IMG/VR virus record: IMGVR_UViG_3300001282_000006
Length of the DNA stretch: 43,871 nucleotides
DNA from: a virus
Taxonomy: Duplodnaviria > Heunggongvirae > Uroviricota > Caudoviricetes
Strand: one strand, 5' to 3'
Part shown: one piece after another, positions 1-43,871 of the stretch
Position numbering within the stretch: position 1 is the first letter of the stretch
How the letters are laid out: every line of letters begins with the position of its first letter
Position numbers and translations under genes: made by a program
Notes under the pieces: generated by a model
Database searches by the model: none
What the model was told of the DNA's origin: nothing
The model's input: only the letters and a program-made list of their open reading frames with translations

Positions 1-2790
1 GTTCTTGAAAAAGAACCAAATGTTGGATTTGTTAATCATATTTCAAATAACAAAGACTATCAAGAGTGGTCCTTTGAATTAAATTATAAAATAATTGAAA
101 CGCCATATAGACAAGGCTGGGATCCAATTTTTAGAAAAGAAAGTTACAATCAAATACCAAACGAATTATCTTTCTTCTATGGTGATGATTATATCTACTC
201 TAAATTATATTCATCAGGAATGAAAGGTGCTTATGTTTTGAATTCCCCAATGCTTCACTTTGAAAGAGGTACCACAGTTGAAAAGGGGGGACAAAGAGAT
301 GCCTCTCCTGATGGCTCATTCTTTAGCCAATTAGATTTAGAATTTAAGGATATGTCTTTTGTTGAGGAATTAAGTAAATGGAAACCAGAATTTAGTTTTA
401 TTAAAGTGAAAAATTTATCTCTACATGATATCGGCTTAAAAAATAATACAGACAAGGCGACACATCATAACTTTCTTAATTTTTATGAATCTAAAATAGG
501 ACATTTAAAAAATGAAAAAATGAATTTATTAGAAATCGGCTTTTTAAGAGGTAATTCAATTAAAATGTGGTTAGAGTATTTTGTTAATGCCAATGTTTAT
601 TGTATAGATATTATTGATATTGATTTCACACATGAAAGATTTCATTATACAAAAATCTCTCAAGAGGATAAAGAATTAAAATTATTATTTAATGATAACT
701 TTTTTGATATAATAGTTGATGATGGCAGTCATATAACATCTCATCAATTAAAATCATTAGAATATTTATGGAGTAAATTAAAATATAAAGGATTCTACAT
801 TTTAGAAGACTTACATACATCTTTTAGATATGACTATATTGATACAGATGTCACACCATATCAAATTCTATCAAAAGAGAAAATGATTGACGAGTTGAAG
901 AATGTGGTGAGCGAAATGTCTAATATAGAAATATTTAATAAAGACCCAAATTCAAATTGGGATAGTGTTACATCTGTTATAAAAAAATGTGAGAAAATAA
1001 AAATATTTGACTTTTGTATTTTTAACAATGAGTTTGAAATACTAGATATTAGGTTAGAATATATGTCCAAATTTATAGACAAATTTTATGTTTGTGAAAT
1101 TGATATAACACACCAGTCCACTCCTAGTGAGTTTTATAGTCATGAATTTATTAAAAATTCAGAAATTGCAAAAAAATTAATAGAAGATGATAGATTAATT
1201 TTTGTAAGAATAAAAATTGAACCCTCAAATGAATATTTTTCAGTTGAGAAAAAACACAGAATTGAATTCTCAAACTGGGTTAGAAATAATATAAAAGAGG
1301 AATTTGTTGGAATTTTATCAGATTGTGATGAGATAATTTCACAAGATATAACAAATTATTTAAATGTAATTAAAAGTGTAACAAGATTAGATTTGAAAAT
1401 GTTCTACTTTACAGCTGATAATTATAGTTATTTACATCCTTGGAACTTTTTAGTAAAAGCCTTTCATAGTCAAAATTTAAAAGAATATGACTTTCAAACA
1501 ATAAGAGATATGTCAGTGACCAACATAATTAATAATATTGGTTGGCATTTTTCTTGCTTTGGTGGTATAAACCAAGTAATTGACAAAATAAAAAGTTACT
1601 CACATATTGAATATAATAATTTAGAAAATACAAAAAGAGATATACTTATTGATAGAGTATTGAATAGTAAAGATTATTTAGGAAGAGATGAATATCCATG
1701 TATAAAGTACAATATTGAAAACTATCCAGAAAGTCTAATAGAATTTCTAAAAGAAAAAAAACATCTTCTTTATATAGAAAGTCTATTAAAAAAAGAAAAT
1801 ATCAATATAAATAAAAAAACTTATATAACACATGTCACTAGAGATTACTTAGAAGTAGCTCTTAACCTAGCAAAATCAGTTAGTTTATTTTCTGATTTAC
1901 CACTATTGGTTTATTGTATAAATCTACAAGAAGAAGATAAACAAAAATTTGATGAATATAAAAATGTTCAACTTAGAAATATTGATTTAGATATTTCAGA
2001 AAGAACATCAGAAGATTACACATCAGTTGATTCTGGTAATTTCTATGTAAATAGATATAGTGAAAGAATTTATAATATTCTATGTGCTAAAACTATTGCT
2101 ATGGAAATGGCTTTAGAAGAAGGCTTTGATGAGGTTTGTTATTTAGACTCTGACTGTTTAGCAACACCTTTAGTTGATGAGTTATTTAATTGGATGCCTA
2201 TTGTAACTGATTATCCTATCGCAACTCAAGGAATTCATGAATATATGATTTGGATTGAAAATGGAGTTCAACACGGTAATCCATTTGCTGGTGGATCTTG
2301 GCCCATAGCTGATAATAAATTTTGTTTAGAATGGCCCTTGATGAGTTTCTTAGAAGTTGGTGAAAATGAAAGAGGTTCATATAGAACTACTGGTATAATG
2401 CTAATGAATCAAAAATGTTTACCTTTTATAAAAACTTGGAGAGAACTTTGTTTTATTTTACCTAAACTAGTTAATCTTAAAAAATATGCTACTTATCATG
2501 AAGAAACTGTTTATAATGTTCTTTCTTGGAAAAAAACAAATGTAGGATTTCCTCTTTGTTATGTTAATTTAGGAGAAGGTTTTGAAACAGTTAAACACTT
2601 TTATTCAGATGAAGCAATTGAAGGCAAAGCAAGATGGAGTAATGAAGATACTTCTCAAAATTTCTATAGAATTCCAGATAATAAAAGAGATACAAAAGTT
2701 CTACACGGTGAAAAAAGAACATCTGAAGTTAATTTAATTTTAGATTATTTAGTAAATCTTAAAGATAATAGTTATTTCAAAAGTGAATAA
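1..2790 (+). CDS. 5'-truncated multidomain glycan-modification protein: GT2-like tail, class I SAM O-methyltransferase, GT17 (MGAT3-like) domain and DxD glycosyltransferase domain
   Basis: Frame 1 is open from base 1 into the 220 ORF. Motifs: FYGDDYI; LLEIG..G / IIVDDGSH..ILEDLH; KIFDFCIFNNE..RLEY / LSDCDEI / GWHFS; CYLDSD. Confidence 0.7.
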   Translation, partial: VLEKEPNVGFVNHISNNKDYQEWSFELNYKIIETPYRQGWDPIFRKESYNQIPNELSFFYGDDYIYSKLYSSGMKGAYVLNSPMLHFERGTTVEKGGQRDASPDGSFFSQLDLEFKDMSFVEELSKWKPEFSFIKVKNLSLHDIGLKNNTDKATHHNFLNFYESKIGHLKNEKMNLLEIGFLRGNSIKMWLEYFVNANVYCIDIIDIDFTHERFHYTKISQEDKELKLLFNDNFFDIIVDDGSHITSHQLKSLEYLWSKLKYKGFYILEDLHTSFRYDYIDTDVTPYQILSKEKMIDELKNVVSEMSNIEIFNKDPNSNWDSVTSVIKKCEKIKIFDFCIFNNEFEILDIRLEYMSKFIDKFYVCEIDITHQSTPSEFYSHEFIKNSEIAKKLIEDDRLIFVRIKIEPSNEYFSVEKKHRIEFSNWVRNNIKEEFVGILSDCDEIISQDITNYLNVIKSVTRLDLKMFYFTADNYSYLHPWNFLVKAFHSQNLKEYDFQTIRDMSVTNIINNIGWHFSCFGGINQVIDKIKSYSHIEYNNLENTKRDILIDRVLNSKDYLGRDEYPCIKYNIENYPESLIEFLKEKKHLLYIESLLKKENININKKTYITHVTRDYLEVALNLAKSVSLFSDLPLLVYCINLQEEDKQKFDEYKNVQLRNIDLDISERTSEDYTSVDSGNFYVNRYSERIYNILCAKTIAMEMALEEGFDEVCYLDSDCLATPLVDELFNWMPIVTDYPIATQGIHEYMIWIENGVQHGNPFAGGSWPIADNKFCLEWPLMSFLEVGENERGSYRTTGIMLMNQKCLPFIKTWRELCFILPKLVNLKKYATYHEETVYNVLSWKKTNVGFPLCYVNLGEGFETVKHFYSDEAIEGKARWSNEDTSQNFYRIPDNKRDTKVLHGEKRTSEVNLILDYLVNLKDNSYFKSE

Positions 2791-3778
2791 AGTATTAATT
2801 CAAATAGATACATTTATACAATCTAAAGAATCTGAGGAGATTACAATAGAATGTATTAACAGAGTTAAAAATCTTGGTTTTCCAATTTTATTAACATCTC
2901 ATCTTGCTATTCCAGAATATATTTCTTTAATGTGTGATTACTGTGAGGTTGATTTAAATAATACATTGTTAGAACCTGATGGATCTATATCATATTTAAC
3001 ATTTGGTACTAATTTATTTTCAACTTCAATAGTATTAAATAATCCTGATCCTCATGCCCCGGCTTGTTTAACTAGTTTAATCAATGGTGCTAGATTTTGT
3101 AATAATAATGGTTTTGATTTTTTTGTTAGATTTGAATATGATTCGATTTTAAAAATTGAATATATCAACCATTTAAAATCAATAATAGAAACAGCATCAA
3201 TGTGTACAGGAATGGTTTTTAGTGGTAAAAACTGGATAGATGGTAAGATTATTATGTGTAAATCTAATGATTATATCAATTGCTTTGATAAGCAAATAAA
3301 CACTGGTGATGATTATATGAGATTTGTTTCAGATGAAGGTATTCCAAATCATGATAGAAGACATCTACAATCTGTTCAATATCAAATATTAGAAAAAAAT
3401 CAAATATTAAACCATATGATTCAACTACCTACTCATACAGTTGGATTATTTTTAGATAATGATTTTACCAAATCTAGAGTAAGAAATGTTGGTATTTTTA
3501 GACCGGCTTTTATTGTAAATGATAGTAATAAATTTGCTATAATTTGCCATGGTTGGGAAAAAGATATAGAATTTGAGTTTCAAATTTTGAAAAATGATGT
3601 TCCTGAATCTTTCTCTCATCATTTTATTTCAAATAGTGTTACCTATAAAACTTTTAACATTATTCCAGAAACTTTGTATAAAGTAATTTATATAAACCCA
3701 ATAACAGGCAGTATGGAAAATTGGGAATTTTCATCATCCAATGAACTTAAAAACATAGCAAAATTAGAATTAAGATAA
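2783..3778 (+). CDS. Hypothetical glycosyltransferase-like protein, paralog of 6352-7449
   Basis: 331 aa ORF inside the glycan operon. ILLTSH..I....CDY...D.NN.L motif shared with 6352-7449. Confidence 0.5.
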   Translation: MNKVLIQIDTFIQSKESEEITIECINRVKNLGFPILLTSHLAIPEYISLMCDYCEVDLNNTLLEPDGSISYLTFGTNLFSTSIVLNNPDPHAPACLTSLINGARFCNNNGFDFFVRFEYDSILKIEYINHLKSIIETASMCTGMVFSGKNWIDGKIIMCKSNDYINCFDKQINTGDDYMRFVSDEGIPNHDRRHLQSVQYQILEKNQILNHMIQLPTHTVGLFLDNDFTKSRVRNVGIFRPAFIVNDSNKFAIICHGWEKDIEFEFQILKNDVPESFSHHFISNSVTYKTFNIIPETLYKVIYINPITGSMENWEFSSSNELKNIAKLELR

Positions 3779-3779
3779 T

Positions 3780-4409
3780 ATGGCAAACGGAGTATATAAA
3801 ATAACAGAAGACTTTGAAAAAGCTCTTTCAGACTATACAGGAGCACCTTATGTAGTAACAGTTGATAATCAAAGTAACGCACTTTTTCTCGCTTTAATGT
3901 ATGAAAAAGCAGCAGGTATGGAAATCACTATACCATCAAGAACTTACCCTTCAGTTCCTTGTGAGATTATTCACGCAGGAGCTAAAGTAAAATTTAGACA
4001 AGTAGAAGGGAAAACAATCAAAGGTGCTTATCAATTAGAACCAACTAATGTTTGGGATTCTGCTTTAAGTTTTACTGCTGATATGTATAAACCAGGAACA
4101 CATATGTGTATCTCATTTACAGGACCTTACAAACACTTTAAGTTAAGTAAAGGTGGTGCTATTTTAACAGATAGTTTAGAAGCTTATCTTTGGTTCAAAA
4201 GAGCTAGATACTCAGGTAGAAGAGAGTGTTCTTATCATGATGATAATTTTGATATGTTAGGTTGGAACTTTTATATGATGCCTGAACTAGCGACAAGAGG
4301 TATGTTACTAATGGGTCAGTTTTATAATATGGATGGTACTAAAAAACATCAAGAAGATTTAGAACTTCCTTATCCTGATTTATCAAAATTCGAAATCTAT
4401 ACAAAATGA
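3780..4409 (+). CDS. DegT/DnrJ/EryC1/StrS-family PLP sugar aminotransferase, short form
   Basis: FEKALSDYTGAPYVV, TYPSVPCEIIHAGAK, SFTGPYK (PLP lysine position), GGAILT, GWNFYM. Confidence 0.75.
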   Translation: MANGVYKITEDFEKALSDYTGAPYVVTVDNQSNALFLALMYEKAAGMEITIPSRTYPSVPCEIIHAGAKVKFRQVEGKTIKGAYQLEPTNVWDSALSFTADMYKPGTHMCISFTGPYKHFKLSKGGAILTDSLEAYLWFKRARYSGRRECSYHDDNFDMLGWNFYMMPELATRGMLLMGQFYNMDGTKKHQEDLELPYPDLSKFEIYTK

Positions 4410-4990
4410 GATATGATTTTATAGAAATAGGAACTTCTGATTTTGATACTCTTTTAGAATCAAGTACAACTGAAATAGGTTTATCAATTGAACCACTTAA
4501 AATATATTTAGACAATCTACCCAATAAAGATACAGTTATTAAGGTAAATTGTGCTATAAGTGATAAAGATGGAATGGTAGATGTTTATTGGATAGATCCT
4601 AAAGATATAGAAAATTATGATTTACCTAGATGGTTAAAAGGTTGTAACTCAATAATCAAACCACACACATCAACAGTTAAAGAATTAAAAGATAGAAATC
4701 TTGAACACATCTATAAAAAAACAGAGTGTAAATGTTTAACCTGGAATAGTATTGTGGATATCTATGATATTAAATATGTAGAATATCTAAAAATAGATAC
4801 TGAAGGTCATGATTGCTTTATTATTAATAATATCTTAGATTCAAATACAACTTTACCTAAAAAAATACTATTTGAGAACAATATACTTTCTGATGAAAAT
4901 CATGTATTGACTACTTTAGAAAGATTAAAAAAATATGGATATACTGTCACAAGTCGTGGAGATTTTGACATTTTAGTTGAGAAATTATGA
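4406..4990 (+). CDS. FkbM-family methyltransferase
   Basis: FIEIGT, IEP, YLKIDTEGHD, ILFEN. Confidence 0.75.
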   Translation: MRYDFIEIGTSDFDTLLESSTTEIGLSIEPLKIYLDNLPNKDTVIKVNCAISDKDGMVDVYWIDPKDIENYDLPRWLKGCNSIIKPHTSTVKELKDRNLEHIYKKTECKCLTWNSIVDIYDIKYVEYLKIDTEGHDCFIINNILDSNTTLPKKILFENNILSDENHVLTTLERLKKYGYTVTSRGDFDILVEKL

Positions 4991-5775
4991 AAGTAGATAA
5001 AATTATATTTTCTTCTGATGATTCAAATTATTTGAATTTTTGGAAGATAAACTCAGAAATAACTTTAAAGAAGCTAGGAATAACTCCTGTTTTATTTCAC
5101 ATAACAGATGAGGAAAGTGATTTTTATCAAGATGAATTTGGAATAGTTAAGAAAATTAAAAAAATACCAAATCACTCAACAGCTATACAATCACAAATTA
5201 TTAGAATGTATGCTACAAAATTTTTTCCAGATGAAATATGTCTAATAAATGACATAGATATGTTTTTATTTGACTTGGAATATCTAAATTCATGTATATC
5301 TGATAAAAATCATGATGATATTGTTATATTAACTAGTGATGCCTATGATAGTAATAGACCAGAATGTATAGGTGAATATTCTGGACCTGATAGATATCCT
5401 ATGTGTTATGTTGTAGCTAAAGGAAAAACGTTTAATAAAATATTAAACACTGATATTAACTTTGAGGAATATGTAAACAATGTACAATCTTGTGTTTCTT
5501 TATACGGAGGCGATGAAATTTATTTTGGAAGAATGGTTAATAATCAAACTCATACAAAAGTTCACAAAATAAAAAGAGGGATTTGCTCAAATTTTTATAC
5601 ACCCAGAAGAATTGAAAAATATATGTTTAGCAATTATACAAATAAAACTTTTATTTTTAATCTAAATGGAGTTTTTGATATTAAAAATTTCATAGATTGT
5701 CATTGTCCTTTTCCAGAAAATGAAACTCAAAGATTATTAATTGATAAAATTAAAAATATGATATTAAATGATTAA
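4987..5775 (+). CDS. Putative glycosyltransferase
   Basis: 262 aa, LINDIDMF DxD-like motif, operon context. Confidence 0.5.
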   Translation: MKVDKIIFSSDDSNYLNFWKINSEITLKKLGITPVLFHITDEESDFYQDEFGIVKKIKKIPNHSTAIQSQIIRMYATKFFPDEICLINDIDMFLFDLEYLNSCISDKNHDDIVILTSDAYDSNRPECIGEYSGPDRYPMCYVVAKGKTFNKILNTDINFEEYVNNVQSCVSLYGGDEIYFGRMVNNQTHTKVHKIKRGICSNFYTPRRIEKYMFSNYTNKTFIFNLNGVFDIKNFIDCHCPFPENETQRLLIDKIKNMILND

Positions 5776-6352
5776 ATCTTTAATTGGTAATGGTGGTCAC
5801 GCAAGAGAAGTTCAAGCTCAAATGGGTATTGAACTTTTTCGATTTGTAAGTGATGAATATTGGAAAGAAGGTGATAGTAAACTTTTACCCCTTTCTAAAT
5901 TCAATCCAGATAAGTATGTTGTCATGATAGCCGTTGCTGATTCTAAAGATAGAGAAGACATTGTAAAACAACTACCAGTAAATACTCAATATTTTAATTT
6001 TATACACCCAACTGCTCAATTAATGAGCAATGATATTACTATAGATGAAGGTTCATTTATAGGTGCTAATTCTATTATTACTTGTAATGTTAAGATTGGT
6101 AAACACGCCATATTAAATAGAGCTAATCACATTGGACACGATTGTAGAATAGGTGATTACTTTAGTGCGATGCCAGGATCTATTGTTTCTGGAAATGTTA
6201 ACTTAGGTAATAAAGTTTATTTAGGAACCAATTCATCAATTAGAGAAAAGATTACTATTTGTGATAATGTGACCATTGGATTAAATACTGGTATAGTCAA
6301 AGATATTAATATATCTGGAACTTATATTGGACAAAATACAAGAAAGTTATAA
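5768..6352 (+). CDS. Sugar O/N-acetyltransferase, PglD/NeuD family
   Basis: IGNGGHAREV, FIHPTA, hexapeptide repeats, IGHDC. Confidence 0.85.
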   Translation: MIKSLIGNGGHAREVQAQMGIELFRFVSDEYWKEGDSKLLPLSKFNPDKYVVMIAVADSKDREDIVKQLPVNTQYFNFIHPTAQLMSNDITIDEGSFIGANSIITCNVKIGKHAILNRANHIGHDCRIGDYFSAMPGSIVSGNVNLGNKVYLGTNSSIREKITICDNVTIGLNTGIVKDINISGTYIGQNTRKL

Positions 6353-7449
6353 TGAATAAAGATTTTTGTATAGTAGTATTTTCACATGCTAGTACAGTTG
6401 AAAGGGAAGAAATACTTTTTAAAAGTTTAACATCGATAAAAAAATTAAACTTAAAAGTAATATTAGCTTCTCATATTTCTGTTAGTGAAAGAAATCAAAA
6501 TCTATGTGATTATTTTATCAAAGATGATAACAATTTAATTGTTAATGAGTCAGATATATTAAACAACCCAGTTAATATAGAAGGTGATATTTTTAATACA
6601 ACCGATTATCTTGGAGGTCTTAGATTGGAAACTTATATTTATAAGAAATCTTATCAGGCTGGTGTTTTTAATCTTTATATAAGTGCTTTTAAACTAGCCA
6701 AACAAATAGGTTTTAAAAATGCCATTCTTTGGGAATATGATTATGAACTAGGTGACCAATCAGTCGATTTTTTTAATAAAAATATGGATTTAATGATTAA
6801 AGATAAATTGGAATCTATATCATTTCAAAGTATAATAACAATTCTTAATAACGATATTATACAATTTCAAATTAACTGTTGTTATGCTATTCCTGTGTTT
6901 TTTAATTTAGATAAATTTTTATCTATTGCTCCAGATAAATTTATAGAAAGTGGTAAAGAATATACTGAAATAAGTAAATTAATGATTATGGAACAATGGA
7001 TTAAAAGTAATATAATCAATAACTGTAATCCAAGATTGGAATATAGTTATGGTGATTATAAAAATTATCTACCTGATACACTAACTGCTCAAGTTCATTC
7101 TCAAGGTAGTAACTATTTATTTTTAGGTTTGAGAAGTGGTATTTATTTTAGTAATAATGGATGTATAGTTGCTTATAATAATAATACAAATAATTATTTA
7201 ACATCTGACATAACTATCTATGATTTACAAAATGAAAGTATTCTTTTTAAAAATAAGTTTGATTTACCACCAAATATATGGAGATACAACAATTTAGGTG
7301 AAAATATATTCAATATATTCAAGTCAGAATTAGGTTGTAAAGTTACTGAAACTGTTGAAGATGTTAACTCAGGTAATATAGATACTTTTGAATATATTAT
7401 AAATAAAGATAATATTGATTTTGTATCAAAATTAAAAAAATACTCATAA
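6352..7449 (+). CDS. Hypothetical glycosyltransferase-like protein, paralog of 2783-3778
   Basis: 365 aa. VILASHISV....CDYFIKDDNNLI; EYD motif shared with 2783. Confidence 0.5.
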   Translation: MNKDFCIVVFSHASTVEREEILFKSLTSIKKLNLKVILASHISVSERNQNLCDYFIKDDNNLIVNESDILNNPVNIEGDIFNTTDYLGGLRLETYIYKKSYQAGVFNLYISAFKLAKQIGFKNAILWEYDYELGDQSVDFFNKNMDLMIKDKLESISFQSIITILNNDIIQFQINCCYAIPVFFNLDKFLSIAPDKFIESGKEYTEISKLMIMEQWIKSNIINNCNPRLEYSYGDYKNYLPDTLTAQVHSQGSNYLFLGLRSGIYFSNNGCIVAYNNNTNNYLTSDITIYDLQNESILFKNKFDLPPNIWRYNNLGENIFNIFKSELGCKVTETVEDVNSGNIDTFEYIINKDNIDFVSKLKKYS

Positions 7450-7454
7450 AATAT

Positions 7455-8168
7455 ATGAAAACAGCACTTATTCTTTCAGGTCAATTTAGAGAAGCCAAAC
7501 ATTGTTACAAAGGATTTAAAGAAAATATATTAGATATTTATAATCCTGATGTTTTTATTAGCACTTGGACTAATCCATTAAATATAACACCAGCTGGTTG
7601 GTATGGTAATTATCAAAAAGACGACTGTTCATTACAAGATATTATAGAAATGTATAATCCAAGATCAATTGAGCTAGAAACATTTGACAATGATGATTAT
7701 AAACCATTTAAAAAAATGGGTGATAAATTAGATTCTAAAATTAATTACGAAACTAGATCAACAAATGTTAATGCTATGTGGTATAAAAGATATCGATCTA
7801 ATTTATTAAGAAATCAATTTGAAGAATTAAATAATTTTAAATATGATGTTGTTATTTCATCAAGATTTGATTTAGAAATTTTAGAACCTTTGAGTTTTGA
7901 ATTAAAAGGAAGTGAACTTTTAATACCTATTGGGTTTGATTGGTGTCAAGGAATAAGTGATTTATTTGCTGTAGGTAACTCCGATACAATGAATGAATAT
8001 TTTGATGTATATAATTTAATGGAGTACTATAGATTGGAAAAAGATGTACATGCTTGTCCTGAATCAGTGATGAAATATCATGTTTATCATAAAAATTTTG
8101 AACTTAATAGATTCTTATTAAAGTGTAGACTTAGAGGATCAAATGTATGGGAATCTGCTTTAAGTTAA
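7455..8168 (+). CDS. Putative glycosyltransferase of a phage/NCLDV-type family
   Basis: KTALILSGQFR, DVFISTW, YDVVISSRFDL, SDLFAVG, PE..MKYH pattern. Confidence 0.55.
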   Translation: MKTALILSGQFREAKHCYKGFKENILDIYNPDVFISTWTNPLNITPAGWYGNYQKDDCSLQDIIEMYNPRSIELETFDNDDYKPFKKMGDKLDSKINYETRSTNVNAMWYKRYRSNLLRNQFEELNNFKYDVVISSRFDLEILEPLSFELKGSELLIPIGFDWCQGISDLFAVGNSDTMNEYFDVYNLMEYYRLEKDVHACPESVMKYHVYHKNFELNRFLLKCRLRGSNVWESALS

Positions 8169-8245
8169 ATATTTTTATTATTTTTGTAAAAAAATATCAA
8201 AAGAGATAAAAACTTTTTAATATATACACATACAATAAAATATAT

Positions 8246-8317
8246 TGCGGGGTAGAGCAGGGGTAGCTCGCTAGGCTCATAACCTAGAGGTCGGAGGTTC
8301 GAATCCTTCCCCCGCTA
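8246..8317 (+). tRNA. tRNA-fMet (CAT)
   Basis: Cloverleaf; anticodon arm ctagg-ctCATaa-cctag; mismatched 1:72 pair. Confidence 0.9.
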
Positions 8318-8335
8318 CTAAAAAAATAAAAAATA

Positions 8336-8367
8336 TTTGGTGAATTGAAATTGTCACCGTATATTTG
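8336..8367 (+). promoter_or_regulatory. Bacteroidota-type primary-sigma promoter for leader 1
   Basis: TTTG (8336) - 20 nt - TATATTTG (8360). Confidence 0.75.
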
Positions 8368-8400
8368 TAAAAGAATTAAAAACTATAAAAAACTAAAACA

Positions 8401-8478
8401 ATGACAACAATTACTAACATAGCGTATTATTATGAGGGAGAGCGTGGCTCAAACGTCAGACTAATGTCTATGTCGTAA
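8401..8478 (+). CDS. Leader peptide 1, MTTITNIAYYYEGERGSNVRLMSMS (Tyr/Glu sensor)
   Basis: 25-codon ORF between promoter and terminator; TAT TAT TAT GAG GGA GAG; GTCAGACT (8455-8462) complementary to the terminator 5' arm. Confidence 0.8.
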   Translation: MTTITNIAYYYEGERGSNVRLMSMS

Positions 8479-8500
8479 TGGAATCATTATGATATTAACT

Positions 8501-8532
8501 AACCCAGTCTGACTTATCAGACTGGGTTTTTT
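8501..8532 (+). terminator. Intrinsic terminator of attenuator 1
   Basis: aacccagtctga-ctta-tcagactgggtt followed by a T run. Confidence 0.9.
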
Positions 8533-8547
8533 GTTTTAAATTAAATT

Positions 8548-8638
8548 GGGAGTGTAACGTCAGCGGCATGTAAGCCGCCCCTCGTAAATATATGGCGTAT
8601 GGCTTGAGGTAACTAGTGTTCGAATCCTGGTACTCCCA
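8548..8638 (+). ncRNA. Atypical tRNA-like gene (no D arm, GTA in a 6-nt loop)
   Basis: Acceptor gggagtg/tactccc, GTTCGAATC T loop, hairpin gcggc-atGTAa-gccgc, long extra arm. Confidence 0.55.
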
Positions 8639-8644
8639 CAAAAT

Positions 8645-8716
8645 GGTCCTGTCGACTAATGGTCAGGTCAACACCCTTTCAAGGTGTAGATGCGGGTTCG
8701 ATCCCCGTCGGGACTA
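8645..8716 (+). tRNA. tRNA-Glu (TTC)
   Basis: Cloverleaf; acacc-ctTTCaa-ggtgt. Confidence 0.92.
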
Positions 8717-8723
8717 CAAATAT

Positions 8724-8806
8724 GGGAATGATGTGACACAGGTAGTCACGCTAGTCTGTAAAACTAGTGCCTTCGGGCGTTGCGAGTTCGAGTCTCGCCA
8801 TTCCCA
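8724..8806 (+). tRNA. tRNA-Tyr (GTA)
   Basis: ctagt-ctGTAaa-actag; long variable arm. Confidence 0.92.
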
Positions 8807-8824
8807 CAAAAAAATTAACAAATG

Positions 8825-8855
8825 TTTGGATAATTAAAAAATATCCTTATCTTTG
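8825..8855 (+). promoter_or_regulatory. Bacteroidota-type promoter for the second Glu/Tyr pair
   Basis: TTTG (8825) ... TATCTTTG (8848). Confidence 0.75.
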
Positions 8856-8871
8856 TAAAAGAATAAAAAAT

Positions 8872-8943
8872 GGTCCGTTAGTGAAGCGGTTAACACGCTG
8901 CCCTTTCACGGCAGAGGCACGGGTTCGAATCCCGTACGGACTA
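8872..8943 (+). tRNA. tRNA-Glu (TTC)
   Basis: ctgcc-ctTTCac-ggcag. Confidence 0.93.
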
Positions 8944-8949
8944 CAATAT

Positions 8950-9032
8950 TGGAAGGTGGGTGAGTGGTTAAAACCGACAGACTGTAAATCTGTTCTCGCA
9001 AGAGTACGGGGGTTCGAATCCCTCCCTTCCAA
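8950..9032 (+). tRNA. tRNA-Tyr (GTA)
   Basis: acaga-ctGTAaa-tctgt; long variable arm. Confidence 0.93.
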
Positions 9033-9098
9033 CAAAAATTAAAAATAACTAAAAAGGGAGTTAAAACTTTTTATATATACATTAATATAATTAAAACG

Positions 9099-9179
9099 AT
9101 GAAAAATTTAAATAACATATCAACAGCGAAAATAGGAGGCGGCGCGGGAGCGAATGTCACTGGCTGGATTATGTTGTAA
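9099..9179 (+). CDS. Leader peptide 2, MKNLNNISTAKIGGGAGANVTGWIML (Ile/Gly/Ala sensor)
   Basis: ATA GGA GGC GGC GCG GGA GCG run; TGGCTGGATT (9161-9170) can pair with the terminator 5' arm. Confidence 0.8.
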   Translation: MKNLNNISTAKIGGGAGANVTGWIML

Positions 9180-9202
9180 TTTTTTATCAAAAGAATTAAA
9201 CG

Positions 9203-9234
9203 AAACCCAGTCAATCAAATGACTGGGTTTTTTT
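9203..9234 (+). terminator. Intrinsic terminator of attenuator 2
   Basis: aaacccagtca-atcaaa-tgactgggttt followed by a T run. Confidence 0.9.
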
Positions 9235-9243
9235 ATTTTATAT

Positions 9244-9333
9244 TGGCGAATAGCAGTGGTGTCTTATACACACTATACCTGTAGCGGTAACTTGAGATAG
9301 TATCAAACGTGGGTTCGAATCCCACTTCGCCAA
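9244..9333 (+). tRNA. Atypical tRNA-Ile-like gene (TAT), no canonical D arm
   Basis: Acceptor tggcgaa/ttcgcca; perfect T arm gtggg-ttcgaat-cccac; ggtgt-ctTATac-acact. Confidence 0.6.
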
Positions 9334-9341
9334 CAAAAATT

Positions 9342-9413
9342 GCGGGTATCGTATAACGGTTATTACTCCACACTTCCAATGTGGAGATCTCGGTTCGATT
9401 CCGGGTACCCGCT
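9342..9413 (+). tRNA. tRNA-Gly (TCC)
   Basis: ccaca-ctTCCaa-tgtgg; U73. Confidence 0.93.
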
Positions 9414-9423
9414 CAAAACATAT

Positions 9424-9499
9424 GGGGTTACATGTTCCAAGGCTTAGGCGAGTTTGATTTGCGATCAGACTGTGGTGGGTTCGATTCTCACTAGCTCCA
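9424..9499 (+). tRNA. tRNA-Ala (TGC)
   Basis: tttga-ttTGCga-tcaga; G3.U70 alanine identity pair. Confidence 0.85.
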
Positions 9500-9826
9500 C
9501 AAAAAATAAAAAACGAATATGATAGTATTCAAAAACATAATTGATAATAAAACCTATATAATCTATAAGGCACCAAATGGTAATTGTTTAGCAATTCCAT
9601 TTAGACACGATGGTCCTTCTATCCCTAAATGTGATATGAAAGAATTTGTGGTTGTAAGCTCTGAAGATGGTAGATTAGATGGGTTTTTATAATAGTAAGA
9701 TATGGAAAAGAAGATAGTATTAACAGGAGAGTTTGAGTCAAGTAAAAAGAATTTGGGAAGAGACATAAGTAAAAATGGATTGGATAAATTTATTAAAAGA
9801 CTTATAAAGAAGAAAAAGTAAAATAA

Positions 9827-9898
9827 GCGAAAGTCGTATAGTGGCTATTATATCGCCTTGCCAAGGCGAGGACGGGAGTTCGATTCTCCTCTTTCGCT
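9827..9898 (+). tRNA. tRNA-Gly (GCC)
   Basis: tcgcc-ttGCCaa-ggcga. Confidence 0.93.
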
Positions 9899-9917
9899 CA
9901 AAAAATAATTATTATGG

Positions 9918-10286
9918 ATGAAAATATGTCCTAATTGTGAAAAGGTTGTTACCAAAAGAAATAACAAATACTGCGATGCTAAGTGTCAAGTAGAATTTGT
10001 AAATAAAGGTATCTATGAGAACATAGAAAATGGAGACACAACTCTTTATCATAAGACATATAAAAGACATCTTATCATCAAATATGGTGAAAAATGTATG
10101 GAATGTGGTTGGGATAAAGTAAATCCATCAACAGGTAAAGTTCCAATACAATTAGAACATATAGATGGTAACTCGGATAATAATTCTTTAGATAATTTGA
10201 AATTACTTTGTCCAAATTGTCATTCACTAACACCAACATATGGTGCTTTGAATAAAGGAAATGGACGAAAGAATAGAAAAAGATAA
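9918..10286 (+). mobile_element. Free-standing HNH homing-endonuclease-like gene inside a tRNA cluster
   Basis: CPNC..YCDAKC zinc finger, CMECG, LEHIDGNSDNNSLDNLKLLCPNCH. Confidence 0.85.
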
Positions 10287-10288
10287 AT

Positions 10289-10326
10289 GCCGGATGATCC
10301 ACCGTTGAATCACGGTGCCGGCTCCA
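10289..10326 (+). ncRNA. 38-nt tRNA minihelix-like element ending in TCCA
   Basis: gccgg-atgatc-caccg-ttgaatca-cggtg-ccggc-TCCA; abuts tRNA-Ala. Confidence 0.45.
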
Positions 10327-10400
10327 GGGGAATTAGCTCATTTGGCTAGAGCGTTTGAATGGCATTCAAAAGGTGACGAGTTCGATCCTCGTATTCTCCA
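10327..10400 (+). tRNA. tRNA-Ala (GGC)
   Basis: tttga-atGGCat-tcaaa; G3.U70. Confidence 0.92.
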
Positions 10401-10406
10401 CAAATA

Positions 10407-10436
10407 AAAAAGTCCAGTTATTTAACTGGACTTTTT
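10407..10436. terminator. Bidirectional intrinsic terminator
   Basis: aaaaagtccagtta-tt-taactggactttttt between convergent units. Confidence 0.85.
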
Positions 10437-10479
10437 TATCTTAAATCAAAGACTATAATTTCTGATTCTTTTTTTAATT

Positions 10480-11466
10480 TTATCGGTTTGTCCAATATCC
10501 ATTAGTACTCAACCAAGCCTTAGCCAATGTGACACCACCAGCATCTAAAGCAAATGATTGATTGAATTTTTTATTAACTAAAGTAGCAAAAGAAGCATCT
10601 GAAGTATCTGTTGATCTAAGAAATCCAACTGAAGCGGTAGTTTTACCTAAAAAATTATATCCACTTGGATATCCATATAATGGAATATTTAAAACTTCCA
10701 TTACTCCATAAATATAAGGACACAAAACTGGATAATAACCAGGAGCTGAAGAATTAGTTAAGACGAAAGTTGAAATGTCTACACCAACACTTGATGTTGA
10801 TGGATCTGAGCCAGCATAATTATTCCAAAGACCACCATTAACTCTTACCCACAATAGTGATAAATCATAATTAATAGCAACATCAATCACATCACCATTG
10901 GTCCAAGTAGGAAGACTAGTACCGGATAATAGTTGTGGAGCTGTAGTTTCGACACCAGTACTAAAATAAAGTTGACCAAAATCTGATAAGCCAATGCTAC
11001 GCTCATCAGCACCGCCCGGATAACCACCAAAAGGCCCTGAATAATCCATATCTGTTAACCCAATGCCAATAAAACGACCACCAGCACCAACAGTTGACTG
11101 TGTTGAAGTAAATTTAACACTAAACATTACTTTATCACCGTCAGAAATAATAGTTTGTCCTAATACTGATTGTTGATATGAAAATATTTGAGTAGCTGTT
11201 TGATTGTTATTACTTAAAACAATATCAGTTGCCTTATAAGTTGTGCTTAAAAAAAGATTATCACCAGGAACAGGAGTTGGTTGATTATCCAAAGGAACAG
11301 GTTTAGCTATTAGCCATCCACTGCCTTCTCCAGGTCCATTCCACCATTCTAATCCAGTAGATTCAAATCCAGCTGTTGGTGTCCCAACTGCTAAATCTCC
11401 TACTTGAGTTGTTCCGGCTATTGGTGCTCCGGTGTTGTATGCGAACGGTCTACTTCCTACTGCCAT
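10480..11466 (-). CDS. Putative virion fibre/decoration protein with SPRY/B30.2-like beta-sandwich
   Basis: LSNNNQTA, VMFSVKF, IGIGL, SIGL...GQLY, WTNGDVIDVAINY..LWVRVNGG.W, YYPVLCP. Confidence 0.55.
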   Translation of the reverse strand: MAVGSRPFAYNTGAPIAGTTQVGDLAVGTPTAGFESTGLEWWNGPGEGSGWLIAKPVPLDNQPTPVPGDNLFLSTTYKATDIVLSNNNQTATQIFSYQQSVLGQTIISDGDKVMFSVKFTSTQSTVGAGGRFIGIGLTDMDYSGPFGGYPGGADERSIGLSDFGQLYFSTGVETTAPQLLSGTSLPTWTNGDVIDVAINYDLSLLWVRVNGGLWNNYAGSDPSTSSVGVDISTFVLTNSSAPGYYPVLCPYIYGVMEVLNIPLYGYPSGYNFLGKTTASVGFLRSTDTSDASFATLVNKKFNQSFALDAGGVTLAKAWLSTNGYWTNR

Positions 11467-11475
11467 ATTAATTAA

Positions 11476-11709
11476 TTAATTAATTTTTTTATTATTATCT
11501 TTATTATCTGAATCTGAGTTTTTTGAGCCAAAATATCCACCAACAATACCAATTAAACCTGTAATTGACATTTGTAACAATTGAATTATATCATCATCAA
11601 TTGGTCGGTGTTCATATAAAGAAACCCAGAAATCACCTAATACTATAATAGTAAGTAAAGCCATAACTCCTCCTACCATTATAAAAACTATCCTATCTTT
11701 ATTGCTCAT
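11476..11709 (-). CDS. Small two-TM membrane protein
   Basis: Two hydrophobic helices, GIVGGYFG, charged C terminus. Confidence 0.6.
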   Translation of the reverse strand: MSNKDRIVFIMVGGVMALLTIIVLGDFWVSLYEHRPIDDDIIQLLQMSITGLIGIVGGYFGSKNSDSDNKDNNKKIN

Positions 11710-12346
11710 TACTCAAATACATTTTCTCTAAGTATAAATAAATATACTTTCTATATCTTTTAATTGTTTTTTCATCACAATACCTTTTGATATCAGACCA
11801 CAACATTGTATGTTCTGCTGGTCTCATTGCCGATCTTGGATTAAACGGAATATCTAACTGACTCATAGCCGTTTCTAAACTTCTATTCATTTTAGATAAA
11901 CCATTAGCAATTGTAAATGAAAAAGCCATAACTTCTTCTTTATTAGAAAAATAAGCTTTTCTATCTAATGGACTTGGTAATTTGTAATCAATTTGACCTT
12001 TTCTTAAACTTTGTTCAGCATGAACTCTTTCGTGTCCAATTATATCTAACATAATTTCTTTGAAGTTAGGAATAAATCTAGCCGCATTTGGATCAGATAA
12101 AACAAACATTGCTTTTCTTCTAATCGGATTAAAAAGAGCAAAGAAAGGAACACCTCTTCTTGGTGGTGCTGTTTTCTTATTTTCTTCACTTAATGTGTTA
12201 TAAAATTCATCATAATCAACTACATCAAAATCATTTCTTTGTCCAAAAGCAACAGCCGATTCAAATGAATTAACATTAGCATTATCTTCTATTGGAGTTG
12301 GTATAATAACTGCTTCAAATATTTTAAAAGGTTTAAGATGTTTCAT
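11699..12346 (-). CDS. HExxH zincin-like protein with MKHLKPF..FE N terminus
   Basis: IIGHERVHAEQ ... EEVMAF; upstream TAATATATA. Confidence 0.55.
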   Translation of the reverse strand: MKHLKPFKIFEAVIIPTPIEDNANVNSFESAVAFGQRNDFDVVDYDEFYNTLSEENKKTAPPRRGVPFFALFNPIRRKAMFVLSDPNAARFIPNFKEIMLDIIGHERVHAEQSLRKGQIDYKLPSPLDRKAYFSNKEEVMAFSFTIANGLSKMNRSLETAMSQLDIPFNPRSAMRPAEHTMLWSDIKRYCDEKTIKRYRKYIYLYLEKMYLSNEQ

Positions 12347-12391
12347 AGACTTATATATTAAATTTTATACCTAATAAATAATATATACTGA

Positions 12392-12724
12392 ATGGAATAT
12401 CTATTTGTGTATGGTTTGTTTAGAGACTCTGGTAAAAGAGTTTTAGGAGAATGTACTTATTGTGGAAGAGCTAGTATTAACGGTAAGTTATATAAAGTTA
12501 ATGAGTTTTATCCAGGATATGTAATTGATAAAAAATCTAAAGTTTATGGAGATATTTATTTAGTTGATCCTAATAATTTCTCAGCGATGGATGAATATGA
12601 AGGCGATGAGTACATTCGTACTAAAGTAAGATCATCAACAGATATTGAGTGTTGGGTTTATAAATATAAATATGATGTTGCTAACTTTGAAGAGATAAAA
12701 GGTGGTGATTGGATGTTAAGATAG
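12392..12724 (+). CDS. Gamma-glutamylcyclotransferase (AIG2-like)
   Basis: LFVYGL, YPG, VYGDIY, MDEYEG..Y.R, CWVY. Confidence 0.85.
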   Translation: MEYLFVYGLFRDSGKRVLGECTYCGRASINGKLYKVNEFYPGYVIDKKSKVYGDIYLVDPNNFSAMDEYEGDEYIRTKVRSSTDIECWVYKYKYDVANFEEIKGGDWMLR

Positions 12725-12759
12725 TCTAAACCTTTTATTATTATTTCCATAAAAGACAT

Positions 12760-13416
12760 ATGGAATTATTTCACTTTGACATTGAGACTGCTGGTCAGTA
12801 CAAGGATTATGATACTTTTTTAGACTCTGATGAAAGAGGTGCTAGACTTTTCTTAGGTAAGTACGAGAAAATGAACTGGTCAGAAAAGTATGCTGATGTA
12901 AATGAGGCGTATATTGAAAATGCTGGTATCATTTCTACTTATGGTAGAATCGTTTGTATTTCTTTTGGATATGAATCTAAAGGAGAAAAAATGATTCGTT
13001 CATTCTATGGTGATGATGAAAGAGATATAGTTGAATCATTTAACAACTTATTGAAAAAGATTGAAACAAAAAGTTATAATCTTTGTGGCTTTAGAATCAA
13101 TTATTTTGATATACCTTGGTTGCTTCACAAACTACATAAATACGAGATTGAACCAGCAAATATGATTTATTTATATGATAAAAAGCCTTGGGATGTTAGG
13201 GTTACAGATATGTCTGATGATTGGAAACAAAAGTTTGCTTGGGCTTTCAGCTTCGACGAAATGTGTTACGAATTAGGAGTTAAGTCGCCTAAAGATATTA
13301 TCAATGGTTCTGATGTTCATAAGTATTATTGGTCTGGTAGAGTTGAAGATATTAAGACTTATTGTGAGAAGGATGTTAGTTCTTCGATAGATGCTTCAAA
13401 AAAATTGTATAAATAG
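12760..13416 (+). CDS. PolB-like 3'-5' exonuclease (DEDD, RNase H-like fold)
   Basis: FDIET, GRIVCIS, GFRINYFDIPWL, YCEKDV. Confidence 0.85.
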   Translation: MELFHFDIETAGQYKDYDTFLDSDERGARLFLGKYEKMNWSEKYADVNEAYIENAGIISTYGRIVCISFGYESKGEKMIRSFYGDDERDIVESFNNLLKKIETKSYNLCGFRINYFDIPWLLHKLHKYEIEPANMIYLYDKKPWDVRVTDMSDDWKQKFAWAFSFDEMCYELGVKSPKDIINGSDVHKYYWSGRVEDIKTYCEKDVSSSIDASKKLYK

Positions 13417-13471
13417 TTTGTAAATATCAAATAATTCCTTATCTTTGTTAAACAAATAAAGATATACAGAA

Positions 13472-14392
13472 ATGATTCAAAATTTAACATCAGTAAAAAT
13501 AGTAATAAATTTAGATTATCTAAATAGATTCAAAATTGCTGTGAAGAATGGTTTTGAAAATATCTCTGAAGTCTCTGATATTTTAGAAAAATTTCCATTT
13601 TTAAAAAATGATATTGCCAATAGATTGAACAATCAAGTTTTGTTTCAACCCGGTAGAATTGTTGAAACTATGGTGATTCAATCAATAGCTGATCATTTAA
13701 ATTGTGTTTACATCGGAAATGGTATTTATGAAAATGATAAATATCTTATTAAACAAGATGGTGGTTCAGGAATGTCTGATTTAATCATCACTGATAAAAT
13801 TGAAAACAAAGAGTATATTTTTGAAATAAAAGAACCTGTCGCATATGGTAAATCATGTGGATTCACTTATGATGAAAACGGCAAAGTTGACTGTCTTACA
13901 TCAAAAAGTGAAAAATACAAAGAATATGTAAAATCATTATTTGAAACAGGTGGAATGTTGGAAAGTTACAATATTTTAGAAAACCAAGGACATAATAAGA
14001 TTTATGAAATTGATGATGTTATCACAAATAAATTTGACTACATCATCAGTTATGATAATAACGGTGTTTTAAGTATCATGACAATTGACGAATACAAAAC
14101 AGGTTTCTCTTTCAGAATAGAGGTTAGAAGTTGTGGTAGAAATACTAGAAAAGTTTTTACTAAAGGTAAATTAAACTTAATCGATGGTATTCTTTATTTG
14201 GATAAAAATGATATCACAAATATCACACAAAGAGGTGGTGGTACATCTAGTAGATGTAAATACATTAAAAATAATGCCACATTTTCTTTTAAAAGAAAAG
14301 ACTTAAAAGAAGTTGATGGTAAATTGTACATTGAATTTGATAAGATTAATCAACATGTTGGTGAGGTATCTATTCAACATTTCAAAAAATAA
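13472..14392 (+). CDS. Putative PD-(D/E)xK restriction endonuclease
   Basis: VETMV...SDLII..FEIKEP; convergent with an N6-MTase. Confidence 0.5.
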   Translation: MIQNLTSVKIVINLDYLNRFKIAVKNGFENISEVSDILEKFPFLKNDIANRLNNQVLFQPGRIVETMVIQSIADHLNCVYIGNGIYENDKYLIKQDGGSGMSDLIITDKIENKEYIFEIKEPVAYGKSCGFTYDENGKVDCLTSKSEKYKEYVKSLFETGGMLESYNILENQGHNKIYEIDDVITNKFDYIISYDNNGVLSIMTIDEYKTGFSFRIEVRSCGRNTRKVFTKGKLNLIDGILYLDKNDITNITQRGGGTSSRCKYIKNNATFSFKRKDLKEVDGKLYIEFDKINQHVGEVSIQHFKK

Positions 14393-14407
14393 TATAAACG
14401 AAAAAAC

Positions 14408-14440
14408 GAAAAGCCATTCTAATATTAGAATGGCTTTTTT
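14408..14440. terminator. Bidirectional terminator between the REase-like gene and the MTase
   Basis: aaaagccattcta-atat-tagaatggctttttt. Confidence 0.85.
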
Positions 14441-14441
14441 A

Positions 14442-15611
14442 TTAATCTTGAAGTTTAATTAAATCTTCATCAACAAACAAAGAGTTTAATTTTCTTACTA
14501 AATCTTTAGGATGTTTTATATTTTCCTGTGACTTGCCAGCATTCATCTTATATACTTTATTGACTTCCTCACTCGCTAGTAATTCATTTATGATATTCAT
14601 ATCATATTTAAAATCTACCCAAGGTAAAGATAACAAAGTTGTTTTAGTCAATGACATTGAACTGTCGGATGTTCTCCACCACCAATATAAATATGAACTA
14701 TTTAACATTATCAAAGCCTTATTGTATGAATCTTCATTTTTTAAGAATATTTCTATTTGTCCCGTTCTATCTAATTTTTTAGATGAAGCTGTTATAAAAT
14801 ATCTCGGTGAATTAGTAACATAAATTGGATAATCAGATTTACTGACCGTATATTTAGATAGTGAGTTCTTGTGTATAAGATATGTTGTATTTGGAGAAGT
14901 TTTATAAAATATATCTTCTGTAAAAATAGCATCATCTAATTTGGATTCAAGACTTGATATCATCTCCTTTCTCTTCTTACTTTGCCATCTAATCTGAGTG
15001 GTAGTTTTTTTGTCATTTGATTTGTTATGTGAGACAATTATTGAGACTCTAACTTGAGCATCATCAAATATACAACCTGGTATGGTATCAAAGTGATATA
15101 AAGTAATAGAACTAAAGTTTAATATAGACTTTCTTGTTCTTTTGAATTTAGAACTATTAGTAAATGATATAGGATTAATACTAATAAATCCATTAGAAAT
15201 ATTTGAGGCTTTTTCTAAAAAATAGGCATATATATCATTATCCTTATACTTAAAGTAGGGTGGATTCATTATTATATAATCACATTTAAATTCATATTCT
15301 AAAAAATCTTCATTAAAACTTCTTGGTATTACTCCAAACTTTTCTTTAAAATTACTTAAAGCGATATCCAATTGTTTTTTATCCATATCATTAATAATGA
15401 GTCTATTTTTAACAAAATCAACCGGATCATCTTGTAATGAAGCTAATGTTATTGATAATATCCCTAAACCACAACATGGATCTAACCACACTCCTTTACC
15501 ATCATCAAATAATTTACTCTTACCTGACATAAACTCAGATATATCTTCTGGTGTATAAAAAACTCCGTTTTCTTTCTTTTCTTTGTTATTATATGGATTA
15601 TTAAAATTCAT
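14442..15611 (-). CDS. N6-adenine DNA methyltransferase (gamma class, Eco57I/TaqI-like)
   Basis: GVFYTP, LDPCCGLG (motif I), IIMNPPY (motif IV). Confidence 0.9.
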   Translation of the reverse strand: MNFNNPYNNKEKKENGVFYTPEDISEFMSGKSKLFDDGKGVWLDPCCGLGILSITLASLQDDPVDFVKNRLIINDMDKKQLDIALSNFKEKFGVIPRSFNEDFLEYEFKCDYIIMNPPYFKYKDNDIYAYFLEKASNISNGFISINPISFTNSSKFKRTRKSILNFSSITLYHFDTIPGCIFDDAQVRVSIIVSHNKSNDKKTTTQIRWQSKKRKEMISSLESKLDDAIFTEDIFYKTSPNTTYLIHKNSLSKYTVSKSDYPIYVTNSPRYFITASSKKLDRTGQIEIFLKNEDSYNKALIMLNSSYLYWWWRTSDSSMSLTKTTLLSLPWVDFKYDMNIINELLASEEVNKVYKMNAGKSQENIKHPKDLVRKLNSLFVDEDLIKLQD

Positions 15612-15713
15612 TTTATTTATTTATTTTCTTTTATATATTAAATTTTAAAAATGGTTTTCTACTTTTTCTACTTTTTCTACTAAACAACCATTATTAATTA
15701 ATATATAAGTTAT

Positions 15714-15875
15714 ATGAAAAACAAGAGAAAAGTTAAGGTATTCTTCACAATAGATCCTGATTTATATGAACAATTTGAGAAGCACATAGATGATAAGTTA
15801 TTGGATAAGTCCAAACTTATTGAATTTCTAATTAGAGAATATATGAATAATGAATCTGAGAAAGCATCAGTATAA
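15714..15875 (+). CDS. Ribbon-helix-helix DNA-binding protein (53 aa, absent from the ORF track)
   Basis: MKNKRKVKVFFTIDPDLYEQFEKHIDDKLLDKSKLIEFLIREYM; upstream TAATATATA. Confidence 0.7.
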   Translation: MKNKRKVKVFFTIDPDLYEQFEKHIDDKLLDKSKLIEFLIREYMNNESEKASV

Positions 15876-15907
15876 AATAATAAGAAGGTTTATTAGAATG
15901 AGGAAGA

Positions 15908-16864
15908 TTAGAAATTACCTCTTAGATCAGTAATATCTGTTGTTATTCTTCCTATTGTTAGATCAGCATTACTCTTTGCTAAATCAACAGTTATTCTACG
16001 TTTGTTTTTATCATAACCGGTAACTAATGAGTCAACATCATAATGTAATTCTGATAGGCTAGTATAAACTTTAGCAATTGACTGCTTAATATTATCACCA
16101 CAAGATGTAATTAATCTTTCAATGGTGTTAGAAGCAACATCTAATTTGATTAGAAATTTATGTTTCTTTGTATAAAGTTTATTAGTATTTAAATTAACGT
16201 GATCTGTGATATTATCTAAAGCGAGTATATAATCAGCATCTGTCATACCTCTTGGAACAACAAGATAATTACCAATATAACTATCTCTATCCAATGGATT
16301 AATACTTAGAATATGAACATCAATTGTTTTATCTTCATTCTTTAAGCAAATAACGTAATAGTCACATTTCTTTTTCCAGTTGATTTTAATATTTCCTTTA
16401 TTTTTATAAAGTTTGATTTGATAATCTAATTTTTTAACTCCTCTACCTGATTCAGTTTCAAATTGAACAGCATCTAGCTCACTATAAGATGAACTAATAT
16501 CTGAAGCACCATAGTCACCAATTTTAACACCGTGAATTAGAGTTGCTAAGAATCCTTCTAATAAGAATCCTGATGTAGATGGATTAAATTGTTCTTTAAT
16601 TTCATTTAGATATTGAAGTAAAGTAATAATAGATATTTTTGTTTGAATATCAACATCATTATTTTGAATGTGTTTATCAATATTTGATAACATTTCAATC
16701 TTTTTATAAAGATCATATCTATCTTTAACTCTAGGCATTAAAGTATCTAAAGCTGTTACATATTTAGCCATTCTGATATACAGTTGTTCATCTATCTTTA
16801 CATTAACCCATCCTGATAATTTATCAATATCATCAACACCTTCAAATCTTTTAAGAAATTTCAT
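15908..16864 (-). CDS. Hypothetical protein with MKFLKRFE N terminus; possible PD-(D/E)xK-like C-terminal domain
   Basis: 318 aa; SGFLLEGFLA...SDI...YQIKLY. Confidence 0.5.
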   Translation of the reverse strand: MKFLKRFEGVDDIDKLSGWVNVKIDEQLYIRMAKYVTALDTLMPRVKDRYDLYKKIEMLSNIDKHIQNNDVDIQTKISIITLLQYLNEIKEQFNPSTSGFLLEGFLATLIHGVKIGDYGASDISSSYSELDAVQFETESGRGVKKLDYQIKLYKNKGNIKINWKKKCDYYVICLKNEDKTIDVHILSINPLDRDSYIGNYLVVPRGMTDADYILALDNITDHVNLNTNKLYTKKHKFLIKLDVASNTIERLITSCGDNIKQSIAKVYTSLSELHYDVDSLVTGYDKNKRRITVDLAKSNADLTIGRITTDITDLRGNF

Positions 16865-16932
16865 AAATCTATATATTATATTTTCTTACTCAAATTATTT
16901 TTCTTATCTTTGTATTCTAAAACAAAATCACT

Positions 16933-17073
16933 ATGGGAAAAATAAAAGAAATTTATATGGAAATCCAAGAGAAACTTGGAGAAGATGTTGAAGTAACTCA
17001 AGAAGTATTTACTCAACATTTAATTGAAAAAGGTATCTATAAACAAGATAATCAAAGAGACGAAGAAGAATAA
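16933..17073 (+). CDS. Small acidic hypothetical protein (46 aa)
   Basis: MGKIKEIYMEIQEKLGEDVEV...; lies between TATCTTTG (16905) and a terminator (17098). Confidence 0.65.
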   Translation: MGKIKEIYMEIQEKLGEDVEVTQEVFTQHLIEKGIYKQDNQRDEEE

Positions 17074-17097
17074 TTGTTAGACACAATAAAATAAAGA

Positions 17098-17129
17098 AGA
17101 CCCATCTAATTATTTAGATGGGTTTTTTT
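17098..17129 (+). terminator. Intrinsic terminator
   Basis: agacccatctaa-ttat-ttagatgggtt followed by a T run. Confidence 0.85.
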
Positions 17130-17179
17130 ATGGGCTGTATATACATTTATATATACTGTACAAAAATATAAATATTAAA

Positions 17180-17371
17180 ATGCCAAAAAAGGATAAAATG
17201 TTTTCCCTGAGAATTCCTGAGAAACTACTAAATGAATACCGTGAATTTTGTGACGAAAACTCTATCAACATTTCTATGAGATTACGAAAGTTTATTGAGA
17301 GAGACTTGGAGGGCTACAGAGCCAGAAAGTTACAGCAACAAGCTCAACAAAAAAATAATTCTCAATCTTAA
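17180..17371 (+). CDS. Arc/RHH-type DNA-binding protein
   Basis: KMFSLRIPEKLLNEYREFCDENSINISMRLRKFI. Confidence 0.7.
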   Translation: MPKKDKMFSLRIPEKLLNEYREFCDENSINISMRLRKFIERDLEGYRARKLQQQAQQKNNSQS

Positions 17372-17404
17372 TATATAAGATAACAAAAAAGATTACCAAA
17401 TAGT

Positions 17405-18823
17405 ATGAAATATTTAAAGAGATATGAAAGTTTTATGAACCAAGCATTTAACGATGTTAATATCAACATTGACAAAAGTTTAAGTATTGTTGAAAAACAA
17501 GTTTTAAATGATTTTTCAATTAGTTTCTGGGACTTATCATTAAACTCATCAGTATTTACAACTGAAGAAAAAGCATTCATCAAAGAAAACTTGATGAGTA
17601 ATAAAGTTGATTTAGTTAACGAAGGTTGGTTAGGTGATACATTAGGTGCTGTTTGGGATAAAGCCAAAGAAGTAGGTGGTAAAGTTTGGGATAAAGTAAA
17701 ATCTAAAATCACTATTATTAAAGACAATATTAAAAATCTAGTTTCTGGTATTGCTGACTTCATTAAAAATATGTTCAAATCTTTAGGTAACTCTATTGTT
17801 ACTAAATCAACGGCTTTAAAAGATAAAGTTAAAACTGAATTTCCTGCTAAAGTAAAATCTATTTTAGATCAAAAGAAACCAGAACCAAAAGTTTTAAAAA
17901 ATGAAATTGATGAGTTAAAAGCTACTTATGACCATTTGAAAATGACTGTTGCTGCTGGTTTATTAACTGGTAGTATTGATACTTCTGATGATGGAGTTAT
18001 TGCTGATGCTGAAAGTCAAGTTGGTGAATTAGAAAATGAATTAAAAGCAGAATCTCAAAATCATGATATTCTTAGTGCTTTCTATATTACCGAGGCTGAA
18101 GAAGCTAAAGTAGAATATAAAGTAGGTGATAAAGTAAAATACAAAAGAGATAACGGTGAAGAAGTTGAAAAAGAGATCGTTAAAATAGAAGGAGATAATA
18201 TCTTCTTCAAAGATAAAGAAGGTAATGAATTCTCTAAACCTAAAACTGATATCGTTGGTAAATCTCAAAGTACAGGTGCTAAAGTTTGGGGTGGATTTGC
18301 TAAATGGTTCTTAGATATGGAGCAAGCTACACCGCCAGAAAAAGGCAAAGCTGTTTGGTGGCTTAAATTAATCTTAAAAATAGTTGGATTAGTTTTATCA
18401 CCAGTTGTTAAGGCTTTAGAAGTTGCTGCTAAATTTATAACATCTAATGTACTTAAAGGTGTATCTGCTGCGTCTAAATATCTTAAAGGACCAGGTGTAT
18501 TTGAATTCTTGGTATTAGGTGGTATTGTTGCTGGTATACCAGCTTTAGTTACTGAGTTCTCTTTAGTAGGACATAAAATGCCTGAAGCTTTCGCTCATAT
18601 ATTTGAAGTGGTTGGTCTTTTCTTATCAGAAGTTTCTGGTATGAAAGTTTTACTTACTATCTTTGGTGCTTTCTGTGCGGCAATGACTTTATATCAATTA
18701 ATTGTTGAATTCAAACATTTATTCGGTGGTCACGGTGAAGAAGGTCACGGTGAAGAAGGTGCTAAGCCAGGTGCTAAACCAGAAGGTGGTGAATCTCCTG
18801 CGGCTCCGGCTCCTGCGGCTTAA
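17405..18823 (+). CDS. Putative virion-internal membrane-active protein with MKYLKRYESF N terminus
   Basis: Amphipathic helices (WLGDTLGAVWDKAKEVGGKVWDKVK), SH3/KOW-like YKVGDKV insert, several C-terminal hydrophobic helices. Confidence 0.5.
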   Translation: MKYLKRYESFMNQAFNDVNINIDKSLSIVEKQVLNDFSISFWDLSLNSSVFTTEEKAFIKENLMSNKVDLVNEGWLGDTLGAVWDKAKEVGGKVWDKVKSKITIIKDNIKNLVSGIADFIKNMFKSLGNSIVTKSTALKDKVKTEFPAKVKSILDQKKPEPKVLKNEIDELKATYDHLKMTVAAGLLTGSIDTSDDGVIADAESQVGELENELKAESQNHDILSAFYITEAEEAKVEYKVGDKVKYKRDNGEEVEKEIVKIEGDNIFFKDKEGNEFSKPKTDIVGKSQSTGAKVWGGFAKWFLDMEQATPPEKGKAVWWLKLILKIVGLVLSPVVKALEVAAKFITSNVLKGVSAASKYLKGPGVFEFLVLGGIVAGIPALVTEFSLVGHKMPEAFAHIFEVVGLFLSEVSGMKVLLTIFGAFCAAMTLYQLIVEFKHLFGGHGEEGHGEEGAKPGAKPEGGESPAAPAPAA

Positions 18824-18843
18824 AAAATTAACTATTTACTTTA

Positions 18844-20427
18844 ATGCCAAATCCAATAAAGTACAGTGTTTCCGCACAATCAAAGGCTTTGAAAAGAGGA
18901 AACTTTTTCATTGGAACAGGTGATGATCCAAAGGGAGATACTCCAATAAGTGATTATTGGAATGGCATAACTCCTCCGGTTGGTGGTTATACAATCTATC
19001 TTAATAAAGCTAGTCAAGGACCGAGTATATATGTTGCTGCCAATGATTCAGAGTTAATTAGTTTAACAAATAGAATTGCTAGTACTAGTTATACAACTGT
19101 TGGAGAATGTTTATCTTGGTTTTCTACACAAACAGATAAAATGGTTTTGAATAAAGACTATGAGCCTATTGTAACCGATGGATTAGCTTTTAGTTTAGAT
19201 GCTGGATTTGTATCTTCATATCCAAAAAGTGGAACAACTTGGTATGATATAAGTGGAAGTAATAATGTAACATTAGTAAATGGCTCGACTTTTAATAGTT
19301 CAAATGGAGGCAGTATTATGTTTGATGGTGTTGATGATATGGCTACAGGCTCAACAAACATATCATATACTAACACTCAAACTTGGATGGCGTGGATTAA
19401 AAGAACATCATCAGGCAATGTCTTCAATATGTTTATGGGTAGATTTTTACCATATTTTTCATTTAGATCAACTGGGCTTTTTCACTTCTCAAATCAAGTC
19501 GGTGGTACACAAGTAAATTTATATTCACCATTAACCTACTTAGATAATGTTTGGTATTTTACATGTTTCACAACTGAATATAATAACCCAAATACCACAA
19601 TGAAAATGTATATTAACGGATCTTTAGTTAGTAGTGGTTCATTTCCCGGAACTCAAAATAATCTCAGTTATACTTACACAGTTGGTGATGGTAGGAATAC
19701 ATCAACTTGGTACCCGTTTAATGGTTATGTTTCAATGGTGTCGGTATATGATAGAACTTTATCTGCGTCTGAAATTCTTCAAAACTATTATAAAGGACCA
19801 ATAGTAACTAGTGGTTTGGTTTTTGCCGTTGACGCAGGTAATATCGTCTCATATGAACCAGGTTCTATAACTGCTTATGATTTAACTGGTAATGTTACCT
19901 CAGGTACATTAAATAATGGTACATACGGAAGCGGAAACTGGTTTATTTTTGATGGATCAAACGATGAAATTTCATTTCCTCATGATGCTGATTATAAAAA
20001 TCAATCTTTATCTGTGGACTTTTGGGTTAATTTAGATTCTGAAAGTTCAGGTAGACATGTAATGTTCACTACTTGGTACGGATTCACTGTTGAGGTAAAT
20101 AATCCAGGTGGAAGTTTATCTTGGGGTCTTAATGGTTTACCTGGACAATATATGACAGCAGGTACTATTACATATGGAAGTACTACTCATATAGCATGTA
20201 CATATAATACAACAACAAATGTACAAAATATTTACATAAATGGTTCTCTAGCTGGAACACAGATAGTTGATGGTACAATAAATTATTCAAGTGATAATTT
20301 ATATTTTAGTGGTTCCTGGGATAGAACAAAAGGTAAAATGGGATCAATGAAGATTTATAACAAGGAACTTTCGTCATCAGAAGTAAAACAAAATTATCAA
20401 GCTCAATCCTCAAGATTTGGATTATAA
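18844..20427 (+). CDS. Fibre/decoration protein with two LamG (concanavalin A-like) domains
   Basis: GL.FSLDAG..SSYP.SGTTW.DISG; FDG.DD; MYINGSL; YDR.LS..EI.QNY, present twice. Confidence 0.8.
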   Translation: MPNPIKYSVSAQSKALKRGNFFIGTGDDPKGDTPISDYWNGITPPVGGYTIYLNKASQGPSIYVAANDSELISLTNRIASTSYTTVGECLSWFSTQTDKMVLNKDYEPIVTDGLAFSLDAGFVSSYPKSGTTWYDISGSNNVTLVNGSTFNSSNGGSIMFDGVDDMATGSTNISYTNTQTWMAWIKRTSSGNVFNMFMGRFLPYFSFRSTGLFHFSNQVGGTQVNLYSPLTYLDNVWYFTCFTTEYNNPNTTMKMYINGSLVSSGSFPGTQNNLSYTYTVGDGRNTSTWYPFNGYVSMVSVYDRTLSASEILQNYYKGPIVTSGLVFAVDAGNIVSYEPGSITAYDLTGNVTSGTLNNGTYGSGNWFIFDGSNDEISFPHDADYKNQSLSVDFWVNLDSESSGRHVMFTTWYGFTVEVNNPGGSLSWGLNGLPGQYMTAGTITYGSTTHIACTYNTTTNVQNIYINGSLAGTQIVDGTINYSSDNLYFSGSWDRTKGKMGSMKIYNKELSSSEVKQNYQAQSSRFGL

Positions 20428-20442
20428 AAAATAATAAAAACT

Positions 20443-20697
20443 ATGGAATATACAGAAAGAAACTTTATGATATTTAATGTGAGTGAATTAAATCAAATTG
20501 ATTTCACACAAGTATTAGAAACATCAGCAGATACAGTTAGAAAATCAGTAGATTTAACAAAAACATTTGTTAAATGGGAAGGTACTACACCTACTTGTGT
20601 TTCTAATTTAACAACTAAAGAAGGTCCATATACATATAGTGAGATATTAACAATCTTATCAACATCTGATTGGACTGATACATCACAAACGATATAA
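20443..20697 (+). CDS. Conserved small phage protein associated with LamG fibre genes
   Basis: IDFTQVLETSADTVRKSVDLTKTFVKW...GPYTYSEILTILSTSDW. Confidence 0.65.
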   Translation: MEYTERNFMIFNVSELNQIDFTQVLETSADTVRKSVDLTKTFVKWEGTTPTCVSNLTTKEGPYTYSEILTILSTSDWTDTSQTI

Positions 20698-20703
20698 AAT
20701 AAA

Positions 20704-21738
20704 ATGCCAAATCCAATAAAATATAATTTATCTGTACAATCAAAAGCTTTGAAAAGAGGAAACTTTTTCATTGGAACAGGTGATGATCCAAAGGGAAATA
20801 CTCCAACAAGTGATTATTGGAATGGCATAACTCCTCCGGTTGGTGGTTATACAATTTATCTTAATAAAGCCAGTCAAGGTCCTAGTATCTATGTTGCTGC
20901 TAACGATTCGGAGTTAATTAGCTTAACAAATAGAATTGCTAGTACTACTTATACAACTGTTGGGGAATGTTTATCTTGGTTTTTAACACAAACCGATAAA
21001 ATGGTTTTGAATAGAGATTATGAAGGTATTAAAACAGATGGTTTAGTATTAAATTTAGATGCTGGATTTGTTTCTTCTTATCCAAAAAATGGAACAACTT
21101 GGTATGATTTAAGTGGAAATGAAAATAATGCCTCACTAGTTAACGGACTTCAATTCAATAATACTAATAGTGGTGAAATTTATATGGACGGAGGTGATGA
21201 GTACATACGAATTCCTCCATCCTCAAATTTACAATCTTATTTTTCAAATAATAGTTTTACCATCACTCTAATAGTAAAATCAGATAATGTTGTTTATCCA
21301 AGAAGTAGATGTCCTATATATGTCAATTCTACTGTAACAAGTGCGTCACAAAAAGGATGGTCAGCTGGTCATGGATCATCAACAACCAGTATAGAAATTA
21401 GGTCTTGTGATGGAACTAATCTTTCAAACGGATTTATTAGTCATTCAGTAGCTGAATCAACAGTTTACATGAGAACATTTACAATTGATAGAACCAGTGG
21501 TGTTTTAACAAAATATTATGTAAATGGATCTTATGTCGGTCAACATAATGCGACTAATGTTACTGGTTCTATTTATGATGGAACTAATACTGATTTTATA
21601 ACAGGCTTTGTTTTTGGTTATGTATGGGGTTGGAGGTTTATAGGTGGAATATATAATATTATGGTATATAACAGATTGTTATCAGAAACTGAAATACTTC
21701 AGAACTTTAATGCTCAGAAATCAAAATTTGGATTATAA
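20704..21738 (+). CDS. LamG-domain fibre/decoration protein, paralog of 18844
   Basis: About 125-aa N terminus nearly identical to 18844; single LamG domain. Confidence 0.8.
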   Translation: MPNPIKYNLSVQSKALKRGNFFIGTGDDPKGNTPTSDYWNGITPPVGGYTIYLNKASQGPSIYVAANDSELISLTNRIASTTYTTVGECLSWFLTQTDKMVLNRDYEGIKTDGLVLNLDAGFVSSYPKNGTTWYDLSGNENNASLVNGLQFNNTNSGEIYMDGGDEYIRIPPSSNLQSYFSNNSFTITLIVKSDNVVYPRSRCPIYVNSTVTSASQKGWSAGHGSSTTSIEIRSCDGTNLSNGFISHSVAESTVYMRTFTIDRTSGVLTKYYVNGSYVGQHNATNVTGSIYDGTNTDFITGFVFGYVWGWRFIGGIYNIMVYNRLLSETEILQNFNAQKSKFGL

Positions 21739-21840
21739 TAAAATTTGGTAGTTTAAAAATACCTCCATATATTTGTAAAACAATTGAGAGAGGCAACGAT
21801 TCAGATACAACTTTCAATTATTTTATAAAAAAATTAGGTG

Positions 21841-21911
21841 AAATTAAAACTTTTATCTATATTTGTATAAAATAAGTCAAAAGGAACAAAAAACTTTTAA
21901 TATATACTATA
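21841..21911 (+). promoter_or_regulatory. Dual-promoter cassette (TATATTTG plus TAATATATA) upstream of leader 5
   Basis: Near-identical to 31739-31810. Confidence 0.75.
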
Positions 21912-22022
21912 ATGAAAACAATGAATTTAAATATGAACATGAATACACTGACAGTGGTGAATAATACGTTATGTATTAGACCGTCTGAGGGCTTCGTCAT
22001 ATCTAAACGATTTGTTAGTTAA
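21912..22022 (+). CDS. Leader peptide 5, MKTMNLNMNMNTLTVVNNTLCIRPSEGFVISKRFVS
   Basis: First 23 codons use only M,K,T,N,L,V,C,I,R; GTCTGAGGG (21983-21991) is the exact complement of the terminator arm CCCTCAGAC. Confidence 0.85.
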   Translation: MKTMNLNMNMNTLTVVNNTLCIRPSEGFVISKRFVS

Positions 22023-22050
22023 TATAACAAATTTTAATAAAGAATACTCG

Positions 22051-22083
22051 AAACCCTCAGACACAAAATCTGAGGGTTTTTTT
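22051..22083 (+). terminator. Intrinsic terminator of attenuator 5
   Basis: aaaccctcaga-cacaaaa-tctgagggttt followed by a T run. Confidence 0.9.
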
Positions 22084-22098
22084 ATGCTCTTAAAACAA

Positions 22099-22183
22099 CG
22101 GTAGGTACCCGAGCGGTCTTCAGGGACTAGTCTGATACACTAGGTGAGAAATCACAACGTGGGTTCAAATCCCACCCTACCGA
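22099..22183 (+). tRNA. tRNA-Ile (GAT) with long variable arm
   Basis: ctagt-ctGATac-actag; V arm gtga-gaaa-tcac. Confidence 0.8.
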
Positions 22184-22189
22184 CAAAAT

Positions 22190-22262
22190 GGTTTCCTCGT
22201 CCAACTGGATAGGACATCGCTCTTCTAAAGCGAGAATATGGGTTCGAATCCCGTGGAGACTA
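22190..22262 (+). tRNA. tRNA-Arg (TCT)
   Basis: tcgct-ctTCTaa-agcga. Confidence 0.92.
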
Positions 22263-22269
22263 CAAATAT

Positions 22270-22341
22270 TCCTCGATAGCTCAGCGGTAGAGCAAACGAC
22301 TGTTAATCGTTAGGTCCCAGGTTCGAATCCTGGTCGGGGAG
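22270..22341 (+). tRNA. tRNA-Asn (GTT)
   Basis: aacga-ctGTTaa-tcgtt; G73. Confidence 0.95.
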
Positions 22342-22348
22342 CAAAAAT

Positions 22349-22431
22349 GCCGAAGTGGTGGAATGGTAGACACGCTAGCCTTAGGAGCTAGTACCCGAAA
22401 GGGTGTGTGGGTTCGAGTCCCACCTTCGGTA
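22349..22431 (+). tRNA. tRNA-Leu (TAG)
   Basis: ctagc-ctTAGga-gctag; type II body. Confidence 0.95.
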
Positions 22432-22436
22432 CAAAT

Positions 22437-22522
22437 TGATGGGTGTCCTGAGCGGCGAAAGGACCTGGCTGTTAACCAGACGACATTAAAGTCCACCGTG
22501 GGTTCGAGTCCCACCTCATCAG
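22437..22522 (+). tRNA. tRNA-Asn (GTT) with long variable region
   Basis: ctgg-ctGTTaa-ccag; 17-nt variable region; G73. Confidence 0.78.
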
Positions 22523-22528
22523 CAAGAT

Positions 22529-22601
22529 AGTCCTGTAGCTCAATCGGGGGAGCGCCACTGTTACATAGTGGAGGGAGTCGGATCGTAACCGACCGGGACT
22601 A
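22529..22601 (+). tRNA. tRNA-Val (TAC)
   Basis: ccact-gtTACat-agtgg; T loop ATCGTAA. Confidence 0.88.
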
Positions 22602-22607
22602 CAAAAT

Positions 22608-22681
22608 TGGAATATAGCTCAACTGGTTAGAGCATTCGCCTGATACGCGAAAGGTTGTAGGTTCGAGTCCTACTATTCCAA
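22608..22681 (+). tRNA. tRNA-Ile (GAT)
   Basis: tcgc-ctGATac-gcga; canonical body. Confidence 0.95.
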
Positions 22682-22686
22682 CAAAT

Positions 22687-22769
22687 GGTACTGTGGCCGA
22701 GTGGTGTCGAAAGACGAGAGGCACAGATCTGCAAAATCTGTCACACTGGTTCGAGCCCAGTCAGTACCT
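22687..22769 (+). tRNA. tRNA-Cys (GCA) with D-loop hairpin insertion
   Basis: cagat-ctGCAaa-atctg; U73; gtc-gaaa-gac in the D loop. Confidence 0.88.
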
Positions 22770-22774
22770 CAAAC

Positions 22775-22846
22775 GCTTCTTAAGCATTAATGGTGATGCG
22801 CTAGTCTTGTAAACTAGAGAAATCGGATCGTTACCGGTAAGAAGCT
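22775..22846 (+). tRNA. tRNA-Thr (TGT)
   Basis: ctagt-ctTGTaa-actag; T loop ATCGTTA. Confidence 0.9.
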
Positions 22847-22851
22847 CAAAT

Positions 22852-22997
22852 CAGTAGGACCCTATATTAGGTGGTAACTTCTAGAGAAGCCACATAAAGA
22901 ACTGGTCCGGGTTAAAAACCAAACTTGATTATTTGATATTCTAGAAAATGTCATTTAGTTCGGATTGGGAAGGTGGGTTCGATTCCCACCCTACTGT
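22852..22997 (+). ncRNA. 146-nt tRNA-like RNA (acceptor and T arm enclosing a large structured insert)
   Basis: cagtagg (22852) pairs with cctactg (22990); perfect T arm gtggg-ttcgatt-cccac; several internal hairpins. Confidence 0.6.
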
Positions 22998-23003
22998 CAA
23001 AAT

Positions 23004-23075
23004 TGCCTTGTAGCTCAATGGGAGAGCACTTCCTTGACATGGAAGAGGTAGTGGGATCGTTACCCACCAAGGCAA
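23004..23075 (+). tRNA. tRNA-Val (GAC)
   Basis: cttcc-ttGACat-ggaag; T loop ATCGTTA. Confidence 0.9.
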
Positions 23076-23100
23076 CAAAATAATGGATGGTGATTAAGAG

Positions 23101-23173
23101 TGTTACTTCGTGAAATGGTATACACATTTGTCTTAAAAACAAACTTTTGAAGGTTCAAGTCCTTCAGTAAAAT
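23101..23173 (+). tRNA. Degenerate tRNA with TAA (Leu) anticodon but short variable loop
   Basis: Leu-type D arm gtg-aaatggtata-cac; tttgt-ctTAAaa-acaaa; T arm gaagg-ttcaagt-ccttc; one acceptor mismatch. Confidence 0.55.
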
Positions 23174-23200
23174 CACTCTTTAGACTTTCCTCCATTATAT

Positions 23201-23284
23201 GCCGATGTGGCTCAGTGGCGACAGCACTGGTTTTGTAAACCAGAGACGAATAGTCCAACGGGGGTTCGAGTCCCTCCATCGGCT
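23201..23284 (+). tRNA. tRNA-Thr (TGT) with long variable region
   Basis: ctggt-ttTGTaa-accag; variable region agacgaatagtccaac. Confidence 0.82.
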
Positions 23285-23299
23285 CAAAATAAATCACCT

Positions 23300-23383
23300 G
23301 CCTGGGTGGTGGAACGGTAGACACGAGGGACTTAAAATCCCTTGCCCCAAAAGGGCGTGAGGGTTCGAGTCCCTCTCCAGGTA
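23300..23383 (+). tRNA. tRNA-Leu (TAA)
   Basis: aggga-ctTAAaa-tccct; type II body. Confidence 0.95.
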
Positions 23384-23414
23384 CTGAAGTGAAACGAAAG
23401 TTCACTACAAATAT

Positions 23415-23501
23415 CGCGGGGTAGAGTAGAGGTCAAACTCACTGGGCTCATAACCCAGGGTTGCGCAAGTGACACGTCAGGTTCGAATCCTGCCCCCGCT
23501 A
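23415..23501 (+). tRNA. Initiator-type tRNA-Met (CAT) with long variable arm
   Basis: C1 mismatch; ctggg-ctCATaa-cccag (3 GC pairs); V arm gttgc-gcaa-gtgac. Confidence 0.8.
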
Positions 23502-23507
23502 CAACAA

Positions 23508-23580
23508 GCAGTTATCGTATAGTCGGTGATTACACCACCTTGGTACGGTGGAGACTCCGGTTCGACTCCGGATGATTGCT
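23508..23580 (+). tRNA. tRNA-Thr (GGT)
   Basis: ccacc-ttGGTac-ggtgg. Confidence 0.92.
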
Positions 23581-23585
23581 CAGAT

Positions 23586-23666
23586 GCCCAGATGGTGGAA
23601 TGGTAGACACTCCGGTCTAAGAAGCCGGTGCCGCAAGGCGTGAGAGTTCGAGTCTCTCTTTGGGTA
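23586..23666 (+). tRNA. tRNA-Leu (AAG)
   Basis: ccggt-ctAAGaa-gccgg; Leu-type D loop, V arm and A73. Confidence 0.88.
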
Positions 23667-23671
23667 CAAAT

Positions 23672-23741
23672 GCCGTGGCTTAGTGGAAAAGAGCCTACTC
23701 TCATAAGGTGGGTTAAGTGAGTTCGAACCTCATACACGGTA
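23672..23741 (+). tRNA. Degenerate tRNA, 8-nt loop CTTCATAA (Met CAT plus one nt, or TCA)
   Basis: Intact T arm and D arm; about 3 nt missing after the acceptor 5' strand. Confidence 0.5.
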
Positions 23742-23746
23742 CAAAT

Positions 23747-23827
23747 GTCAGAATGGTGGAATGGTATACACACTGGTTTCAAAAGCCAGCGCCTAATGGT
23801 ATGAGAGTTCAAGTCTCTCTTCTGATA
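23747..23827 (+). tRNA. tRNA-Leu (CAA)
   Basis: ctggt-ttCAAaa-gccag; type II body. Confidence 0.92.
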
Positions 23828-23849
23828 CTCGATAAAAAAGCCAATAAAA

Positions 23850-24062
23850 ATGGAAAAGAATGAAATTAAAAAAGCTCTGTATAAACAAAACCCAAAGGCT
23901 ACATTTAAGTTTATCAGAAAAGAAGTAGCTTATTACTTAACAATTATCGAATCTGAAAGTGAACCAGTTGAAATTAGATTTGAGGTTCCAGTATCAGATA
24001 TGGGTGATGCTGATTTTGAATACTTAATGGATTCAAAGTATATGATAAGATGGATATCTTAG
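23850..24062 (+). CDS. Hypothetical protein
   Basis: 70 aa ORF with normal codon pattern directly after the tRNA array. Confidence 0.65.
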   Translation: MEKNEIKKALYKQNPKATFKFIRKEVAYYLTIIESESEPVEIRFEVPVSDMGDADFEYLMDSKYMIRWIS

Positions 24063-24628
24063 TTAGGTGTGTAATTGTCATTTTGGTCCAAAAACTTAAA
24101 ATCTTCTTTTTTAAGTTTCATTCCTGAAAACATATTTAGAAAGTTTATGAAGGATTGTAGAGATTCATCTACTAAAGCAAATACAGTATTGCTTGGATCA
24201 AATTTAGAGTGATAGGATGTATATTCTATCACTTTTATTTTATTAGGAGCTTCAACAGAAAATTCACAAGCCATAGAATCACCATAAGTAATATCAACAT
24301 TTAATACTATGTTATCTTCCTTAGCAAAGTAAATATCGAATTCTAAAGTATCTGGTGTGCCCCAAATTTCACCTTGTTCATCACTATTAAGTGGTGTAGA
24401 AGCATAAGTTATCTGAACCATATCAGAATGTAACATTATGTTATCTTTCTTAAACTTGAATAGTTTTCCGTGATAGTTGATTGTGAAATACTCTGGTAAA
24501 TGTTGTTCCCATCTTTTATCATAAATAGTATTAATATGATTTGTCTTAGGATTAATATTAGCACTTATAGTTCCATTTGGTTTAATAGTAGCTTCAACAT
24601 CTTCATTAAATCTTTTTAAGTATTTCAT
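24059..24628 (-). CDS. Hypothetical protein with MKYLKRFNE N terminus
   Basis: 189 aa; upstream AAATATATA. Confidence 0.7.
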   Translation of the reverse strand: MKYLKRFNEDVEATIKPNGTISANINPKTNHINTIYDKRWEQHLPEYFTINYHGKLFKFKKDNIMLHSDMVQITYASTPLNSDEQGEIWGTPDTLEFDIYFAKEDNIVLNVDITYGDSMACEFSVEAPNKIKVIEYTSYHSKFDPSNTVFALVDESLQSFINFLNMFSGMKLKKEDFKFLDQNDNYTPN

Positions 24629-24693
24629 AATGTATATATTTGTTTTTATAAATCCATTTATCTATATTTGTATCTTAATTCAAAAATATAAAT

Positions 24694-24831
24694 ATGAGTA
24701 CTTGTACAAGATTACAAAATAAAACCGGTATTGACCGGTTTTGGATTAGATTATTTTTCATAATCTGGTTCTTTCATACTGGATGGGCTTTACTTTGGTA
24801 CATCATAATTGGACTACTAATCGAAGACTAA
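24694..24831 (+). CDS. PspC-like small membrane protein (45 aa, absent from the ORF track)
   Basis: KTGIDRFWIRLFFIIWFFHTGWALLWYIIIGLLI resembles the PspC GID...VRL...LLYII pattern; TATATTTG at 24663. Confidence 0.5.
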   Translation: MSTCTRLQNKTGIDRFWIRLFFIIWFFHTGWALLWYIIIGLLIED

Positions 24832-24873
24832 AATAAATTTTGATATTAAACACTTTTTTCTTAAATTTGTAAA

Positions 24874-26346
24874 ATGAAAAACATCGTAACAAGAATCGCA
24901 CCCTCACCAACTGGACCTTTTGCTCATATTGGTAATGTAAGAACACTATTATATAACTACTTTCTTGCTAAGAAAAGTGGTGGTAAATTCTTTGTGAGAT
25001 TGGAAGACACCGACAGAGACCGTTATACGGCTTCGTTTCTAACATATTTCAAAGATATGTGTGATTGGCTTGGTATAGTACCAGATGGTTCTTATTGGAA
25101 CCCAGATCCTTCTATCGGCTCTTTCACTCAATCAACAAGAGATTATTCTGATAAAGTTAAATTTTTATTAGATAACGAATTTGCTTATTATGCTTTTGAT
25201 TCTAAAGATGATTTAGACTTGGCTCATAAAACAATTCCTAACTTCAAATACGATGCTACAACTCGTATGACTATGAAGAACTCATTAACAATGACTAAAT
25301 CGGATGTTGATGCGGCTATTGCTACAGGTAACTATGTTATTCGTTTTGCTGTAACTCCAGATGTTGATGTTGTAATCAACGATGCTATTTTAGGAGATAT
25401 CACAATCAGTACTAATACTTTAGATGATAAAGTTTTGATTAAGTCAAATGGTATTGGTTCTTACCACCTTTGTAATGTTTGTGACGACCACGATATGGGT
25501 GTTACTCACGTTCTTAGAGGTAACGAGTGGGTAAACTCAACTCCTTTCCATGTTATTCTTTACAAGGCTTTTGGTTGGGATGTTCCAACATTCGCTCATC
25601 TACCTTTAATTATGAATCCAGATGGTAAAGGTAAGTTGTCTAAGAGAACTGCTATGAAGTATGGTATTCCAATTGCGCCACTTGGTTACACTGACGAAAA
25701 CGGTGTTTACAATGATGGTTGGAAAGATTTAGGTTTTGACCCAAAAGCATTTATGAACTATCTTGCCTTAATTGGTTGGAATCCAGGTGCTGAAGTTGAA
25801 ATTATGTCTATGGATGATATGATTAACTCATTCTCTTTAGATAGAGTTCACAAGGCTGGGGCTCGTTTCGATATGGATAAAGCAAAGTGGATGAACTCAC
25901 AATATCTTAAATTAACAGACAATAAAGACTTAATGCCTTATGTCCATGTAGTTGATGATAGATACTCTGATGATAAGTTAGATGCTATTGTTTCATTGGC
26001 TAAAGATAGAGCTGACTTCAAAACTGACTTAAACAAAATTGTTAAATTGTTCTTTGATTTACCAACTATCGATGATAGAAGTAAGTTAGATGATAACTAT
26101 ACAAAAGTTATGTCAGACTTCATCAATAAGATTGATACAATCAACTTTGATGATACGAACTCAATCAAAGACACTATCTCAGCAATCTGTAATGATTTAG
26201 GTGTTAAGATGGGTAAAGTAATGCCTGGTTTAAGAATGGCTTTAGTATCTGGTATTGCGGGTCCGGACTTAATGACAACAATGTCAATTTTAGGTAAAGA
26301 CCAAACTAAGTTGAGAATTAACAACTCGATTGTAGTAATGGCTTAA
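24874..26346 (+). CDS. gltX: Glutamate--tRNA ligase
   Basis: RIAPSPTG..HIGN, RLEDTD, THVLRGNEW, FAHLPLI, KLSKR, C-terminal anticodon domain. Confidence 0.95.
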   Translation: MKNIVTRIAPSPTGPFAHIGNVRTLLYNYFLAKKSGGKFFVRLEDTDRDRYTASFLTYFKDMCDWLGIVPDGSYWNPDPSIGSFTQSTRDYSDKVKFLLDNEFAYYAFDSKDDLDLAHKTIPNFKYDATTRMTMKNSLTMTKSDVDAAIATGNYVIRFAVTPDVDVVINDAILGDITISTNTLDDKVLIKSNGIGSYHLCNVCDDHDMGVTHVLRGNEWVNSTPFHVILYKAFGWDVPTFAHLPLIMNPDGKGKLSKRTAMKYGIPIAPLGYTDENGVYNDGWKDLGFDPKAFMNYLALIGWNPGAEVEIMSMDDMINSFSLDRVHKAGARFDMDKAKWMNSQYLKLTDNKDLMPYVHVVDDRYSDDKLDAIVSLAKDRADFKTDLNKIVKLFFDLPTIDDRSKLDDNYTKVMSDFINKIDTINFDDTNSIKDTISAICNDLGVKMGKVMPGLRMALVSGIAGPDLMTTMSILGKDQTKLRINNSIVVMA

Positions 26347-26348
26347 AA

Positions 26349-26380
26349 GAAAAAACCTCTGATTTCTCAGAGGTTTTTTT
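26349..26380. terminator. Bidirectional terminator
   Basis: aaaaaacctctga-tttc-tcagaggttttttt. Confidence 0.88.
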
Positions 26381-26383
26381 ATA

Positions 26384-28669
26384 TTATTCATATAGTGGGA
26401 ATTTCGGAAGATATAATCTTGTAGTGGCATTATCTGCGAAGACAAGATATTTAGAATCGTCTCTAATAATATATTGATTACATATTTTATTATGTTGGTT
26501 AGCCGGAATAGTTTCCATAAATAATCTAATGTTAGTAACTGACATATCAGAAGCAAGAATTTGACAAGTAACATTACGTTCAATTTGATAAGTGATAGGT
26601 GTGATATCTTGTGAACCTTGATAAACTTTTCTAAGTATTGTAGAGGATAAGCTAGCAGCATCATTTTCATCATCAACATTTCTCTTATAAACATGATGTT
26701 CTAGTTTTCTATTTCTTTGATCTACATTAAGAACATAGCAATACCAAACATCTTCTTCAAATGCCATATTTTGGTCTGATGGATAACCCATTAAATCATA
26801 AGTATAAGTATCTGAGTTTAATTTAACTTGAATAGCATCATTTGATAAATCAACTTTCCAACCTAATGAGTTAGTAGCATCATAGTAATCCATGAAGTTA
26901 TAAACCTCATTAGTAATATAGTTATTAATTTTAAACCAAATTTGATATCCAATGTTATCAGATACTCTTAATAAAGGATCAAAGTTTTTATATTTAACAG
27001 CGACTTGTCCATAATCAACAGATGAAAGATCATAATGAGCTTTACTAATAATAGTTGAAGAGTTTTCAATTAATTCTTTATCAATTGTGGCTTTGTATTC
27101 TAATCTAATAGTTTCTTTTGTTAAAGGAGCAAATTGGTCCTTGTTAGCAATTGAAGCTTTATCTTGAGCATTTTCGATTCCAAATAATTCATTGATAGTA
27201 GAATTCTTAGTAAGTTGTTGTAACTTGTTTTGAATCTCTTGAGTACCAGCTTTGACATTGGCTTTCTGAGTGTATTTTTTCAGAACAAGTTTGTAGTAAA
27301 TTGCTGAGTTATTAAAATTTCTAAATTGTTGAGCGTGGTCAACTTGGAACATTCTATTAACATCACAGAAATATAAGAAGTCTTCTTTAGAAGGTCTTCT
27401 CTGTGGTCCAAATATTTCCTTAAATTGTTTTTTTGTTATATGAACATTCATAGATTCAAAAAGACTTAAATCAAATTGATTCATTACAATTTGAGAATCT
27501 GGGAAGTTATTACCATCAACCGATACTTTAATATTACCTTCACAAACAACATTATATAATTGATATTCATGCATGGTGTGGTCTTGACCTCTTTTATCAG
27601 GATCAGTAACAAAGTAAATAACTTTATGTCCAAATACTTGTTCAGCATCAGCACTTAATTTATTCAATAAATCCATAGCTGTATTTTGTTTGTATGGGTT
27701 AAATAAATTTGCTTTATCTTGATCATTCATTTGAGGTAGCGTAGAACCAGCACCCGTTGTATCACAAGCACCACCTGAGTTTGATATACCACCACCAACT
27801 CCATTTCCAGAACCGTTTGTATTATTAGCTGGTACAAAATTACCACTAGCATCAGTATATCCGGTTAAGTTTGATTGACAACATTCTCTAATACCATATA
27901 AATTAGTTTTGAAATAATCTTTACTTACATTTTGAAAATCACCTATTAAGTTAATATCTTGTATTCCTACAGTAGATGATGTATTATTAGTAATAGAGTA
28001 TTCAATTTGAAAAAATCTAATTGGATTAATTCTAGTTGTACTTATGTTTTCTTTTGTGAATGGTTCCCAATTAGACCATGTTCTTGAATTATCTTGAGAG
28101 AATCTATATTTAATATCAACACCTGTAAGACTTGTCGGTGCTATTACTTCTACATCAGTTATGTCAAATACTTTATAAATAAAAGGTGCTGACCAAATTG
28201 TATTTTCACCTGGTGTTAAATTAACAGTACTAATACCGTCGCCCGCACTTTCAAACATTGTTCTTTCTAAAGTACCATTAATTGAATATTCTAATATTCT
28301 AATAGCACCAACTTGAGAAGAACCGCCTCTAACCCATTTAATATCTAAGTATAAAGGATCTCTTGGATCAACTGTGGGAAAGTTATCAATGTTTCTTTTA
28401 AGGTCTAACCAATCAGTCCAAGCATTACCATCTCTAGAAATACGATAATAATTTTTTAAGAATCTTGTATCTGTTAAACCTAAAGTATCATATTTAAAAT
28501 TGGTTAATTGACTAACATTTTGTAAATTTACAAAACTAATTATGTATTCTGATTCAACTGTATTAAAATATGGAGTCGCATCAACAGCATTTACTGATGC
28601 GTTTATATCAAACTTATCCGATATAAGAAGAGTACCATTTTCTAAATTTGAAACTATTTGTTGAGACAT
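26384..28669 (-). CDS. Enlarged T4 gp14-like neck/head-completion protein with N- and C-terminal beta domains
   Basis: Central FGHKVIYF...NQFDLSLFESMNVHITKKQFKEIFG...PSKEDFLYF....RMFQV matches the gp14 pattern (FG....D...L.I....F......P.EGDLIYF....LFEI); upstream TAATATATA. Confidence 0.65.
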   Translation of the reverse strand: MSQQIVSNLENGTLLISDKFDINASVNAVDATPYFNTVESEYIISFVNLQNVSQLTNFKYDTLGLTDTRFLKNYYRISRDGNAWTDWLDLKRNIDNFPTVDPRDPLYLDIKWVRGGSSQVGAIRILEYSINGTLERTMFESAGDGISTVNLTPGENTIWSAPFIYKVFDITDVEVIAPTSLTGVDIKYRFSQDNSRTWSNWEPFTKENISTTRINPIRFFQIEYSITNNTSSTVGIQDINLIGDFQNVSKDYFKTNLYGIRECCQSNLTGYTDASGNFVPANNTNGSGNGVGGGISNSGGACDTTGAGSTLPQMNDQDKANLFNPYKQNTAMDLLNKLSADAEQVFGHKVIYFVTDPDKRGQDHTMHEYQLYNVVCEGNIKVSVDGNNFPDSQIVMNQFDLSLFESMNVHITKKQFKEIFGPQRRPSKEDFLYFCDVNRMFQVDHAQQFRNFNNSAIYYKLVLKKYTQKANVKAGTQEIQNKLQQLTKNSTINELFGIENAQDKASIANKDQFAPLTKETIRLEYKATIDKELIENSSTIISKAHYDLSSVDYGQVAVKYKNFDPLLRVSDNIGYQIWFKINNYITNEVYNFMDYYDATNSLGWKVDLSNDAIQVKLNSDTYTYDLMGYPSDQNMAFEEDVWYCYVLNVDQRNRKLEHHVYKRNVDDENDAASLSSTILRKVYQGSQDITPITYQIERNVTCQILASDMSVTNIRLFMETIPANQHNKICNQYIIRDDSKYLVFADNATTRLYLPKFPLYE

Positions 28670-28785
28670 AACTTATATATTAAAAAAGTAATTTCAGATA
28701 TTATTTAAATTAATTCTTAATAAATTTGGATATTGTGGATAACCTCCGTATATTTGTATATAAGTAGAAAAAAACTATAGACAAG

Positions 28786-30036
28786 ATGAACATTAAAGAT
28801 AAATTTCTAGAACTAACAAGTAGAACATACCCTCACGGAACTGAGGAAGATGTTTTTCCTTTGTTAAATTCAGAATTACAAAAAGACGAGTTTGGTAACT
28901 TATTTATCAAGATTGGTGAGAGCGATGTAATGTTTACTTCTCACTTAGATACTGCTACATCAGCACTTACTCAAGTTAATCACGTTTTTGACGGTAAGAT
29001 TATCAAGACTGATGGTAAATCAATTTTAGGAGCAGATGATAAAGCTGGTGTAACAATTATGCTTTATATGATTGAAAACAAAATACCAGGACTTTACTAC
29101 TTTTTCTTAGGTGAAGAAGTTGGTTGTGTTGGTTCAAGAAAAGTTGCCAATGTTCAGAAAGACCAAAAGATTGAAGGTATCAACAAAGTAATTTCATTTG
29201 ACCGTAGAGGTAATGATTCAGTTATTACTTTCCAATCTTCTCAAAGATGTTGTTCAGATGTTTTTGGTGAGGCTTTATCAAAACAATTAAACTTGGCCGA
29301 TGATTCTTTCTCATACAAAAATGACCCAACTGGTATCTTAACTGACTCTGTTCAATTTATTAAAATCTATTCTGAGTGTACTAATATCTCTGTAGGTTAT
29401 CGATCAGAACACACATTCTCAGAACAACAAGATATCGAACACTTGACCAAATTGGCTGAGGCTTGTTTATTAGTTGATTGGAATGGTTTACCTGTTGATA
29501 GAGATCCTTCTAAAACTGAATACAAATCATACGGTGGTGGATACGGATGGGATGAATGGGATGATTATTACTCAGGTGGTGGTGTAGGCGCATCAAGATG
29601 GAATAATAACATCACTAAAAAATATGAGCCTAGAACTGATAAAGTTTGGTTCCACGATAAAAAATACAACTACGTTTCTAATGTAGAGATTGATTCTTTA
29701 ACTAAGAAAGTTGTATCAGTTGACTTGTGTAAAGAACGTGTTGATTATGAATCAATGATTATTAATAACTTATTAAAATCTTTAGATTTACAATACAACT
29801 CTTGTGAGTGGGATGGTTTCAAGTTGAAAGTTGATTATAAACAAGATGCTGGTAACCACACAACAGAGTGTAACCGTAACGACTTGTTAGAGTACTTACC
29901 AGAATTGGATTACTCAAAAGGTGACGACTTAGGTTCTGATAGTTTAGATAACTACTACAACACAGTTGCTTATCAAAGAGACCAAGAACAAACAAGAGGC
30001 GAAGACTTGTACAGAGGCTACGCTGACTTTGACTAA
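28786..30036 (+). CDS. M20/M28-family zinc peptidase with C-terminal extension
   Basis: SHLDT, LGADDKAG, GEEVG, ISFDR, NISVGY..EH. Confidence 0.85.
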   Translation: MNIKDKFLELTSRTYPHGTEEDVFPLLNSELQKDEFGNLFIKIGESDVMFTSHLDTATSALTQVNHVFDGKIIKTDGKSILGADDKAGVTIMLYMIENKIPGLYYFFLGEEVGCVGSRKVANVQKDQKIEGINKVISFDRRGNDSVITFQSSQRCCSDVFGEALSKQLNLADDSFSYKNDPTGILTDSVQFIKIYSECTNISVGYRSEHTFSEQQDIEHLTKLAEACLLVDWNGLPVDRDPSKTEYKSYGGGYGWDEWDDYYSGGGVGASRWNNNITKKYEPRTDKVWFHDKKYNYVSNVEIDSLTKKVVSVDLCKERVDYESMIINNLLKSLDLQYNSCEWDGFKLKVDYKQDAGNHTTECNRNDLLEYLPELDYSKGDDLGSDSLDNYYNTVAYQRDQEQTRGEDLYRGYADFD

Positions 30037-30039
30037 TAT

Positions 30040-30061
30040 GAGCCGGGAAACCGGCTCTTTT
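30040..30061 (+). terminator. Intrinsic terminator
   Basis: gagccgg-gaaa-ccggctc-tttt. Confidence 0.8.
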
Positions 30062-30208
30062 AATATTGATTGTATGTTTACATTTATTAAAAAGAGAAAG
30101 TTAAAAAGAAAAGTCTTTAATGAGTTTAAAAAAGCTCAAACTGAAAAAAATTATGAAAAGATTGATATCTTAGGTAAAAGATATTTAAAAATAAAATAAA
30201 TAAAATCA

Positions 30209-30619
30209 TTGAATAAAGAAGTTGAAATATTAAAGATAGGTTCTATTATACCAACTGAAGGTAGAGATACTATTATGGTTGTCTTTGATGGTGGTACTAT
30301 TTTTGACCACTATGTTTCTATTCTAAAAGAAAAATGTGGGGATGAATATAAATATCTAAAAACTCAACAATCTATTGTTGGAACACCAAGTGATCGTCCT
30401 GATAGATTTTCTAGATTTGATAAACCATCTAATACATTAAAAGGAATACAAAATAAAGAACCAAAGATAGGTGAGTCTTATGGTGTAGTAAATTGGTACA
30501 CATCAACTGTTAATAAAATAATAGATGATAATATTCTAATTACAAGAAATTCAGTTTATGCTATTCATGATATTTCTAAATTAAGAGATAAAATATTAAA
30601 TGACTTAGGTATAAACTAA
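30209..30619 (+). CDS. Hypothetical protein
   Basis: 136 aa ORF, TTG start, translationally coupled to the next gene. Confidence 0.6.
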   Translation: MNKEVEILKIGSIIPTEGRDTIMVVFDGGTIFDHYVSILKEKCGDEYKYLKTQQSIVGTPSDRPDRFSRFDKPSNTLKGIQNKEPKIGESYGVVNWYTSTVNKIIDDNILITRNSVYAIHDISKLRDKILNDLGIN

Positions 30620-30999
30620 TGAAACCATTAAGAATAAGTTTTGATTTTGATTGTACGTTAGGTGAGACTATCATCCAACGTAAGGCTAGTTTATTAATAA
30701 ACTCAACTGAATATTCGGATATATTTATCATCACTGCTAGATGTGAAGGTAGAAATCATAATAGAGATCTTTATTCAGTTGCTAATCGATTGAGAATACC
30801 TGATGAAAATATTTATTTCACTGAAGGTAGTTGGAAGTGGAGAAAAATAAAAGAATTAGAAATAGATATACACTTTGATGATGTTCCAGAAGAGTGTGAG
30901 TTAATATCTAAAAATACAAGTTGTATACCACTTTTAATTTGGGATGAATCTTGTAAAGATTCAATTAAACATGATTCTTTTGGTAAAGGAATTTACTGA
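30619..30999 (+). CDS. HAD-superfamily phosphatase-like protein
   Basis: ISFDFDCTL, IITAR, K, HFDD. Confidence 0.75.
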   Translation: MKPLRISFDFDCTLGETIIQRKASLLINSTEYSDIFIITARCEGRNHNRDLYSVANRLRIPDENIYFTEGSWKWRKIKELEIDIHFDDVPEECELISKNTSCIPLLIWDESCKDSIKHDSFGKGIY

Positions 31000-31080
31000 A
31001 AAAATAATAAACTAAATTTTAATTAAGTATATAACAAGTGGTAATAATACCAAAAAATAAAAATAAACAAGAATAAAAGA

Positions 31081-31272
31081 ATGAAAACAGGAACAGTAAA
31101 GTTCTACAATGAAGCTAAAGGATTTGGTTTCATCACAGACGAAAACGGAACGGACGTGTTTGTACACGCTACAGGACTAAACGATGAAATCAGAGAAAAC
31201 GATTCAGTTAACTTTGAAGTAACAGAAGGTAAAAAAGGATTAAGCGCAGTTAATGTAACAGTTAACTCTTAA
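31081..31272 (+). CDS. csp: Cold-shock domain protein
   Basis: GTVKFYNEAKGFGFIT..DVFVH..V.FEV.EGKKG..A.NV. Confidence 0.95.
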   Translation: MKTGTVKFYNEAKGFGFITDENGTDVFVHATGLNDEIRENDSVNFEVTEGKKGLSAVNVTVNS

Positions 31273-31295
31273 TATATTTTTAGTACTAAAGAATT

Positions 31296-31327
31296 AAAGC
31301 CCTTAGATTTTTATCTGAGGGTTTTTT
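31296..31327 (+). terminator. Intrinsic terminator
   Basis: aaagcccttaga-tttta-tctgagggttttttg. Confidence 0.75.
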
Positions 31328-31351
31328 GTTTTAAAAATTAATATATAATCT

Positions 31352-31720
31352 ATGAAATATTTACAATCAATAAATGAATATCAAAGAACCGTAGGATTCA
31401 GATATTCTGAACCAAAAGAATCTTATAATATTGACATATTATTAAGAGGTGAAGATATCACTGAAGATAAAATAATCTTAGGTTTATCTAAAGTTAGTGA
31501 GTTGTTTTACGACCAAGAGTCTGTTGAAGTTAATATTCTTGATGAAGGAACTGTTGCTGAGTTAGAAGATGGTGCTGTTGAAATAGATGCTGTTGCTCAT
31601 TTTAACATTACTGTTTATAATGAAAGAGAAATACTTACTATAGTTGAAGAACTAGGTAGAAAATTAACACCTTTTAATATTGAAATATTAGATTTCAAAT
31701 CAAAAGAAAATTTCAAATAA
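31352..31720 (+). CDS. Hypothetical acidic protein with MKYLQSINE N terminus
   Basis: 122 aa; upstream TAATATATA. Confidence 0.7.
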   Translation: MKYLQSINEYQRTVGFRYSEPKESYNIDILLRGEDITEDKIILGLSKVSELFYDQESVEVNILDEGTVAELEDGAVEIDAVAHFNITVYNEREILTIVEELGRKLTPFNIEILDFKSKENFK

Positions 31721-31732
31721 AAATAAAAAATA

Positions 31733-31810
31733 TTTGACAAATTAAAACTTTGTTGTATATTTGTATAAAATAAGAACAAAAGGAAGAAATCCTTTTTAAT
31801 ATATACTGAA
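31733..31810 (+). promoter_or_regulatory. Dual-promoter cassette upstream of leader 3
   Basis: TTTG (31733), TATATTTG (31756), TAATATATA (31798). Confidence 0.78.
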
Positions 31811-31909
31811 ATGAAAAACTTAAACTTAAATATCGTTAACCCGCAACCACAAGTTGTAATCGATCAGGATCCTGATACGAAAGGGGCTAACTATGTGGTT
31901 TTAAGTTAA
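31811..31909 (+). CDS. Leader peptide 3, MKNLNLNIVNPQPQVVIDQDPDTKGANYVVLS (Pro/Gln/Asp sensor)
   Basis: CCG CAA CCA CAA ... GAT CAG GAT CCT GAT; GGCTAACT (31885-31892) pairs with AGTTAGTC in the terminator arm. Confidence 0.8.
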   Translation: MKNLNLNIVNPQPQVVIDQDPDTKGANYVVLS

Positions 31910-31933
31910 GAAAATATTTAACTATGAAACATT

Positions 31934-31966
31934 ACCCAGTTAGTCGAAAGATTAACTGGGTTTTTT
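31934..31966 (+). terminator. Intrinsic terminator of attenuator 3
   Basis: acccagttagtc-gaaa-gattaactgggt followed by a T run. Confidence 0.9.
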
Positions 31967-31981
31967 GTTTTTAGTAAAAAA

Positions 31982-32055
31982 CGGGTAGTGACTAAGGTTT
32001 TAAGCACGGGGGCTCTGGAGGCTTCAGTTAGTCGGTTCGATTCCGACCTACCCGA
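31982..32055 (+). tRNA. Atypical tRNA, anticodon CTG (Gln) or TGG (Pro) depending on register
   Basis: Perfect acceptor cgggtag/ctacccg and T arm; anticodon region ggggg-ctctggag-gcttc. Confidence 0.6.
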
Positions 32056-32098
32056 CAAAATACTCTTTAGAGAATAGAGTAAAAGAATTCTCAAATAC

Positions 32099-32171
32099 GG
32101 ATGTGAGGTCAAACGGTTAAGATGTCTGCCTGTCACGCAGTTCGGAGCGGGTTCAACTCCCGTCACGTCCG
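32099..32171 (+). tRNA. tRNA-Asp (GTC)
   Basis: ctgc-ctGTCac-gcag; G73. Confidence 0.9.
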
Positions 32172-32177
32172 CAAATT

Positions 32178-32248
32178 GGTCCTGTAGTTAAACGGCTATA
32201 ATGTCGCCCTGCACGGCGAAGTTCGGAGTTCGATTCTCCGTGGGACCG
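32178..32248 (+). tRNA. tRNA-Asp-like gene with 6-nt anticodon loop (ctgcac)
   Basis: Asp-like body and G73; tcgcc-ctgcac-ggcga, one nt short of ctGTCac. Confidence 0.65.
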
Positions 32249-32253
32249 CAAAA

Positions 32254-32330
32254 CGAGATGTTGGGGAGTCCGGTTACCCCGCCTGCTTTGGGAGCAGGAG
32301 AACTCGCAGGTTCGAATCCTGCCATCTCGA
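32254..32330 (+). tRNA. tRNA-Pro (TGG)
   Basis: cctgc-ttTGGga-gcagg; C1-G72. Confidence 0.93.
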
Positions 32331-32360
32331 CAAAGAAACAAAATATTAATAAATAGAATT

Positions 32361-32411
32361 ATGAAAACAACATCACAATACCAACAACAACAAATTAATC
32401 GAACAGATTGA
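32361..32411 (+). CDS. Leader peptide 4, MKTTSQYQQQQINRTD (Gln sensor)
   Basis: Five CAA codons; CAGATTGA (32404-32411) is the exact complement of TCAATCTG in the terminator. Confidence 0.85.
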   Translation: MKTTSQYQQQQINRTD

Positions 32412-32439
32412 TAACGGTATCGTATTGTTAAAACTTTAC

Positions 32440-32474
32440 AAACCCTATTCAATCTGATTGAATAGGGTTTTTTT
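32440..32474 (+). terminator. Intrinsic terminator of attenuator 4
   Basis: aaaccctattcaat-ctg-attgaatagggttt followed by a T run. Confidence 0.9.
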
Positions 32475-32476
32475 AT

Positions 32477-32548
32477 TGCTCCATAGTATATGGGTGATCA
32501 TATCTGTCTTTGAAACAGATGAGCTTGGTTCGAGTCCAAGTGGAGCAA
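32477..32548 (+). tRNA. tRNA-Gln (TTG)
   Basis: tctgt-ctTTGaa-acaga; U1-A72. Confidence 0.9.
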
Positions 32549-32554
32549 CAACAA

Positions 32555-32625
32555 TGTCTCGTAGTGTAACGGCAGCACAGAAGATTTTGACTCTTCTAGT
32601 CTAGGTTCGAATCCTAGCGAGACAA
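32555..32625 (+). tRNA. tRNA-Gln (TTG)
   Basis: gaaga-ttTTGac-tcttc; U1-A72. Confidence 0.93.
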
Positions 32626-32643
32626 CTAAAAAATATAAAAATT

Positions 32644-43871: not shown

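Follow-up and report, generated by a model that had tools for sequence, protein, structure and literature searches.

Multivalent leader peptides are known from enterobacteria, as in ilvL of the ilvGMEDA operon (Ile/Leu/Val) and thrL (Thr/Ile); trpL, hisL, leuL and pheL are further leaders of this kind. In E. coli, the pheM leader-pheST attenuator places an aminoacyl-tRNA synthetase under leader-peptide control. Operons of tRNA genes are usually controlled at the promoter level, by growth-rate and stringent control, and phages T4 and T5 use stage-specific promoters. Here we describe units in which a short ORF is followed by a strong intrinsic terminator and then by tRNA genes. Five such units are present in the window (the whole stretch of 43,871 nt that was analysed), which derives from a huge uncultured phage of ~29% GC whose relatives are "Mahaphage" genomes of 635-642 kb. 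We regard it as likely, with a probability of roughly 0.78, that these units attenuate the transcription of tRNA operons in a ribosome-mediated (leader-peptide) manner. Their features are the following.

8336..8367, + strand, Bacteroidota-type promoter of leader 1 (TTTG, spacer, TAtaTTTG; pattern scan)
8401..8478, + strand, leader ORF 1, 25 codons, cognate run Tyr-Tyr-Tyr-Glu-Gly-Glu at 8425-8442
8455..8462, + strand, antiterminator 1, 8 nt complementary to the terminator 5' arm (duplex -13.1 kcal/mol, p = 0.052)
8501..8535, + strand, intrinsic terminator 1, 12-bp stem (8501-8528) and T-run, -19.1 kcal/mol
8645..9033, + strand, tRNA block 1: Glu(ttc), Tyr(gta), Glu(ttc), Tyr(gta)
9065..9080, + strand, ACTTTTTAATATATAC-type motif copy before leader 2
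9099..9179, + strand, leader ORF 2, 26 codons, cognate run Gly-Gly-Gly-Ala-Gly-Ala within 9126-9152
9161..9167, + strand, antiterminator 2, 7 nt including one G-U pair (-11.5 kcal/mol, p = 0.085)
9203..9237, + strand, intrinsic terminator 2, 11-bp stem (9203-9230) and T-run, -15.9 kcal/mol
9244..10401, + strand, tRNA block 2: odd 91-nt tRNA, Gly(tcc), Ala(tgc), small ORFs, Gly(gcc), HNH endonuclease ORF, Ala(ggc)
21744..21775, + strand, Bacteroidota-type promoter of leader 3 (pattern scan)
21892..21907, + strand, ACTTTTTAATATATAC-type motif copy, 5 nt ahead of leader 3
21912..22022, + strand, leader ORF 3, 36 codons
21983..21991, + strand, antiterminator 3, 9 nt, perfect complement of the terminator 5' arm (-18.4 kcal/mol, p = 0.001)
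22051..22086, + strand, intrinsic terminator 3, 11-bp stem (22051-22079) and T-run, -15.3 kcal/mol
22099..23828, + strand, tRNA block 3: 17 ARAGORN tRNAs (Ile, Arg, Asn, Leu, Val, Thr, Met) and tRNA-Cys(GCA)
31733..31763, + strand, Bacteroidota-type promoter of leader 4 (pattern scan)
31791..31806, + strand, ACTTTTTAATATATAC-type motif copy before leader 4
31811..31909, + strand, leader ORF 4, 32 codons, run Pro-Gln-Pro-Gln ... Asp-Gln-Asp-Pro-Asp at 31841-31876
31885..31899, + strand, antiterminator 4, 7 contiguous pairs, including a G-U pair in the pairing, and 5 more across two small bulges (-11.4 kcal/mol, p = 0.14)
31934..31968, + strand, intrinsic terminator 4, 12-bp stem (31934-31961) and T-run, -18.0 kcal/mol
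31982..32331, + strand, tRNA block 4: weak Pro(tgg)-like tRNA, Asp(gtc), tRNA with a 6-nt anticodon loop, Pro(tgg)
32361..32411, + strand, leader ORF 5, 16 codons, five Gln codons at 32376-32393
32404..32411, + strand, antiterminator 5, 8 nt including the leader TGA stop codon (p = 0.007)
32440..32477, + strand, intrinsic terminator 5, 14-bp stem (32440-32470) and T-run, -16.1 kcal/mol
32477..32626, + strand, tRNA block 5: two tRNA-Gln(ttg)
32644..34248, + strand, glutaminyl-tRNA synthetase (GlnRS) gene (Pfam tRNA-synt_1c 4.6e-98 and both anticodon-binding domains)

The anatomy of the units is shown by sequence and comparison. An earlier sequence-only reading had proposed five units, each with a promoter, an ORF of 16-36 codons, a strong terminator and tRNAs; all five positions were confirmed, and the order of ORF, terminator and tRNAs held in every unit. 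Downstream of the five units sit 31 of the 32 tRNA genes of the window. The remaining gene, for an initiator-like tRNA-Met, belongs to no unit; this exception supports the attenuator reading because stalling during elongation could not sense an initiator tRNA. The window terminators have stems of 11-14 bp, folds of -15.3 to -19.1 kcal/mol and a T-run. Since the first tRNA called by ARAGORN begins only 6-19 nt past the terminator stem in units 2, 3 and 5, no promoter space remains behind the terminator in these three; in units 1 and 4 this spacing is 116 and 137 nt, with a tRNA-like element in between. The tRNA-like stretch at 8549-8640, before block 1, is unresolved. Block 2 is closed by a terminator at 10409-10434. 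The probability that five leader frames stay open by chance is ~1.5e-5. A start codon, an open frame and a stop codon at a fixed distance (19-36 nt) from the terminator were found in 37/37 units. The start codon is ATG, or GTG in an additional example from LR756511. Other pairs of a small ORF and a terminator in the window were checked and are ordinary genes, and an Rfam search of the window gave no T-box and no other cis-regulatory family match. In unit 5, the GlnRS gene starts 18 nt past the last tRNA-Gln, with neither a promoter nor a terminator found in the gap and the next terminator at 34332-34355. Given this short distance, GlnRS is most likely co-transcribed behind attenuator 5.

The claim of a promoter before every unit held only in part. 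A Bacteroidota-type promoter (TTTG, 17-21 nt, TAnnTTTG) lies upstream of leaders 1, 3 and 4 only; the pattern was matched 11 times in the window (2.5 expected). The ACTTTTTAATATATAC motif, possibly a phage-specific promoter, occurs only upstream of leaders 2, 3 and 4 and of the stand-alone tRNA-Met, and neither element was found upstream of leader 5. A second TAtaTTTG box was seen by eye ~90 nt downstream of the leader 3 promoter. A host-type promoter at 8825-8855, inside block 1, precedes the second Glu/Tyr pair; it lets this pair bypass attenuator 1 and counts against our main reading.

The match between leader codons and gated tRNAs is likewise shown, at the level of amino acids and not of strict codons. 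The real leader-block pairing was the single best among 120 possible in the window, and also the best of 5040, 5040, 5040, 120 and 720 in five related genomes. Of 14 amino acids in the window, 9 are most abundant in the leader of their own tRNA (2.8 expected, p = 4e-4). Counted over amino-acid/genome cases this was true in 63 of 92 (15.2 expected), where the related genomes are not statistically independent. Leader 2 has 8 cognate residues in 25 (p = 0.002) and leader 5 has 5 Gln in 15 (p = 2e-5); whole-leader enrichment alone is weak for units 1 and 4 (p = 0.14 and 0.12), and Gln is more abundant than Pro and Asp in leader 4. Codons 3-23 of leader 3 (21918-21980) all specify Thr, Met, Asn, Leu, Val, Cys, Ile or Arg, and each of these amino acids has a downstream tRNA gene. 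The conserved TGT codon of this leader fits the tRNA-Cys(GCA) at 22687-22769, which carries a 13-nt D-loop insert and was missed by ARAGORN. Among cognate codons, rare G/C-ending synonyms are over-represented (15/45, 5.9 expected), and the regulatory codons of classical attenuators are likewise rare. Homologous leaders retain their cognate residues despite synonymous codon changes; homologues of leader 1 are present in LR756502, LR745206 and G004. No GCT-anticodon tRNA was detected in some genomes for the AGT Ser codons of the relatives' Ser/Arg leaders.

Leader composition and tRNA content co-vary across genomes, which is shown by comparison. For Lys, Phe, His, Ser and Trp, whose tRNAs are absent from the window, leaders rich in the respective codons had been predicted, and this was borne out in five related genomes, where the leaders of the Lys/His/Phe/Trp and Ser/Arg blocks are rich in just those residues. 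Where tRNA blocks are split, fused or reshuffled, leader composition changes in step. In the relative G002, a KKKKK leader precedes five tRNA-Lys genes, and a Leu/Arg/Glu/Ile leader precedes a block with tRNAs for those four amino acids and one tRNA-Met; in G003, a single fused leader serves the fused Glu/Tyr/Gly/Ile/Ala tRNAs. The same leader-terminator-tRNA design recurs in the more distant genomes LR756501 (735 kb) and LR756511 (41% GC). In complete relatives, seven leaders jointly cover all 20 amino acids. Three control phages with tRNA clusters (a T5-like phage, a Ralstonia jumbo phage and a cyanophage) had no leader ORF or upstream terminator.

Within the window units, the 3' part of the ORF is complementary to the terminator 5' arm over 7-9 nt, one pair being G-U in each of units 2 and 4, and not over the 8-10 nt first claimed. 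When each unit was compared with 1000 dinucleotide shuffles, units 3 and 5 alone stood out by themselves (p = 0.001 and 0.007), and the remaining three gave p = 0.05-0.14; Fisher's combined p over the five window units is 3e-5. In minimum-energy folds without the 3' arm, the 5' arm pairs with the ORF 3' part in most units. Antiterminator and terminator co-vary across genomes: cognate ORF/arm pairs sum to -389.9 compared to -341.1 +/- 12.1 for within-family swaps, and none of 2000 swaps reached the cognate sum. Antiterminator 2 is weaker in the window than in the close relative G004; the window segment pairs with the G004 terminator arm at -20.1. For four of the five units in the window, the distance from the last cognate codon to the antiterminator is 11-15 nt, and antiterminator 1 begins 15 nt after the first base of this codon. 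The antiterminator helices (7-9 bp) are far weaker than the terminators. An anti-antiterminator (region 1:2) helix found no support (median p = 0.22), so that read-through would be the default for a leader that is not translated.

In the proposed mechanism, RNA polymerase would start from a host-type or phage-type promoter, and translation of the short ORF would follow at once. When cognate codons are read fast, the ribosome would cover the antiterminator in the ORF 3' part, the terminator would form and transcription would stop before the tRNAs. When cognate charged tRNAs are scarce, the ribosome would stall at the cognate codons, 11-15 nt short of the antiterminator, which would then pair with the terminator 5' arm and allow the tRNA block to be transcribed; in unit 5, GlnRS would be transcribed along with tRNA-Gln. 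As the product is the sensed molecule, each unit would form a negative-feedback, on-demand supply loop for one amino-acid group. If this is true, the phage makes a tRNA block only when ribosomes read the matching codons slowly. Leader translation, stalling-dependent read-through and the trigger are inferred, without expression, 3'-end or ribosome data, and transcription-translation coupling in the predicted Bacteroidota host is an assumption of the mechanism. The core of the sequence-only reading, that cognate codons choose between antiterminator and terminator before the tRNAs, is supported and consistent with all comparative tests run, including the co-variation it had proposed as a check, and its codon match held at the amino-acid level. 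Its suggested trigger, loss of host tRNA by nuclease or late depletion, is undecided; sequence cannot separate it from feedback on the phage tRNA supply. In line with its suggestion that leader peptides gating tRNA genes are new, no paper describing such control of tRNA genes was found in the literature searched.

One rival, which we consider unlikely, takes the hairpins as fixed terminators (leaky or overridden by a factor) or as RNA-processing or 3'-end-stabilising elements, with timing set by a phage antitermination factor or phage-type promoter and with non-sensing ORFs. The restriction of ACTTTTTAATATATAC to leaders 2-4 and the stand-alone tRNA-Met suggests stage-specific transcription, and the antiterminator helices are short, three of five being individually non-significant. 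However, this rival leaves unexplained the tracking of tRNA content by the leaders, including split, fused and reshuffled blocks, the open ORFs with their constant 19-36 nt gap, and the co-variation of ORF 3' part and terminator arm. It is also improbable that the same hardware senses amino-acid starvation, as in trp and his, raising tRNA and GlnRS on poor charging. A stalled ribosome cannot distinguish a missing amino acid from a missing tRNA, and unit 5 also drives a synthetase gene, which resembles pheST control in E. coli. However, extra tRNA is no cure for a lack of amino acid, so that a one-to-one tRNA match over 20 amino acids is hard to explain, and the leaders prefer rare wobble-read codons, which depend most on tRNA concentration.

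Two further rivals appear remote. In a translation-independent, T-box-like mechanism, the antiterminator would be stabilised by leader triplets that bind uncharged tRNAs at their anticodons; leader triplets do match downstream anticodons and T-box RNAs are known tRNA-sensing attenuators, but the window lacks any such Rfam match, all 37 units keep start codon, open frame and fixed-distance stop, synonymous changes between homologues keep the cognate residues, and each leader has many different triplets, unlike a single specifier loop. Opposite polarity, a feed-forward loop in which efficient leader translation opens the terminator, is a logical alternative for any leader ORF before a terminator and has nothing specific in its favour, but a ribosome terminating 19-36 nt upstream cannot cover the 5' arm, whose only alternative partner lies inside the ORF and is masked by a translating ribosome.

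Usual bacterial and phage tRNA operons are also polycistronic and flanked by intrinsic terminators, but their terminator follows the tRNA genes, whereas the phage units have one upstream, behind the leader ORF. T-box riboswitches share transcription attenuation by the state of a specific tRNA and the choice between terminator and antiterminator. However, a T-box binds tRNA directly and without ribosomes, whereas the phage elements are open reading frames; the window showed no match to a T-box model, nor a specifier loop or T-box sequence, and T-box targets are synthetase, transport and biosynthesis genes. As in pheM-pheST, a gene for the translation machinery is gated by a leader in which the cognate codon abounds, the Gln leader of unit 5 most likely gating GlnRS; here, two tRNA-Gln genes lie between attenuator and synthetase gene, and in the other four units only tRNA genes are gated. 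With the enterobacterial leader attenuators the units share a short ORF with a regulatory codon run (its translation being inferred in the phage), an intrinsic terminator with a competing antiterminator, and several amino acids per leader with rare synonymous codons. They differ in the lack of a detected 1:2 helix, and the phage leaders have no sequence or structure match to Rfam leader families. Enterobacterial attenuators regulate biosynthetic enzymes, whereas the phage-borne units, seven of which cover 20 amino acids in complete relatives, gate tRNA genes, so that the sensed molecule would be the product itself.

All five units proposed by the sequence-only reading, each composed of a short leader ORF, an intrinsic terminator and a block of tRNA genes, were confirmed in the window as described. 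The units are as follows.

Unit 1: leader ORF 8401-8478 (25 codons), terminator stem 8501-8528, Glu/Tyr tRNA block
Unit 2: leader ORF 9099-9179 (26 codons), terminator stem 9203-9230, Gly/Ala tRNA block
Unit 3: leader ORF 21912-22022 (36 codons), terminator stem 22051-22079, Ile/Arg/Asn/Leu/Val/Thr/Met/Cys tRNA block
Unit 4: leader ORF 31811-31909 (32 codons), terminator stem 31934-31961, Pro/Asp tRNA block
Unit 5: leader ORF 32361-32411 (16 codons), terminator stem 32440-32470, Gln tRNA block, with the GlnRS gene 32644-34248 behind it and probably gated too

ARAGORN detected 32 tRNA genes in the window, in three regions and all on the + strand, and 31 of the 32 window tRNA genes sit behind the five units. 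The terminator hairpins lie 22-28 nt downstream of the leader stop codons; their stems measure 11-14 bp, with folding energies of -15.3 to -19.1 kcal/mol, and each is succeeded by a T-run (at about 8529-8535, 9231-9237, 22080-22086, 31962-31968 and 32471-32477). An open frame with start and stop codon was kept in all 37 homologous units; for the five units of the window, the probability that every frame stays open by chance is ~1.5e-5. In units 2, 3 and 5 only 6-19 nt separate the stem from the first ARAGORN-called tRNA, so that a promoter cannot fit after the terminator and the tRNAs are obtainable only by read-through. Units 1 and 4 have a spacer of 116-137 nt before the first tRNA, which contains a tRNA-like element. 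Other small ORF and terminator pairs in the window (16933-17073 and 31081-31272) were considered as extra attenuators and rejected as ordinary small genes. The gene at 31081-31272 is cold-shock-protein-like (KFYNEAKGFGFI motif), has its own terminator and is located immediately upstream of unit 4.

The codons of the leaders correspond to the tRNAs encoded behind them. Leader 1 contains Tyr-Tyr-Tyr-Glu-Gly-Glu ahead of Glu/Tyr tRNAs, leader 2 Gly-Gly-Gly-Ala-Gly-Ala ahead of Gly/Ala tRNAs, leader 4 Pro, Gln and Asp codons ahead of Pro/Asp tRNAs, and leader 5 five Gln codons ahead of two tRNA-Gln. Codons 3-23 of leader 3 specify solely Thr, Met, Asn, Leu, Val, Cys, Ile and Arg, and block 3 has a tRNA gene for each. 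The Cys codon, an apparent exception, was resolved by a tRNA-Cys(GCA) at 22687-22769, which carries a 13-nt D-loop insert and was missed by default ARAGORN (53.8 bits by Infernal); homologues occupy the same position in the huge-phage genomes LR756502 and LR745206 and in the IMG/VR relative G004. Binomial tests of whole-leader enrichment, with the proteome of the window as reference, gave p = 0.14, 0.002, 7e-4, 0.12 and 2e-5 for units 1-5. Of all 120 possible assignments in a leader-by-cluster matrix, the true one was the single best. Fourteen amino acids have their tRNAs behind one leader only, and for 9 of these 14 that leader was the richest in the residue (2.8 expected, p = 4e-4). The cognate codons were also enriched in rare G/C-ending synonyms, including GCG, GGC, GTG, CTG, ACG and GAG (15/45 versus 5.9 expected, p = 4e-4); this excess may alternatively reflect the need of the RNA helices for G+C. 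Strict codon-to-anticodon matching was only partly met for Arg and Ser codons. Relaxed ARAGORN runs altered some anticodon calls, and the case therefore rests on matching at the amino-acid level: the match holds by amino acid, not in every case by codon.

Folding indicated two alternative structures. The full-length unit sequence folds into the terminator. When the terminator 3' arm is left out, the minimum-energy structure of most units has the 5' arm (the stem half facing the ORF) paired with a segment in the ORF's 3' part. Compared with 1000 dinucleotide shuffles, this antiterminator pairing gave p = 0.052, 0.085, 0.001, 0.141 and 0.007 for window units 1-5 (Fisher 3e-5); only two of the five are individually clear, and p was <= 0.05 in 20 of the 37 units. 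The antiterminators are short relative to the terminators. Further support is provided by a within-family swap test, where the cognate ORF/arm combinations summed to -389.9 kcal/mol versus -341.1 +/- 12.1 kcal/mol for random ones, a value reached by none of 2000 swaps. This test replaced alignment-based pair counting, because MAFFT misaligned the most distant member of the unit-3 family across the antiterminator. The signal came from families with diverged terminators (unit 3 in the IMG/VR relative G003, the Gln unit of the relative G002, Lys/His/Phe and Gly/Ala), and it amounts to compensatory change of the ORF 3' part and the terminator arm.

The antiterminator is positioned inside the ORF, in its 3' part. 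In four window units 11-15 nt lie between the first base of the last cognate codon and the antiterminator start, and in unit 3 the cognate run reaches closer. The antiterminator lies past the cognate run, and in unit 5 it includes the stop codon of the leader; a ribosome that stalls on the cognate run would therefore leave it free, and a ribosome arriving at the stop codon would cover it. Stalling-dependent read-through caused by scarce charged cognate tRNA is an inference, and there are no direct data on translation, termination or read-through. Feedback on the phage's own tRNA supply, nuclease loss of host tRNA and amino-acid starvation are all possible triggers, between which sequence cannot discriminate. 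A trp-like region 1:2 (anti-antiterminator) helix was not supported: duplexes between the upstream ORF and the antiterminator were no better than in codon-order shuffles (median p = 0.22, 5/37 below 0.05). The absence of support for this helix points to a three-element design, in which an untranslated leader should default to read-through.

The closest relatives of the window place it among huge phages. The window has ~29% GC and encodes two synthetases, a GlnRS and one of GluRS type. The GlnRS is 78% identical to a protein of LR745206 (635 kb genome) and 73% to one of LR756502 (642 kb). Both are among the four largest phage genomes in Al-Shayeb et al. 2020 (PMC7162821), where they were placed in the Mahaphage clade with predicted Bacteroidetes hosts. 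The nearest record is G001, a 55-kb IMG/VR fragment.

All tRNA clusters were surveyed in LR756502, LR745206, G004 (476 kb), G002 (519 kb) and G003 (508 kb). The sequence-only reading had predicted that Lys, Phe, His, Ser and Trp tRNAs, absent from the window, would lie behind leaders rich in the matching codons, and this held in the relatives. LR756502, LR745206, G004 and G003 have a Phe/His/(Trp)/Lys block behind a leader with a core like K-H-K-H-F-S-K..K-W-F, and an Arg/Ser block behind one with a core like S-S-R-S-R-S-S. In a complete genome seven leaders jointly span all 20 amino acids. In G002, a K-K-K-K-K leader precedes five tRNA-Lys standing alone, a leader spelling just Phe, Ser, Asn, His and Thr precedes tRNAs for the same residues, the core T-L-R-Q-L-V-L-E-Q-L-I-E precedes a Leu, Arg, Met, Glu and Ile tRNA block, and a mixed block of 19 tRNAs has in front of it a leader of 46 codons that include W, P, V, M, T, G, A, I, D, Y and R. 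G003 shows a fusion of the Glu/Tyr and Gly/Ile/Ala blocks together with a likewise fused leader (I-Y-I-G-Y-I-A-E-G-G-Y-E-A-G). The true leader/cluster assignment was the best of 5040, 5040, 5040, 120 and 720 in the five relatives. Overall, 63 of 92 amino-acid cases match versus 15.2 expected; since the genomes are related, this significance overstates their independence. More distant examples were found in LR756501 (735 kb), where a Leu-rich leader precedes five tRNA-Leu, and in LR756511 (41% GC), where a GTG-started leader rich in Ser, Leu and Tyr, with a Shine-Dalgarno-like GAAAGGA, precedes four tRNA-Ser, a tRNA-Leu and a tRNA-Tyr (locus L032, reverse strand, ~2300-2480 of the reversed locus). 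The LR756511 leader indicates that the design is not confined to AT-rich phages with Bacteroidota-type signals. The same script found no leaders or terminators ahead of tRNA groups in three control phages, a T5-like Klebsiella phage (25 tRNAs), the Ralstonia jumbo phage RsoM2USA (17) and a cyanophage (5).

A relative's tRNA with anticodon cta was labelled 'Pyl' by ARAGORN (locus L030, G003 120500-122300), a hint that part of the clade suppresses or recodes TAG. Stop-codon recoding in the window, raised by this tRNA, is countered by a normal reading under code 11, with ORFs >= 100 aa covering 78% and TAG accounting for 3 of 39 stop codons. Among the leaders of relatives, TAG also ends that of unit 3 in LR756502 and the Gln leader of locus L012; given the hint of TAG suppression in the clade, these two leaders may truly end elsewhere.

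The Bacteroidota-type promoter pattern (TTTG, 17-21 nt, TAnnTTTG) occurs 11 times in the window versus 2.5 expected, and such host-type promoters are present upstream of leaders 1, 3 and 4. A second motif, ACTTTTTAATATATAC (<= 3 mismatches), is found upstream of leaders 2, 3 and 4 and of a stand-alone tRNA-Met.

8212-8227: copy upstream of the stand-alone tRNA-Met
9065-9080: copy upstream of leader 2
21892-21907: copy upstream of leader 3
31791-31806: copy upstream of leader 4

At the 3-mismatch tolerance five further matches lie elsewhere in the window, all with 3 mismatches. The motif is kept in relatives, and AAAGGGA is often located ~10 nt upstream of it. Possibly it represents a phage-specific promoter for translation-apparatus genes. 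The stand-alone tRNA-Met (8246-8318), the sole tRNA outside the units, has an initiator-like 1-72 mismatch in the window and three relatives; it has the motif upstream, and neither leader nor terminator, an arrangement repeated in LR745206, G004 and G003. An initiator tRNA could not be sensed by elongation stalling, which fits its place outside the units. A host-type promoter was also observed inside block 1 at 8825-8855, ahead of the second Glu/Tyr pair, which by inference from the sequence would bypass attenuator 1. This promoter is missing in LR756502, whose Glu/Tyr pairs are 10 nt apart.

The pattern and motif scans of the window detected neither a host-type promoter nor the ACTTTTTAATATATAC motif in front of leader 5, which therefore probably relies on transcripts coming from unit 4. 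Leader 4 contains Gln codons, yet the Gln tRNAs sit behind attenuator 5. As unit 5 lacks a promoter of its own, we infer that both gates would need to open in response to a shortage of Gln. In L014, a locus from one relative, tRNA-Gln is part of the Pro/Asp block itself. Unit 5 runs from the Gln leader through the terminator and two tRNA-Gln to GlnRS. The last tRNA-Gln and the GlnRS start are separated by 18 nt without promoter or terminator, and unit 5 thus probably gates GlnRS too; co-transcription is inferred. The second class I synthetase, of GluRS type with an Anticodon_2 domain (24874-26346), has its own host-type promoter (24839-24869) and no leader.

Several unusual elements were observed among the tRNA genes. 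The tRNA-like element between terminator 1 and the first tRNA-Glu (8549-8640) was called Ala(ggc) with a 13-nt intron by relaxed ARAGORN, and had no Rfam match even at E = 10. A ~150-nt element at 22848-23003 has complementary acceptor-like ends, a perfect T-arm (GTGGGTTCGATTCCCAC) and a long body; the T-arm alone matches tmRNA/tRNA models, and the element may represent either a tRNA carrying a large insert or an RNA derived from a tRNA. At 32178-32249, among the Asp/Pro tRNAs, lies a tRNA with a 6-nt anticodon loop, whose G004 homologue was called '(gt)', and at 9244-9334 a 91-nt tRNA gene with an abnormal, unclear anticodon occupies the place of Ile(tat) in relatives. Both may represent copies in decay, or else tRNAs that decode in an unusual way. 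An HNH endonuclease ORF (9918-10286) is located within a tRNA operon, between tRNA-Gly(gcc) and tRNA-Ala(ggc), together with two more small ORFs (9519-9692 and 9704-9822).

Whole-window cmscan against Rfam returned tRNA matches only; at the gathering score there was no match to the curated leader families (His_leader, Trp_leader, Thr_leader, Leu_leader and others). The attenuator-like features together with the lack of a family match suggest that the elements act like leader-peptide attenuators outside any described family. In a bolder reading, to which we assign a probability of roughly 0.5, translation capacity in the largest known phages would be held steady by a homeostat that is complete and modular. 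Some seven leader-peptide sensors, acting independently and jointly spanning all 20 amino acids, would each gauge the decoding speed of their codons in real time and turn on only the matching tRNA block, for Gln the synthetase as well. If true, phage translation would be independent of the host tRNA pool, and tRNAs cut by host anticodon nucleases or decaying late in infection would be replaced automatically. This would give a direct functional reason for the near-complete tRNA sets of huge phages, and would make these the first tRNA genes whose regulation depends on their own decoding activity. The usual view places control of tRNA genes at their promoters. A switch sensing codon-specific decoding speed and responding with just the tRNAs concerned would bring a new regulatory logic to the translation apparatus. 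The leaders spell in sequence which shortage each block answers, and the long-standing question of why large phages have tRNA genes, and when these are used, would become testable. The units are small (~150 nt) and modular, and could therefore be moved into reporter constructs; they could also act as natural sensors, specific for particular codons, of tRNA availability or anticodon-nuclease defence.

No paper describing leader peptides or attenuators ahead of tRNA genes was found in the full-text literature searched; subscription journals were mostly outside this search, and the absence is not proof. The words attenuat-, leader and terminator are absent from the huge-phage paper (PMC7162821). 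The T-box riboswitch (RF00230) had no match in the whole-window cmscan; a T-box has a Stem I, a specifier loop and the T-box sequence, whereas each element of the window is an open reading frame in which many different cognate triplets occur. The trp-type attenuator has a region 1:2 helix or pause hairpin, in contrast to the window units, where no 1:2 helix is supported. The features of the leader-peptide attenuator class, namely a short ORF, a cognate run, an intervening terminator and a maskable antiterminator, are all present in the units. The order of unit 5 could correspond to pheST-type synthetase control, where a cognate-rich leader and a terminator lie upstream of the synthetase within a single transcription unit; for unit 5 such co-transcription is only inferred.

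Follow-up and report, generated by a model that had tools for sequence, protein, structure and literature searches.

A likely ribosome-mediated leader-peptide attenuator in front of tRNA genes of a huge phage

A locus lying directly upstream of tRNA genes for Glu and Tyr in a huge phage with Bacteroidota-type hosts, referred to hereafter as Att1, is most probably a ribosome-mediated leader-peptide transcription attenuator of the phage's own tRNA genes; no expression, ribosome or termination data are available for it. Att1 would be an attenuator of the classical ribosome-mediated kind whose cargo, tRNA genes, is new; we consider this reading likely, and it is experimentally untested. What can be shown is the anatomy of the locus, its alternative folds (in silico), its conservation, and the fact that leader content tracks cargo in related units. 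The window, i.e. the whole stretch of 43,871 nt that was analysed (IMG/VR record IMGVR_UViG_3300001282_000006), is AT-rich (30.5% G+C) and contains at least 32 tRNA genes as called by ARAGORN; its relatives are IMG/VR contigs of 344-519 kb. The features of Att1 and of the region behind it are the following:

8336-8367, + strand: Bacteroidota-type promoter, with the -33 box TTTG at 8336-8339, the -7 box TATATTTG at 8360-8367 and an N20 spacer
8401-8478, + strand: leader ORF of 25 codons plus TAA, encoding MTTITNIAYYYEGERGSNVRLMSMS; its translation is inferred
8425-8442, + strand: sensor codons TAT TAT TAT GAG GGA GAG (Tyr9-11, Glu12, Gly13, Glu14)
8455-8462, + strand: region 2, the 5' strand of the antiterminator, GTCAGACT, within codons 19-21 and pairing with 8506-8513
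8470-8495, + strand: stop-codon hairpin of 11 pairs (-9.5 kcal/mol), which holds the TAA and is enclosed by the antiterminator
8501-8528 (hairpin) and 8527-8537 (T-run), + strand: intrinsic terminator, region 3 being its 5' arm and region 4 its 3' arm
8548-8638, + strand: tRNA-like unit, the first RNA past the gate, with an acceptor-like stem, a T-arm-like stem and an extra hairpin
8645-8717, + strand: tRNA-Glu (TTC), called by ARAGORN and by Rfam RF00005 (61.9 bits); gated cargo
8724-8807, + strand: tRNA-Tyr (GTA), called by ARAGORN and by Rfam RF00005 (32.8 bits); gated cargo
8825-8855, + strand: second host-type promoter, identified by the promoter pattern
8872-8944, + strand: second tRNA-Glu (TTC), called by ARAGORN and Rfam
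8950-9033, + strand: second tRNA-Tyr (GTA), called by ARAGORN and Rfam

The TTTG / TAnnTTTG consensus is that of Bacteroidota sigma-A promoters, and the pattern TTTG-N18-20-TAnnTTTG is found in 10 copies in the window for 1.4 expected. At Att1, transcription is inferred to start near position 8374. The leader ORF begins 34 nt past the -7 box, and the region on its 5' side is A-rich and unpaired upon folding. No Shine-Dalgarno sequence precedes the ORF, and its translation is therefore only inferred; absence of a Shine-Dalgarno is usual in Bacteroidota. The sensor comprises three Tyr and two Glu codons, GAG being the rarer of the Glu codons in the window (17% of Glu codons), and the Gly codon at position 13 (GGA) is not matched by any tRNA behind the Att1 gate. 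Region 2 is located 15 nt past the first base of the last sensor codon, and its sequence GTCAGACT is exactly complementary to AGTCTGAC (8506-8513). The terminator hairpin is made up of 12 pairs, six of which are G-C, and a loop of 4 nt (-19.1 kcal/mol), and is followed by TTTTTTGTTTT. Only 19 nt separate the T-run from the first RNA gene, the tRNA-like unit, which leaves too little room for a promoter, so that there is none between the terminator and this unit. The first-pass annotation had read codons 9-14 as the Tyr/Glu run given above and had described 8455-8462 and 8506-8513 as a perfect 8-bp complement. Both claims held, as did all of its sequence statements on Att1 (codons, complement, terminator and tRNAs) when the letters were read again.

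In silico, the full-length Att1 transcript folds into the terminator (z -4.7). For RNA ending before the 3' arm, the MFE structure of the nascent RNA contains the helix between 8455-8462 and 8506-8513, formed around the 8470-8495 hairpin. The antiterminator domain reaches -23.3 kcal/mol, compared with -19.1 kcal/mol for the terminator hairpin. At equilibrium the terminated fold is the more stable one, so that the model rests on kinetics, and this kinetic competition is inferred. When a ribosome footprint was masked at the Tyr codons (8413-8446), the antiterminator helix remained intact in the predicted fold; when the footprint was masked at the stop codon (8461-8491), which puts the ribosome between the two antiterminator strands, the hairpin was lost together with two of the eight helix pairs. 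These masked folds, computed only in silico, support the earlier claim that a ribosome stalled at Tyr9-11 leaves the antiterminator exposed. The attenuator reading of the first-pass annotation is itself supported, given that the structural requirements are present and rightly placed; function has not been shown experimentally. In silico, the antiterminator forms even when no ribosome is present; a possible 1:2 fold (8417-8473, -14.9 kcal/mol, z -1.08), for its part, is indistinguishable from shuffles. Because of these two points, an untranslated leader would be expected to read through, unlike that of trp. The stop-codon hairpin could possibly serve as a pause or nucleation element, its pause role being inferred.

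Chance estimates for Att1 on its own are of mixed strength. In random 24-mers with the amino-acid composition of this phage, at least five out of six consecutive residues belong to the set {E,Y} with p=0.0014, and YYY appears with p=0.0033. E plus Y content across the whole Att1 leader is not above chance (p=0.13). An exact complement of at least 7 nt to a terminator arm occurs in shuffled leaders with p=0.011 (Att1 only), and the best leader-terminator duplex found by RNAduplex, at -13.1 kcal/mol, is marginal against shuffles (p=0.05). Taken alone, Att1 is thus merely suggestive, and it is the context, i.e. orthologs and related units, that makes the case strong.

Close orthologs of Att1 were found in three records (G002, c3300015608 and G004). 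A pattern for the tRNA-like unit recovered only G002 and G004, and a terminator pattern gave one more; a search for related loci using the 237-aa neighbour gene returned nothing, and the nearest record (G001) is a 55-kb fragment stopping short of the Att1 region. Both promoter boxes are invariant among the four orthologs, the spacer being variable, and the ATG, TATTATTAT GAG and the terminator are likewise invariant across the alignment. In G002, c3300015608 and G004 alike, the ORF has the same ATG and frame and runs for 25-26 codons, and YYYE is kept in all three. The peptide tail diverges (SNVRLMSMS vs PSIRQVLFVL in G004). In G004, a G-to-A change at 8455 occurs together with a C-to-T change at 8513, so that the antiterminator pair is compensated; since C8513 sits in the terminator loop, this pair matters only for the antiterminator. 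The stop-codon hairpin is kept in all four orthologs and includes one compensatory pair (C-G to U-A), seen in G004. In a more distant relative (G003), a single leader (MNTLIYIGYIAEGGYEAG.. / MNTLIYIGYIAEGGYEAGSF..) precedes a merged tRNA array, the order of which is Glu, Glu, Glu(CTC), Tyr, Tyr, three Gly, Ile(TAT) and two Ala, and the residues of that leader are Y, I, G, E and A. G003 thus combines Att1 and Att2 in one unit, in leader and cargo alike.

Units of the same kind were collected with a pipeline relying on position only, which required an ATG ORF of 12-50 codons ending near a terminator, with tRNAs then following. It returned five units in the window, Att1 being one of them, and 36 across nine related huge phages. 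Leaders and cargo correspond to each other in, for example, KIGGGAGA ahead of Gly and Ala tRNAs, NLNMNMNTLTVVNNTLCIR ahead of Ile, Arg, Asn, Leu, Val, Thr and Met tRNAs, PQPQ..DQDPD ahead of Asp and Pro tRNAs, QYQQQQ ahead of Gln tRNAs, HKHF..KWF ahead of Phe, His and Trp tRNAs, SKSSSSRSS ahead of Arg and Ser tRNAs, and KKKKK ahead of five Lys tRNAs. When leader-cluster assignments were shuffled inside each genome, the true pairing was the single best of 120, 5040, 720, 5040 and 120 permutations in the five genomes, respectively. Residues matching the cargo account for 40% of the leader before region 2 and for 13% from region 2 onward (Fisher p=7e-18). Over the 36 units, the distance from the last sensor codon to region 2 has a median of 12 nt (IQR 10-15; 15 in Att1). 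About 12 nt is also the distance from the A site to the leading edge of the ribosome, as known from the size of ribosome-profiling footprints. In the nascent MFE structure, the leader tail is paired to the 5' arm of the terminator in 31 of the 36 units, the full-length MFE structure forms the whole terminator in 35 of them, and the leader sequences are entirely different between paralogous units.

Three units of the Att1 design are also present in a cultured phage, Cellulophaga phage phi4:1 (NC_021788; L050 4124-4248, 5084-5222 and 6830-6979), each behind a host-type promoter. One of them has a leader, MKTNYCTYNNSNWSFSY.., and an 8-bp region 2, ACAGGATC, ahead of Tyr, Ser, Asn, Trp and Phe tRNAs; one phi4:1 unit is annotated as hypothetical protein gp075, and the NC_021788 annotation does not call the units attenuators. 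The phi4:1 units resemble Att1 in the promoter, the ORF listing the cargo, the 8-bp region 2, the stop-codon hairpin and the terminator, whereas they differ in belonging to an unrelated phage lineage (146 kb) and in having different leader sequences and cargo groupings. Under the same pipeline, the T5 tRNA region yielded no leader-terminator-tRNA unit; small ORFs are present there without attenuators. Not every tRNA-rich phage, therefore, has the design.

A further motif, CTTTTWATATATAC, occurs in four copies in the window (8214-8227, 9067-9080, 21894-21907 and 31793-31806) where 0.22 would be expected. All four are situated a short distance 5' of a tRNA unit or leader (tRNA-Met, Att2, Att3 and Att4), often behind a host-type promoter, and Att1 is without the motif. 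The motif could conceivably be a phage-specific promoter, for which it is a candidate.

The cargo of Att1 consists of the tRNA-like RNA, tRNA-Glu and tRNA-Tyr, and not of genes for amino-acid biosynthesis or aminoacyl-tRNA synthetases. The RF00005 cut-off is 29 bits, and tRNA-Tyr is barely above it. The unit at 8548-8638 is conserved in four phages; its consensus fold includes one compensatory pair in the T-arm-like stem, lacks a D-arm, and has a loop that varies and is 6-8 nt long, compared with 7 nt for a canonical anticodon loop. No ARAGORN call and no RF00005 match, even at E<=10, was obtained for this unit as a tRNA. The GTA-containing loop reads ATGTAA, GTGTAA, AATGTAAG and ATGTTAGA in the four phages and is not conserved. 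The description of this unit in the first-pass annotation as a GTA-loop tRNA-like unit thus held in part: the unit is real and conserved, but it is not a canonical tRNA and the GTA is not conserved. As a separate matter, 8548-8638 was considered as a candidate canonical tRNA or Tyr tRNA and rejected, on the grounds that neither ARAGORN nor RF00005 calls it and that its fold is without a D-arm.

The implied gating of the Glu and Tyr tRNAs needs correction as well, given that a second Glu/Tyr pair equipped with a promoter lies downstream (8872-9033). No terminator is found between Att1 and this pair, and, as inferred from the sequence alone, it could be reached both by read-through of Att1 and from its own promoter at 8825-8855. 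Since the second pair has its own promoter, the gate would add to a basal supply and not be the sole source of Glu and Tyr tRNAs. On the upstream side, no terminator intervenes between tRNA-Met(CAT) at 8246-8318 and Att1, so that transcripts coming through tRNA-Met would also be gated.

As side observations, tRNA-Met(CAT) at 8246-8318 is located directly behind a motif of the CTTTTWATATATAC type, with neither leader nor terminator in front, and it is the closest match to the Cellulophaga phage tRNA-Met (88% identity). Moreover, conserved tRNA-shaped, non-canonical units (8548-8638, 9244-9334 and 31984-32058) are the first RNA after three of five terminators. All three have acceptor-like and T-arm-like stems, "anticodon" loops of 6-8 nt and no clear D-arm, and ARAGORN gives them two-letter anticodons or no call. 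Such units past terminators might be processing handles or decoys, which is no more than a possibility.

In the mechanism that we propose, leader translation, stalling, fold kinetics, the pause role of the hairpin, the physiological trigger and the response to charged-tRNA supply are all inferred. Transcripts would start at the promoter at 8336-8367 or arrive from upstream via tRNA-Met, and the leader ORF (8401-8478) would be translated, with the stop-codon hairpin perhaps holding the polymerase back for the ribosome to catch up. With abundant Tyr-tRNA and Glu-tRNA, the ribosome would cover region 2, reach the stop codon at 8476 and melt the stop-codon hairpin; the terminator (8501-8528) would then form and RNA polymerase would halt at the T-run. 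Slow decoding of TAT or GAG would instead stall the ribosome at codons 9-14 with its front edge short of 8455, region 2 would pair with 8506-8513 once the latter is made, and the terminator would be blocked. Transcription would then proceed through the tRNA-like unit to tRNA-Glu and tRNA-Tyr and on to the second Glu/Tyr pair. The predicted outcome is negative feedback on the supply of precisely those tRNAs whose decoding is probed by the leader. That attenuators can react to the dosage of a tRNA gene is known from pheR, a single tRNA-Phe gene whose loss derepresses pheA 6- to 7-fold (PMC3082878).

Other readings of the locus can be envisaged. The closest one keeps the same mechanism and takes the signal to be starvation for amino acids (Tyr/Glu), tRNA output being adjusted, for example, to tune the load of uncharged tRNA. 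In its favour, a stalled ribosome reports charged tRNA, so that low amino acid and low tRNA cannot be distinguished, and classical leaders respond to both signals (PMC3082878). However, under amino-acid starvation extra tRNA would give no relief, which would leave the codon-cargo match in 36 units without obvious benefit, whereas feedback on tRNA abundance explains the match between leader and cargo directly; we therefore regard the starvation reading as unlikely. Still less credible is the view that the terminator is a constitutive leaky stop or insulator, with the short ORF and the complementarity being coincidental. It can draw on the weakness, when taken alone, of the whole-leader composition (p=0.13) and duplex energy (p=0.05) of Att1, and on the T5 tRNA regions, which have small ORFs without attenuators. 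Against it stand the conserved promoter directly before the leader and the lack of one past the terminator, the YYYE clustering (p=0.0014), the ortholog conservation with compensatory changes, the best-possible permutation pairing in five genomes, and the uniform spacing between sensor and region 2.

A trans-acting factor binding the leader RNA, either a tRNA as in T-boxes or a protein of the TRAP/PyrR type, could also be invoked in place of a translating ribosome, considering that the antiterminator forms in silico without a ribosome and that another factor could then disrupt it. Yet there is no match to a T-box or other Rfam leader family, and in-frame ORF content tracks up to eight cargo amino acids and not one specifier; a single RNA-binding factor would account poorly for ORF amino-acid content that follows the cargo, and this reading seems very improbable. 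Equally hard to sustain is the idea that the actual product is the terminated leader RNA (about 160 nt) or its peptide of 25 residues, acting in trans like rnTrpL of Sinorhizobium. There are indeed sRNAs that derive from attenuators and function in trans (PMC6614838), but the peptide tail and the loops diverge in the orthologs, where only the sensor codons and the pairings are kept, and paralogous leader sequences are wholly different, so that a role in trans would at most be additional to the cis role.

The preferred reading, attenuation by a translating ribosome responding to tRNA supply, can be extended to a bolder and merely possible one, in which the leaders perform surveillance of the tRNA pool for the phage and act as a sensor-coupled counter-defence rather than a constitutive supply of tRNAs. 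In such a scheme, a defence nuclease, or infection itself, would deplete given tRNAs, ribosomes would stall on the matching leader, and the phage would reply within seconds by transcribing replacements for exactly the depleted tRNA species. tRNA-Tyr is a known target of retron-Eco7 PtuAB (PMC11555353).

As an attenuator, Att1 is like thrL, ilvL, trpL, hisL and pheL in having a short leader, clustered regulatory codons, an antiterminator and a terminator that exclude each other, a T-run and, as inferred for Att1, control exerted by the position of the ribosome (for the pheL scheme, see PMC3082878). Multivalent leaders are known in enterobacteria, namely thrL (Thr and Ile) and ilvL of ilvGMEDA (Ile, Leu and Val). 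In contrast to the enterobacterial leaders, the cargo of Att1 is tRNA genes and not biosynthetic enzymes; Att1 is encoded by a phage, has a Bacteroidota-type promoter and no Shine-Dalgarno, and carries a stop-codon hairpin inside the antiterminator in the absence of a convincing 1:2 anti-antiterminator. In E. coli, the pheM leader attenuates pheST, encoding phenylalanyl-tRNA synthetase. pheM-pheST resembles Att1 in that its target is a part of the translation machinery serving the amino acid being sensed; however, it concerns a synthetase protein gene, a single amino acid and a cellular genome, whereas Att1 would regulate the tRNAs themselves, so that the feedback would act directly on the molecule being sensed. 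In T-box riboswitches, tRNA status is likewise linked to terminator read-through via an antiterminator, but these riboswitches bind uncharged tRNA directly, without translation, and possess a conserved T-box sequence and a specifier loop, whereas Att1 would sense two amino acids through an ORF. Rfam gave no match to a leader family or to the T-box model, whether at the gathering score (whole window) or at E<=10 (8380-8660), and the only sub-threshold Rfam matches (NsiR1, trpB motif and L10 leader) were driven by the terminator. The literature searched, which did not cover old subscription journals, contained no account of leader peptides attenuating tRNA genes or acting in the tRNA arrays of phages.

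The purpose of phage tRNA genes has been argued for decades. The roles under debate include codon compensation, substitution for host tRNAs that have been degraded, and evasion of anticodon nucleases (PMC10264068, PMC11555353). If the reading of Att1 is true, phage tRNA supply would be regulated by demand, species by species, and each tRNA block would carry a readable label of its purpose. Attenuation, known for amino-acid biosynthesis and one synthetase operon, would then extend to tRNA genes and to viruses, and the Att1 design would represent a compact natural sensor of tRNA availability. The presence of the design in the cultured phage phi4:1 provides a laboratory system in which a direct test is feasible.

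Some other features of the window deserve mention. Four tRNAs of 85-87 nt with a long variable arm, for Ile(GAT), Asn(GTT), Thr(TGT) and Met(CAT), are located at 22099-22184, 22437-22523, 23201-23285 and 23416-23500, respectively; Ile, Asn, Thr and Met normally use short-arm tRNAs. Relatives also have a long-arm Glu(TTC) tRNA (L018 1888-1974). Inside the big tRNA array, two stretches (22685-22770 and 22850-23000) have acceptor and T-arm ends and no ARAGORN or Rfam call, one of the two being about 150 nt in size with a large insert. Directly past two gated tRNA-Gln genes, a 534-aa ORF (32644-34248), sharing 70-98% identity in nine huge-phage contigs, has a HIGH-like motif (..PNGYLHIGHAK..) at its start. 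The encoded protein resembles a class-I glutaminyl-tRNA synthetase, as inferred from this motif and without a family scan. Finally, a 122-aa ORF (9918-10286) lying between tRNA-Gly(GCC) and tRNA-Ala(GGC) contains an HNH-like motif (HIDGNSDNN..LCPNCH), recognized by eye only, and is reminiscent of the homing endonucleases of the T5 tRNA region.

What the first reader, a model, noticed from the sequence alone, without database searches (positions are those of the whole stretch)
8548..9333. Two D-armless tRNA-like genes, each first after a terminator, with loops matching the leader
8548-8638 and 9244-9333 share a layout: acceptor stem, 7-8 nt linker, hairpin with anticodon-like loop (GTA in 6 nt; TAT in 7 nt), long extra arm, T arm. 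The 9244 extra arm contains a D-loop-like AGCGGTA. GTA fits the Tyr codons of leader 1 and TAT fits the ATA codons of leader 2. A true Ile(UAU) would bypass lysidine-dependent AUA decoding. They could be non-canonical tRNAs, nuclease decoys or decayed genes.
Basis: partly seen in the sequence, partly recalled or inferred. Interest (0 to 1): 0.7.

Follow-up and report, generated by a model that had tools for sequence, protein, structure and literature searches.

The report
Two rewired-core phage tRNA genes
Both odd genes belong to a conserved, apparently phage-only kind of tRNA whose D arm is taken apart and rebuilt around the anticodon arm. One is most likely a working isoleucine tRNA for the AUA codon. 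The other is a tyrosine-tRNA look-alike with no readable anticodon loop that is still kept as the first gene behind a Tyr/Glu-sensing switch.

Summary
Both elements sit where stated, each first after an intrinsic terminator that closes a leader mini-gene.

X2 (9244-9333) is not a wreck. It belongs to a large family (91 distinct sequences collected here) with no D hairpin. Three bases of the linker pair with three bases after the anticodon arm, and a D-loop-like TAGCGG follows. All four helices covary. Arg-anticodon members carry the ArgRS determinant A right after the GG, and Ile members never do. Sister huge phages have an ordinary tRNA-Ile(UAU) in the same slot. I read X2 as a working tRNA-Ile(UAU).

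X1 (8548-8638) is a tyrosine-derived relative. [quoted passage not shown] Its stems covary, but its anticodon-like loop is 6-9 nt and changes between relatives, so it is maintained but probably does not decode. Its role is open.

The motif search found no match in 185,579 prokaryote genomes, and ARAGORN missed 67 of 71 members. I found no paper describing this design. This scan has already noted the rewired-D family on other DNA. The X1 class and its tie to the attenuator appear in none of the earlier notes shown to me.

The parts
8401..8478 (+). Context: leader ORF 1 (25 codons, with a Tyr-Tyr-Tyr-Glu-Gly-Glu run).
   Evidence: Read. Homologous Tyr/Glu-rich leaders precede every X1-type copy.
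8501..8534 (+). Context: intrinsic terminator 1 (12-pair stem plus T run).
8548..8638 (+). X1: a tyrosine-derived tRNA-like gene with a rewired D domain and a 6-nt anticodon-like loop.
   Evidence: Eleven homologues, all directly after a Tyr/Glu leader terminator.
8557..8560 (+). X1 linker strand (ACGT) of the D-like helix.
   Evidence: Pairs with 8595-8598. The fourth pair is T.G, T-A or G-C in different lineages.
8563..8578 (+). X1 anticodon-like hairpin: 5-bp stem and a 6-nt loop at 8568-8573.
   Evidence: The stem covaries. The loop is 6, 7, 8 or 9 nt in relatives and its sequence varies.
8580..8609 (+). X1 long variable arm: a 5-bp stem (8580-8584 with 8605-8609) whose 20-nt loop carries the partner strand (8595-8598) and a D-loop-like ATGG (8599-8602).
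8613..8630 (+). X1 T arm: a stem with one bulged T (8617) and a TTCGAAT loop (8619-8625).
   Evidence: The bulge is kept, with an A-T to T-A compensatory change, in L058 and L059.
9099..9179 (+). Context: leader ORF 2 (26 codons; two ATA, five Gly and three Ala codons).
   Evidence: ATA-rich leaders precede Ile(UAU) genes of both builds in relatives.
9202..9238 (+). Context: intrinsic terminator 2.
9244..9333 (+). X2: a rewired-D tRNA, probably tRNA-Ile(UAU).
   Evidence: R1 score 83.5 bits, E = 2e-24. Rfam tRNA score 34.3 bits with the D arm deleted.
9254..9256 (+). X2 linker strand (CAG) of the D-like helix.
   Evidence: Pairs with 9279-9281 (CTG). This helix is paired in 95% of cells across 91 sequences, with compensatory changes at all three pairs.
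9258..9274 (+). X2 anticodon arm: 5 bp and loop CTTATAC (anticodon TAT at 9265-9267). T9257 and A9275 stand at the 26:44 position.
9279..9291 (+). X2 partner strand CTG (9279-9281), followed by the D-loop-like T-AGCGG-TAAC.
   Evidence: The base after GG tracks amino-acid identity across the family.
9292..9306 (+). X2 mini variable hairpin (4-bp stem, 7-nt loop), made by a 9-nt insertion relative to the 81-nt majority form.
   Evidence: Present also in L059, L089 and L108.
9309..9325 (+). X2 T arm (5 bp, TTCGAAT loop).

Best explanation
Both genes are members of a phage-specific family of tRNAs with a rewired D domain. The chain runs: acceptor stem, U8-A9, a 3-4 nt strand that leads straight into the anticodon arm, then after that arm the complementary strand, then a D-loop-like A(GC)GG, then the T arm. 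The short helix stacks under the anticodon stem (5 + 1 + 3-4 layers, as in a normal tRNA). The GG can reach the T loop. The L shape would therefore be kept with a different backbone path.

The helix is shown by covariation. The three-dimensional mimicry is inferred. A partial duplication of positions 8-43 followed by two deletions would produce exactly this order, including the second TA that precedes the partner strand. That origin is also inferred.

X2 is a working tRNA-Ile(UAU). I infer that it is cut out of the read-through transcript by RNase P and a 3' nuclease, given CCA (none is encoded), charged by IleRS, and used to read AUA. AUA makes up 26 per 1000 codons in this 30.5% GC window.

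X1 is a paralogue of the tyrosine version of this design. It keeps the body and the bacterial Tyr identity marks (G1-C72, A73, long variable arm). It has lost the 7-nt anticodon loop, so it is made and processed like a tRNA but does not decode. It is produced only when the Tyr/Glu attenuator reads through. My favoured but weakly supported role is a mimic that occupies a protein which binds tRNA-Tyr, either TyrRS or a host tRNA-targeting nuclease.
For: Evidence for X2 and its family:
- MAFFT alignment of 29 members: 95.3% of cells paired, against 63% when shuffled and 40-48% when the partner is slid. The linker/partner helix is 89.7% paired, with GC/AU/CG and AU/GC/UA/CG exchanges.
- 91 distinct sequences aligned to model R1: that helix is 95.1% paired, with compensatory changes at all three pairs.
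- Sequences with a 7-nt loop almost all have U33 and A37. Anticodons: TAT 48, GAT 22, TCT 11, TCG 6, ACG 1, CAT 1.
- The base after GG is A in 17 of 18 Arg members and T or G in 70 of 70 Ile members. A73 is present in 70 of 70 Ile members. These match the bacterial identity rules: A20 for ArgRS; A73 and U20 for IleRS (PMC9976931).
- X2 itself has A73, C4-G69 and T after GG.
- The same slot holds a canonical tRNA-Ile(TAT) in L001, L002, L014, L022 and L038, and the rewired form in L020, L041, L053 and L059.
- Leaders carry 2-5 ATA codons.
- ATA and AGA are heavily used in the window.

Evidence for X1:
- All 11 copies lie 10-25 nt after a Tyr/Glu leader terminator and before tRNA-Glu.
- All have acceptor 7/7 and A73. 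The hairpin stem changes by compensation. The D-like helix is 4/4 in 10 of 11 copies, with T.G, T-A and G-C at one pair.
- Loop length is 6-9 nt, and GTA is lost in L014 and L059.
- Decoding versions with a normal CTGTAAA loop exist, and one lies next to the 6-nt form in L051.
- Two ordinary tRNA-Tyr genes follow in the window.
Against: - There is no expression, processing or charging data.
- The three-dimensional mimicry is inferred from counts of stacked pairs and from motifs, not modelled.
- The A3 alignment was fitted to the model's structure, which favours pairing.
- The family sample was drawn with a motif pattern, so the anticodon tally is biased towards Ile.
- X1: one sister phage (L002) keeps only a 19-nt remnant, and another (L050) has none. 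It is therefore dispensable in some lineages.
- X1: covariation of the pseudoknot-like helix rests on one variable pair and about five independent lineages.
- X1: the drifting loop argues against a mimic of the tRNA-Tyr anticodon loop.
- X1: single-sequence folding is not better than shuffles (z = -1.3).
Confidence: 0.68

Rival explanations
1. Both elements are decaying tRNA gene copies with no function of their own.
For: - Standard finders reject them or mis-call them.
- X1 has a 6-nt loop.
- X1 is reduced to a remnant in L002.
- The window holds other damaged-looking copies, such as an Asp-like gene with a 6-nt loop at 32178-32249 whose nearest relative has the normal loop.
Against: - Compensatory changes occur in every helix across 91 (X2 kind) and 11 (X1 kind) sequences from many metagenomes.
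- Identity nucleotides track the anticodon.
- The X2 kind and the canonical tRNA-Ile(UAU) replace each other at one slot.
Confidence: 0.05
2. X2 works as described, but X1 is a functionless relic. Its tRNA-like fold is kept only because a misfolding first unit would disturb RNase P/Z processing of the array behind the terminator. On this reading it is a spacer or processing insulator.
For: - X1 is always the first unit after the terminator.
- Only the body is conserved, while the loop drifts.
- It was lost without replacement in L050 and L002.
- Another odd tRNA-like gene is first after the Pro/Gln/Asp attenuator at 31982-32055.
Against: - Other attenuators in the same window and in relatives are followed directly by decoding tRNAs (X2; 22099; Gln at 32477; Glu in L050), so no spacer is needed.
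- A mere spacer need not keep the hairpin stem, the long variable arm and the linker/loop helix by compensation.
Confidence: 0.22
3. Both RNAs are decoys for host tRNA-cleaving defence nucleases rather than adaptors in translation.
For: - Phage tRNAs are known to counter tRNA-targeting defences, for example Retron-Eco7, which degrades tRNA-Tyr (PMC12673091, listed).
- X1 keeps a GTAA-like loop in 9 of 11 copies.
- The altered core could change nuclease recognition (inference).
Against: - X2 kind: the strictly canonical 7-nt loops, aminoacylation identity marks and interchange with a normal tRNA-Ile point to decoding.
- X1: a mimic of the target loop should keep its size and sequence, and it does not.
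Confidence: 0.1
4. X1 still decodes, as an unusual tRNA-Tyr or as a frameshifting tRNA that uses a 6-9 nt loop.
For: - G1-C72, A73, the long variable arm and GUA are present.
- Some relatives have a 7-nt loop, ACGTAAA.
Against: - Loop length differs among near-identical bodies (6, 7, 8 and 9 nt).
- C replaces U33 in one clade.
- GTA is lost in two lineages.
- The T stem carries a bulge.
- Two or more normal tRNA-Tyr genes are present.
Confidence: 0.07

Closest known systems
Canonical tRNA-Ile(UAU) of sister huge phages (LR745206 = L001 4417-4491; LR756502 = L002 3580-3653)
   Same: It occupies the same slot, first after the Ile/Gly/Ala leader terminator. It has the same anticodon loop, A73, and similar anticodon and T stems.
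   Different: It has a normal D hairpin between position 9 and the anticodon arm. X2 has none, and instead carries the partner strand and the D-loop motif after the anticodon arm.
Metazoan mitochondrial D-armless tRNAs, e.g. mt-tRNA-Ser(AGY) (PMC4013460, PMC9427863, PMC7609411)
   Same: There is no D hairpin, only a short connector between the acceptor and anticodon stems. They still function in translation.
   Different: The mitochondrial forms have lost the D-loop/T-loop elbow and are shorter and flexible. Here a D-like helix and a GG motif are retained in a new position, at normal or greater length (77-91 nt). The setting is bacterial translation, where all known bacterial tRNAs are reported to adopt the cloverleaf (PMC11551756).
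Engineered D-arm-less 'mini HisT' accepted by E. coli HisRS, EF-Tu and the ribosome (PMC11551756)
   Same: It shows that the bacterial machinery can use a tRNA without a D hairpin.
   Different: It is artificial, has no relocated D element, and needed a host pnp mutation for stability. The family here is natural.
Circularly permuted tRNA genes of the red alga Cyanidioschyzon merolae (recalled from memory, Soma et al. 2007; not checked here)
   Same: The order of tRNA segments in the gene is rearranged.
   Different: In the alga the mature tRNA is a normal cloverleaf, restored by processing through a circular intermediate. Here the acceptor ends are in the normal order and the mature RNA itself would be rewired.
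Non-decoding tRNA look-alikes: viral tRNA-like structures with Tyr identity (BMV TLS; PMC9976931) and bacterial/phage YrlA
   Same: Like X1, they keep an acceptor/T-arm body and synthetase or protein recognition marks without decoding on the ribosome.
   Different: X1 is a free-standing gene in a tRNA array under a leader-peptide attenuator. It has no sequence or Rfam match to either class.

Membership tests
Canonical tRNA (Rfam RF00005 cloverleaf) | 7-bp acceptor stem with an unpaired discriminator base. | tested here: met
   X1: 8548-8554 with 8631-8637 (one G.T pair). X2: 9244-9250 with 9326-9332. A73 in both.
Canonical tRNA (Rfam RF00005 cloverleaf) | D hairpin (3-4 bp stem with an A14...G18G19...A21 loop) between position 9 and position 26. 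| tested here: not met
   Only 5-8 nt lie between the acceptor and anticodon stems. The Rfam alignment of X2 deletes the whole D arm. The GG motif lies 3' of the anticodon arm.
Canonical tRNA (Rfam RF00005 cloverleaf) | 5-bp anticodon stem with a 7-nt loop, U33 and a purine at 37. | tested here: inconclusive
   Met by X2 (CTTATAC). Not met by X1 (6-nt loop; 6-9 nt in relatives).
Canonical tRNA (Rfam RF00005 cloverleaf) | Score at or above the Rfam gathering threshold (29 bits). | tested here: inconclusive
   X2 scores 34.3 bits. X1 has no hit even at E = 10.
Rewired-D phage tRNA family (model R1 built here) | A 3-bp helix between the linker and the strand immediately 5' of T-AGCGG, enclosing the anticodon arm. 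| tested here: met
   X2: CAG (9254-9256) with CTG (9279-9281). Family-wide the helix is 95% paired with compensatory changes. X1 has the equivalent 4-bp helix, 8557-8560 with 8595-8598, but the partner lies in a variable-arm loop.
Rewired-D phage tRNA family (model R1 built here) | Significant score against the family covariance model. | tested here: inconclusive
   X2: 83.5 bits, E = 2e-24. X1: 15.3 bits, E = 0.03, so it is a divergent subclass.
Rewired-D phage tRNA family (model R1 built here) | Aminoacylation identity nucleotides that fit the anticodon. | tested here: met
   A after GG in 17 of 18 Arg members. T or G after GG, and A73, in 70 of 70 Ile members. X2 has T after GG, A73 and C4-G69.
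Functional aminoacylated tRNA used by the ribosome | Processed to a CCA-ended RNA, charged, and active in decoding. | not testable with these tools
No cultured host is known.
Mitochondrial-type D-armless tRNA | Loss of the D-loop/T-loop elbow contacts (no G18G19 equivalent). | tested here: not met
   A conserved GG motif with identity-linked flanks is retained.
Bacterial tRNA-Tyr (class II) | G1-C72, A73, a long variable arm and a GUA anticodon in a 7-nt loop. | tested here: not met
   X1 has G1-C72, A73, a 5-bp variable-arm stem and GTA, but in a 6-nt loop. A second clade has U1-A72.

The most novel reading that the evidence does not exclude
X1 is a dedicated non-decoding tRNA-Tyr mimic and the first product made when the Tyr/Glu attenuator senses slow reading of Tyr and Glu codons. 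Together they would form a sense-and-respond module. A fall in usable tRNA-Tyr, for instance through a host tRNA-Tyr nuclease, would switch on spare tRNAs together with an RNA that occupies the attacker. Alternatively X1 occupies TyrRS, which would lock the switch on. The fast-changing loop on a conserved body would then reflect an arms race.
Probability: 0.2. Interest if true: 0.9.

Novelty: new variant of a known kind. Interest (0 to 1): 0.8.

Why it matters
[quoted passage not shown] Here a natural family used in bacterial cells keeps the helices and elbow motifs of a tRNA but threads the chain through them in a different order.

If these RNAs are charged and decode, three things follow:
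- The cloverleaf connectivity is not required by bacterial synthetases, EF-Tu, RNase P or the ribosome.
- Phage tRNA repertoires are under-counted. ARAGORN missed 67 of 71 members.
- The design offers natural scaffolds for orthogonal tRNAs.

The family mainly supplies AUA and AGA/CGN decoders. AUA and AGA are common codons in this AT-rich window.

X1 adds a conserved tRNA-shaped RNA that cannot decode, and it is hard-wired to a leader-peptide attenuator.

Tried and rejected
The window's own assembly is not held. The nearest viral record ends inside the region.
- An alternative canonical cloverleaf for X2: no D hairpin or second anticodon arm can be drawn, and Rfam also places the TAT hairpin as the anticodon arm.
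- Minimum-free-energy folds of single sequences are unreliable here. The X2 fold pairs the anticodon loop with the variable region, and that pairing is not conserved.
- More X1-type copies: three further viral scans gave no new members beyond the 11. Most hits are unrelated tRNAs.
- The MAFFT alignment of X1 copies (A2) misplaces the variable arm of L058/L059 and the 7-nt-loop clade. I therefore parsed the helices by anchors in a script instead of using count of structure pairs.
- Pairing between the X1 loop and the leader's Tyr codons: no match.
- The 8-nt identity between the X1 linker and the antiterminator segment of leader 1 is absent in the other clade, so I treat it as coincidence.
- Relative conservation of X1 against its leader is mixed: 98% vs 69% in L056, and 79% vs 97% in L058. 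This suggests mosaicism and does not settle selection.
- 'First after a terminator' as a rule for the X2 kind is rejected: 17 of 66.
- Cellular origin: the family motif has 0 hits in 185,579 prokaryote genomes.
- Literature: three full-text searches found no description of such phage tRNAs. Absence from that library is not proof.

Full report
**What is there.** The window is 30.5% GC. Its nearest public relatives are uncultured phage genomes of 630-640 kb, LR745206 and LR756502. The stretch 8330-9500 reads as follows:
- a promoter-like box;
- leader ORF 1 (8401-8478), which contains a Tyr-Tyr-Tyr-Glu-Gly-Glu run;
- a terminator (8501-8528 plus a T run);
- X1 (8548-8638), then tRNA-Glu and tRNA-Tyr, then a second Glu/Tyr pair;
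- leader ORF 2 (9099-9179), with two ATA, five Gly and three Ala codons;
- a terminator (9202-9231 plus a T run);
- X2 (9244-9333), then tRNA-Gly and tRNA-Ala.

ARAGORN misses X1 and calls X2 'tRNA-???'. The Rfam tRNA model gives X2 34.3 bits only by deleting the D arm, and gives nothing for X1.

**X2 belongs to a large, covarying family.** In sister phages the gene at this slot is an ordinary tRNA-Ile(TAT): L001 4417-4491, L002 3580-3653, and also L014, L022 and L038. In other relatives (L020, L041, L053, L059) it has the X2 build. Pattern scans and a script recovered 71 unique sequences of the X2 build. A covariance model raised this to 91 distinct sequences from viral and metagenome contigs.

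The common plan has these parts, in order:
- a 7-bp acceptor stem, then TA and one further base;
- a 3-nt strand, then one base at the place of position 26;
- a 5-bp anticodon stem with a 7-nt loop;
- an A at the place of position 44, then three further bases;
- the 3-nt complement, then T-AGCGG;
- about 10 nt ending in GAAAAC, the T arm, the acceptor 3' strand and A73.

On a MAFFT alignment of 29 members, 95.3% of cells pair. The figure is 63% after shuffling and 40-48% when the partner is slid. The new linker/partner helix is 89.7% paired, with GC/AU/CG and AU/GC/UA/CG exchanges. On 91 distinct sequences aligned to model R1 that helix is 95.1% paired and all three pairs show compensatory changes. 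That alignment is fitted to the model, so it leans towards pairing.

X2 scores 83.5 bits. It differs from the 81-nt majority by a 9-nt insertion that forms a small variable hairpin (9292-9306). The same insertion is seen in L059, L089 and L108.

**These look like working tRNAs.**
- Nearly all loops are of the normal form, with U33 and A37 (89 of 91). Anticodons are TAT (48), GAT (22), TCT (11), TCG (6), ACG (1) and CAT (1). The sample is biased by the search motif.
- The base after the GG is A in 17 of 18 Arg members. It is T or G in all 70 Ile members, and all 70 have A73.
- A20 is the main ArgRS determinant in bacteria. A73, C4-G69 and U20 belong to the bacterial Ile identity set (PMC9976931).
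- This identifies the GG as the counterpart of G18-G19. It also implies charging by the ordinary rules. X2 has T after GG, A73 and C4-G69.

Only 17 of 66 members follow a terminator. The rest sit inside arrays or after protein genes. L002 carries both a canonical and a rewired Ile(UAU) gene. ATA makes up 26 per 1000 codons and AGA 30 per 1000 in the window's long ORFs. All leaders in front of Ile(UAU) genes of either build contain 2-5 ATA codons.

**How the rewired core probably works (inferred).** The linker strand runs directly into the anticodon stem, as positions 23-25 and 26 do in a normal tRNA. The partner strand rises from the anticodon arm and continues into T-A-G-C-G-G, as positions 10-13 continue into the D loop. 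The stack has 5 + 1 + 3-4 layers, which matches the anticodon stem plus D stem of a cloverleaf. The GG can meet the T loop. A second TA precedes the partner strand, as U8-A9 precede position 10. This is what a partial duplication of positions 8-43 followed by loss of complementary halves would leave.

**X1 is a different, tyrosine-derived subclass.** Eleven copies were found: the window, L056, L014/L032, L058, L059, L051, L182, L246, L261, L178 and L020. Every one lies 10-25 nt after the terminator of a Tyr/Glu-rich leader and before tRNA-Glu.

All copies share these features:
- a 7/7 acceptor stem and A73;
- a linker TA-ACG(T/G)-NA;
- a hairpin whose stem changes by compensation, in five stem versions;
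- a 3-5 bp variable-arm stem with a loop of about 20 nt;
- a 4-nt strand in that loop, immediately 5' of AT(G/A)G, that pairs with the linker. The pairing is 4/4 in 10 of 11 copies, and the fourth pair is T.G, T-A or G-C.

The hairpin loop, however, is 6, 7, 8 or 9 nt. Its sequence differs between near-identical bodies. U33 is C in one clade. GTA is absent in L014 and L059. The T stem of the window clade carries a bulged base, kept through an A-T to T-A exchange.

Decoding versions of the same design with a normal CTGTAAA loop exist (L174, L276-L279). In L051 one lies right behind the 6-nt-loop copy. The window has two ordinary tRNA-Tyr genes downstream.

I conclude that X1 is structurally maintained but does not decode. 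It is dispensable in some lineages: only a remnant remains in L002 and there is none in L050. Its role is not shown. I favour, weakly, a tRNA-Tyr body mimic that is produced on read-through.

**Distribution and prior knowledge.** The family motif has no match in one genome from each of 185,579 prokaryote species. It has 99 matching stretches in metagenome contigs and many in viral contigs. ARAGORN finds 4 of 71 members, and only one with the right anticodon.

Full-text searches found no description. A 2024 paper states that all known bacterial tRNAs are cloverleaves, and a 2020 review of non-canonical tRNAs lists D-arm loss only in mitochondria.

Earlier notes of this scan describe the same rewired-D family on other DNA. 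I re-derived it independently here. None of the notes shown to me mentions the X1 subclass or its fixed place behind the Tyr/Glu attenuator.

**Verdict.** I put X2 being a functional rewired tRNA-Ile(UAU) at about 0.8. I put X1 being a maintained, non-decoding tRNA-like RNA at about 0.6. Any specific role for X1 is at most 0.3.

Noticed in passing
window 31982-32055 (leader ORF about 31812-31910, terminator about 31936-31966): A third unannotated tRNA-like gene is first after a Pro/Gln/Asp leader terminator. It has a 7-bp acceptor stem, a T arm, and a 5-bp hairpin with an invariant loop TCTGGAG (anticodon TGG, with C at position 33). A 5-bp helix between bases 8-12 and the bases just before the T stem encloses the anticodon arm. 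Stems covary in L376, L377, L379 and L380.
   Followed up: partly
window 22099-22183, 22437-22523, 23201-23285, 23416-23500: Four tRNAs with long variable arms (class II shape) carry anticodons for Ile (GAT), Asn (GTT), Thr (TGT) and Met (CAT). In bacteria that shape is normally limited to Leu, Ser and Tyr. A Glu (TTC) example occurs in L002 2942-3027 and L059.
   Followed up: no
window 9424-9500; L002 about 4850-4925: tRNA-Ala(TGC) with G3.U70 but an aberrant D region. It scores only 15.6 bits against the Rfam tRNA model. The same build is present in LR756502.
   Followed up: no
window 32178-32249: An otherwise normal tRNA (Rfam 48.9 bits) has a 6-nt anticodon loop, CTGCAC. In the nearest relative (L377) the homologue has the 7-nt Asp loop CTGTCAC. 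The window copy therefore lacks U35, and it sits next to an intact tRNA-Asp at 32099-32172.
   Followed up: partly
window 43211-43297 and 43340-43600: A tRNA-like element has a TCGTAAC loop (GTA with C at position 33). It is followed by three tandem units of about 85 nt. Each unit contains a CGTAGTGG motif and a T-arm-like hairpin with non-standard loops. ARAGORN calls none of them.
   Followed up: no
L001 4417-4491, L014, L038 (canonical tRNA-Ile(TAT) of relatives): Their T loop reads ATCGTTA instead of TTCGAAT, which swaps the 54 and 58 bases (A54/T58). The same loop occurs in the window, for example near 22820 and 23050.
   Followed up: no
L058 and L059 X1 copies against window 8599-8602 / 8619-8625: Where the D-loop-like ATGG becomes ATAG, the T loop changes from TTCGAAT to TGCAAAT. 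This may be covariation of the G18/U55 contact, but it rests on a single event.
   Followed up: no
L002 about 2910-2930: A remnant of X1 is left: its first 13 nt joined to its last 6 nt by an internal deletion, directly after the Tyr/Glu leader terminator.
   Followed up: partly

Follow-up and report, generated by a model that had tools for sequence, protein, structure and literature searches.

A unit upstream of a tRNA operon in a huge uncultured phage is quite probably a ribosome-mediated (leader-peptide) transcription attenuator of the trp/his type that gates this operon, and its Ile, Gly and Ala tRNAs would probably be made only when ribosomes read the corresponding codons slowly. The unit is one of five attenuator-like units in a 43,871-nt stretch of viral DNA (Caudoviricetes; IMG/VR record IMGVR_UViG_3300001282_000006), hereafter the window. 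Related huge phages of 634-642 kb with predicted Bacteroidetes hosts carry seven leader classes, which were labelled A to G, and the Ile/Gly/Ala unit together with its orthologues constitutes class D. An earlier note made from the sequence had placed the sensor run, terminator and tRNAs of this unit; coordinates, run, terminator and tRNA order were all confirmed, and the features are as follows.

9062-9080, plus strand: promoter-like motif TAAAACTTTTTATATATAC, 19 nt 5' of the leader ATG
9099-9179, plus strand: leader ORF, ATG at 9099, 26 codons, TAA at 9177-9179
9114-9119, plus strand: AACATA, region 1 candidate, complementary to TATGTT at 9170-9175 and paired in the full-leader MFE structure
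9132-9152, plus strand: sensor codons ATA GGA GGC GGC GCG GGA GCG (leader codons 12-18), Ile, Gly and Ala only
9143-9152, plus strand: small hairpin CGC-GGGA-GCG within the sensor, from the RNAalifold consensus of the class-D alignment A2
9161-9170, plus strand: predicted antiterminator (region 2) TGGCTGGATT, complementary to AACCCAGTCA at 9204-9213
9202-9238, plus strand: intrinsic terminator, 5' arm 9202-9213, loop 9214-9219, 3' arm 9220-9231, followed by a T run
9244-9334, plus strand: aberrant tRNA-like gene (Infernal 34.3 bits; no anticodon assigned by ARAGORN)
9342-9414, plus strand: tRNA-Gly(UCC)
9424-9500, plus strand: tRNA-Ala(UGC)
9827-9899, plus strand: tRNA-Gly(GCC)
10327-10401, plus strand: tRNA-Ala(GGC), last gene of the unit, without a cognate codon in the leader
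10406-10437, plus strand: strong operon-closing terminator, next to a convergent minus-strand gene

The promoter-like motif is followed by a short ORF, a terminator and, 13 nt further on, the first tRNA-like gene, a gap that leaves no space for another promoter; the tRNAs would therefore be made only via read-through of the terminator. The latter consists of a 12-bp stem with a 6-nt loop (9202-9231, -17.2 kcal/mol) and a T run, and a terminator scan of 9231-10406 returned no further terminator. The motif at 9062-9080 is nearly invariant across four divergent genomes (alignment A1), and its core has five occurrences across the window, of which four precede tRNA units; it is regarded as a putative promoter. 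The leader ORF carries A at -3 and -6 without a Shine-Dalgarno sequence, a start context that fits the SD-less initiation of Bacteroidetes (PMC6847099).

The sensor run is 76% G+C, against about 29% for the window as a whole, which bears out the earlier remark that its GC-rich codons stand out. Seven Ile/Gly/Ala codons in a row are unexpected by chance (p ~1e-4, corrected for scanning the leader ORF). GGT, representing 62% of the Gly codons in the window's long ORFs, is used for none of the five leader Gly codons (p 0.008), and GCG, only 6% of the Ala codons there, is used for all three leader Ala codons (p 2e-4). Counting against the attenuator reading, the N-terminal half of the leader is made of Lys/Asn/Leu/Ser/Thr codons unmatched by the operon tRNAs. 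The codon-level match that had been proposed held for four of the five tRNAs and failed for Ala(GGC), of whose cognates GCC and GCT none occurs in the 26-codon leader. The gene described as Ile-like(TAT) is indeed tRNA-like: it has an acceptor stem and a T arm, and CUUAUAC may be its anticodon loop. In relatives the position is occupied by a canonical tRNA-Ile(UAU). The nearest metagenome copies receive the same aberrant ARAGORN call as the first gene after the leader.

Selection for specific isoacceptors, which had been suggested by these codons, was upheld in part. Among the Ile codons, ATA accounts for 10 of 12 in class-D leaders, ahead of operons with Ile(UAU), and ATT for 7 of 7 in class-E leaders, ahead of operons with Ile(GAU), a contrast with a Fisher p of 7e-4 among orthologues that are not independent. 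The Arg codons differ similarly, CGC/CGT appearing in class-B leaders and AGA in class E, and the window's long ORFs, with 316 Arg codons, contain no CGC. Four class-D leaders that were found independently lack GGT and GCT, the codons preferred by the genome (0/13 Gly and 0/12 Ala codons, respectively). Judged from these counts, leader codon choice is non-random, with ATA over ATT and never GGT or GCT, and isoacceptor matching would account for only part of it: GGC over GGT is left unexplained because Gly(GCC) reads both, GCG over GCA because Ala(UGC) reads both, and Ala(GGC) is uncovered. The small hairpin inside the sensor (9143-9152), missing from the L247 orthologue, is a possible pause hairpin.

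Ile(UAU), Gly and Ala tRNAs lie behind all 27 distinct class-D orthologues, 22 of which were found by a pattern fixing GGCGCGGG, TGGCTG and CCCAGTCA. The L247 orthologue was found independently of the leader sequence; it has the antiterminator core TGGCTG, no GGT or GCT, and no GC-rich block. The ATG and an open frame are retained in the 27 distinct orthologues, and the indels before the sensor block are multiples of three (3, 6 and 12 nt); only the frame-shifted L085 lineage departs from this, by a gap of 5 nt (alignment A2). Within the sensor region the order and number of codons vary and only Ile, Ala and Gly are retained. The TGGCTG core is retained in either of two reading frames. The stop codon falls within this antiterminator or no more than 18 nt downstream of its start (33 nt in the frame-shifted L085 lineage). 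The block GGCGCGGG stands in another reading frame in one lineage (L085/L095), which points to a constraint at the RNA level as well.

These comparisons bear on two explanations that dispense with attenuation by a ribosome. If the ORF were a functional small peptide gene and the terminator just ended that gene, the conserved N-terminus MKNLNNIS would be expected; this is hardly credible, given that the C-terminal half of the peptide is not conserved, running in differing frames to differing ends despite conserved nucleotides, and that no separate promoter serves the tRNAs behind the terminator. The N-terminal codons also open ordinary phage genes and so resemble a preferred initiation region. 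An untranslated T-box-like RNA, whose codon-like triplets would pair with the anticodons of the operon tRNAs and stabilise the antiterminator, would likewise sense tRNAs via a terminator and antiterminator, and the UGG of the antiterminator could pair with a CCA end. However, the ATG, the open frame, the 3-nt indels and the stop codon tied to the antiterminator are all conserved, seven to eleven codons in a row are unlike the single specifier of a T-box, and UGG is missing from the antiterminators of other classes, which makes such an RNA very improbable. In addition, the T-box model RF00230 (stem I specifier loop, T-box sequence) was rejected and the Rfam Trp, His, Leu, Thr and Phe leader models gave no match, either in the window at the gathering threshold or in 8180-10450 at E up to 1. 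The matches obtained in these searches were the tRNAs and weak, chance-level matches to unrelated families, and no known family explains the region.

The antiterminator had been singled out as the weakest of the five, with one G.U pair and one mismatch, and this assessment proved correct. The pairing of TGGCTGGATT with AACCCAGTCA contains one G.U pair and one A/C mismatch, and taken alone it is not significant against chance (duplex z -1.2; 45 of 500 shuffles equally good). The folding energy of 9161-9170 with 9204-9213, proposed as a check, was -10.6 kcal/mol by RNAduplex, or -11.5 kcal/mol with one loop base, and a 7-bp core is retained. Equilibrium energies favour the terminator (-17.2 versus about -11 kcal/mol for the antiterminator). 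The concern that the antiterminator might be too weak to compete was nevertheless not borne out by modelling, as it is the dominant fold when the RNA extends to just before the emergence of the 3' arm and a ribosome sits on the sensor codons. In the nascent-RNA model, the mean number of antiterminator pairs across 26 orthologues was 9.0 with the ribosome on the sensor, 0.06 with it on the stop codon and 8.0 without a ribosome; for the window sequence the values were 8.3, 0 and 4.65, respectively. Neither RNAalifold nor pair counting detected covariation in class D, all proposed pairs being invariant, largely because the search pattern fixed those pairs. The region 1 helix AACATA/TATGTT, complementary in 89% of alignment cells, is short and AT-rich and lacks covariation because it is invariant.

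The sibling units provide evidence at the level of the group. Their layout is common to all five tRNA-preceding terminators in the window, with a constant 22-28 nt from stop codon to terminator, and the other four are as follows.

8401-8528, plus strand: unit 1, YYYEGE leader, antiterminator 8455-8463, terminator 8501-8528, then Glu and Tyr tRNAs
21912-22080, plus strand: unit 3, Met/Asn/Leu/Thr/Val/Ile/Arg leader, antiterminator 21983-21996, terminator 22050-22080, then 17 tRNAs
31811-31961, plus strand: unit 4, Pro/Gln/Asp leader, antiterminator 31884-31900, terminator 31934-31961, then Pro, Asp and Pro tRNAs
32361-32470, plus strand: unit 5, QYQQQQ leader, antiterminator 32403-32419 over the stop codon, terminator 32440-32470, then two Gln tRNAs and a GlnRS gene, which may be part of the unit

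The true assignment of leaders to tRNA sets was the best of 120 in the window and, for three related genomes, the best of 5040 each time. The extra leaders of the relatives, His/Phe/Lys/Trp and Ser/Arg, each stand ahead of exactly matching tRNAs. Amino acids are partitioned differently in L124, L127 and the cultured Cellulophaga phage phi4:1, and the leaders match accordingly. The class-A and class-B leaders of relatives contain many AGT codons, and no Ser(GCU) tRNA was found behind them by ARAGORN.

Each leader also holds a copy of the 3' arm of its own terminator. The complementarity of leader and terminator ranked the own pair best of 120 in the window, best of 5040 in two of the related genomes and second among 5040 in the remaining one; restricted to the terminator 5' arm, the test gave moderate support, and the inclusion of loop bases, which several antiterminators use beyond this arm, sharpened it. 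Support for the pairing between antiterminator and terminator 5' arm comes from class C, where L029 has a three-way compensatory change of a terminator A/T pair together with the antiterminator T. The attenuator reading of the earlier note has good comparative support from the architecture, the permutation tests and the 27 orthologues.

That weak antiterminator and the missing covariation in class D would both suit a constitutive, leaky insulator terminator between tRNA operons, with a short ORF of no effect and a codon match arising, for example, from the codon bias of a tRNA-rich neighbourhood. Such an arrangement is considered unlikely, for it leaves unexplained why, in every genome and under differing partitions, leaders track the amino acids of the operon they precede, why each contains the copy of its terminator 3' arm, and why the stop codon is kept within a ribosome footprint of TGGCTG. 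Leader translation could also control the tRNAs by another route, for example by protecting the precursor from Rho or an RNase, or by guiding how RNase P/E processes the first tRNA, a possibility that accommodates a well-supported ORF and codon match beside an RNA switch that is less certain for this particular unit. It is clearly improbable, because the canonical hairpin and T run are conserved 13 nt before the tRNA, and because the leader-terminator complementarity is specific as a group, with the compensatory change in class C.

The architecture of the sequence, its conservation and the statistical match are observed; the steps of the preferred attenuation mechanism, from leader translation through ribosome stalling and antitermination to the physiological trigger, are inferred from here on. 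Transcription would begin at or upstream of the 9062-9080 motif, and a ribosome would translate the 26-codon leader. When the tRNAs for ATA, GGA/GGG, GGC and GCG/GCA are scarce, the ribosome would stall on 9132-9152 and leave TGGCTGG (from 9161) free to pair with CCAGTCA, which forms the half of the terminator 5' arm next to the loop, as this arm emerges; the pairing would block nucleation of the terminator and let the polymerase read into the Ile-type, Gly and Ala tRNAs. Under fast codon reading, the ribosome would instead reach the stop codon at 9177 with its footprint over 9161-9170, the terminator would form, and transcription would end before the tRNAs. Masking by a terminating ribosome is not valid for every class, because the stop codon of class E lies 23 nt beyond the antiterminator. 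If translation does not take place, pairing of AACATA (9114) with TATGTT (9170) would favour termination. The net effect would be a negative feedback on decoding capacity, by which the phage replenishes a tRNA block when its pool is depleted, with host shut-off, codon demand and tRNA-cleaving defences as candidate causes of the depletion.

Extended to the whole phage, the five codon-matched leader-peptide attenuators in the window (seven in relatives) may well constitute a decoding homeostat, a proposal held with moderate confidence. They would split nearly all amino acids among them, each inducing its own tRNA block (for Gln perhaps together with the synthetase) upon ribosome slowing; host shut-off or anticodon nucleases could be the triggers, and the leaders would predict the decoding by aberrant tRNA-like genes such as 9244-9334.

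Leader-peptide attenuators are well established in enterobacteria, including trpL, hisL, pheL, leuL and thrL as well as the multivalent leaders of ilvGMEDA and ilvBN. The phage unit shares with them a short ORF, a run of regulatory codons, a terminator before the first structural gene, a segment predicted to pair with the terminator 5' arm, and a stop codon placed for a terminating ribosome to cover that segment; like the ilv leaders, some phage leaders would respond to more than one amino acid. In contrast to the enterobacterial systems, which regulate biosynthetic enzymes, the phage unit would regulate the decoders, and its output would therefore feed back on tRNA supply instead of amino-acid supply. 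It is also phage-encoded with a predicted Bacteroidetes host, lacks a Shine-Dalgarno sequence, and belongs to a set of five to seven units that cover nearly all amino acids. To our knowledge, all described leader-peptide attenuators regulate amino-acid biosynthesis or aminoacyl-tRNA synthetase genes, unlike the phage unit with its tRNA genes. In the pheST attenuator of E. coli, the pheM leader controls a synthetase and responds to how well a single amino acid is charged. In both cases part of the translation apparatus would be under the control of the reading speed of cognate codons in a leader peptide, but the phage targets are tRNA genes and a leader covers several amino acids. T-box riboswitches bind uncharged tRNA directly via one specifier codon and have no ORF. 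They would have in common with the phage unit that tRNA status sets terminator versus antiterminator ahead of translation-related genes, and differ from it by its conserved ORF. A full-text literature search for tRNA genes controlled by attenuation or by a leader peptide found no published account, and the terms 'attenuat' and 'leader' are both missing from the huge-phage paper.

How and why phages regulate their tRNA genes is the open question addressed here. If true, the mechanism would act on decoding capacity as a direct feedback circuit with codon resolution, in which classic attenuation is aimed at the decoders themselves, and would offer a testable link between phage tRNA arrays and the depletion of host tRNAs by takeover or by anticodon-nuclease defences. 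Reading the leader would provide a way to infer the decoding by odd phage tRNAs, and the units would form a natural set of compact decoding-speed sensors for nearly every amino acid.

A broad tRNA D-arm pattern retrieved 113 loci from diverse phages; only at 11 of them did a short ORF accompany a terminator-to-tRNA unit, and a handful of these were convincing. The design is therefore not universal in tRNA-bearing phages. When the start of class-C leaders served as the query, the matches were for the most part not leaders but ordinary phage genes of 68 aa that begin with MNTTTNI. The same design is present in the cultured Cellulophaga phage phi4:1 (KC821632.1), which makes it testable at the bench.

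Leader-peptide attenuation is the probable mechanism by which the class-D leader, one of seven leader classes (A to G) in the window and its relatives, would gate the tRNA genes behind it. Apart from the tRNA blocks, the AT-rich window has a G+C content of 25-36%; four plus-strand clusters hold its 32 tRNA genes. All coordinates in the earlier note, which had described the unit as an attenuator with a codon-level match to its tRNAs, were correct on re-checking and the observation was confirmed.

Layout of the class-D unit
9099-9179, leader ORF, 26 codons
9132-9152, sensor codons ATA GGA GGC GGC GCG GGA GCG, leader codons 12-18
9202-9238, terminator hairpin and T run, 12-bp stem, -17.2 kcal/mol, 22 nt past the leader stop codon
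9244-9334, tRNA-like gene, first of five tRNA or tRNA-like genes after the terminator
next, tRNA-Gly(UCC), then tRNA-Ala(UGC)
9519-9692 and 9704-9822, two small ORFs without Pfam matches
next, tRNA-Gly(GCC)
9918-10286, HNH endonuclease gene
next, tRNA-Ala(GGC), last tRNA of the operon
10406-10437, strong terminator, operon end

The two small ORFs and the HNH gene are probably a mobile insertion in the tRNA array. The first downstream gene starts 13 nt beyond the terminator stem; the alternative that this terminator merely ends an upstream operon and is followed by a fresh promoter was ruled out, because no promoter fits before 9244. No T-box or known leader family matched the studied region. 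Three of the five tRNA-preceding terminators in the window are followed first by an aberrant tRNA-like sequence, with acceptor stem and T arm present and an unusual middle (8548-8640, 9244-9334 and 31975-32058); the one at 31975-32058 was called tRNA-Pro(UGG) by ARAGORN under relaxed settings, and in place of 9244-9334 relatives have a canonical tRNA-Ile(UAU).

A short ORF ends 22-28 nt before each of these five terminators, and the leaders stand ahead of the following tRNAs.

Leaders in the window and the tRNAs behind them
YYYEGE leader: Glu/Tyr
class-D leader: Ile/Gly/Ala
Met/Asn/Leu/Thr/Val/Ile/Arg leader: 17 tRNAs for those amino acids
Pro/Gln/Asp leader: Pro/Asp
QYQQQQ leader: two Gln tRNAs

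With the 24 long ORFs of the window supplying background amino-acid frequencies, the real match of leaders with tRNA sets ranked first among 120 permutations in the window and among 5040 in each of three relatives, and the seven successive Ile/Gly/Ala codons of class D alone gave a scan-corrected p of ~1e-4. The closest public relatives, the uncultured phages LR745206.1 (634,780 bp) and LR756502.1 (642,428 bp), are members of the 'Mahaphage' clade, for which Bacteroidetes hosts are predicted (PMC7162821). Together with a 385-kb IMG/VR contig, they carry the window's five classes and two extra ones, a His/Phe/Lys/Trp leader and a Ser/Arg leader, each ahead of exactly those tRNAs. Elsewhere in LR756502.1 (~581-582 kb, minus strand; locus L010), a terminator without a leader precedes a lone tRNA-Arg(UCU); what lies upstream is the C-terminus of a longer ORF, possibly that of an elongation-factor-G-type protein.

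Independent lineages partition the amino acids otherwise, and their leaders track the partition. Leader composition agrees with the tRNAs behind in each of three IMG/VR phage lineages (L124, L127 and L206), and the cultured Bacteroidota phage phi4:1 of Cellulophaga (L122, KC821632.1) shares the design of leader and terminator ahead of matching tRNAs, its first leader containing eleven successive Gln/Arg/Leu/His/Glu/Pro codons with exactly those tRNAs behind.

Leaders in independent lineages
L124, 618-716: Ser/His/Arg
L124, 3669-3728: Gln
L124, 6983-7078: Phe/Cys/Trp/Pro/Tyr (aromatic/Cys/Pro)
L127, 6112-6171: Trp/Tyr/Pro/Met/Cys (leader Trp/Tyr/Cys/Pro)
L206, 3893-3970: Leu/Met/Pro/Gln/Ser
phi4:1 unit 1, ~5125-5250: unannotated 22-codon ORF and terminator, then Pro, Glu, Gln, His, Leu, Leu, Arg tRNAs
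phi4:1 unit 2, ~6048-6225: annotated gp075 and terminator, then Ala, Lys, Ile, Gly, Met, Asp, Thr, Val, Arg, Met, Tyr tRNAs

The class-D unit would share its working principle, leader-peptide attenuation, with trpL, hisL and ilvL, but its regulated genes are tRNAs, which breaks the one feature common to all described leader-peptide attenuators known to us. Full-text literature searches found no published account of tRNA genes controlled by attenuation or by a leader peptide, and the paper on the related genomes (PMC7162821) does not mention such tRNA-gene attenuators.

The RNA switch was assessed by comparing each leader's 3' part with each terminator's 5' arm plus loop, genome by genome; the true pairing ranked first among 120, 5040 and 5040 permutations in three genomes and second among 5040 in the remaining one. 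In an unbiased class-C sample, drawn from loci collected for a different purpose, one lineage has altered its terminator from CCCAGTCTGA/TCAGACTGGG to CCCAATCTGA/TCAGATTGGG and its antiterminator from GTCAGAC to GTCAGAT, which is a three-way compensatory change. For class D, the claimed pairing of TGGCTGGATT (9161-9170) with AACCCAGTCA (9204-9213) holds with one G.U pair and one mismatch; at -10.6 to -11.5 kcal/mol (z -1.2) it is the weakest antiterminator duplex in the window, as had been noted; every proposed pair is invariant among orthologues. The attenuator reading is well supported across the system, and moderately so for the class-D switch itself. In strength the duplex resembles the trp 2:3 helix, which is about -12 kcal/mol, against about -20 for 3:4. 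The class-D antiterminator takes up the loop-proximal half of the terminator 5' arm, the part from which hairpin nucleation would presumably start.

In spite of the weak duplex, TGGCTG conservation, stop-codon position and nascent-RNA folding argue for a real class-D antiterminator. All 27 distinct orthologues carry TGGCTG, among them L247, which was recovered independently of the search pattern; the motif occurs in two different reading frames, and the peptide past the sensor is not conserved. With the exception of one lineage, the stop codon is part of the motif (GGC TGA) or follows its start by no more than 18 nt, so that a 31-nt ribosome footprint at the stop would cover TGGCTG. When only RNA transcribed prior to emergence of the 3' arm was folded, modelled antiterminator pairs averaged 9.0 with the ribosome on the sensor, 0.06 on the stop and 8.0 with none (26 orthologues), the window sequence giving 8.3, 0 and 4.65.

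Initiation context and indels fit translation of the class-D leader. No Shine-Dalgarno sequence precedes it and A is present at -3 and -6, in agreement with Bacteroidetes initiation (PMC6847099). Its first codons are similar to those that open ordinary genes on related phage contigs, and indels between ATG and sensor (alignment A2) are of 3, 6 and 12 nt, all multiples of 3; the frame-shifted L085 lineage is the exception, with a gap of 5 nt. Ordinary 68-aa phage genes in the IMG/VR contigs L123 and L129-L135 open with class-C leader codons (MNTTTNI...), which suggests that phages of this group share a favoured region for translation initiation.

Codon usage in the long ORFs of the window
Gly: GGT 62%, GGC 7%
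Ala: GCT 69%, GCG 6%
Ile: ATT 55%, ATA 32%
Arg: AGA 89%, CGC 0/316

Against this reference, neither GGT (0/13) nor GCT (0/12) occurs in the class-D leaders, which were identified independently in each of four genomes. Sensor Ile is ATA in 10 of 12 cases in class D, with Ile(UAU) in the operon, and ATT in 7/7 in class E, with Ile(GAU). For Arg, class-B leaders use CGC/CGT, with Arg(ACG) in the operon, and class-E leaders use AGA, with Arg(UCU). From the missing codons and these splits, leader codon choice is judged to be under selection and, in codon boxes split between operons, to agree with the operon's anticodon. The proposed codon-level match is partly supported, and isoacceptor selection explains the pattern incompletely: one tRNA reads both GGC and GGT, and another both GCG and GCA; the class-D leader lacks a cognate codon for Ala(GGC); and AGT is frequent in class-A and class-B leaders, whose operons yielded no Ser(GCU) tRNA. 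The block GGCGCGGG folds as a small CGC-GGGA-GCG hairpin and lies in a different frame in one lineage (L085/L095). It is absent from L247, an orthologue found independently of leader sequence, whose sensor run uses only ATA, GCA/GCG and GGC/GGG besides two interspersed Lys (AAA) codons. Both codons and RNA seem to be constrained in the class-D sensor. A CAU-anticodon tRNA recurs within class-D (Ile-ATA/Gly/Ala) operons (L001 21571-21645; metagenome loci L023, L025, L058, L059 and L065) and may be a lysidine-type tRNA-Ile2 reading ATA rather than a Met tRNA.

A GlnRS gene (32644-34248; Pfam tRNA-synt_1c and both C-terminal domains) starts 18 nt beyond the second tRNA-Gln, and since no terminator was detected in the interval, control by the QYQQQQ attenuator may extend from the Gln tRNAs to the synthetase. 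Another synthetase gene, of GluRS type, is located at 24874-26346. The motif CTTTTWATATATA (longer form TAAAACTTTTTATATATAC), almost invariant in four divergent genomes, occurs ahead of tRNA-Met, three leaders and one protein gene (8214-8226, 9067-9079, 21894-21906, 31793-31805 and, on the minus strand, 28674-28686); it may represent a phage-specific promoter class separate from the host-type TAnnTTTG boxes, which are also present. The 527-aa product of 18844-20427 combines a Laminin_G_3 (concanavalin-like) domain with a weak match to a sialidase N-terminal domain; it may be a virion protein that binds receptors or glycans.

Follow-up and report, generated by a model that had tools for sequence, protein, structure and literature searches.

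The window, the whole 43,871-nt stretch of viral DNA that was analysed (IMG/VR record IMGVR_UViG_3300001282_000006), contains an array of 19 tRNA units (22099–23828) preceded by a short leader open reading frame (ORF). The leader, the array and the elements around them are all on the plus strand. The leader ORF (21912–22022) consists of 36 codons and a TAA, starting with the ATG at 21912 and stopping at 22020–22022, and its predicted peptide is MKTMNLNMNMNTLTVVNNTLCIRPSEGFVISKRFVS. Its frame was the same in six genomes, among which indels in the leader were all multiples of three, so that the reading frame was kept.

Seventeen of the units in the array were identified by ARAGORN: Ile-gat (two), Arg-tct, Asn-gtt (two), Leu-tag, Leu-taa (two), Leu-aag, Leu-caa, Val-tac, Val-gac, Thr-tgt (two), Thr-ggt and Met-cat (two). 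Infernal added a tRNA at 22687–22769 (53.8 bits) with a 13-nt insert in the D-loop, which was assigned to Cys-GCA because of its anticodon loop, CUGCAAA. The remaining tRNA-like unit (22848–23003) had an acceptor and a T arm, and its amino acid could not be assigned. Relaxed ARAGORN settings were tried on such odd units, gave unreliable assignments and were not used. The Arg-TCT units of LR756502 and G002 were identified by eye from the sequence. The array thus held eight assigned amino acids, a single Arg anticodon (TCT) and no protein gene.

Codons 2–23 of the leader read AAA, ACA, ATG, AAT, TTA, AAT, ATG, AAC, ATG, AAT, ACA, CTG, ACA, GTG, GTG, AAT, AAT, ACG, TTA, TGT, ATT and AGA. Every codon from 3 to 23 (21918–21980), designated the sensor run, is read by the anticodons of the array. 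The run is composed of six Asn, four Thr, three Met, three Leu and two Val codons, and one each for Cys, Ile and Arg; runs of regulatory codons are typical of classical attenuators. Several of the codons are rare: GTG (in tandem) accounts for 4% of Val, CTG for 1% of Leu and ACG for 2% of Thr. The classical leu leader likewise contains rare CUA codons.

The original prediction had listed, ahead of position 21983, ATG, ACA/ACG, AAT/AAC, TTA/CTG, GTG, TGT, ATT and AGA plus one AAA, and had matched these to a 19-unit array for Met, Thr, Asn, Leu, Val, Cys, Ile and Arg(TCT). The codon list was correct, and the count and content of the array were reproduced by ARAGORN and Infernal with the one unit left unassigned. 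The pairing of the single AGA codon with the single TCT anticodon was also confirmed.

The codon set served by the array makes up 39–40% of the codons in the phage (background frequency 0.39). All 21 codons of the sensor run belonged to this set. This was the longest such run in all six frames of the window, the next being 15, and the expected number of runs of at least 21 was 2.6e-4. Among 241 short ORFs, the leader ranked first for array-codon match. The first eight to nine codons resemble an N-terminal motif, of the MK(N/T)xNxN type, with which all the leaders start, and therefore are not independent evidence. When the first nine codons were left out, 14 of 14 codons still matched (0.39^14, approximately 2e-6 by hand calculation).

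A permutation of leaders against arrays had been proposed as a check on the original prediction. The true assignment was the single best in the window (1 of 120), in LR756502 and LR745206 (1 of 5040 each) and in LR756501 (1 of 24). The run-length scan, the short-ORF ranking and these permutations excluded chance or low complexity as the source of the codon match, one of the two outcomes that would have refuted the prediction.

Downstream of the sensor run, two alternative folds were predicted. The first is an intrinsic terminator (22050–22083; –17.2 kcal/mol, z –5.8), lying between the leader ORF and the first tRNA, with a 12-bp stem, a 7-nt loop and a run of seven T (22077–22083). The second is an antiterminator (–27.9 kcal/mol, z –6.8), in which a 5' strand in the leader, GTCTGAGGGCTTCG (21983–21996), pairs with a 3' strand (22049–22062). 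The 3' strand is the sequence of the 5' arm of the terminator. The two folds share 22050–22062 and are therefore mutually exclusive. As predicted originally, the helix contains a 9-bp perfect complement of the terminator arm, GTCTGAGGG (21983–21991) with CCCTCAGAC (22054–22062); beyond one mismatch, TTCG/CGAA adds 4 bp to give a 9+4 bp helix. The duplex of the leader with the arm had an energy of –21.1 kcal/mol, compared with –6.2 ± 1.9 for 500 shuffles (z –7.9). In the absence of a ribosome, the minimum-energy fold of the full length was the antiterminator. A 9-bp hairpin (22009–22033) folds inside the antiterminator loop and holds the leader stop codon in its apical loop.

The pairing was specific to each leader. 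The 3' parts of the leaders paired best with their own terminator arms (2/120, 1/5040, 2/5040, 1/24 and 1/5040 permutations; Fisher p = 1.5e-15 over 22 attenuators, not all of which are independent). The antiterminator pairing was also kept in the orthologs, in which 88% of the cells were paired, compared with at most 56% when the partners were slid. The main helix contained one compensatory pair, C-G to U-A. The six orthologs alone represent too few lineages for a covariation test, the observed value being reached by 61 of 500 shuffles.

Upstream of the leader is TATATTTG (21858–21865), found by pattern scan as a -7 promoter box of the Bacteroidetes type (TAnnTTTG, the established Bacteroidetes promoter consensus). 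A second copy is present at 21768–21775, and the same box lies upstream of other tRNA units, at 8179, 8360, 8848 and 31756. From 21858 to 23975 the scan found no further box of this kind; a promoter of this type after the terminator or within the array was thus rejected. The gap between the T-run and the first tRNA is only 15 nt. Together, the gap and the lack of a box indicated that expression of the array depends on read-through of the terminator.

The leader of the orthologous arrays was kept in five related huge-phage genomes. The changes in its sensor (K2T, N9T, M10L, N to L, N to I and codon indels) were in frame and remained within the set of eight amino acids. In LR756502, the elongator tRNA-Met was not recognizable in the orthologous array, yet the leader has two internal ATG codons. 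A synteny search of IMG/VR with the upstream protein (20704–21738) retrieved two loci, and the array was in neither.

Five attenuators were found in the window and seven in the complete relatives, which between them account for all 20 amino acids. A cultured phage, Caulobacter phage phiCbK, has the same layout. Downstream of attenuator 4 are two tRNA-Gln genes and the gene for GlnRS, with a GluRS gene close by. LR756501 (735 kb) divides its tRNAs among arrays in another way, and its leaders are altered to match. An array of Leu only follows a Leu-rich leader; a Met/Gln/Ile/Glu array follows a leader with ..IINMIQEQMQQIQ..; an Arg/Thr/Val/Ala/Gly/Pro array follows one with ..TPAPAVAFRRGTGTGTGTCVPAGCG..; and a Trp/His/Phe/Lys/Ser array follows one with ..SKHSKHFSSSSKWF... 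Retention of the same leader by arrays of different tRNA content, the other outcome that would have refuted the prediction, was thus not encountered. Not every tRNA unit had a leader: it was missing from the tRNA-Met unit at 8246, from the second of the Glu-Tyr pairs (8872) and, in LR756501, from the L015 array.

The anatomy, the codon-match statistics, the alternative folds and the conservation and co-variation across genomes were all observed. We interpreted them as a ribosome-mediated transcription attenuator of the leader-peptide (trp/ilv) type with a tRNA operon as its output, at a probability of roughly 0.78, in the absence of experimental evidence. Translation of the leader, its coupling to transcription, the logic from stalling to read-through and the physiological signal are inferred; the phage is uncultured, and there are no transcript, ribosome-profiling or reporter data. 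Also counting against this reading are the tRNA units without a leader, the internal ATG codons kept in the LR756502 leader, the presence of only one codon each for Cys, Ile and Arg, and the antiterminator being the minimum-energy fold without a ribosome.

According to this model, transcription would start from a host-type promoter, with translation of the 36-codon leader proceeding alongside. A freely moving ribosome would cover 21983–21996 and then rest at the stop codon, within the would-be antiterminator loop. The terminator at 22050–22083 would form, and the 19 tRNA genes would remain untranscribed. Slow decoding at any sensor codon, as expected when the charged tRNA for that codon is in short supply, would make the ribosome lag. 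A shortage might arise from a poor match of host tRNAs to the 30% GC genome, from their degradation or from cleavage by a defence nuclease. The free 21983–21996 strand would then pair with 22049–22062, taking the 5' arm of the terminator, and RNA polymerase would proceed into the array. The new tRNAs would relieve the stall, forming a negative feedback loop on decoding capacity.

The geometry of the leader placed two limits on this model. The stop codon lies 24 nt past the antiterminator strand, a greater distance than in the other four leaders (–10 to 13 nt), so that termination without a stall rests on the untested idea that the ribosome sits inside the loop. At the other end, AGA starts only 5 nt, and ATT 8 nt, upstream of the antiterminator strand. 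The ribosomal helicase is active some 11 nt from the codon in the P site. A ribosome stalled with AGA or ATT in its A site should therefore mask part of the antiterminator strand, which makes Arg, and perhaps Ile, a doubtful input; AGA in particular is too near the strand for a convincing sensor. The original description of the element as an OR gate over eight tRNA pools was supported in its general reading, as an inference from geometry, with Arg and perhaps Ile in doubt.

A translation-dependent terminator might instead sense general translation capacity (ribosome availability, initiation or global inhibition) rather than particular tRNAs, with all the arrays turned on when the leaders are not translated. 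That the antiterminator is the minimum-energy fold without a ribosome fits this, as read-through would need nothing more than a loss of translation, and so does the MK(N/T)xNxN-type start common to all the leaders. On the other hand, general sensing leaves unexplained why each leader is made up of the amino acids of its own array, and why the leaders change when the arrays are regrouped. We considered it unlikely.

The mechanism could also be the same but the signal be amino-acid starvation, that is, uncharged tRNA, rather than tRNA abundance. A stalled ribosome could not distinguish missing from uncharged tRNA, and the synthetase genes with attenuator 4 (GlnRS after its tRNA-Gln genes, and GluRS nearby) would suit such a role. 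However, extra tRNA cannot relieve amino-acid starvation, which would make the feedback futile for the 19 tRNA genes, and the unit studied here has neither a synthetase nor a biosynthetic gene. Starvation as the signal was judged quite improbable.

That the short ORFs encode independently functional peptides or are untranslated, with the terminator merely ending the upstream unit and the codon match arising from composition or shared ancestry, could draw on the lack of expression evidence and on the shared motif of AT-rich codons at the start, but was hardly tenable. The run statistics and the permutations in four genomes speak against it, as do the substitutions that stay within the set, the complementarity of a leader segment to the terminator of the same leader, and a gap before the first tRNA too short for a promoter.

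The attenuator of tRNA genes that we favor was compared with known systems. Amino-acid operons and one synthetase operon have long been known to be under leader-peptide attenuation, and tRNA genes have been thought to be controlled at promoters. The leaders of ilvGMEDA (Leu/Val/Ile) and thr (Thr/Ile) resemble the phage leader in having a short translated leader with codons for two or more amino acids, an intrinsic terminator with a mutually exclusive antiterminator that uses the 5' arm of the terminator, and read-through upon a stall at any regulatory codon. They differ in controlling biosynthetic enzymes rather than tRNA genes and in listing two or three amino acids rather than eight, and they have no sequence or Rfam-family relationship to the phage leader. 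Unlike these leaders or the trp model, the phage leader also lacks a convincing 1:2 anti-antiterminator, such that its untranslated default is predicted to be read-through. A weak hairpin of this type (21948–21958 with 21979–21990) was no better than shuffles (z +0.5).

The pheST attenuator of Escherichia coli (pheM leader) likewise places a component of translation, the Phe-tRNA synthetase, under leader-peptide control through cognate codons. Its target, however, is a protein-coding synthetase gene and a single amino acid, whereas the phage element controls the tRNA genes themselves. T-box riboswitches also sense the state of a specific tRNA through a terminator/antiterminator switch upstream of translation-related genes, but their recognition of the uncharged tRNA is direct, by means of a specifier codon and the T-box sequence, and involves no translation, whereas the phage sensor is an ORF. 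Control of bacterial tRNA genes by the stringent response and growth rate (ppGpp/DksA, Fis) likewise fits tRNA synthesis to translational demand; it acts globally at transcription initiation and, unlike the phage attenuator, is not specific to codons or tRNA sets.

No T-box match was found in 21800–22100 at E up to 10, nor in the window at the gathering score. Of the Rfam leader families (His_leader, Phe_leader, Thr_leader, Leu_leader and Trp_leader), none reached the gathering score in the window, where only tRNA did. A permissive search gave only weak, generic attenuator-like matches (His_leader, 23 bits against a threshold of 49; Phe_leader, 22.7 against 55). A T-box or a known Rfam leader family was thus excluded.

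Measured against the attenuator class, the locus met the requirements for a short upstream ORF with start and stop codons, enrichment of codons cognate to the regulated product, an intrinsic terminator before the first tRNA and a mutually exclusive antiterminator joining a leader segment to the terminator arm. The requirement that the target be a biosynthesis enzyme or an aminoacyl-tRNA synthetase was not met. The regulated genes being tRNAs, with no protein gene, sets the element apart from plain members of the class. A full-text literature search did not find attenuation of tRNA genes described, although its coverage of subscription journals was poor and the absence is not proof; the huge-phage paper (PMC7162821) contains no word beginning with 'attenuat'.

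If tRNA supply were under codon-specific feedback, this would add a new regulatory logic to the translation apparatus, and the eight-input leader would be the most multivalent attenuator known, indicating how far multivalent sensing stretches. By a slight balance of the evidence, we would extend the model to Mahaphage-type huge phages as a complete, demand-driven tRNA supply, in which seven codon-matched attenuators cover all 20 amino acids and each block is turned on only when ribosomes stall on its codons. If so, the phage could detect and repair, codon by codon, the loss of host tRNAs, including their cleavage by host anticodon nucleases. The purpose of phage tRNAs has been variously placed in codon usage, host shut-off and defence nucleases, and from the leaders one could read off the decoding failures that the phage is equipped to sense. 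Leaders that follow the content of their arrays may also be of use in matching unusual phage tRNAs to their codons, and the design, a compact and reprogrammable sensor of decoding speed, is a possible tool.

A conserved motif, AAAACTTTTAATATATAC (21889–21907; regex scan), ends 4 nt before the leader ATG and was kept in the orthologs. It is a candidate for a second promoter or for the start of a near-leaderless mRNA, and its role is unknown. Strong matches to it occurred only at 8213, 9066, 21893 and 31792, all of them in tRNA units.

The stretch, at 30% GC, is itself a huge-phage fragment, with three tRNA clusters, one GluRS gene and one GlnRS gene (24874-26346 and 32644-34248; Pfam tRNA-synt_1c), the latter directly 3' of two attenuated tRNA-Gln genes. 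The closest public relatives, LR756502 (642 kb) and LR745206 (635 kb), were 72-76% identical in nucleotides across the region, and LR756501 (735 kb) was more remote. All three were assigned to the Mahaphage clade, with Bacteroidetes predicted as hosts (Al-Shayeb et al. 2020, PMC7162821). Nearer relatives in IMG/VR were two fragments (55 and 75 kb) and a 97%-complete contig of 476 kb.

ARAGORN found 17 tRNAs in array 5 (22099-23828). Infernal added one at 22687-22769, whose anticodon loop CUGCAAA makes it Cys-GCA and whose D-loop carries a 13-nt insert. A tRNA-like unit at 22848-23003 had an acceptor stem, a T arm and a large internal insert, without an assignable anticodon; only its T arm matched an Rfam model. 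Together these made up the 19 units, eight amino acids and single Arg-TCT of the original prediction. Short and long versions of the same anticodon occurred at 22099-23500 (Ile-gat, 86/75 nt; Asn-gtt, 73/87; Thr-tgt, 73/85; Leu-taa, 74/85; Met-cat, 85/74) and were kept in the relatives. A long variable arm is unusual outside Leu, Ser and Tyr anticodons.

The ORF upstream (21912-22022) encodes MKTMNLNMNMNTLTVVNNTLCIRPSEGFVISKRFVS. As had been read from the sequence alone, codons 3-23 (the sensor) were only ATG, ACA/ACG, AAT/AAC, TTA/CTG, GTG, TGT, ATT and AGA, and the single AAA was codon 2. The background of array-readable codons in the phage was 39-40%. Across the six reading frames of the window no other run was as long as the 21 of the sensor (runner-up 15; 2.6e-4 runs as long expected), and the leader ranked first of 241 short ORFs. 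All five leaders of the window shared an MK(N/T)xNxN-type beginning, and roughly the first eight codons are therefore in part inherited from the leader family. Codons 10-23 taken alone were 14/14 in the set (about 2e-6 by our own calculation). The rare sensor codons GTG GTG, CTG and ACG (4%, 1% and 2% of their families) were conserved, which fits a design for slow decoding.

A TAnnTTTG box of the Bacteroidetes promoter type preceded the leader at 21858, as one did the other tRNA units, and a pattern scan found no further such box from there to the array 5 end. The conserved motif AAAACTTTTAATATATAC (21889-21907) ended 4 nt upstream of the leader ATG. The motif AAAACTTTTTAATATATAC occurred only at tRNA units (8209-8227, 9062-9080, 21889-21907 and 31788-31806); three copies ended 3-5 nt upstream of a leader ATG, and the remaining one lay about 20 nt upstream of the tRNA-Met gene at 8246, which has no leader. 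One possible role of the motif is that of a second promoter, perhaps specific to the phage, yielding near-leaderless mRNAs.

The terminator (22050-22083) folded at -17.2 kcal/mol (z -5.8). Only 15 nt separated its T-run from the first tRNA, so that array 5 can be transcribed only through it. The proposed 9-bp complement was present, GTCTGAGGG (21983-21991) pairing perfectly with 22054-22062, and TTCG/CGAA extended the helix past one mismatch. The antiterminator (21983-22062; -27.9 kcal/mol, z -6.8) enclosed a 9-bp inner hairpin with the leader stop codon in its loop. The duplex of leader segment and terminator arm reached -21.1 kcal/mol, versus -6.2 +/- 1.9 in 500 dinucleotide shuffles.

We conclude that array 5 is probably controlled by ribosome-mediated attenuation; anatomy, statistics, folds and comparison are observations, and translation, coupling and the switch are inferred. 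A ribosome slow at any sensor codon would leave 21983-21996 free to capture the emerging 22049-22062, taking away the terminator 5' arm. An unhindered ribosome would cross 21983-21996 and pause within the loop, where the stop codon lies, and the local terminator hairpin would prevail. The tRNAs made from the array would then relieve the stall. The ribosome-free minimum-energy fold retained the antiterminator and the 1:2-type hairpin was weak, so the default without translation is predicted to be ON, plausibly a fail-safe. The stop codon lay 24 nt 3' of the antiterminator strand; in the other four leaders it was closer. AGA and ATT started 5 and 8 nt upstream of the antiterminator strand, so near that a ribosome stalled on them should hide some of it, which makes Arg, and perhaps Ile, doubtful inputs.

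Each leader of the window matched its own array: YYYEGE with Glu/Tyr, GGGAGA with Gly/Ala, PQPQ..DQDPD with Asp/Pro and QYQQQQ with Gln, besides that of array 5. LR756502, LR745206 and the 476-kb contig had these five attenuators and two more (..KHKHFSK..KWF.. ahead of Phe/His/Lys(/Trp) and ..SSRSRSS.. ahead of Arg/Ser); jointly the seven cover all 20 amino acids. On permutation of leaders against arrays, the true pairing was the single best in the window (1/120), LR756502 (1/5040), LR745206 (1/5040) and LR756501 (1/24). The leader 3' parts paired best with their own terminator arms, the true pairing ranking 2/120, 1/5040, 2/5040, 1/24 and 1/5040 (Fisher p = 1.5e-15 for 22 attenuators, not all independent).

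The family 5 sensor was kept in six orthologs. Its changes (K2T, N9T, M10L, N to L, N to I, and one- and two-codon indels) were all in-frame and within the set, and in three genomes codon 2 was Thr, which brought the entire sensor within it. In LR756502 and the 476-kb contig the Arg-TCT genes have long variable arms and for that reason escaped ARAGORN; they were read directly from the sequence. A small blemish was that array 5 of LR756502 had no recognisable elongator Met, yet its leader retained two internal ATG.

In LR756501 the tRNAs were grouped differently and the leaders differed accordingly: MNNILHINLLNSLCLLGIKLIG preceded five Leu genes, MNFRIINMIQEQMQQIQNLIGGTISY Met/Gln/Ile-tat/Glu, ..TPAPAVAFRRGTGTGTGTCVPAGCG.. 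Arg/Thr/Val/Ala/Gly/Pro, and ..SKHSKHFSSSSKWF.. Trp/His/Phe/Lys/Ser. An unchanged leader before different tRNA content would have refuted the prediction; the regrouped arrays carried changed, matching leaders. On this evidence, together with the within-set changes of the orthologs, the leader tracks array content and the attempted refutation failed. LR756501 also had two neighbouring tRNA genes with the anticodon CTA, of the amber-suppressor type (1586-1739 of its locus, L021).

T-box identity was rejected for lack of an Rfam T-box match, and the Rfam search gave no membership in any known leader family. In its proposed working the phage attenuator resembles the multivalent leaders of ilvGMEDA and thr; with pheM-pheST it shares the translation apparatus as its target. 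It differs from the trp model in its ribosome-free antiterminator fold, weak 1:2-type hairpin and stop codon position. Known leader-peptide attenuators regulate biosynthetic or synthetase genes, a feature that the array 5 unit fails; attenuation of tRNA genes was not described in the literature searched by full text.

Further tRNA-like units, without an ARAGORN call at default settings, lay right after terminators 1 and 3 (8540-8645 and 31975-32060). A second Glu-Tyr tRNA pair (8848-9033) lacked a leader and had a TAnnTTTG promoter to itself, so that the phage keeps one attenuated and one apparently unregulated copy of the pair. An HNH endonuclease ORF (9918-10286) lay within array 2, and in the 476-kb relative array 5 was interrupted by an inserted ORF of about 1 kb (L029, 1386-2190), which suggests mobile-element traffic inside tRNA arrays.

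The Caulobacter phage phiCbK (JX100813; L036, 2541-2770 and 4342-4503) has annotated terminators directly upstream of tRNA blocks. This cultured phage offers an experimental model. Short ORFs of matching composition precede its terminator/tRNA blocks: the Ser/Leu/Pro/Lys-rich gp083 upstream of Pro, Lys, Leu and Ser genes, and ..QFVRQIQVV.. upstream of Phe, Val, Ile and Gln genes.

Follow-up and report, generated by a model that had tools for sequence, protein, structure and literature searches.

A phage tRNA array with class I anticodons on long-variable-arm tRNA genes

Textbooks and tRNA reviews assign long variable arms in bacteria to the tRNAs for Leu, Ser, Tyr and Sec only, and treat the arm as an identity feature. 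The phage genes described here share with the bacterial type II tRNAs for Leu, Ser and Tyr a 7/5 cloverleaf, a variable arm folded as a stem–loop and GNRA-type loops, and, going by their family consensus, three of the four may also share the 3-bp D stem, which in type II tRNAs goes with a non-Watson–Crick 13–22 pair. Bacterial tRNA-Tyr has the closest arm geometry, with about three unpaired bases on the 3′ side of the arm. The phage genes differ from the bacterial type II tRNAs by their Ile, Asn, Thr and Met anticodons and by acceptor, discriminator and 15–48 marks unlike those that define Ser, Leu or Tyr. Their arm stems are shorter than those of tRNA-Ser, and their D arms resemble each other rather than those of Leu, Ser or Tyr tRNAs.

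Two described groups place unexpected anticodons on such bodies. The allo-tRNAs (Mukai et al., NAR 2017, PMC5389517) carry a long arm with non-Ser, non-Leu anticodons, come from metagenomes and are sometimes polycistronic, all as here. They have 8/4 or 9/3 acceptor/T arms, D arms like that of tRNA-Sec, mostly Ser identity and, between them, 35 anticodons (PMC5389517). A comparison with allo-tRNAs had been proposed in the original prediction; it sets the phage genes apart, because all four are 7/5, the anticodon is fixed within each family and the identity marks are cognate, and they are therefore not allo-tRNAs. Nematode nev-tRNAs (Hamashima et al., NAR 2012, PMC3333845) likewise join class II bodies to class I anticodons, there Gly and Ile. 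They are reported to be eukaryotic, derived from tRNA-Leu and charged with Leu in vitro; the phage long tRNAs differ by missing the Leu marks.

From canonical class I tRNAs for Ile(GAU), Asn(GUU), Thr(UGU) and fMet, with which the long genes have anticodon loops, discriminators and acceptor identity pairs in common, they are distinguished by the variable region (4–5 nt in class I, 15–19 nt here) and by a remodelled D arm. The long Met gene shares with bacterial initiator tRNA-fMet the 1·72 mismatch, A11–U24 and the three G–C pairs, and the class I Thr(UGU) gene at the syntenic place in relatives is 81% like the long Thr gene over the acceptor/T half. Phage tRNAs that escape host tRNA-targeting defences (PMC10264068; PMC11555353) are also phage-encoded duplicates and are proposed to sustain translation. 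In the published cases, escape comes from an altered anticodon loop or stem (PMC10264068; PMC11555353), whereas in the long tRNAs here the loops equal those of their canonical twins and the body differs. Our search of the openly accessible literature returned no published description of long-armed phage tRNAs for class I amino acids.

Four long-armed tRNA genes and their array

The window, that is, the whole stretch of 43,871 nucleotides that was analysed (IMG/VR record IMGVR_UViG_3300001282_000006), is an AT-rich, low-GC fragment of a huge phage. ARAGORN and Rfam both call four long genes on its + strand: tRNA-Ile(GAU) at 22099–22184 (86 nt, 51.8 bits), tRNA-Asn(GUU) at 22437–22523 (87 nt, 41.8 bits), tRNA-Thr(UGU) at 23201–23285 (85 nt, 60.5 bits) and an initiator-type tRNA-Met(CAU), which ARAGORN places at 23416–23500 and Rfam at 23415–23501 (45.0 bits), the Rfam bounds adding C1 and A73. 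All four exceed the RF00005 gathering score of 29, with Rfam E-values from 1e-5 to 1e-10. Each has a 7-bp acceptor stem, a 5-bp T stem, a T loop and a cloverleaf fold, with a U49·C65 mismatch in the T stem of the Met gene, and each has a 7-nt anticodon loop with U33. The D stem is 3 bp in the Ile, Asn and Thr families and 4 bp in the Met family (RNAalifold); for the Asn gene of the window ARAGORN draws four D-stem pairs, against three in the family consensus.

In the ARAGORN partition the variable regions measure 15 (Ile), 18 (Asn), 16 (Thr) and 19 nt (Met). They fold as hairpins: GUGA-GAAA-UCAC followed by an AAC tail in Ile, GAC-AUUAAA-GUC with a CACC tail in Asn, GAC-GAAUA-GUC with a CAAC tail in Thr, and GUUGC-GCAA-GUGAC in Met. 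The claim that these four genes carry long variable regions is thus borne out, and the 13–17 nt originally given for them agrees with our lengths given other boundary choices. With variable regions of at least 10 nt that form a stem–loop, all four have the variable region of a type II tRNA. The genes also differ in their individual features. Ile has C1–G72, A73, G15–C48 and a 3-bp D stem; Asn has U1–A72 and G73; Thr has G1–C72, C2–G71, U73, G15–C48 and a 3-bp D stem; and Met has a C1·U72 mismatch, A73, G2–C71, C3–G70, A11–U24 and a GGG/CCC anticodon stem. That the extra arms might be introns removed from the mature RNA is very unlikely, since the insert is a small, covarying hairpin of 10–14 nt within the variable region and Rfam, run over the window, reports tRNA alone, with no group I or bulge-helix-bulge fold. 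The four genes are confirmed as real tRNAs with a type II-like shape and class I anticodons.

The long variable regions fold much better than shuffled versions and make use of GNRA loops. Paired cells make up 90.4% of the Ile set, compared with 57.9% in shuffles, and the covariation score is 0.865 against 0.261; the corresponding values for the Asn set are 90.7% against 61.3% and 0.763 against 0.250. None of 500 shuffles attains the observed pairing or covariation in either set, and slid controls lie far lower. The extra-arm helix is maintained by compensatory changes in the Ile and Asn families. For the hairpin-bearing subset of long Thr tRNAs and for the long Met subfamily, MAFFT alignment with RNAalifold called no variable-region helix, the length-variable arms being out of register; the evidence for an arm helix in these two families is the shuffle test together with the visible diversity of stems. 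Most long Thr members have an unstructured, A/C-rich loop of 11–12 nt. Where hairpins form, their geometry is 3–4 bp with one and three flanking bases, as opposed to 5–7 bp with one and one in tRNA-Ser, and the style of the D arm is similar across long tRNAs of different amino acids.

The normal copies with which each long gene had been paired are all present in the window, again on the + strand: tRNA-Ile(GAU) at 22608–22682 (75 nt, loop CUGAUAC as in the long copy), tRNA-Asn(GUU) at 22270–22342 (73 nt, loop CUGUUAA as in the long copy, G73), tRNA-Thr(UGU) at 22775–22847 (73 nt; G1–C72, C2–G71, U73) and a canonical-length initiator-type tRNA-Met(CAU) at 8246–8318 (73 nt; U1·U72 mismatch, A11–U24), which has just two G–C pairs beside its anticodon loop. 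Long and short copies have identical 7-nt anticodon loops for Ile, Asn and Met, and the Thr pair differs only at position 32.

Directly upstream of the array, at 21912–22080 (+ strand), lie a leader ORF of 36 codons and, after it, an intrinsic terminator (22050–22080). The first 23 codons of the ORF specify one Lys and otherwise only Met, Thr, Asn, Leu, Val, Cys, Ile and Arg, which, Lys aside, is the amino-acid set of the array. Positions 21983–21995 are complementary (12 of 13) to the 5′ arm of the terminator. Codon use per 1000 stands at 74 for AAU plus AAC and 54 for AUU plus AUC.

Several further members of the array are unusual. A tRNA-Cys(GCA) at 22685–22769 (+ strand), missed by both tRNA finders and read from the sequence, has U73 and an extra GUC-GAAA-GAC hairpin within its D loop. 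Six relatives keep it; across them the CUGCAAA loop does not vary and the acceptor and anticodon stems show compensatory changes. The leader ORF contains a Cys codon. This gene presents the same theme, a small hairpin added to a tRNA. For annotation it means that the finders label the long genes correctly by anticodon yet miss relatives such as the tRNA-Cys with a D-loop hairpin. The array also includes irregular members, among them a short AT-rich 'Leu' and a 150-nt tRNA-like stretch, and adjacent genes have T-arm sequences in common, for example Leu(UAG) at 22349 and the long Asn gene at 22437.

Identity marks of the long tRNAs

The E. coli-type Thr identity set (G1–C72, C2–G71, G35, U36) is complete in the long Thr gene, the Asn set (GUU with G73) in the long Asn gene, and the bacterial initiator set (1·72 mismatch, three G–C pairs, A11–U24) in the long Met gene. 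G73 is found in 93% of Asn tRNAs in both long and short forms (117 of 126 long). In 60 long Thr tRNAs the elements of the Thr set occur in 98–100% (G1–C72 in 98%, C2–G71 in 100%); U73 is present in 58% of long Thr tRNAs and G15–C48 in 94%. U1–A72 occurs in all five long Gln tRNAs, and G1·U72 in 9 of 11 long Glu tRNAs, like the short forms. A11–U24, a pair that the search pattern did not require, is present in 53% of the long initiator family and 5% of non-Met tRNAs, a roughly tenfold difference. When scored blind to the anticodon, long tRNAs rank their own identity above Ser in 115 of 126 Asn, 64 of 64 Thr, 56 of 57 Met and 37 of 40 Ile cases, and the long Asn, Thr and Met genes of the window classify best as their own amino acid. 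Thr codons are read by 50 of 57 tRNAs that bear the long-Thr D arm, and one body, YGGUAGG-UA-CCCGAG, is seen both with GAU and A73 and with GUU and G73.

The Leu and Ser sets are incomplete in these tRNAs. All phage Leu tRNAs have A73, and A15–U48 is found in 98% of the long and 93% of the short ones; it occurs in 3% of long Thr tRNAs. In the window, the long Thr gene combines U73 with G15–C48, the long Ile gene combines A73 with G15–C48, and the long Asn gene has G73. Phage Ser tRNAs have G1–C72, G2–C71, A3–U70 and G73 in about 85–95% of cases, with arm stems of 5–7 bp, and this set is absent from the long Thr, Met and Ile forms. The long Asn gene of the window has G73, G2–C71 and A3–U70 in common with Ser, but also U1–A72 and a 3-bp arm. 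A recent origin from Leu, Ser or Tyr genes is rejected for Asn, Thr and Met.

The Ile gene is harder to place. It has C1–G72 with A73 and a CCCGAGCGG D arm; its acceptor features rank Pro above Tyr above Ile, and the nearest match to its acceptor/T half is a tRNA-Tyr. It is the least certain member of the four because its body is Tyr- or Pro-like, and this Tyr-like look makes a recent origin from a Tyr gene possible. Judged from sequence, the identity marks follow the amino acid of the anticodon rather than Ser, Leu or Tyr, with the long Ile tRNA ambiguous. The identity rules used come mainly from E. coli (PMC9976931) and may differ in the phage's host.

These marks bear directly on the proposal, made with the original prediction, that SerRS or LeuRS charge the long tRNAs. 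The class II shape would then draw SerRS, LeuRS or TyrRS, and Asn, Thr, Ile or start codons would be read as Ser, Leu or Tyr, a behaviour for which nematode nev-tRNAs and some allo-tRNAs are the models. SerRS does read mainly the size of the extra arm together with G73, and LeuRS ignores the anticodon (PMC9976931); the Ser-like positions of the window's long Asn gene, the A73 and Tyr-like D arm and acceptor of the long Ile gene, and a half-size LeuRS-like protein encoded immediately after the array of one relative (G002) all fit such charging. Against it, the acceptor profiles of the families are those of the cognate short forms and not of Ser, the U73 and G15–C48 of long Thr tRNAs depart from the Leu pattern, A15–U48 is wanting in the window's long Ile gene too, and the arms fall short of the length seen in Ser tRNAs and have other flanks. 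Each body-defined family keeps one anticodon, in contrast to the 35 of the allo-tRNAs (PMC5389517). U35, the main TyrRS determinant, is missing in Ile, Thr and Met, and the long Asn tRNA has G73 rather than A73; moreover, the long form is frequently the only copy for its codon in a phage locus. We accordingly disfavour mistranslation and regard it as distinctly improbable.

Dedicated synthetase partners were considered and rejected, as the window, G002, G003 and W01 show no consistent pairing of synthetase with tRNA in a search that covered the ThrRS/SerRS, AsnRS/LysRS and IleRS/LeuRS types. The window encodes one GluRS and one GlnRS and no other synthetase. In G002 the LeuRS-like protein is accompanied by a HisRS/HisZ-like fragment close to the Lys array, and W01 encodes an AspRS of the non-discriminating kind. 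G003, which is 95% complete, has no gene of the ThrRS/SerRS, AsnRS/LysRS or IleRS/LeuRS type and keeps long Asn, Thr, Lys and Glu tRNAs, so no private synthetase is needed. Charging would most likely fall to the host IleRS, AsnRS, ThrRS and MetRS, the last followed by formyltransferase, because these enzymes read the anticodon, discriminator and acceptor stem and the extra arm should be tolerated.

AsnRS and ThrRS, both class II enzymes, reach the tRNA on its variable-loop side, so the arm might hinder them.

Distribution across phages

Long-armed class I tRNAs are widespread in the relatives of this phage. Related phages of 385–642 kb also have long Lys, Glu and Gln tRNAs, and near-complete relatives carry 5–11 long tRNAs with class I anticodons each, these three included. 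Long Ile, Asn, Thr and Met tRNAs lie in arrays that are syntenic between phages with no more than 50–78% identity in GluRS, and the tRNA sequences are identical or near-identical despite that protein divergence. Orthologues of the long Ile gene in L007, G002, L175 and L352 show compensatory swaps in the variable stem. Pattern scans of viral contigs yielded at least 111 unique long Asn, 48 Thr, 46 Met and about 20 Ile tRNAs; 48 members of the long Thr family were retrieved by the D arm on its own. As the relatives and the viral scans show, phage tRNA clusters do not obey the premise that only Leu, Ser, Tyr and Sec tRNAs have such arms.

The same conservation speaks against decaying duplicates, pseudo-tRNAs produced by recombination inside tRNA arrays. 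Shared T arms in adjacent genes and the irregular members of the array would suit such an origin, but near-identity in relatives with 50–78% identical proteins, compensatory changes in all stems and Rfam scores well above threshold make it the least credible of the readings weighed here, and a very improbable one.

Among phage tRNAs the long form makes up 97% of Ser, 97% of Tyr and 62% of Leu, then 23% of Asn, 17% of Ile, 11% of Thr, 11% of Met, and 1% each of Ala and Phe; across Asn, Cys, Ile, Trp, Thr, Met, Lys and Glu tRNAs its share ranges from 8 to 23%. Class I-shaped, armless genes account for 38% of phage Leu tRNAs. The prevalence of the long form tracks the dependence of the synthetase on the arm, and the form is fixed only where the synthetase needs it. 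In cellular genomes, 29 of 120 among the matches listed for the long-Asn pattern are real long Asn tRNAs, most of them in dense tRNA clusters. The long-arm design seems enriched in viral over cellular collections.

There is a plain alternative to any adaptive role: the tRNAs would be cognate and functional, and the arm a roleless, tolerated insertion that was then kept paired because an unpaired long loop is harmful. In one syntenic lineage, Thr(UGU) genes alternate between a 4-nt region, an unstructured 12-nt region and hairpins with acceptor and T arms unchanged, a switching of form as compatible with a labile region that is merely tolerated as with an adaptive one. Long forms are commonest for identities read at the anticodon and rarest for Ala and Phe, and the 38% of class I-shaped Leu tRNAs imply that presence of the arm drifts wherever the synthetase allows. 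The families are nonetheless large, old and diverse, as the Asn count illustrates; the one-and-three flanks, GNRA loops and similar D-arm style recur across amino acids; the D stem has been remodelled to 3 bp along with the arm; and the apparent viral enrichment (only 29 of the 120 cellular matches listed being real) is a further point on that side. We hold a roleless arm to be a serious possibility, though well short of an even chance.

The suggestion that the long genes are structurally diversified backups stands in part. Diversified extra copies describes them well, and backup of a normal copy does not hold generally, because in the majority of other phage loci the long form lacks a short twin in its neighbourhood and it is often the sole copy for its codon.

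Possible function and significance of the extra arm

We favour the reading that the long genes are working phage tRNAs with cognate identity, probably charged by host enzymes and supplying heavily used codons. They would be transcribed with the rest of the array behind the terminator and the leader ORF, the latter with codons that match the array, and would add decoding capacity, through use on the ribosome, for codons on which this AT-rich phage draws heavily.

That the long genes act outside translation, as tRNA-shaped decoys or sponges for host nucleases or toxins that target tRNAs, or as tRNA-like regulatory RNAs, seems improbable by comparison. An anticodon-nuclease decoy would need the loops of the twins, which the long genes have apart from position 32 of Thr; tRNA arrays have been discussed as anti-defence elements (PMC10264068, PMC12803027), and the same array holds other odd tRNA-like RNAs. 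Yet the acceptor, discriminator and initiator marks and the T and D loops are intact, which a pure anticodon-nuclease decoy would not need; most phage loci have no short twin to protect, and the leader ORF links the array with decoding of just these codons. The long genes bear no sign of anticodon-loop changes of the kind that defeat anticodon nucleases, their loops, where tRNA-targeting nucleases usually act, being those of the twins save at that one Thr position.

For the arm itself, our preferred guess, made with low confidence, is that it sets the body of the phage copy apart from host tRNAs, so that host factors that read shape would treat it differently. A bolder version is rather unlikely: an undescribed, broad phage class of type II-shaped cognate tRNAs for Asn, Thr, Ile, fMet, Lys, Glu, Gln, Cys and Trp in which the arm is an adaptive shield or tag. 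As a shield it would evade shape-reading defence nucleases, tRNA-modifying toxins and quality-control decay; as a tag it would let phage enzymes tell phage from host tRNAs. If such a class were real, the long-armed initiator tRNA would be its most striking member.

In phage tRNA clusters the extra arm is a movable module. If the long tRNAs are cognately charged, they are natural experiments in which AsnRS, ThrRS, IleRS, MetRS, formyltransferase and the ribosomal P site face an extra arm, and tRNA engineering could take them over directly as scaffolds. Should the arm protect against tRNA-targeting defences, it would give phages a second escape route, one that works through the body of the tRNA and not the anticodon loop.

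Long-armed tRNA genes of the window

The window has a GC content of ~28%. At the DNA level it best matches genomes of uncultured phages (635–735 kb), and it shares 94% identity with a viral contig of 55 kb. ARAGORN finds 32 tRNA genes in three arrays, which adjoin genes for GluRS (24874–26346) and GlnRS (32644–34248), both above the NCBIfam cut-off. Four plus-strand genes combine a class I anticodon with a long variable region: tRNA-Ile(GAU) at 22099–22184, tRNA-Asn(GUU) at 22437–22523, tRNA-Thr(UGU) at 23201–23285 and an initiator-type tRNA-Met(CAU) at 23415–23501. Each is called by both ARAGORN and the Rfam tRNA model (41.8–60.5 bits, threshold 29). All have a 7-bp acceptor stem, a 5-bp T stem (with one mismatch in Met) and a 7-nt anticodon loop, and their variable regions of 15–19 nt fold as 3–5 bp hairpins, capped by a GNRA tetraloop in two of the four. 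These genes are real, as originally predicted, and the canonical twin proposed for each is present (Ile 22608–22682, Asn 22270–22342, Thr 22775–22847 and Met 8246–8318).

The original prediction also considered the long forms as backups that escape tRNA-targeting nucleases. Published phage escapes from such nucleases change the anticodon loop or stem (PMC10264068; PMC11555353), whereas the anticodon loops of the long genes are identical to those of their twins except at Thr position 32.

Other unusual tRNA-like genes, all on the plus strand, share the window. A tRNA-Cys(GCA) with U73 (22685–22769) carries an extra GUC-GAAA-GAC hairpin within its D loop; it escaped both ARAGORN and the Rfam model, but six relatives keep it, with changes in its stems that compensate one another. 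In a 150-nt stretch (22850–22999; fold z-score −2.84), two long hairpins are enclosed by a perfect T arm and an acceptor stem resembling that of a tRNA; the stretch occurs in relatives G001 and G003, but not at the same place in G002 or LR756502.1. An AT-rich, 74-nt ‘tRNA-Leu(UAA)’ (23101–23174), whose class I body contains a mismatch, G2.A71, has flanks that lengthen the acceptor helix (GAGUG...CACUC) and is kept in G001 and G002. Class I-shaped tRNA-Leu genes of 74–76 nt with anticodons UAG, UAA and CAA, A73 and a retained A15-U48 pair are also found in relatives (L001 3994–4152; L002 3962–4037, 4229–4304 and 4813–4886; L007 4839–5239), and 38% of Leu tRNAs in the phage data lack a long arm. 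In two further tRNA-like genes (9244–9334 and 32178–32249) the anticodon loop has 6 nt. One, of 91 nt, has a 22-nt variable region, and the other has an Asp-like body whose loop, CUGCAC, resembles an Asp loop minus one U.

Amino-acid identity of the long forms

Across the phage set, long and short forms of one anticodon have a common acceptor profile. G73 occurs in 93% of Asn tRNAs of either form, long Thr tRNAs have G1-C72 (98%) and C2-G71 (100%), and long Met tRNAs have a mismatch or weak pair at 1.72 together with G2-C71 and C3-G70. Glu tRNAs carry G1.U72 and Gln tRNAs U1-A72, long and short alike, and genuine Ser tRNAs of the same phages carry G1-C72, G2-C71, A3-U70 and G73. A likelihood score built on four acceptor and discriminator features, ignoring the anticodon, ranked the own amino acid above Ser in 115/126 Asn, 64/64 Thr, 56/57 Met and 37/40 Ile long forms, and picked it among ~20 amino acids for 51/64 Thr, 78/126 Asn and 37/57 Met. 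In the window, the long Asn, Thr and Met tRNAs score best for their own amino acid; the long Ile tRNA ranks as Pro, then Tyr, then Ile, and its canonical twin is likewise indistinct. The initiator mark A11-U24, absent from our initiator search pattern, occurs in 53% of tRNAs in the long initiator family versus 5% of non-Met tRNAs, and the long initiator of the window has the full GGG/CCC set, of which its short twin has only two G-C pairs. A search with the long Thr D arm, made without the anticodon, returned a Thr anticodon in 50 of 57 unique tRNAs; of the others, four seem to have been called one base out of register by the tRNA finder. A similar body (YGGUAGG-UA-CCCGAG) is paired with GAU and A73 and with GUU and G73. 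Read from sequence, the identity marks are those of cognate Asn, Thr and initiator Met tRNAs, and the long Ile tRNA is probably also cognate.

The original prediction had alternatively proposed charging by SerRS or LeuRS, with mistranslation. The A15-U48 pair, a Leu determinant in E. coli (PMC9976931), is found in most phage Leu tRNAs (98% of long forms, 93% of short ones) but in only 3% of long Thr tRNAs; the long Ile and Thr tRNAs of the window have G15-C48. Arms of the long class I-anticodon tRNAs are 3–4 bp with flanks of 1 and 3, unlike those of Ser (5–7 bp, flanks 1 and 1); Leu arms have 3 bp with flanks 0 and 2, and Tyr arms 3 bp with flanks 0 and 3. Together with the cognate identity marks, these features make mistranslation unlikely.

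Relative G003 (95% complete) has no match to Pfam families of the ThrRS/SerRS, AsnRS/LysRS or IleRS/LeuRS types. Its long tRNAs for Asn, Thr, Lys and Glu must therefore be handled by host enzymes. Other synthetase genes found show no correspondence to the set of long tRNAs. Directly after the tRNA array of G002 lies a 432-aa LeuRS-like ORF (L406 1471–2769), roughly half as long as usual; it scores under the NCBIfam cut-off and appears to lack the editing domain. LR756502.1 encodes a phage non-discriminating AspRS of the aspartate–tRNA(Asn) ligase type above the curated cut-off (L403 1159–2436). G002 also has an 86-nt long-armed Met(CAU) gene with loop CUCAUAU (L023 3257–3342), perhaps an elongator tRNA or an Ile tRNA of the lysidine type, and some tRNAs adjoining the Met genes have anticodon loops of 8 nt with ACAU (L011 4986–5058; L023 2918–2990).

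Covariation and origin of the extra arm

RNAalifold predicted the variable-arm helix unprompted in the Ile (13 sequences) and Asn (18 sequences) sets. Within the arm alone, 90.4% of Ile and 90.7% of Asn helix cells are paired (57.9% and 61.3% when shuffled), with covariation scores of 0.865 and 0.763 (0.26 and 0.25 when shuffled); none of 500 shuffles attained the observed values, and slid controls gave covariation of at most 0.33. Window-type Ile stems exchange GUGA/UCAC for AUAC/GUAU or ACAC/GUGU around a constant GAAA loop, the commonest overall (78 of 245 hairpins). Mean fold energies of the variable region are −2.86 kcal/mol for Asn, −3.81 for Ile and −2.35 for Met, versus −0.70, −1.43 and −0.60 for shuffles. 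The Thr family is unlike the others: just 34% of members have the hairpin, the majority have an A/C-rich loop of 11–12 nt, and the syntenic Thr genes of two relatives combine the same acceptor and T arms with a loop of normal length (4 nt). Automatic Thr and Met alignments place the arms out of register. The covariation indicates that the extra arm is a selected structure. A GAC-GAAUA-GUC-CAAC module common to the window Thr tRNA (23201–23285) and a G003 Asn tRNA (L011 4037–4123) suggests that arms are swapped between genes within arrays.

The D arms of long Asn, Thr and Lys tRNAs are alike and differ from those of Leu, Ser and Tyr tRNAs, and the acceptor/T halves of long Thr and Met tRNAs are closest to class I tRNAs of their own amino acid. 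These comparisons led us to reject a recent change of anticodon in a Leu, Ser or Tyr gene as the source of the long Asn, Thr and Met tRNAs; the long Ile tRNA, the only one whose acceptor/T half is closest to a Tyr tRNA, may have such an origin. Allo-tRNAs, with which a comparison had been proposed, are built on an 8/4 or 9/3 plan and carry a great variety of anticodons (PMC5389517), whereas the window tRNAs are 7/5 with a fixed anticodon and thus are not members. Nev-tRNAs are Leu-type molecules of nematodes (PMC3333845). We found no description of long-armed Asn, Thr, Ile or initiator phage tRNAs in the openly accessible literature.

Distribution and decoding

Relatives whose GluRS, used as the anchor, is 50–78% identical to that of the window also have long genes for Ile, Asn, Thr and Met in syntenic arrays. 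Three near-complete relatives, G002 (476 kb), G003 (385 kb) and LR756502.1 (642 kb), carry 11, 5 and 6 long class I-anticodon tRNAs, respectively, including Lys(UUU), Lys(CUU), Glu(UUC) and Gln(UUG), beside canonical twins and genuine Ser, Leu and Tyr tRNAs. Pattern scans of IMG/VR placed the long initiator-type tRNA on 52 contigs and the long Thr D arm on 81, and ARAGORN confirmed 46 Met, 48 Thr, at least 111 Asn and at least 17–20 Ile unique long sequences. Contigs with long tRNAs span 4 to 578 kb, so the trait is not confined to huge phages. At loci biased by having at least one long tRNA, and leaving out tRNAs chosen by our search patterns, the share with long variable regions is 97% for Ser and Tyr, 62% for Leu, 23% for Asn, 21% for Cys, 17% for Ile, 12% for Trp, 11% for Thr and Met, 9% for Pro, 8% for Lys and Glu, and 1% for Ala and Phe. 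Long-armed tRNAs are a clade-wide and phage-wide trait.

In cellular genomes (one per species), 29 of 120 among the Asn-pattern matches listed are real long Asn tRNAs, most of them in dense tRNA clusters. Several cellular genomes (L516, L518, L526, L470 and L511) have a near-identical single-copy long tRNA-Asn(GUU) outside tRNA clusters, in one case on an 828-kb contig. These genes combine a Leu-like D arm and extra arm with G73 and an acceptor of the Asn type.

Upstream of the window array, a plus-strand leader element (21912–22080) begins with a 36-codon ORF (21912–22022) and ends in a 12-bp terminator (22050–22080), to whose 5′ arm an ORF segment (21983–21995) is complementary, a candidate attenuator of the tRNA operon. 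The four long tRNAs are predicted to be expressed and, from their identity marks, cognately charged, and window ORFs use their codons heavily. The first 23 leader codons specify only Met, Thr, Asn, Leu, Val, Cys, Ile, Arg and one Lys, which, Lys aside, is the amino-acid set of the downstream array; this match connects the array with decoding of these codons.

Follow-up and report, generated by a model that had tools for sequence, protein, structure and literature searches.

Unit D, a segment carrying tRNA genes in the 43,871-nucleotide stretch of viral DNA analysed here (hereafter the window), is likely to be a classical four-region ribosome-mediated (leader-peptide) attenuator that gates Pro and Asp tRNA genes. 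What the sequences themselves show is a short open reading frame with a codon bias, a terminator and alternative pairings that are conserved, and leaders that match their tRNA cargo across units. Translation of the leader, ribosome stalling, read-through and the trigger are inferred, and there are no experimental data. The reading also assumes that the polymerase obeys intrinsic terminators and that transcription and translation are coupled in the host, neither of which is established. The window is AT-rich and contains 32 tRNA genes identified by ARAGORN in three clusters, together with five units of this kind: A (8401), B (9099), C (21912), D, and E (32361). The features of unit D and of the adjacent unit E gate are listed in Table 1.

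Table 1. Coordinates of the sequence features of unit D and the neighbouring gate in the window.
Feature	Position	Strand	Comment
Host-type promoter-like site	31734-31763	+	TTGACA, 16 nt, TATATT; 11 of 12 consensus matches
Motif TAATATATAC	31797-31806	+	4 nt before leader ATG; phage promoter or start-context motif
Leader ORF	31811-31909	+	ATG 31811, TAA 31907-31909; 32 codons plus stop; kept in 13 orthologues
Region 1 (putative anti-antiterminator strand)	31830-31842	+	codons 7-11; pairs with 31884-31896 in the predicted minimum-energy fold of the full leader
Regulatory codon block	31841-31876	+	3 Pro, 3 Gln and 3 Asp within 12 codons
Region 2	31884-31900	+	core GGCTAACT at 31885-31892; partner is region 1 or the terminator 5′ arm
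Region 3 (terminator 5′ arm)	31934-31945	+	
Region 4 (terminator 3′ arm and U-tract)	31950-31972	+	arm 31950-31961, U-tract 31961-31972
Pro(UGG)-like tRNA, weak D arm	31982-32056	+	relaxed ARAGORN only; tRNA-like domain match; orthologues in L001 and L002 called tRNA-Pro
tRNA-Asp(GUC)	32099-32172	+	ARAGORN
Asp-derived tRNA	32178-32249	+	6-nt anticodon loop CTGCAC; one base missing relative to L003 orthologue (CTGTCAC)
tRNA-Pro(UGG)	32254-32331	+	ARAGORN
Next gate, unit E	32361-32626	+	poly-Gln leader 32361-32411, terminator 32440-32470, two tRNA-Gln(UUG), then GlnRS

The predicted leader peptide is MKNLNLNIVN PQPQ VVI DQDPD TKGANYVVLS, in which PQPQ corresponds to codons 11-14 (31841-31852; CCG CAA CCA CAA) and DQDPD to codons 18-22 (31862-31876; GAT CAG GAT CCT GAT). 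Nine codons of a stretch of 12 thus specify proline, glutamine or aspartate, against a background frequency of 0.134 for these three amino acids in the 10,077 codons of the long ORFs of the window (binomial tail 2e-6). We compared all 467 small ORFs of 15-60 codons on both strands, and there is not a single one among the other 466 with more than six such codons in a comparable stretch, so that the bias in the unit D leader is unique in the window and beyond chance. The codons used are CCG, CCA, CCT, CAA, CAG and GAT, and under standard wobble rules the anticodons UGG, UUG and GUC can read all nine of them. We note that the DQDPD codons contain a 14-nt palindrome (31863-31876, with a GGATCC core) that could be considered a designed pause hairpin; it forms a small hairpin in the window and is lost in L001, L002 and L006, and we treat it as a probable by-product of the codons.

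Immediately downstream of the leader is an intrinsic terminator composed of a 12-bp stem (31934-31961), a GAAA loop and a T6-G-T5 tail, with a predicted dG of -18.5 kcal/mol. The initial annotation proposed that PQPQ and DQDPD lie just upstream of a segment, GGCTAACT, that forms 8 bp with AGTTAGTC, including one G.U pair. This holds, and the positions are confirmed: GGCTAACT is present as a single copy in the window, at 31885-31892, and its partner is at 31938-31945 within the terminator 5′ arm. Taken alone, the complementarity is modest and within chance; the best duplex between the leader and the terminator arm has an energy of -11.4 kcal/mol (z -1.7), which is equalled in 19 of 300 shuffles (p about 0.06). 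Folding predictions nonetheless show two mutually exclusive arrangements. In the full-length fold, region 2 (31884-31896) pairs with region 1 and the terminator forms; when the terminator 3′ arm is withheld, the minimum-energy fold pairs 31886-31892 (plus 31895-31896) with 31934-31944, and this 2:3 pairing excludes the terminator. The last Asp codon of the regulatory block ends 8 nt before the GGCTAACT core, and the stop codon sits between regions 2 and 3. From these coordinates we infer that a ribosome whose A site holds a regulatory codon would cover about 12-15 nt downstream, leave the GGCTAACT core free and sit between regions 1 and 2 so as to block the 1:2 pairing, and that a ribosome at the stop codon would cover the 3′ half of region 2. 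A second copy of TAACTATG (31920-31927) was considered as a further part of the switch and rejected, as it is present only in the closest relatives.

These features suggest the following mechanism. Transcripts from the promoter or promoters within 31734-31806 would begin with the 32-codon ORF. If the leader is untranslated, or if a ribosome reaches the stop codon, region 2 would be held by region 1 or lie inside the ribosome, the terminator and its U-tract would form, and transcription would end 9 nt before the first tRNA gene. A ribosome delayed at Pro, Gln or Asp codons would sit between regions 1 and 2, and region 2 would then be free to pair with the emerging 5′ arm; this 2:3 pairing would prevent formation of the terminator, such that the polymerase enters the Pro-like, Asp, Asp-derived and Pro tRNA genes and proceeds towards the Gln gate of unit E. 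The predicted outcome is negative feedback, in which tRNA-Pro and tRNA-Asp are made when the decoding of their codons is limiting.

The region around unit D matches two uncultured huge phages, LR745206 (635 kb) and LR756502 (642 kb), at 75-78% identity; both belong to a group of megaphages larger than 630 kb, the sources being a Japanese sub-surface sample and a lake in France (PMC9723777). We gathered 13 orthologous D units, all from huge uncultured phages, through the GlnRS neighbourhood, the Pro-like tRNA and a leader-only pattern, and aligned them (alignment A2). The regulatory codons have mean column entropies of 0.22 and 0.15 bits at codon positions 1 and 2, and 0.75 bits at position 3; in two of the Pro codons all four bases occur at the wobble position, where the entropy is as high as 1.57 and 1.88 bits. 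The C-terminal half of the leader varies by non-synonymous changes even in close relatives (D22G, T23S, K24I, G25E and S32G in A2). What is constrained is therefore which codons stand at particular places, and neither the peptide nor the plain nucleotide sequence. An N-terminal motif, MK(N/T)xNxNI, is common to several leaders, and its codons coincide with region 1.

Both the 2:3 and the 1:2 alternatives are predicted in every orthologue. For the 2:3 helix, 88% of the alignment cells are paired, compared with 6-60% when the partners are slid. There is little covariation signal within the D orthologues (one double change, equalled in 36 of 500 shuffles): conservation is too high and three divergent rows are misaligned, so we examined the pairing of these rows one by one. 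Where the arms are altered the pairing persists: L008 has a perfect 10-bp helix, L006 has a G-C to U-A double change, L017 and L002 retain pairing through G.U, and in L010 the arm has moved and matches ACTATG. The 1:2 helix is paired in 76% of cells, with five pairs changed on both sides, and only 9 of 500 shuffles do as well. We also searched IMG/VR with the leader-only pattern, which places no constraint on terminators or tRNAs; it recovered eight D-type short ORFs, every one with Asp and Pro tRNAs behind it and several with Gln tRNAs as well, and one unrelated short ORF without tRNAs behind it.

The first gene behind gate D is the Pro-like tRNA, which begins nine bases after the U-tract, and no promoter-like site was found when we looked for one between the terminator and the tRNAs. 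Only Pro and Asp types are present in the unit D array in the window, and two of the four cargo genes look aberrant, one with a weak D arm and the other with a 6-nt anticodon loop. Although Gln accounts for three of the nine regulatory codons, there is no Gln tRNA in the unit's own array in the window; two tRNA-Gln(UUG) genes lie beyond it at 32477-32626, behind the leader and terminator of unit E (32361-32470). A Gln tRNA is present inside the D array in L010, L017 and L043, and we infer that the Gln codons of the leader may reflect an ancestral Asp/Pro/Gln cargo. The initial annotation's claim that the downstream tRNAs are limited to the three amino acids is accurate with one correction: nothing but Pro and Asp types occurs in the unit's own array, Gln(UUG) being found behind the unit E gate and, in three orthologues, Gln inside the array. 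Its proposal that the leader gates these tRNAs through P, Q and D codons is supported by conserved sequence features, with function remaining an inference, and the gene it described as Gln/Pro-like is corrected to Pro-like, with anticodon UGG. Its suggestion of a dependence on EF-P is not supported, as a Pro-Pro pair is absent in all 13 orthologous leaders.

Several other features of the tRNA genes deserve mention. The orthologue of the short-loop Asp tRNA in L003 (L003:3447-3521) has a normal loop, while L004 (3244-3315) has another short-loop variant at this location; the window copy may have decayed to a pseudogene, may result from an assembly error, or may carry a deliberately altered anticodon loop. 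The spacer at 32057-32098 (also L001:1087-1146) contains a small hairpin, ACTCT ... AGAGT, followed by AAAAGAATTCTCAAA. The hairpin is conserved in both the window and L001, and it could act as a processing signal. The first element behind each of gates A-D is an aberrant or oversized tRNA-like gene (8547-8640, 9244-9334, 22099-22184 and 31982-32056), either uncalled or called with an odd anticodon loop or long arm. The Ile(GAU), Asn(GUU), Thr(UGU) and Met(CAU) calls at 22099-22184, 22437-22523, 23201-23285 and 23416-23500 are 85-87 nt in length with long extra arms or inserts, which is unusual for these tRNA identities.

The start of the leader resembles the starts of established genes. The sigma-70-like TTGACA-16-TATATT site is located 50 nt upstream, and its second box also reads TAnnTTTG, the Bacteroidota -7 type (TATATTTGTA at 31756). 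The TAATATATAC motif is enriched over shuffles; it is located 3-5 nt before the ATG of seven long genes and of the leaders of units C and D, and it precedes the tRNA-Met at 8246. Because the motif is common to the leader and the long genes, the leader starts where real genes start. In its shorter form, the context of TAATATATA, 3-5 nt and an ATG is the same for the unit D leader and the seven long genes, and in unit D it lacks a Shine-Dalgarno sequence (Bacteroidota-type, possibly near-leaderless). The promoter and 5′UTR cassettes of units C and D are about 85% identical, which points to duplication followed by re-coding.

More broadly, the window contains 15 sites with TAATATATA[ACG], many of them placed 3-5 nt ahead of a gene's ATG and one 18 nt ahead of the tRNA-Met at 8246; examples are at 12379, 31339, 31797 and 21898, and on the minus strand at 28682, 42658 and 16878. 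It resembles a phage promoter that would give leaderless or near-leaderless mRNAs, and the TAnnTTTG-type promoter-like sites suggest a Bacteroidota-type host, both being inferences from sequence alone.

Unit D does not stand alone. Its sister units A, B, C and E have an identical architecture, each with its own regulatory codons, region 2 and terminator arm, and it is probable, as an inference from these sequences, that the window units are diverged duplicates. Unit E has a leader with a four-Gln run within QYQQQQ, and the GlnRS gene (32644-34248) lies directly after it. Any read-through from unit D may pass into unit E; TAATAAATAG lies 4 nt before the unit E ATG and is a candidate for its own start, an alternative to dependence on D read-through that is not excluded. 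We have also identified many more such units in other huge phages, both related and more distant, among them those at L009:433, on the reverse strand of L014 (3240 and 5806) and on the reverse strand of L019 (201).

Nine unit types, with unrelated leaders and arms, were used for tests across units. When the 12 codons preceding region 2 are compared with the amino acids of the unit's own tRNA array, the true assignment of leaders to arrays is the best of all 362,880 permutations (1/362,880), and when the duplex energies between leaders and terminator arms are scored, only 3 of 362,880 permutations match the true assignment; for the unit D leader individually, its own arm ranks third among the nine. 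If the attenuator reading is correct, the match of leaders to arrays would give a practical rule in which the leader predicts the tRNA content of the array and the array predicts the leader. Gating is not obligatory, as there are arrays without a leader in the related phages L013 and L015.

Within the window, the tRNA-Met (8218-8318) and a second Glu-Tyr pair (8848-9033) have their own promoter-like sites and no leader; with these ungated genes (8246 and 8872-9033), gated and ungated copies of the same types coexist. A GluRS-like gene (24874-26346; class I E/Q catalytic domain plus Anticodon_2) was considered as another gated synthetase and rejected, as there is no Glu-rich leader; upstream of it is a 45-codon hydrophobic ORF. 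In L016, a frame at 600-690 reading QYTQG.KP.GTG before a terminator matches the Pro/Gln/Tyr/Thr/Gly array behind it; it lacks an ATG and is closely preceded by a stop, which could mean that the unit has decayed or that it starts at a codon other than ATG.

Other explanations can be advanced for this organization. The simplest is that an ordinary terminator insulates the array, that the small ORF is there by chance, and that the tRNAs are expressed from another promoter or by leaky read-through. In its favor, the 8-bp complementarity is by itself within chance and short ORFs are common in AT-rich DNA, as the 467 in the window attest. However, this would leave unexplained a codon bias that is unique in the window, the conservation of the ORF with wobble-only variation and the recurrence of the leader-cargo match in nine independent units, as well as the lack of a promoter-like site between terminator and tRNAs, and we consider it very unlikely. 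It is similarly improbable that the ORF encodes a functional small peptide whose composition is unrelated to the tRNAs. The shared N-terminal motif is consistent with such a role, but the codons of that motif are those of region 1, the C-terminal half varies freely in close relatives with only the regulatory codons and pairing segments being kept, and the composition tracks the cargo across units.

A third possibility is that the RNA senses tRNA directly without translation, either in the manner of a T-box or by pairing of region 2 with the product tRNA or its precursor via CAGTTAGTCG. Some support comes from 10 nt that the terminator arm has in common with the first downstream tRNA (32025-32034), 8 nt in L001, which might let this tRNA or its precursor compete for region 2. 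Against this, there is no match to the T-box or to any other Rfam leader family even at E values up to 1; neither the other units nor those D orthologues in which tRNA-Gln comes first contain the shared word, which lies in the T stem of the folded tRNA; and the wobble-only codon variation is not accounted for. We regard direct sensing as very unlikely also. As an observation in its own right, the shared 10-mer links the terminator 5′ arm (31937-31946) to the variable-loop/T-stem region of the Pro-like tRNA, and region 2 or region 4 might also pair with the nascent tRNA; as a general rule the shared word was rejected, since it occurs only in unit D of the window and in L001. Also unlikely is a model in which the leader is translated and senses Pro/Gln/Asp decoding with an output other than intrinsic termination, such as Rho-type polarity or a stalling-dependent cleavage or processing event that decides tRNA maturation. 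The matched codons show only that decoding is sensed, the helices are predictions, and the unit D antiterminator is weak alone. However, every unit has a canonical hairpin plus U-tract directly before the first tRNA, and in every unit a stretch lying after the regulatory codons and ahead of the stop finds its best pairing in that unit's own terminator arm. Control by attenuation of intrinsic termination remains our preferred reading.

A bolder interpretation, which we consider fairly probable, is that huge phages run a set of codon-resolved demand sensors, with each tRNA block placed behind a leader written in the codons its tRNAs read. As part of this interpretation, unit D would be a trivalent Pro/Gln/Asp sensor in series with the Gln sensor of unit E, which would also gate GlnRS; transcripts from the D promoter would reach the Gln genes only if both gates open, and the units would have arisen from a duplicated promoter-leader-terminator cassette, with the leader subsequently re-coded and region 2 and the terminator arm changing together. 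In the full-text literature searched we found no description of the control of tRNA genes by an attenuator, or of feedback control of phage tRNA genes; two papers considered as precedents (PMC3890552 and PMC3082878) proved irrelevant to attenuator control of tRNA genes. If the attenuator reading is correct, phage tRNA sets are more than constitutive codon-usage patches: their supply would be regulated according to how decoding proceeds in the infected cell, and possible triggers would include host tRNA loss, tRNA-targeting defences and a codon-usage mismatch late in infection. As sensors for single tRNA pools, the units would also be compact and open to re-coding.

Attenuation by a leader peptide is well established in operons for amino-acid biosynthesis and in one synthetase operon, and unit D has the sequence features that define it: a short translatable ORF (translation itself not being observed), cognate codons, an intrinsic terminator, a 2:3 antiterminator with weak statistics alone, and a 1:2 anti-antiterminator that overlaps or precedes the regulatory codons. 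In common with the trpL, hisL, leuL, thrL and pheL leaders, it combines a short ORF containing regulatory codons with 1:2, 2:3 and 3:4 helices, an intrinsic terminator and a stop codon between regions 2 and 3, with several amino acids per leader; the multivalent leaders of ilvGMEDA (Leu/Val/Ile) and thr (Thr/Ile) are nearest in logic. The antiterminator and terminator energies of the trp leader, near -11 and -20 kcal/mol respectively, are of the same order as those of unit D. It differs from the enterobacterial leaders in being carried by a phage and in its cargo, which is composed of four tRNA or tRNA-like genes and so falls outside the classical scope of biosynthesis or synthetase genes. The unit D leader also lacks an Rfam leader family match, with no match to the His, Leu, Thr, Trp and Phe families at the gathering score or at E values up to 1, and its regulatory codons for three amino acids are interleaved and not in a run.

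While the element works like the trp, his, leu, thr, ilv and pheA attenuators, its purpose is more like that of the T-box switches and the pheST attenuator. A T-box is likewise a terminator/antiterminator switch that ties translation-related genes to the state of a specific tRNA, but it has no ORF, and uncharged tRNA is bound directly by its specifier codon and T-box sequence; none is detectable in unit D, with no match to RF00230 and only weak matches to PyrR, CopA and BTnc005 that fall far below gathering scores. In the E. coli pheST attenuator, the pheM leader precedes the genes for phenylalanyl-tRNA synthetase. That system differs from unit D in that it controls a synthetase gene, responds to a single amino acid and is cellular rather than viral, but in both, on the reading preferred here, leader-peptide attenuation acts on a component of the translation machinery and responds to how much cognate charged tRNA is available, and unit E, with its tRNA-Gln genes and GlnRS, provides the closest parallel.
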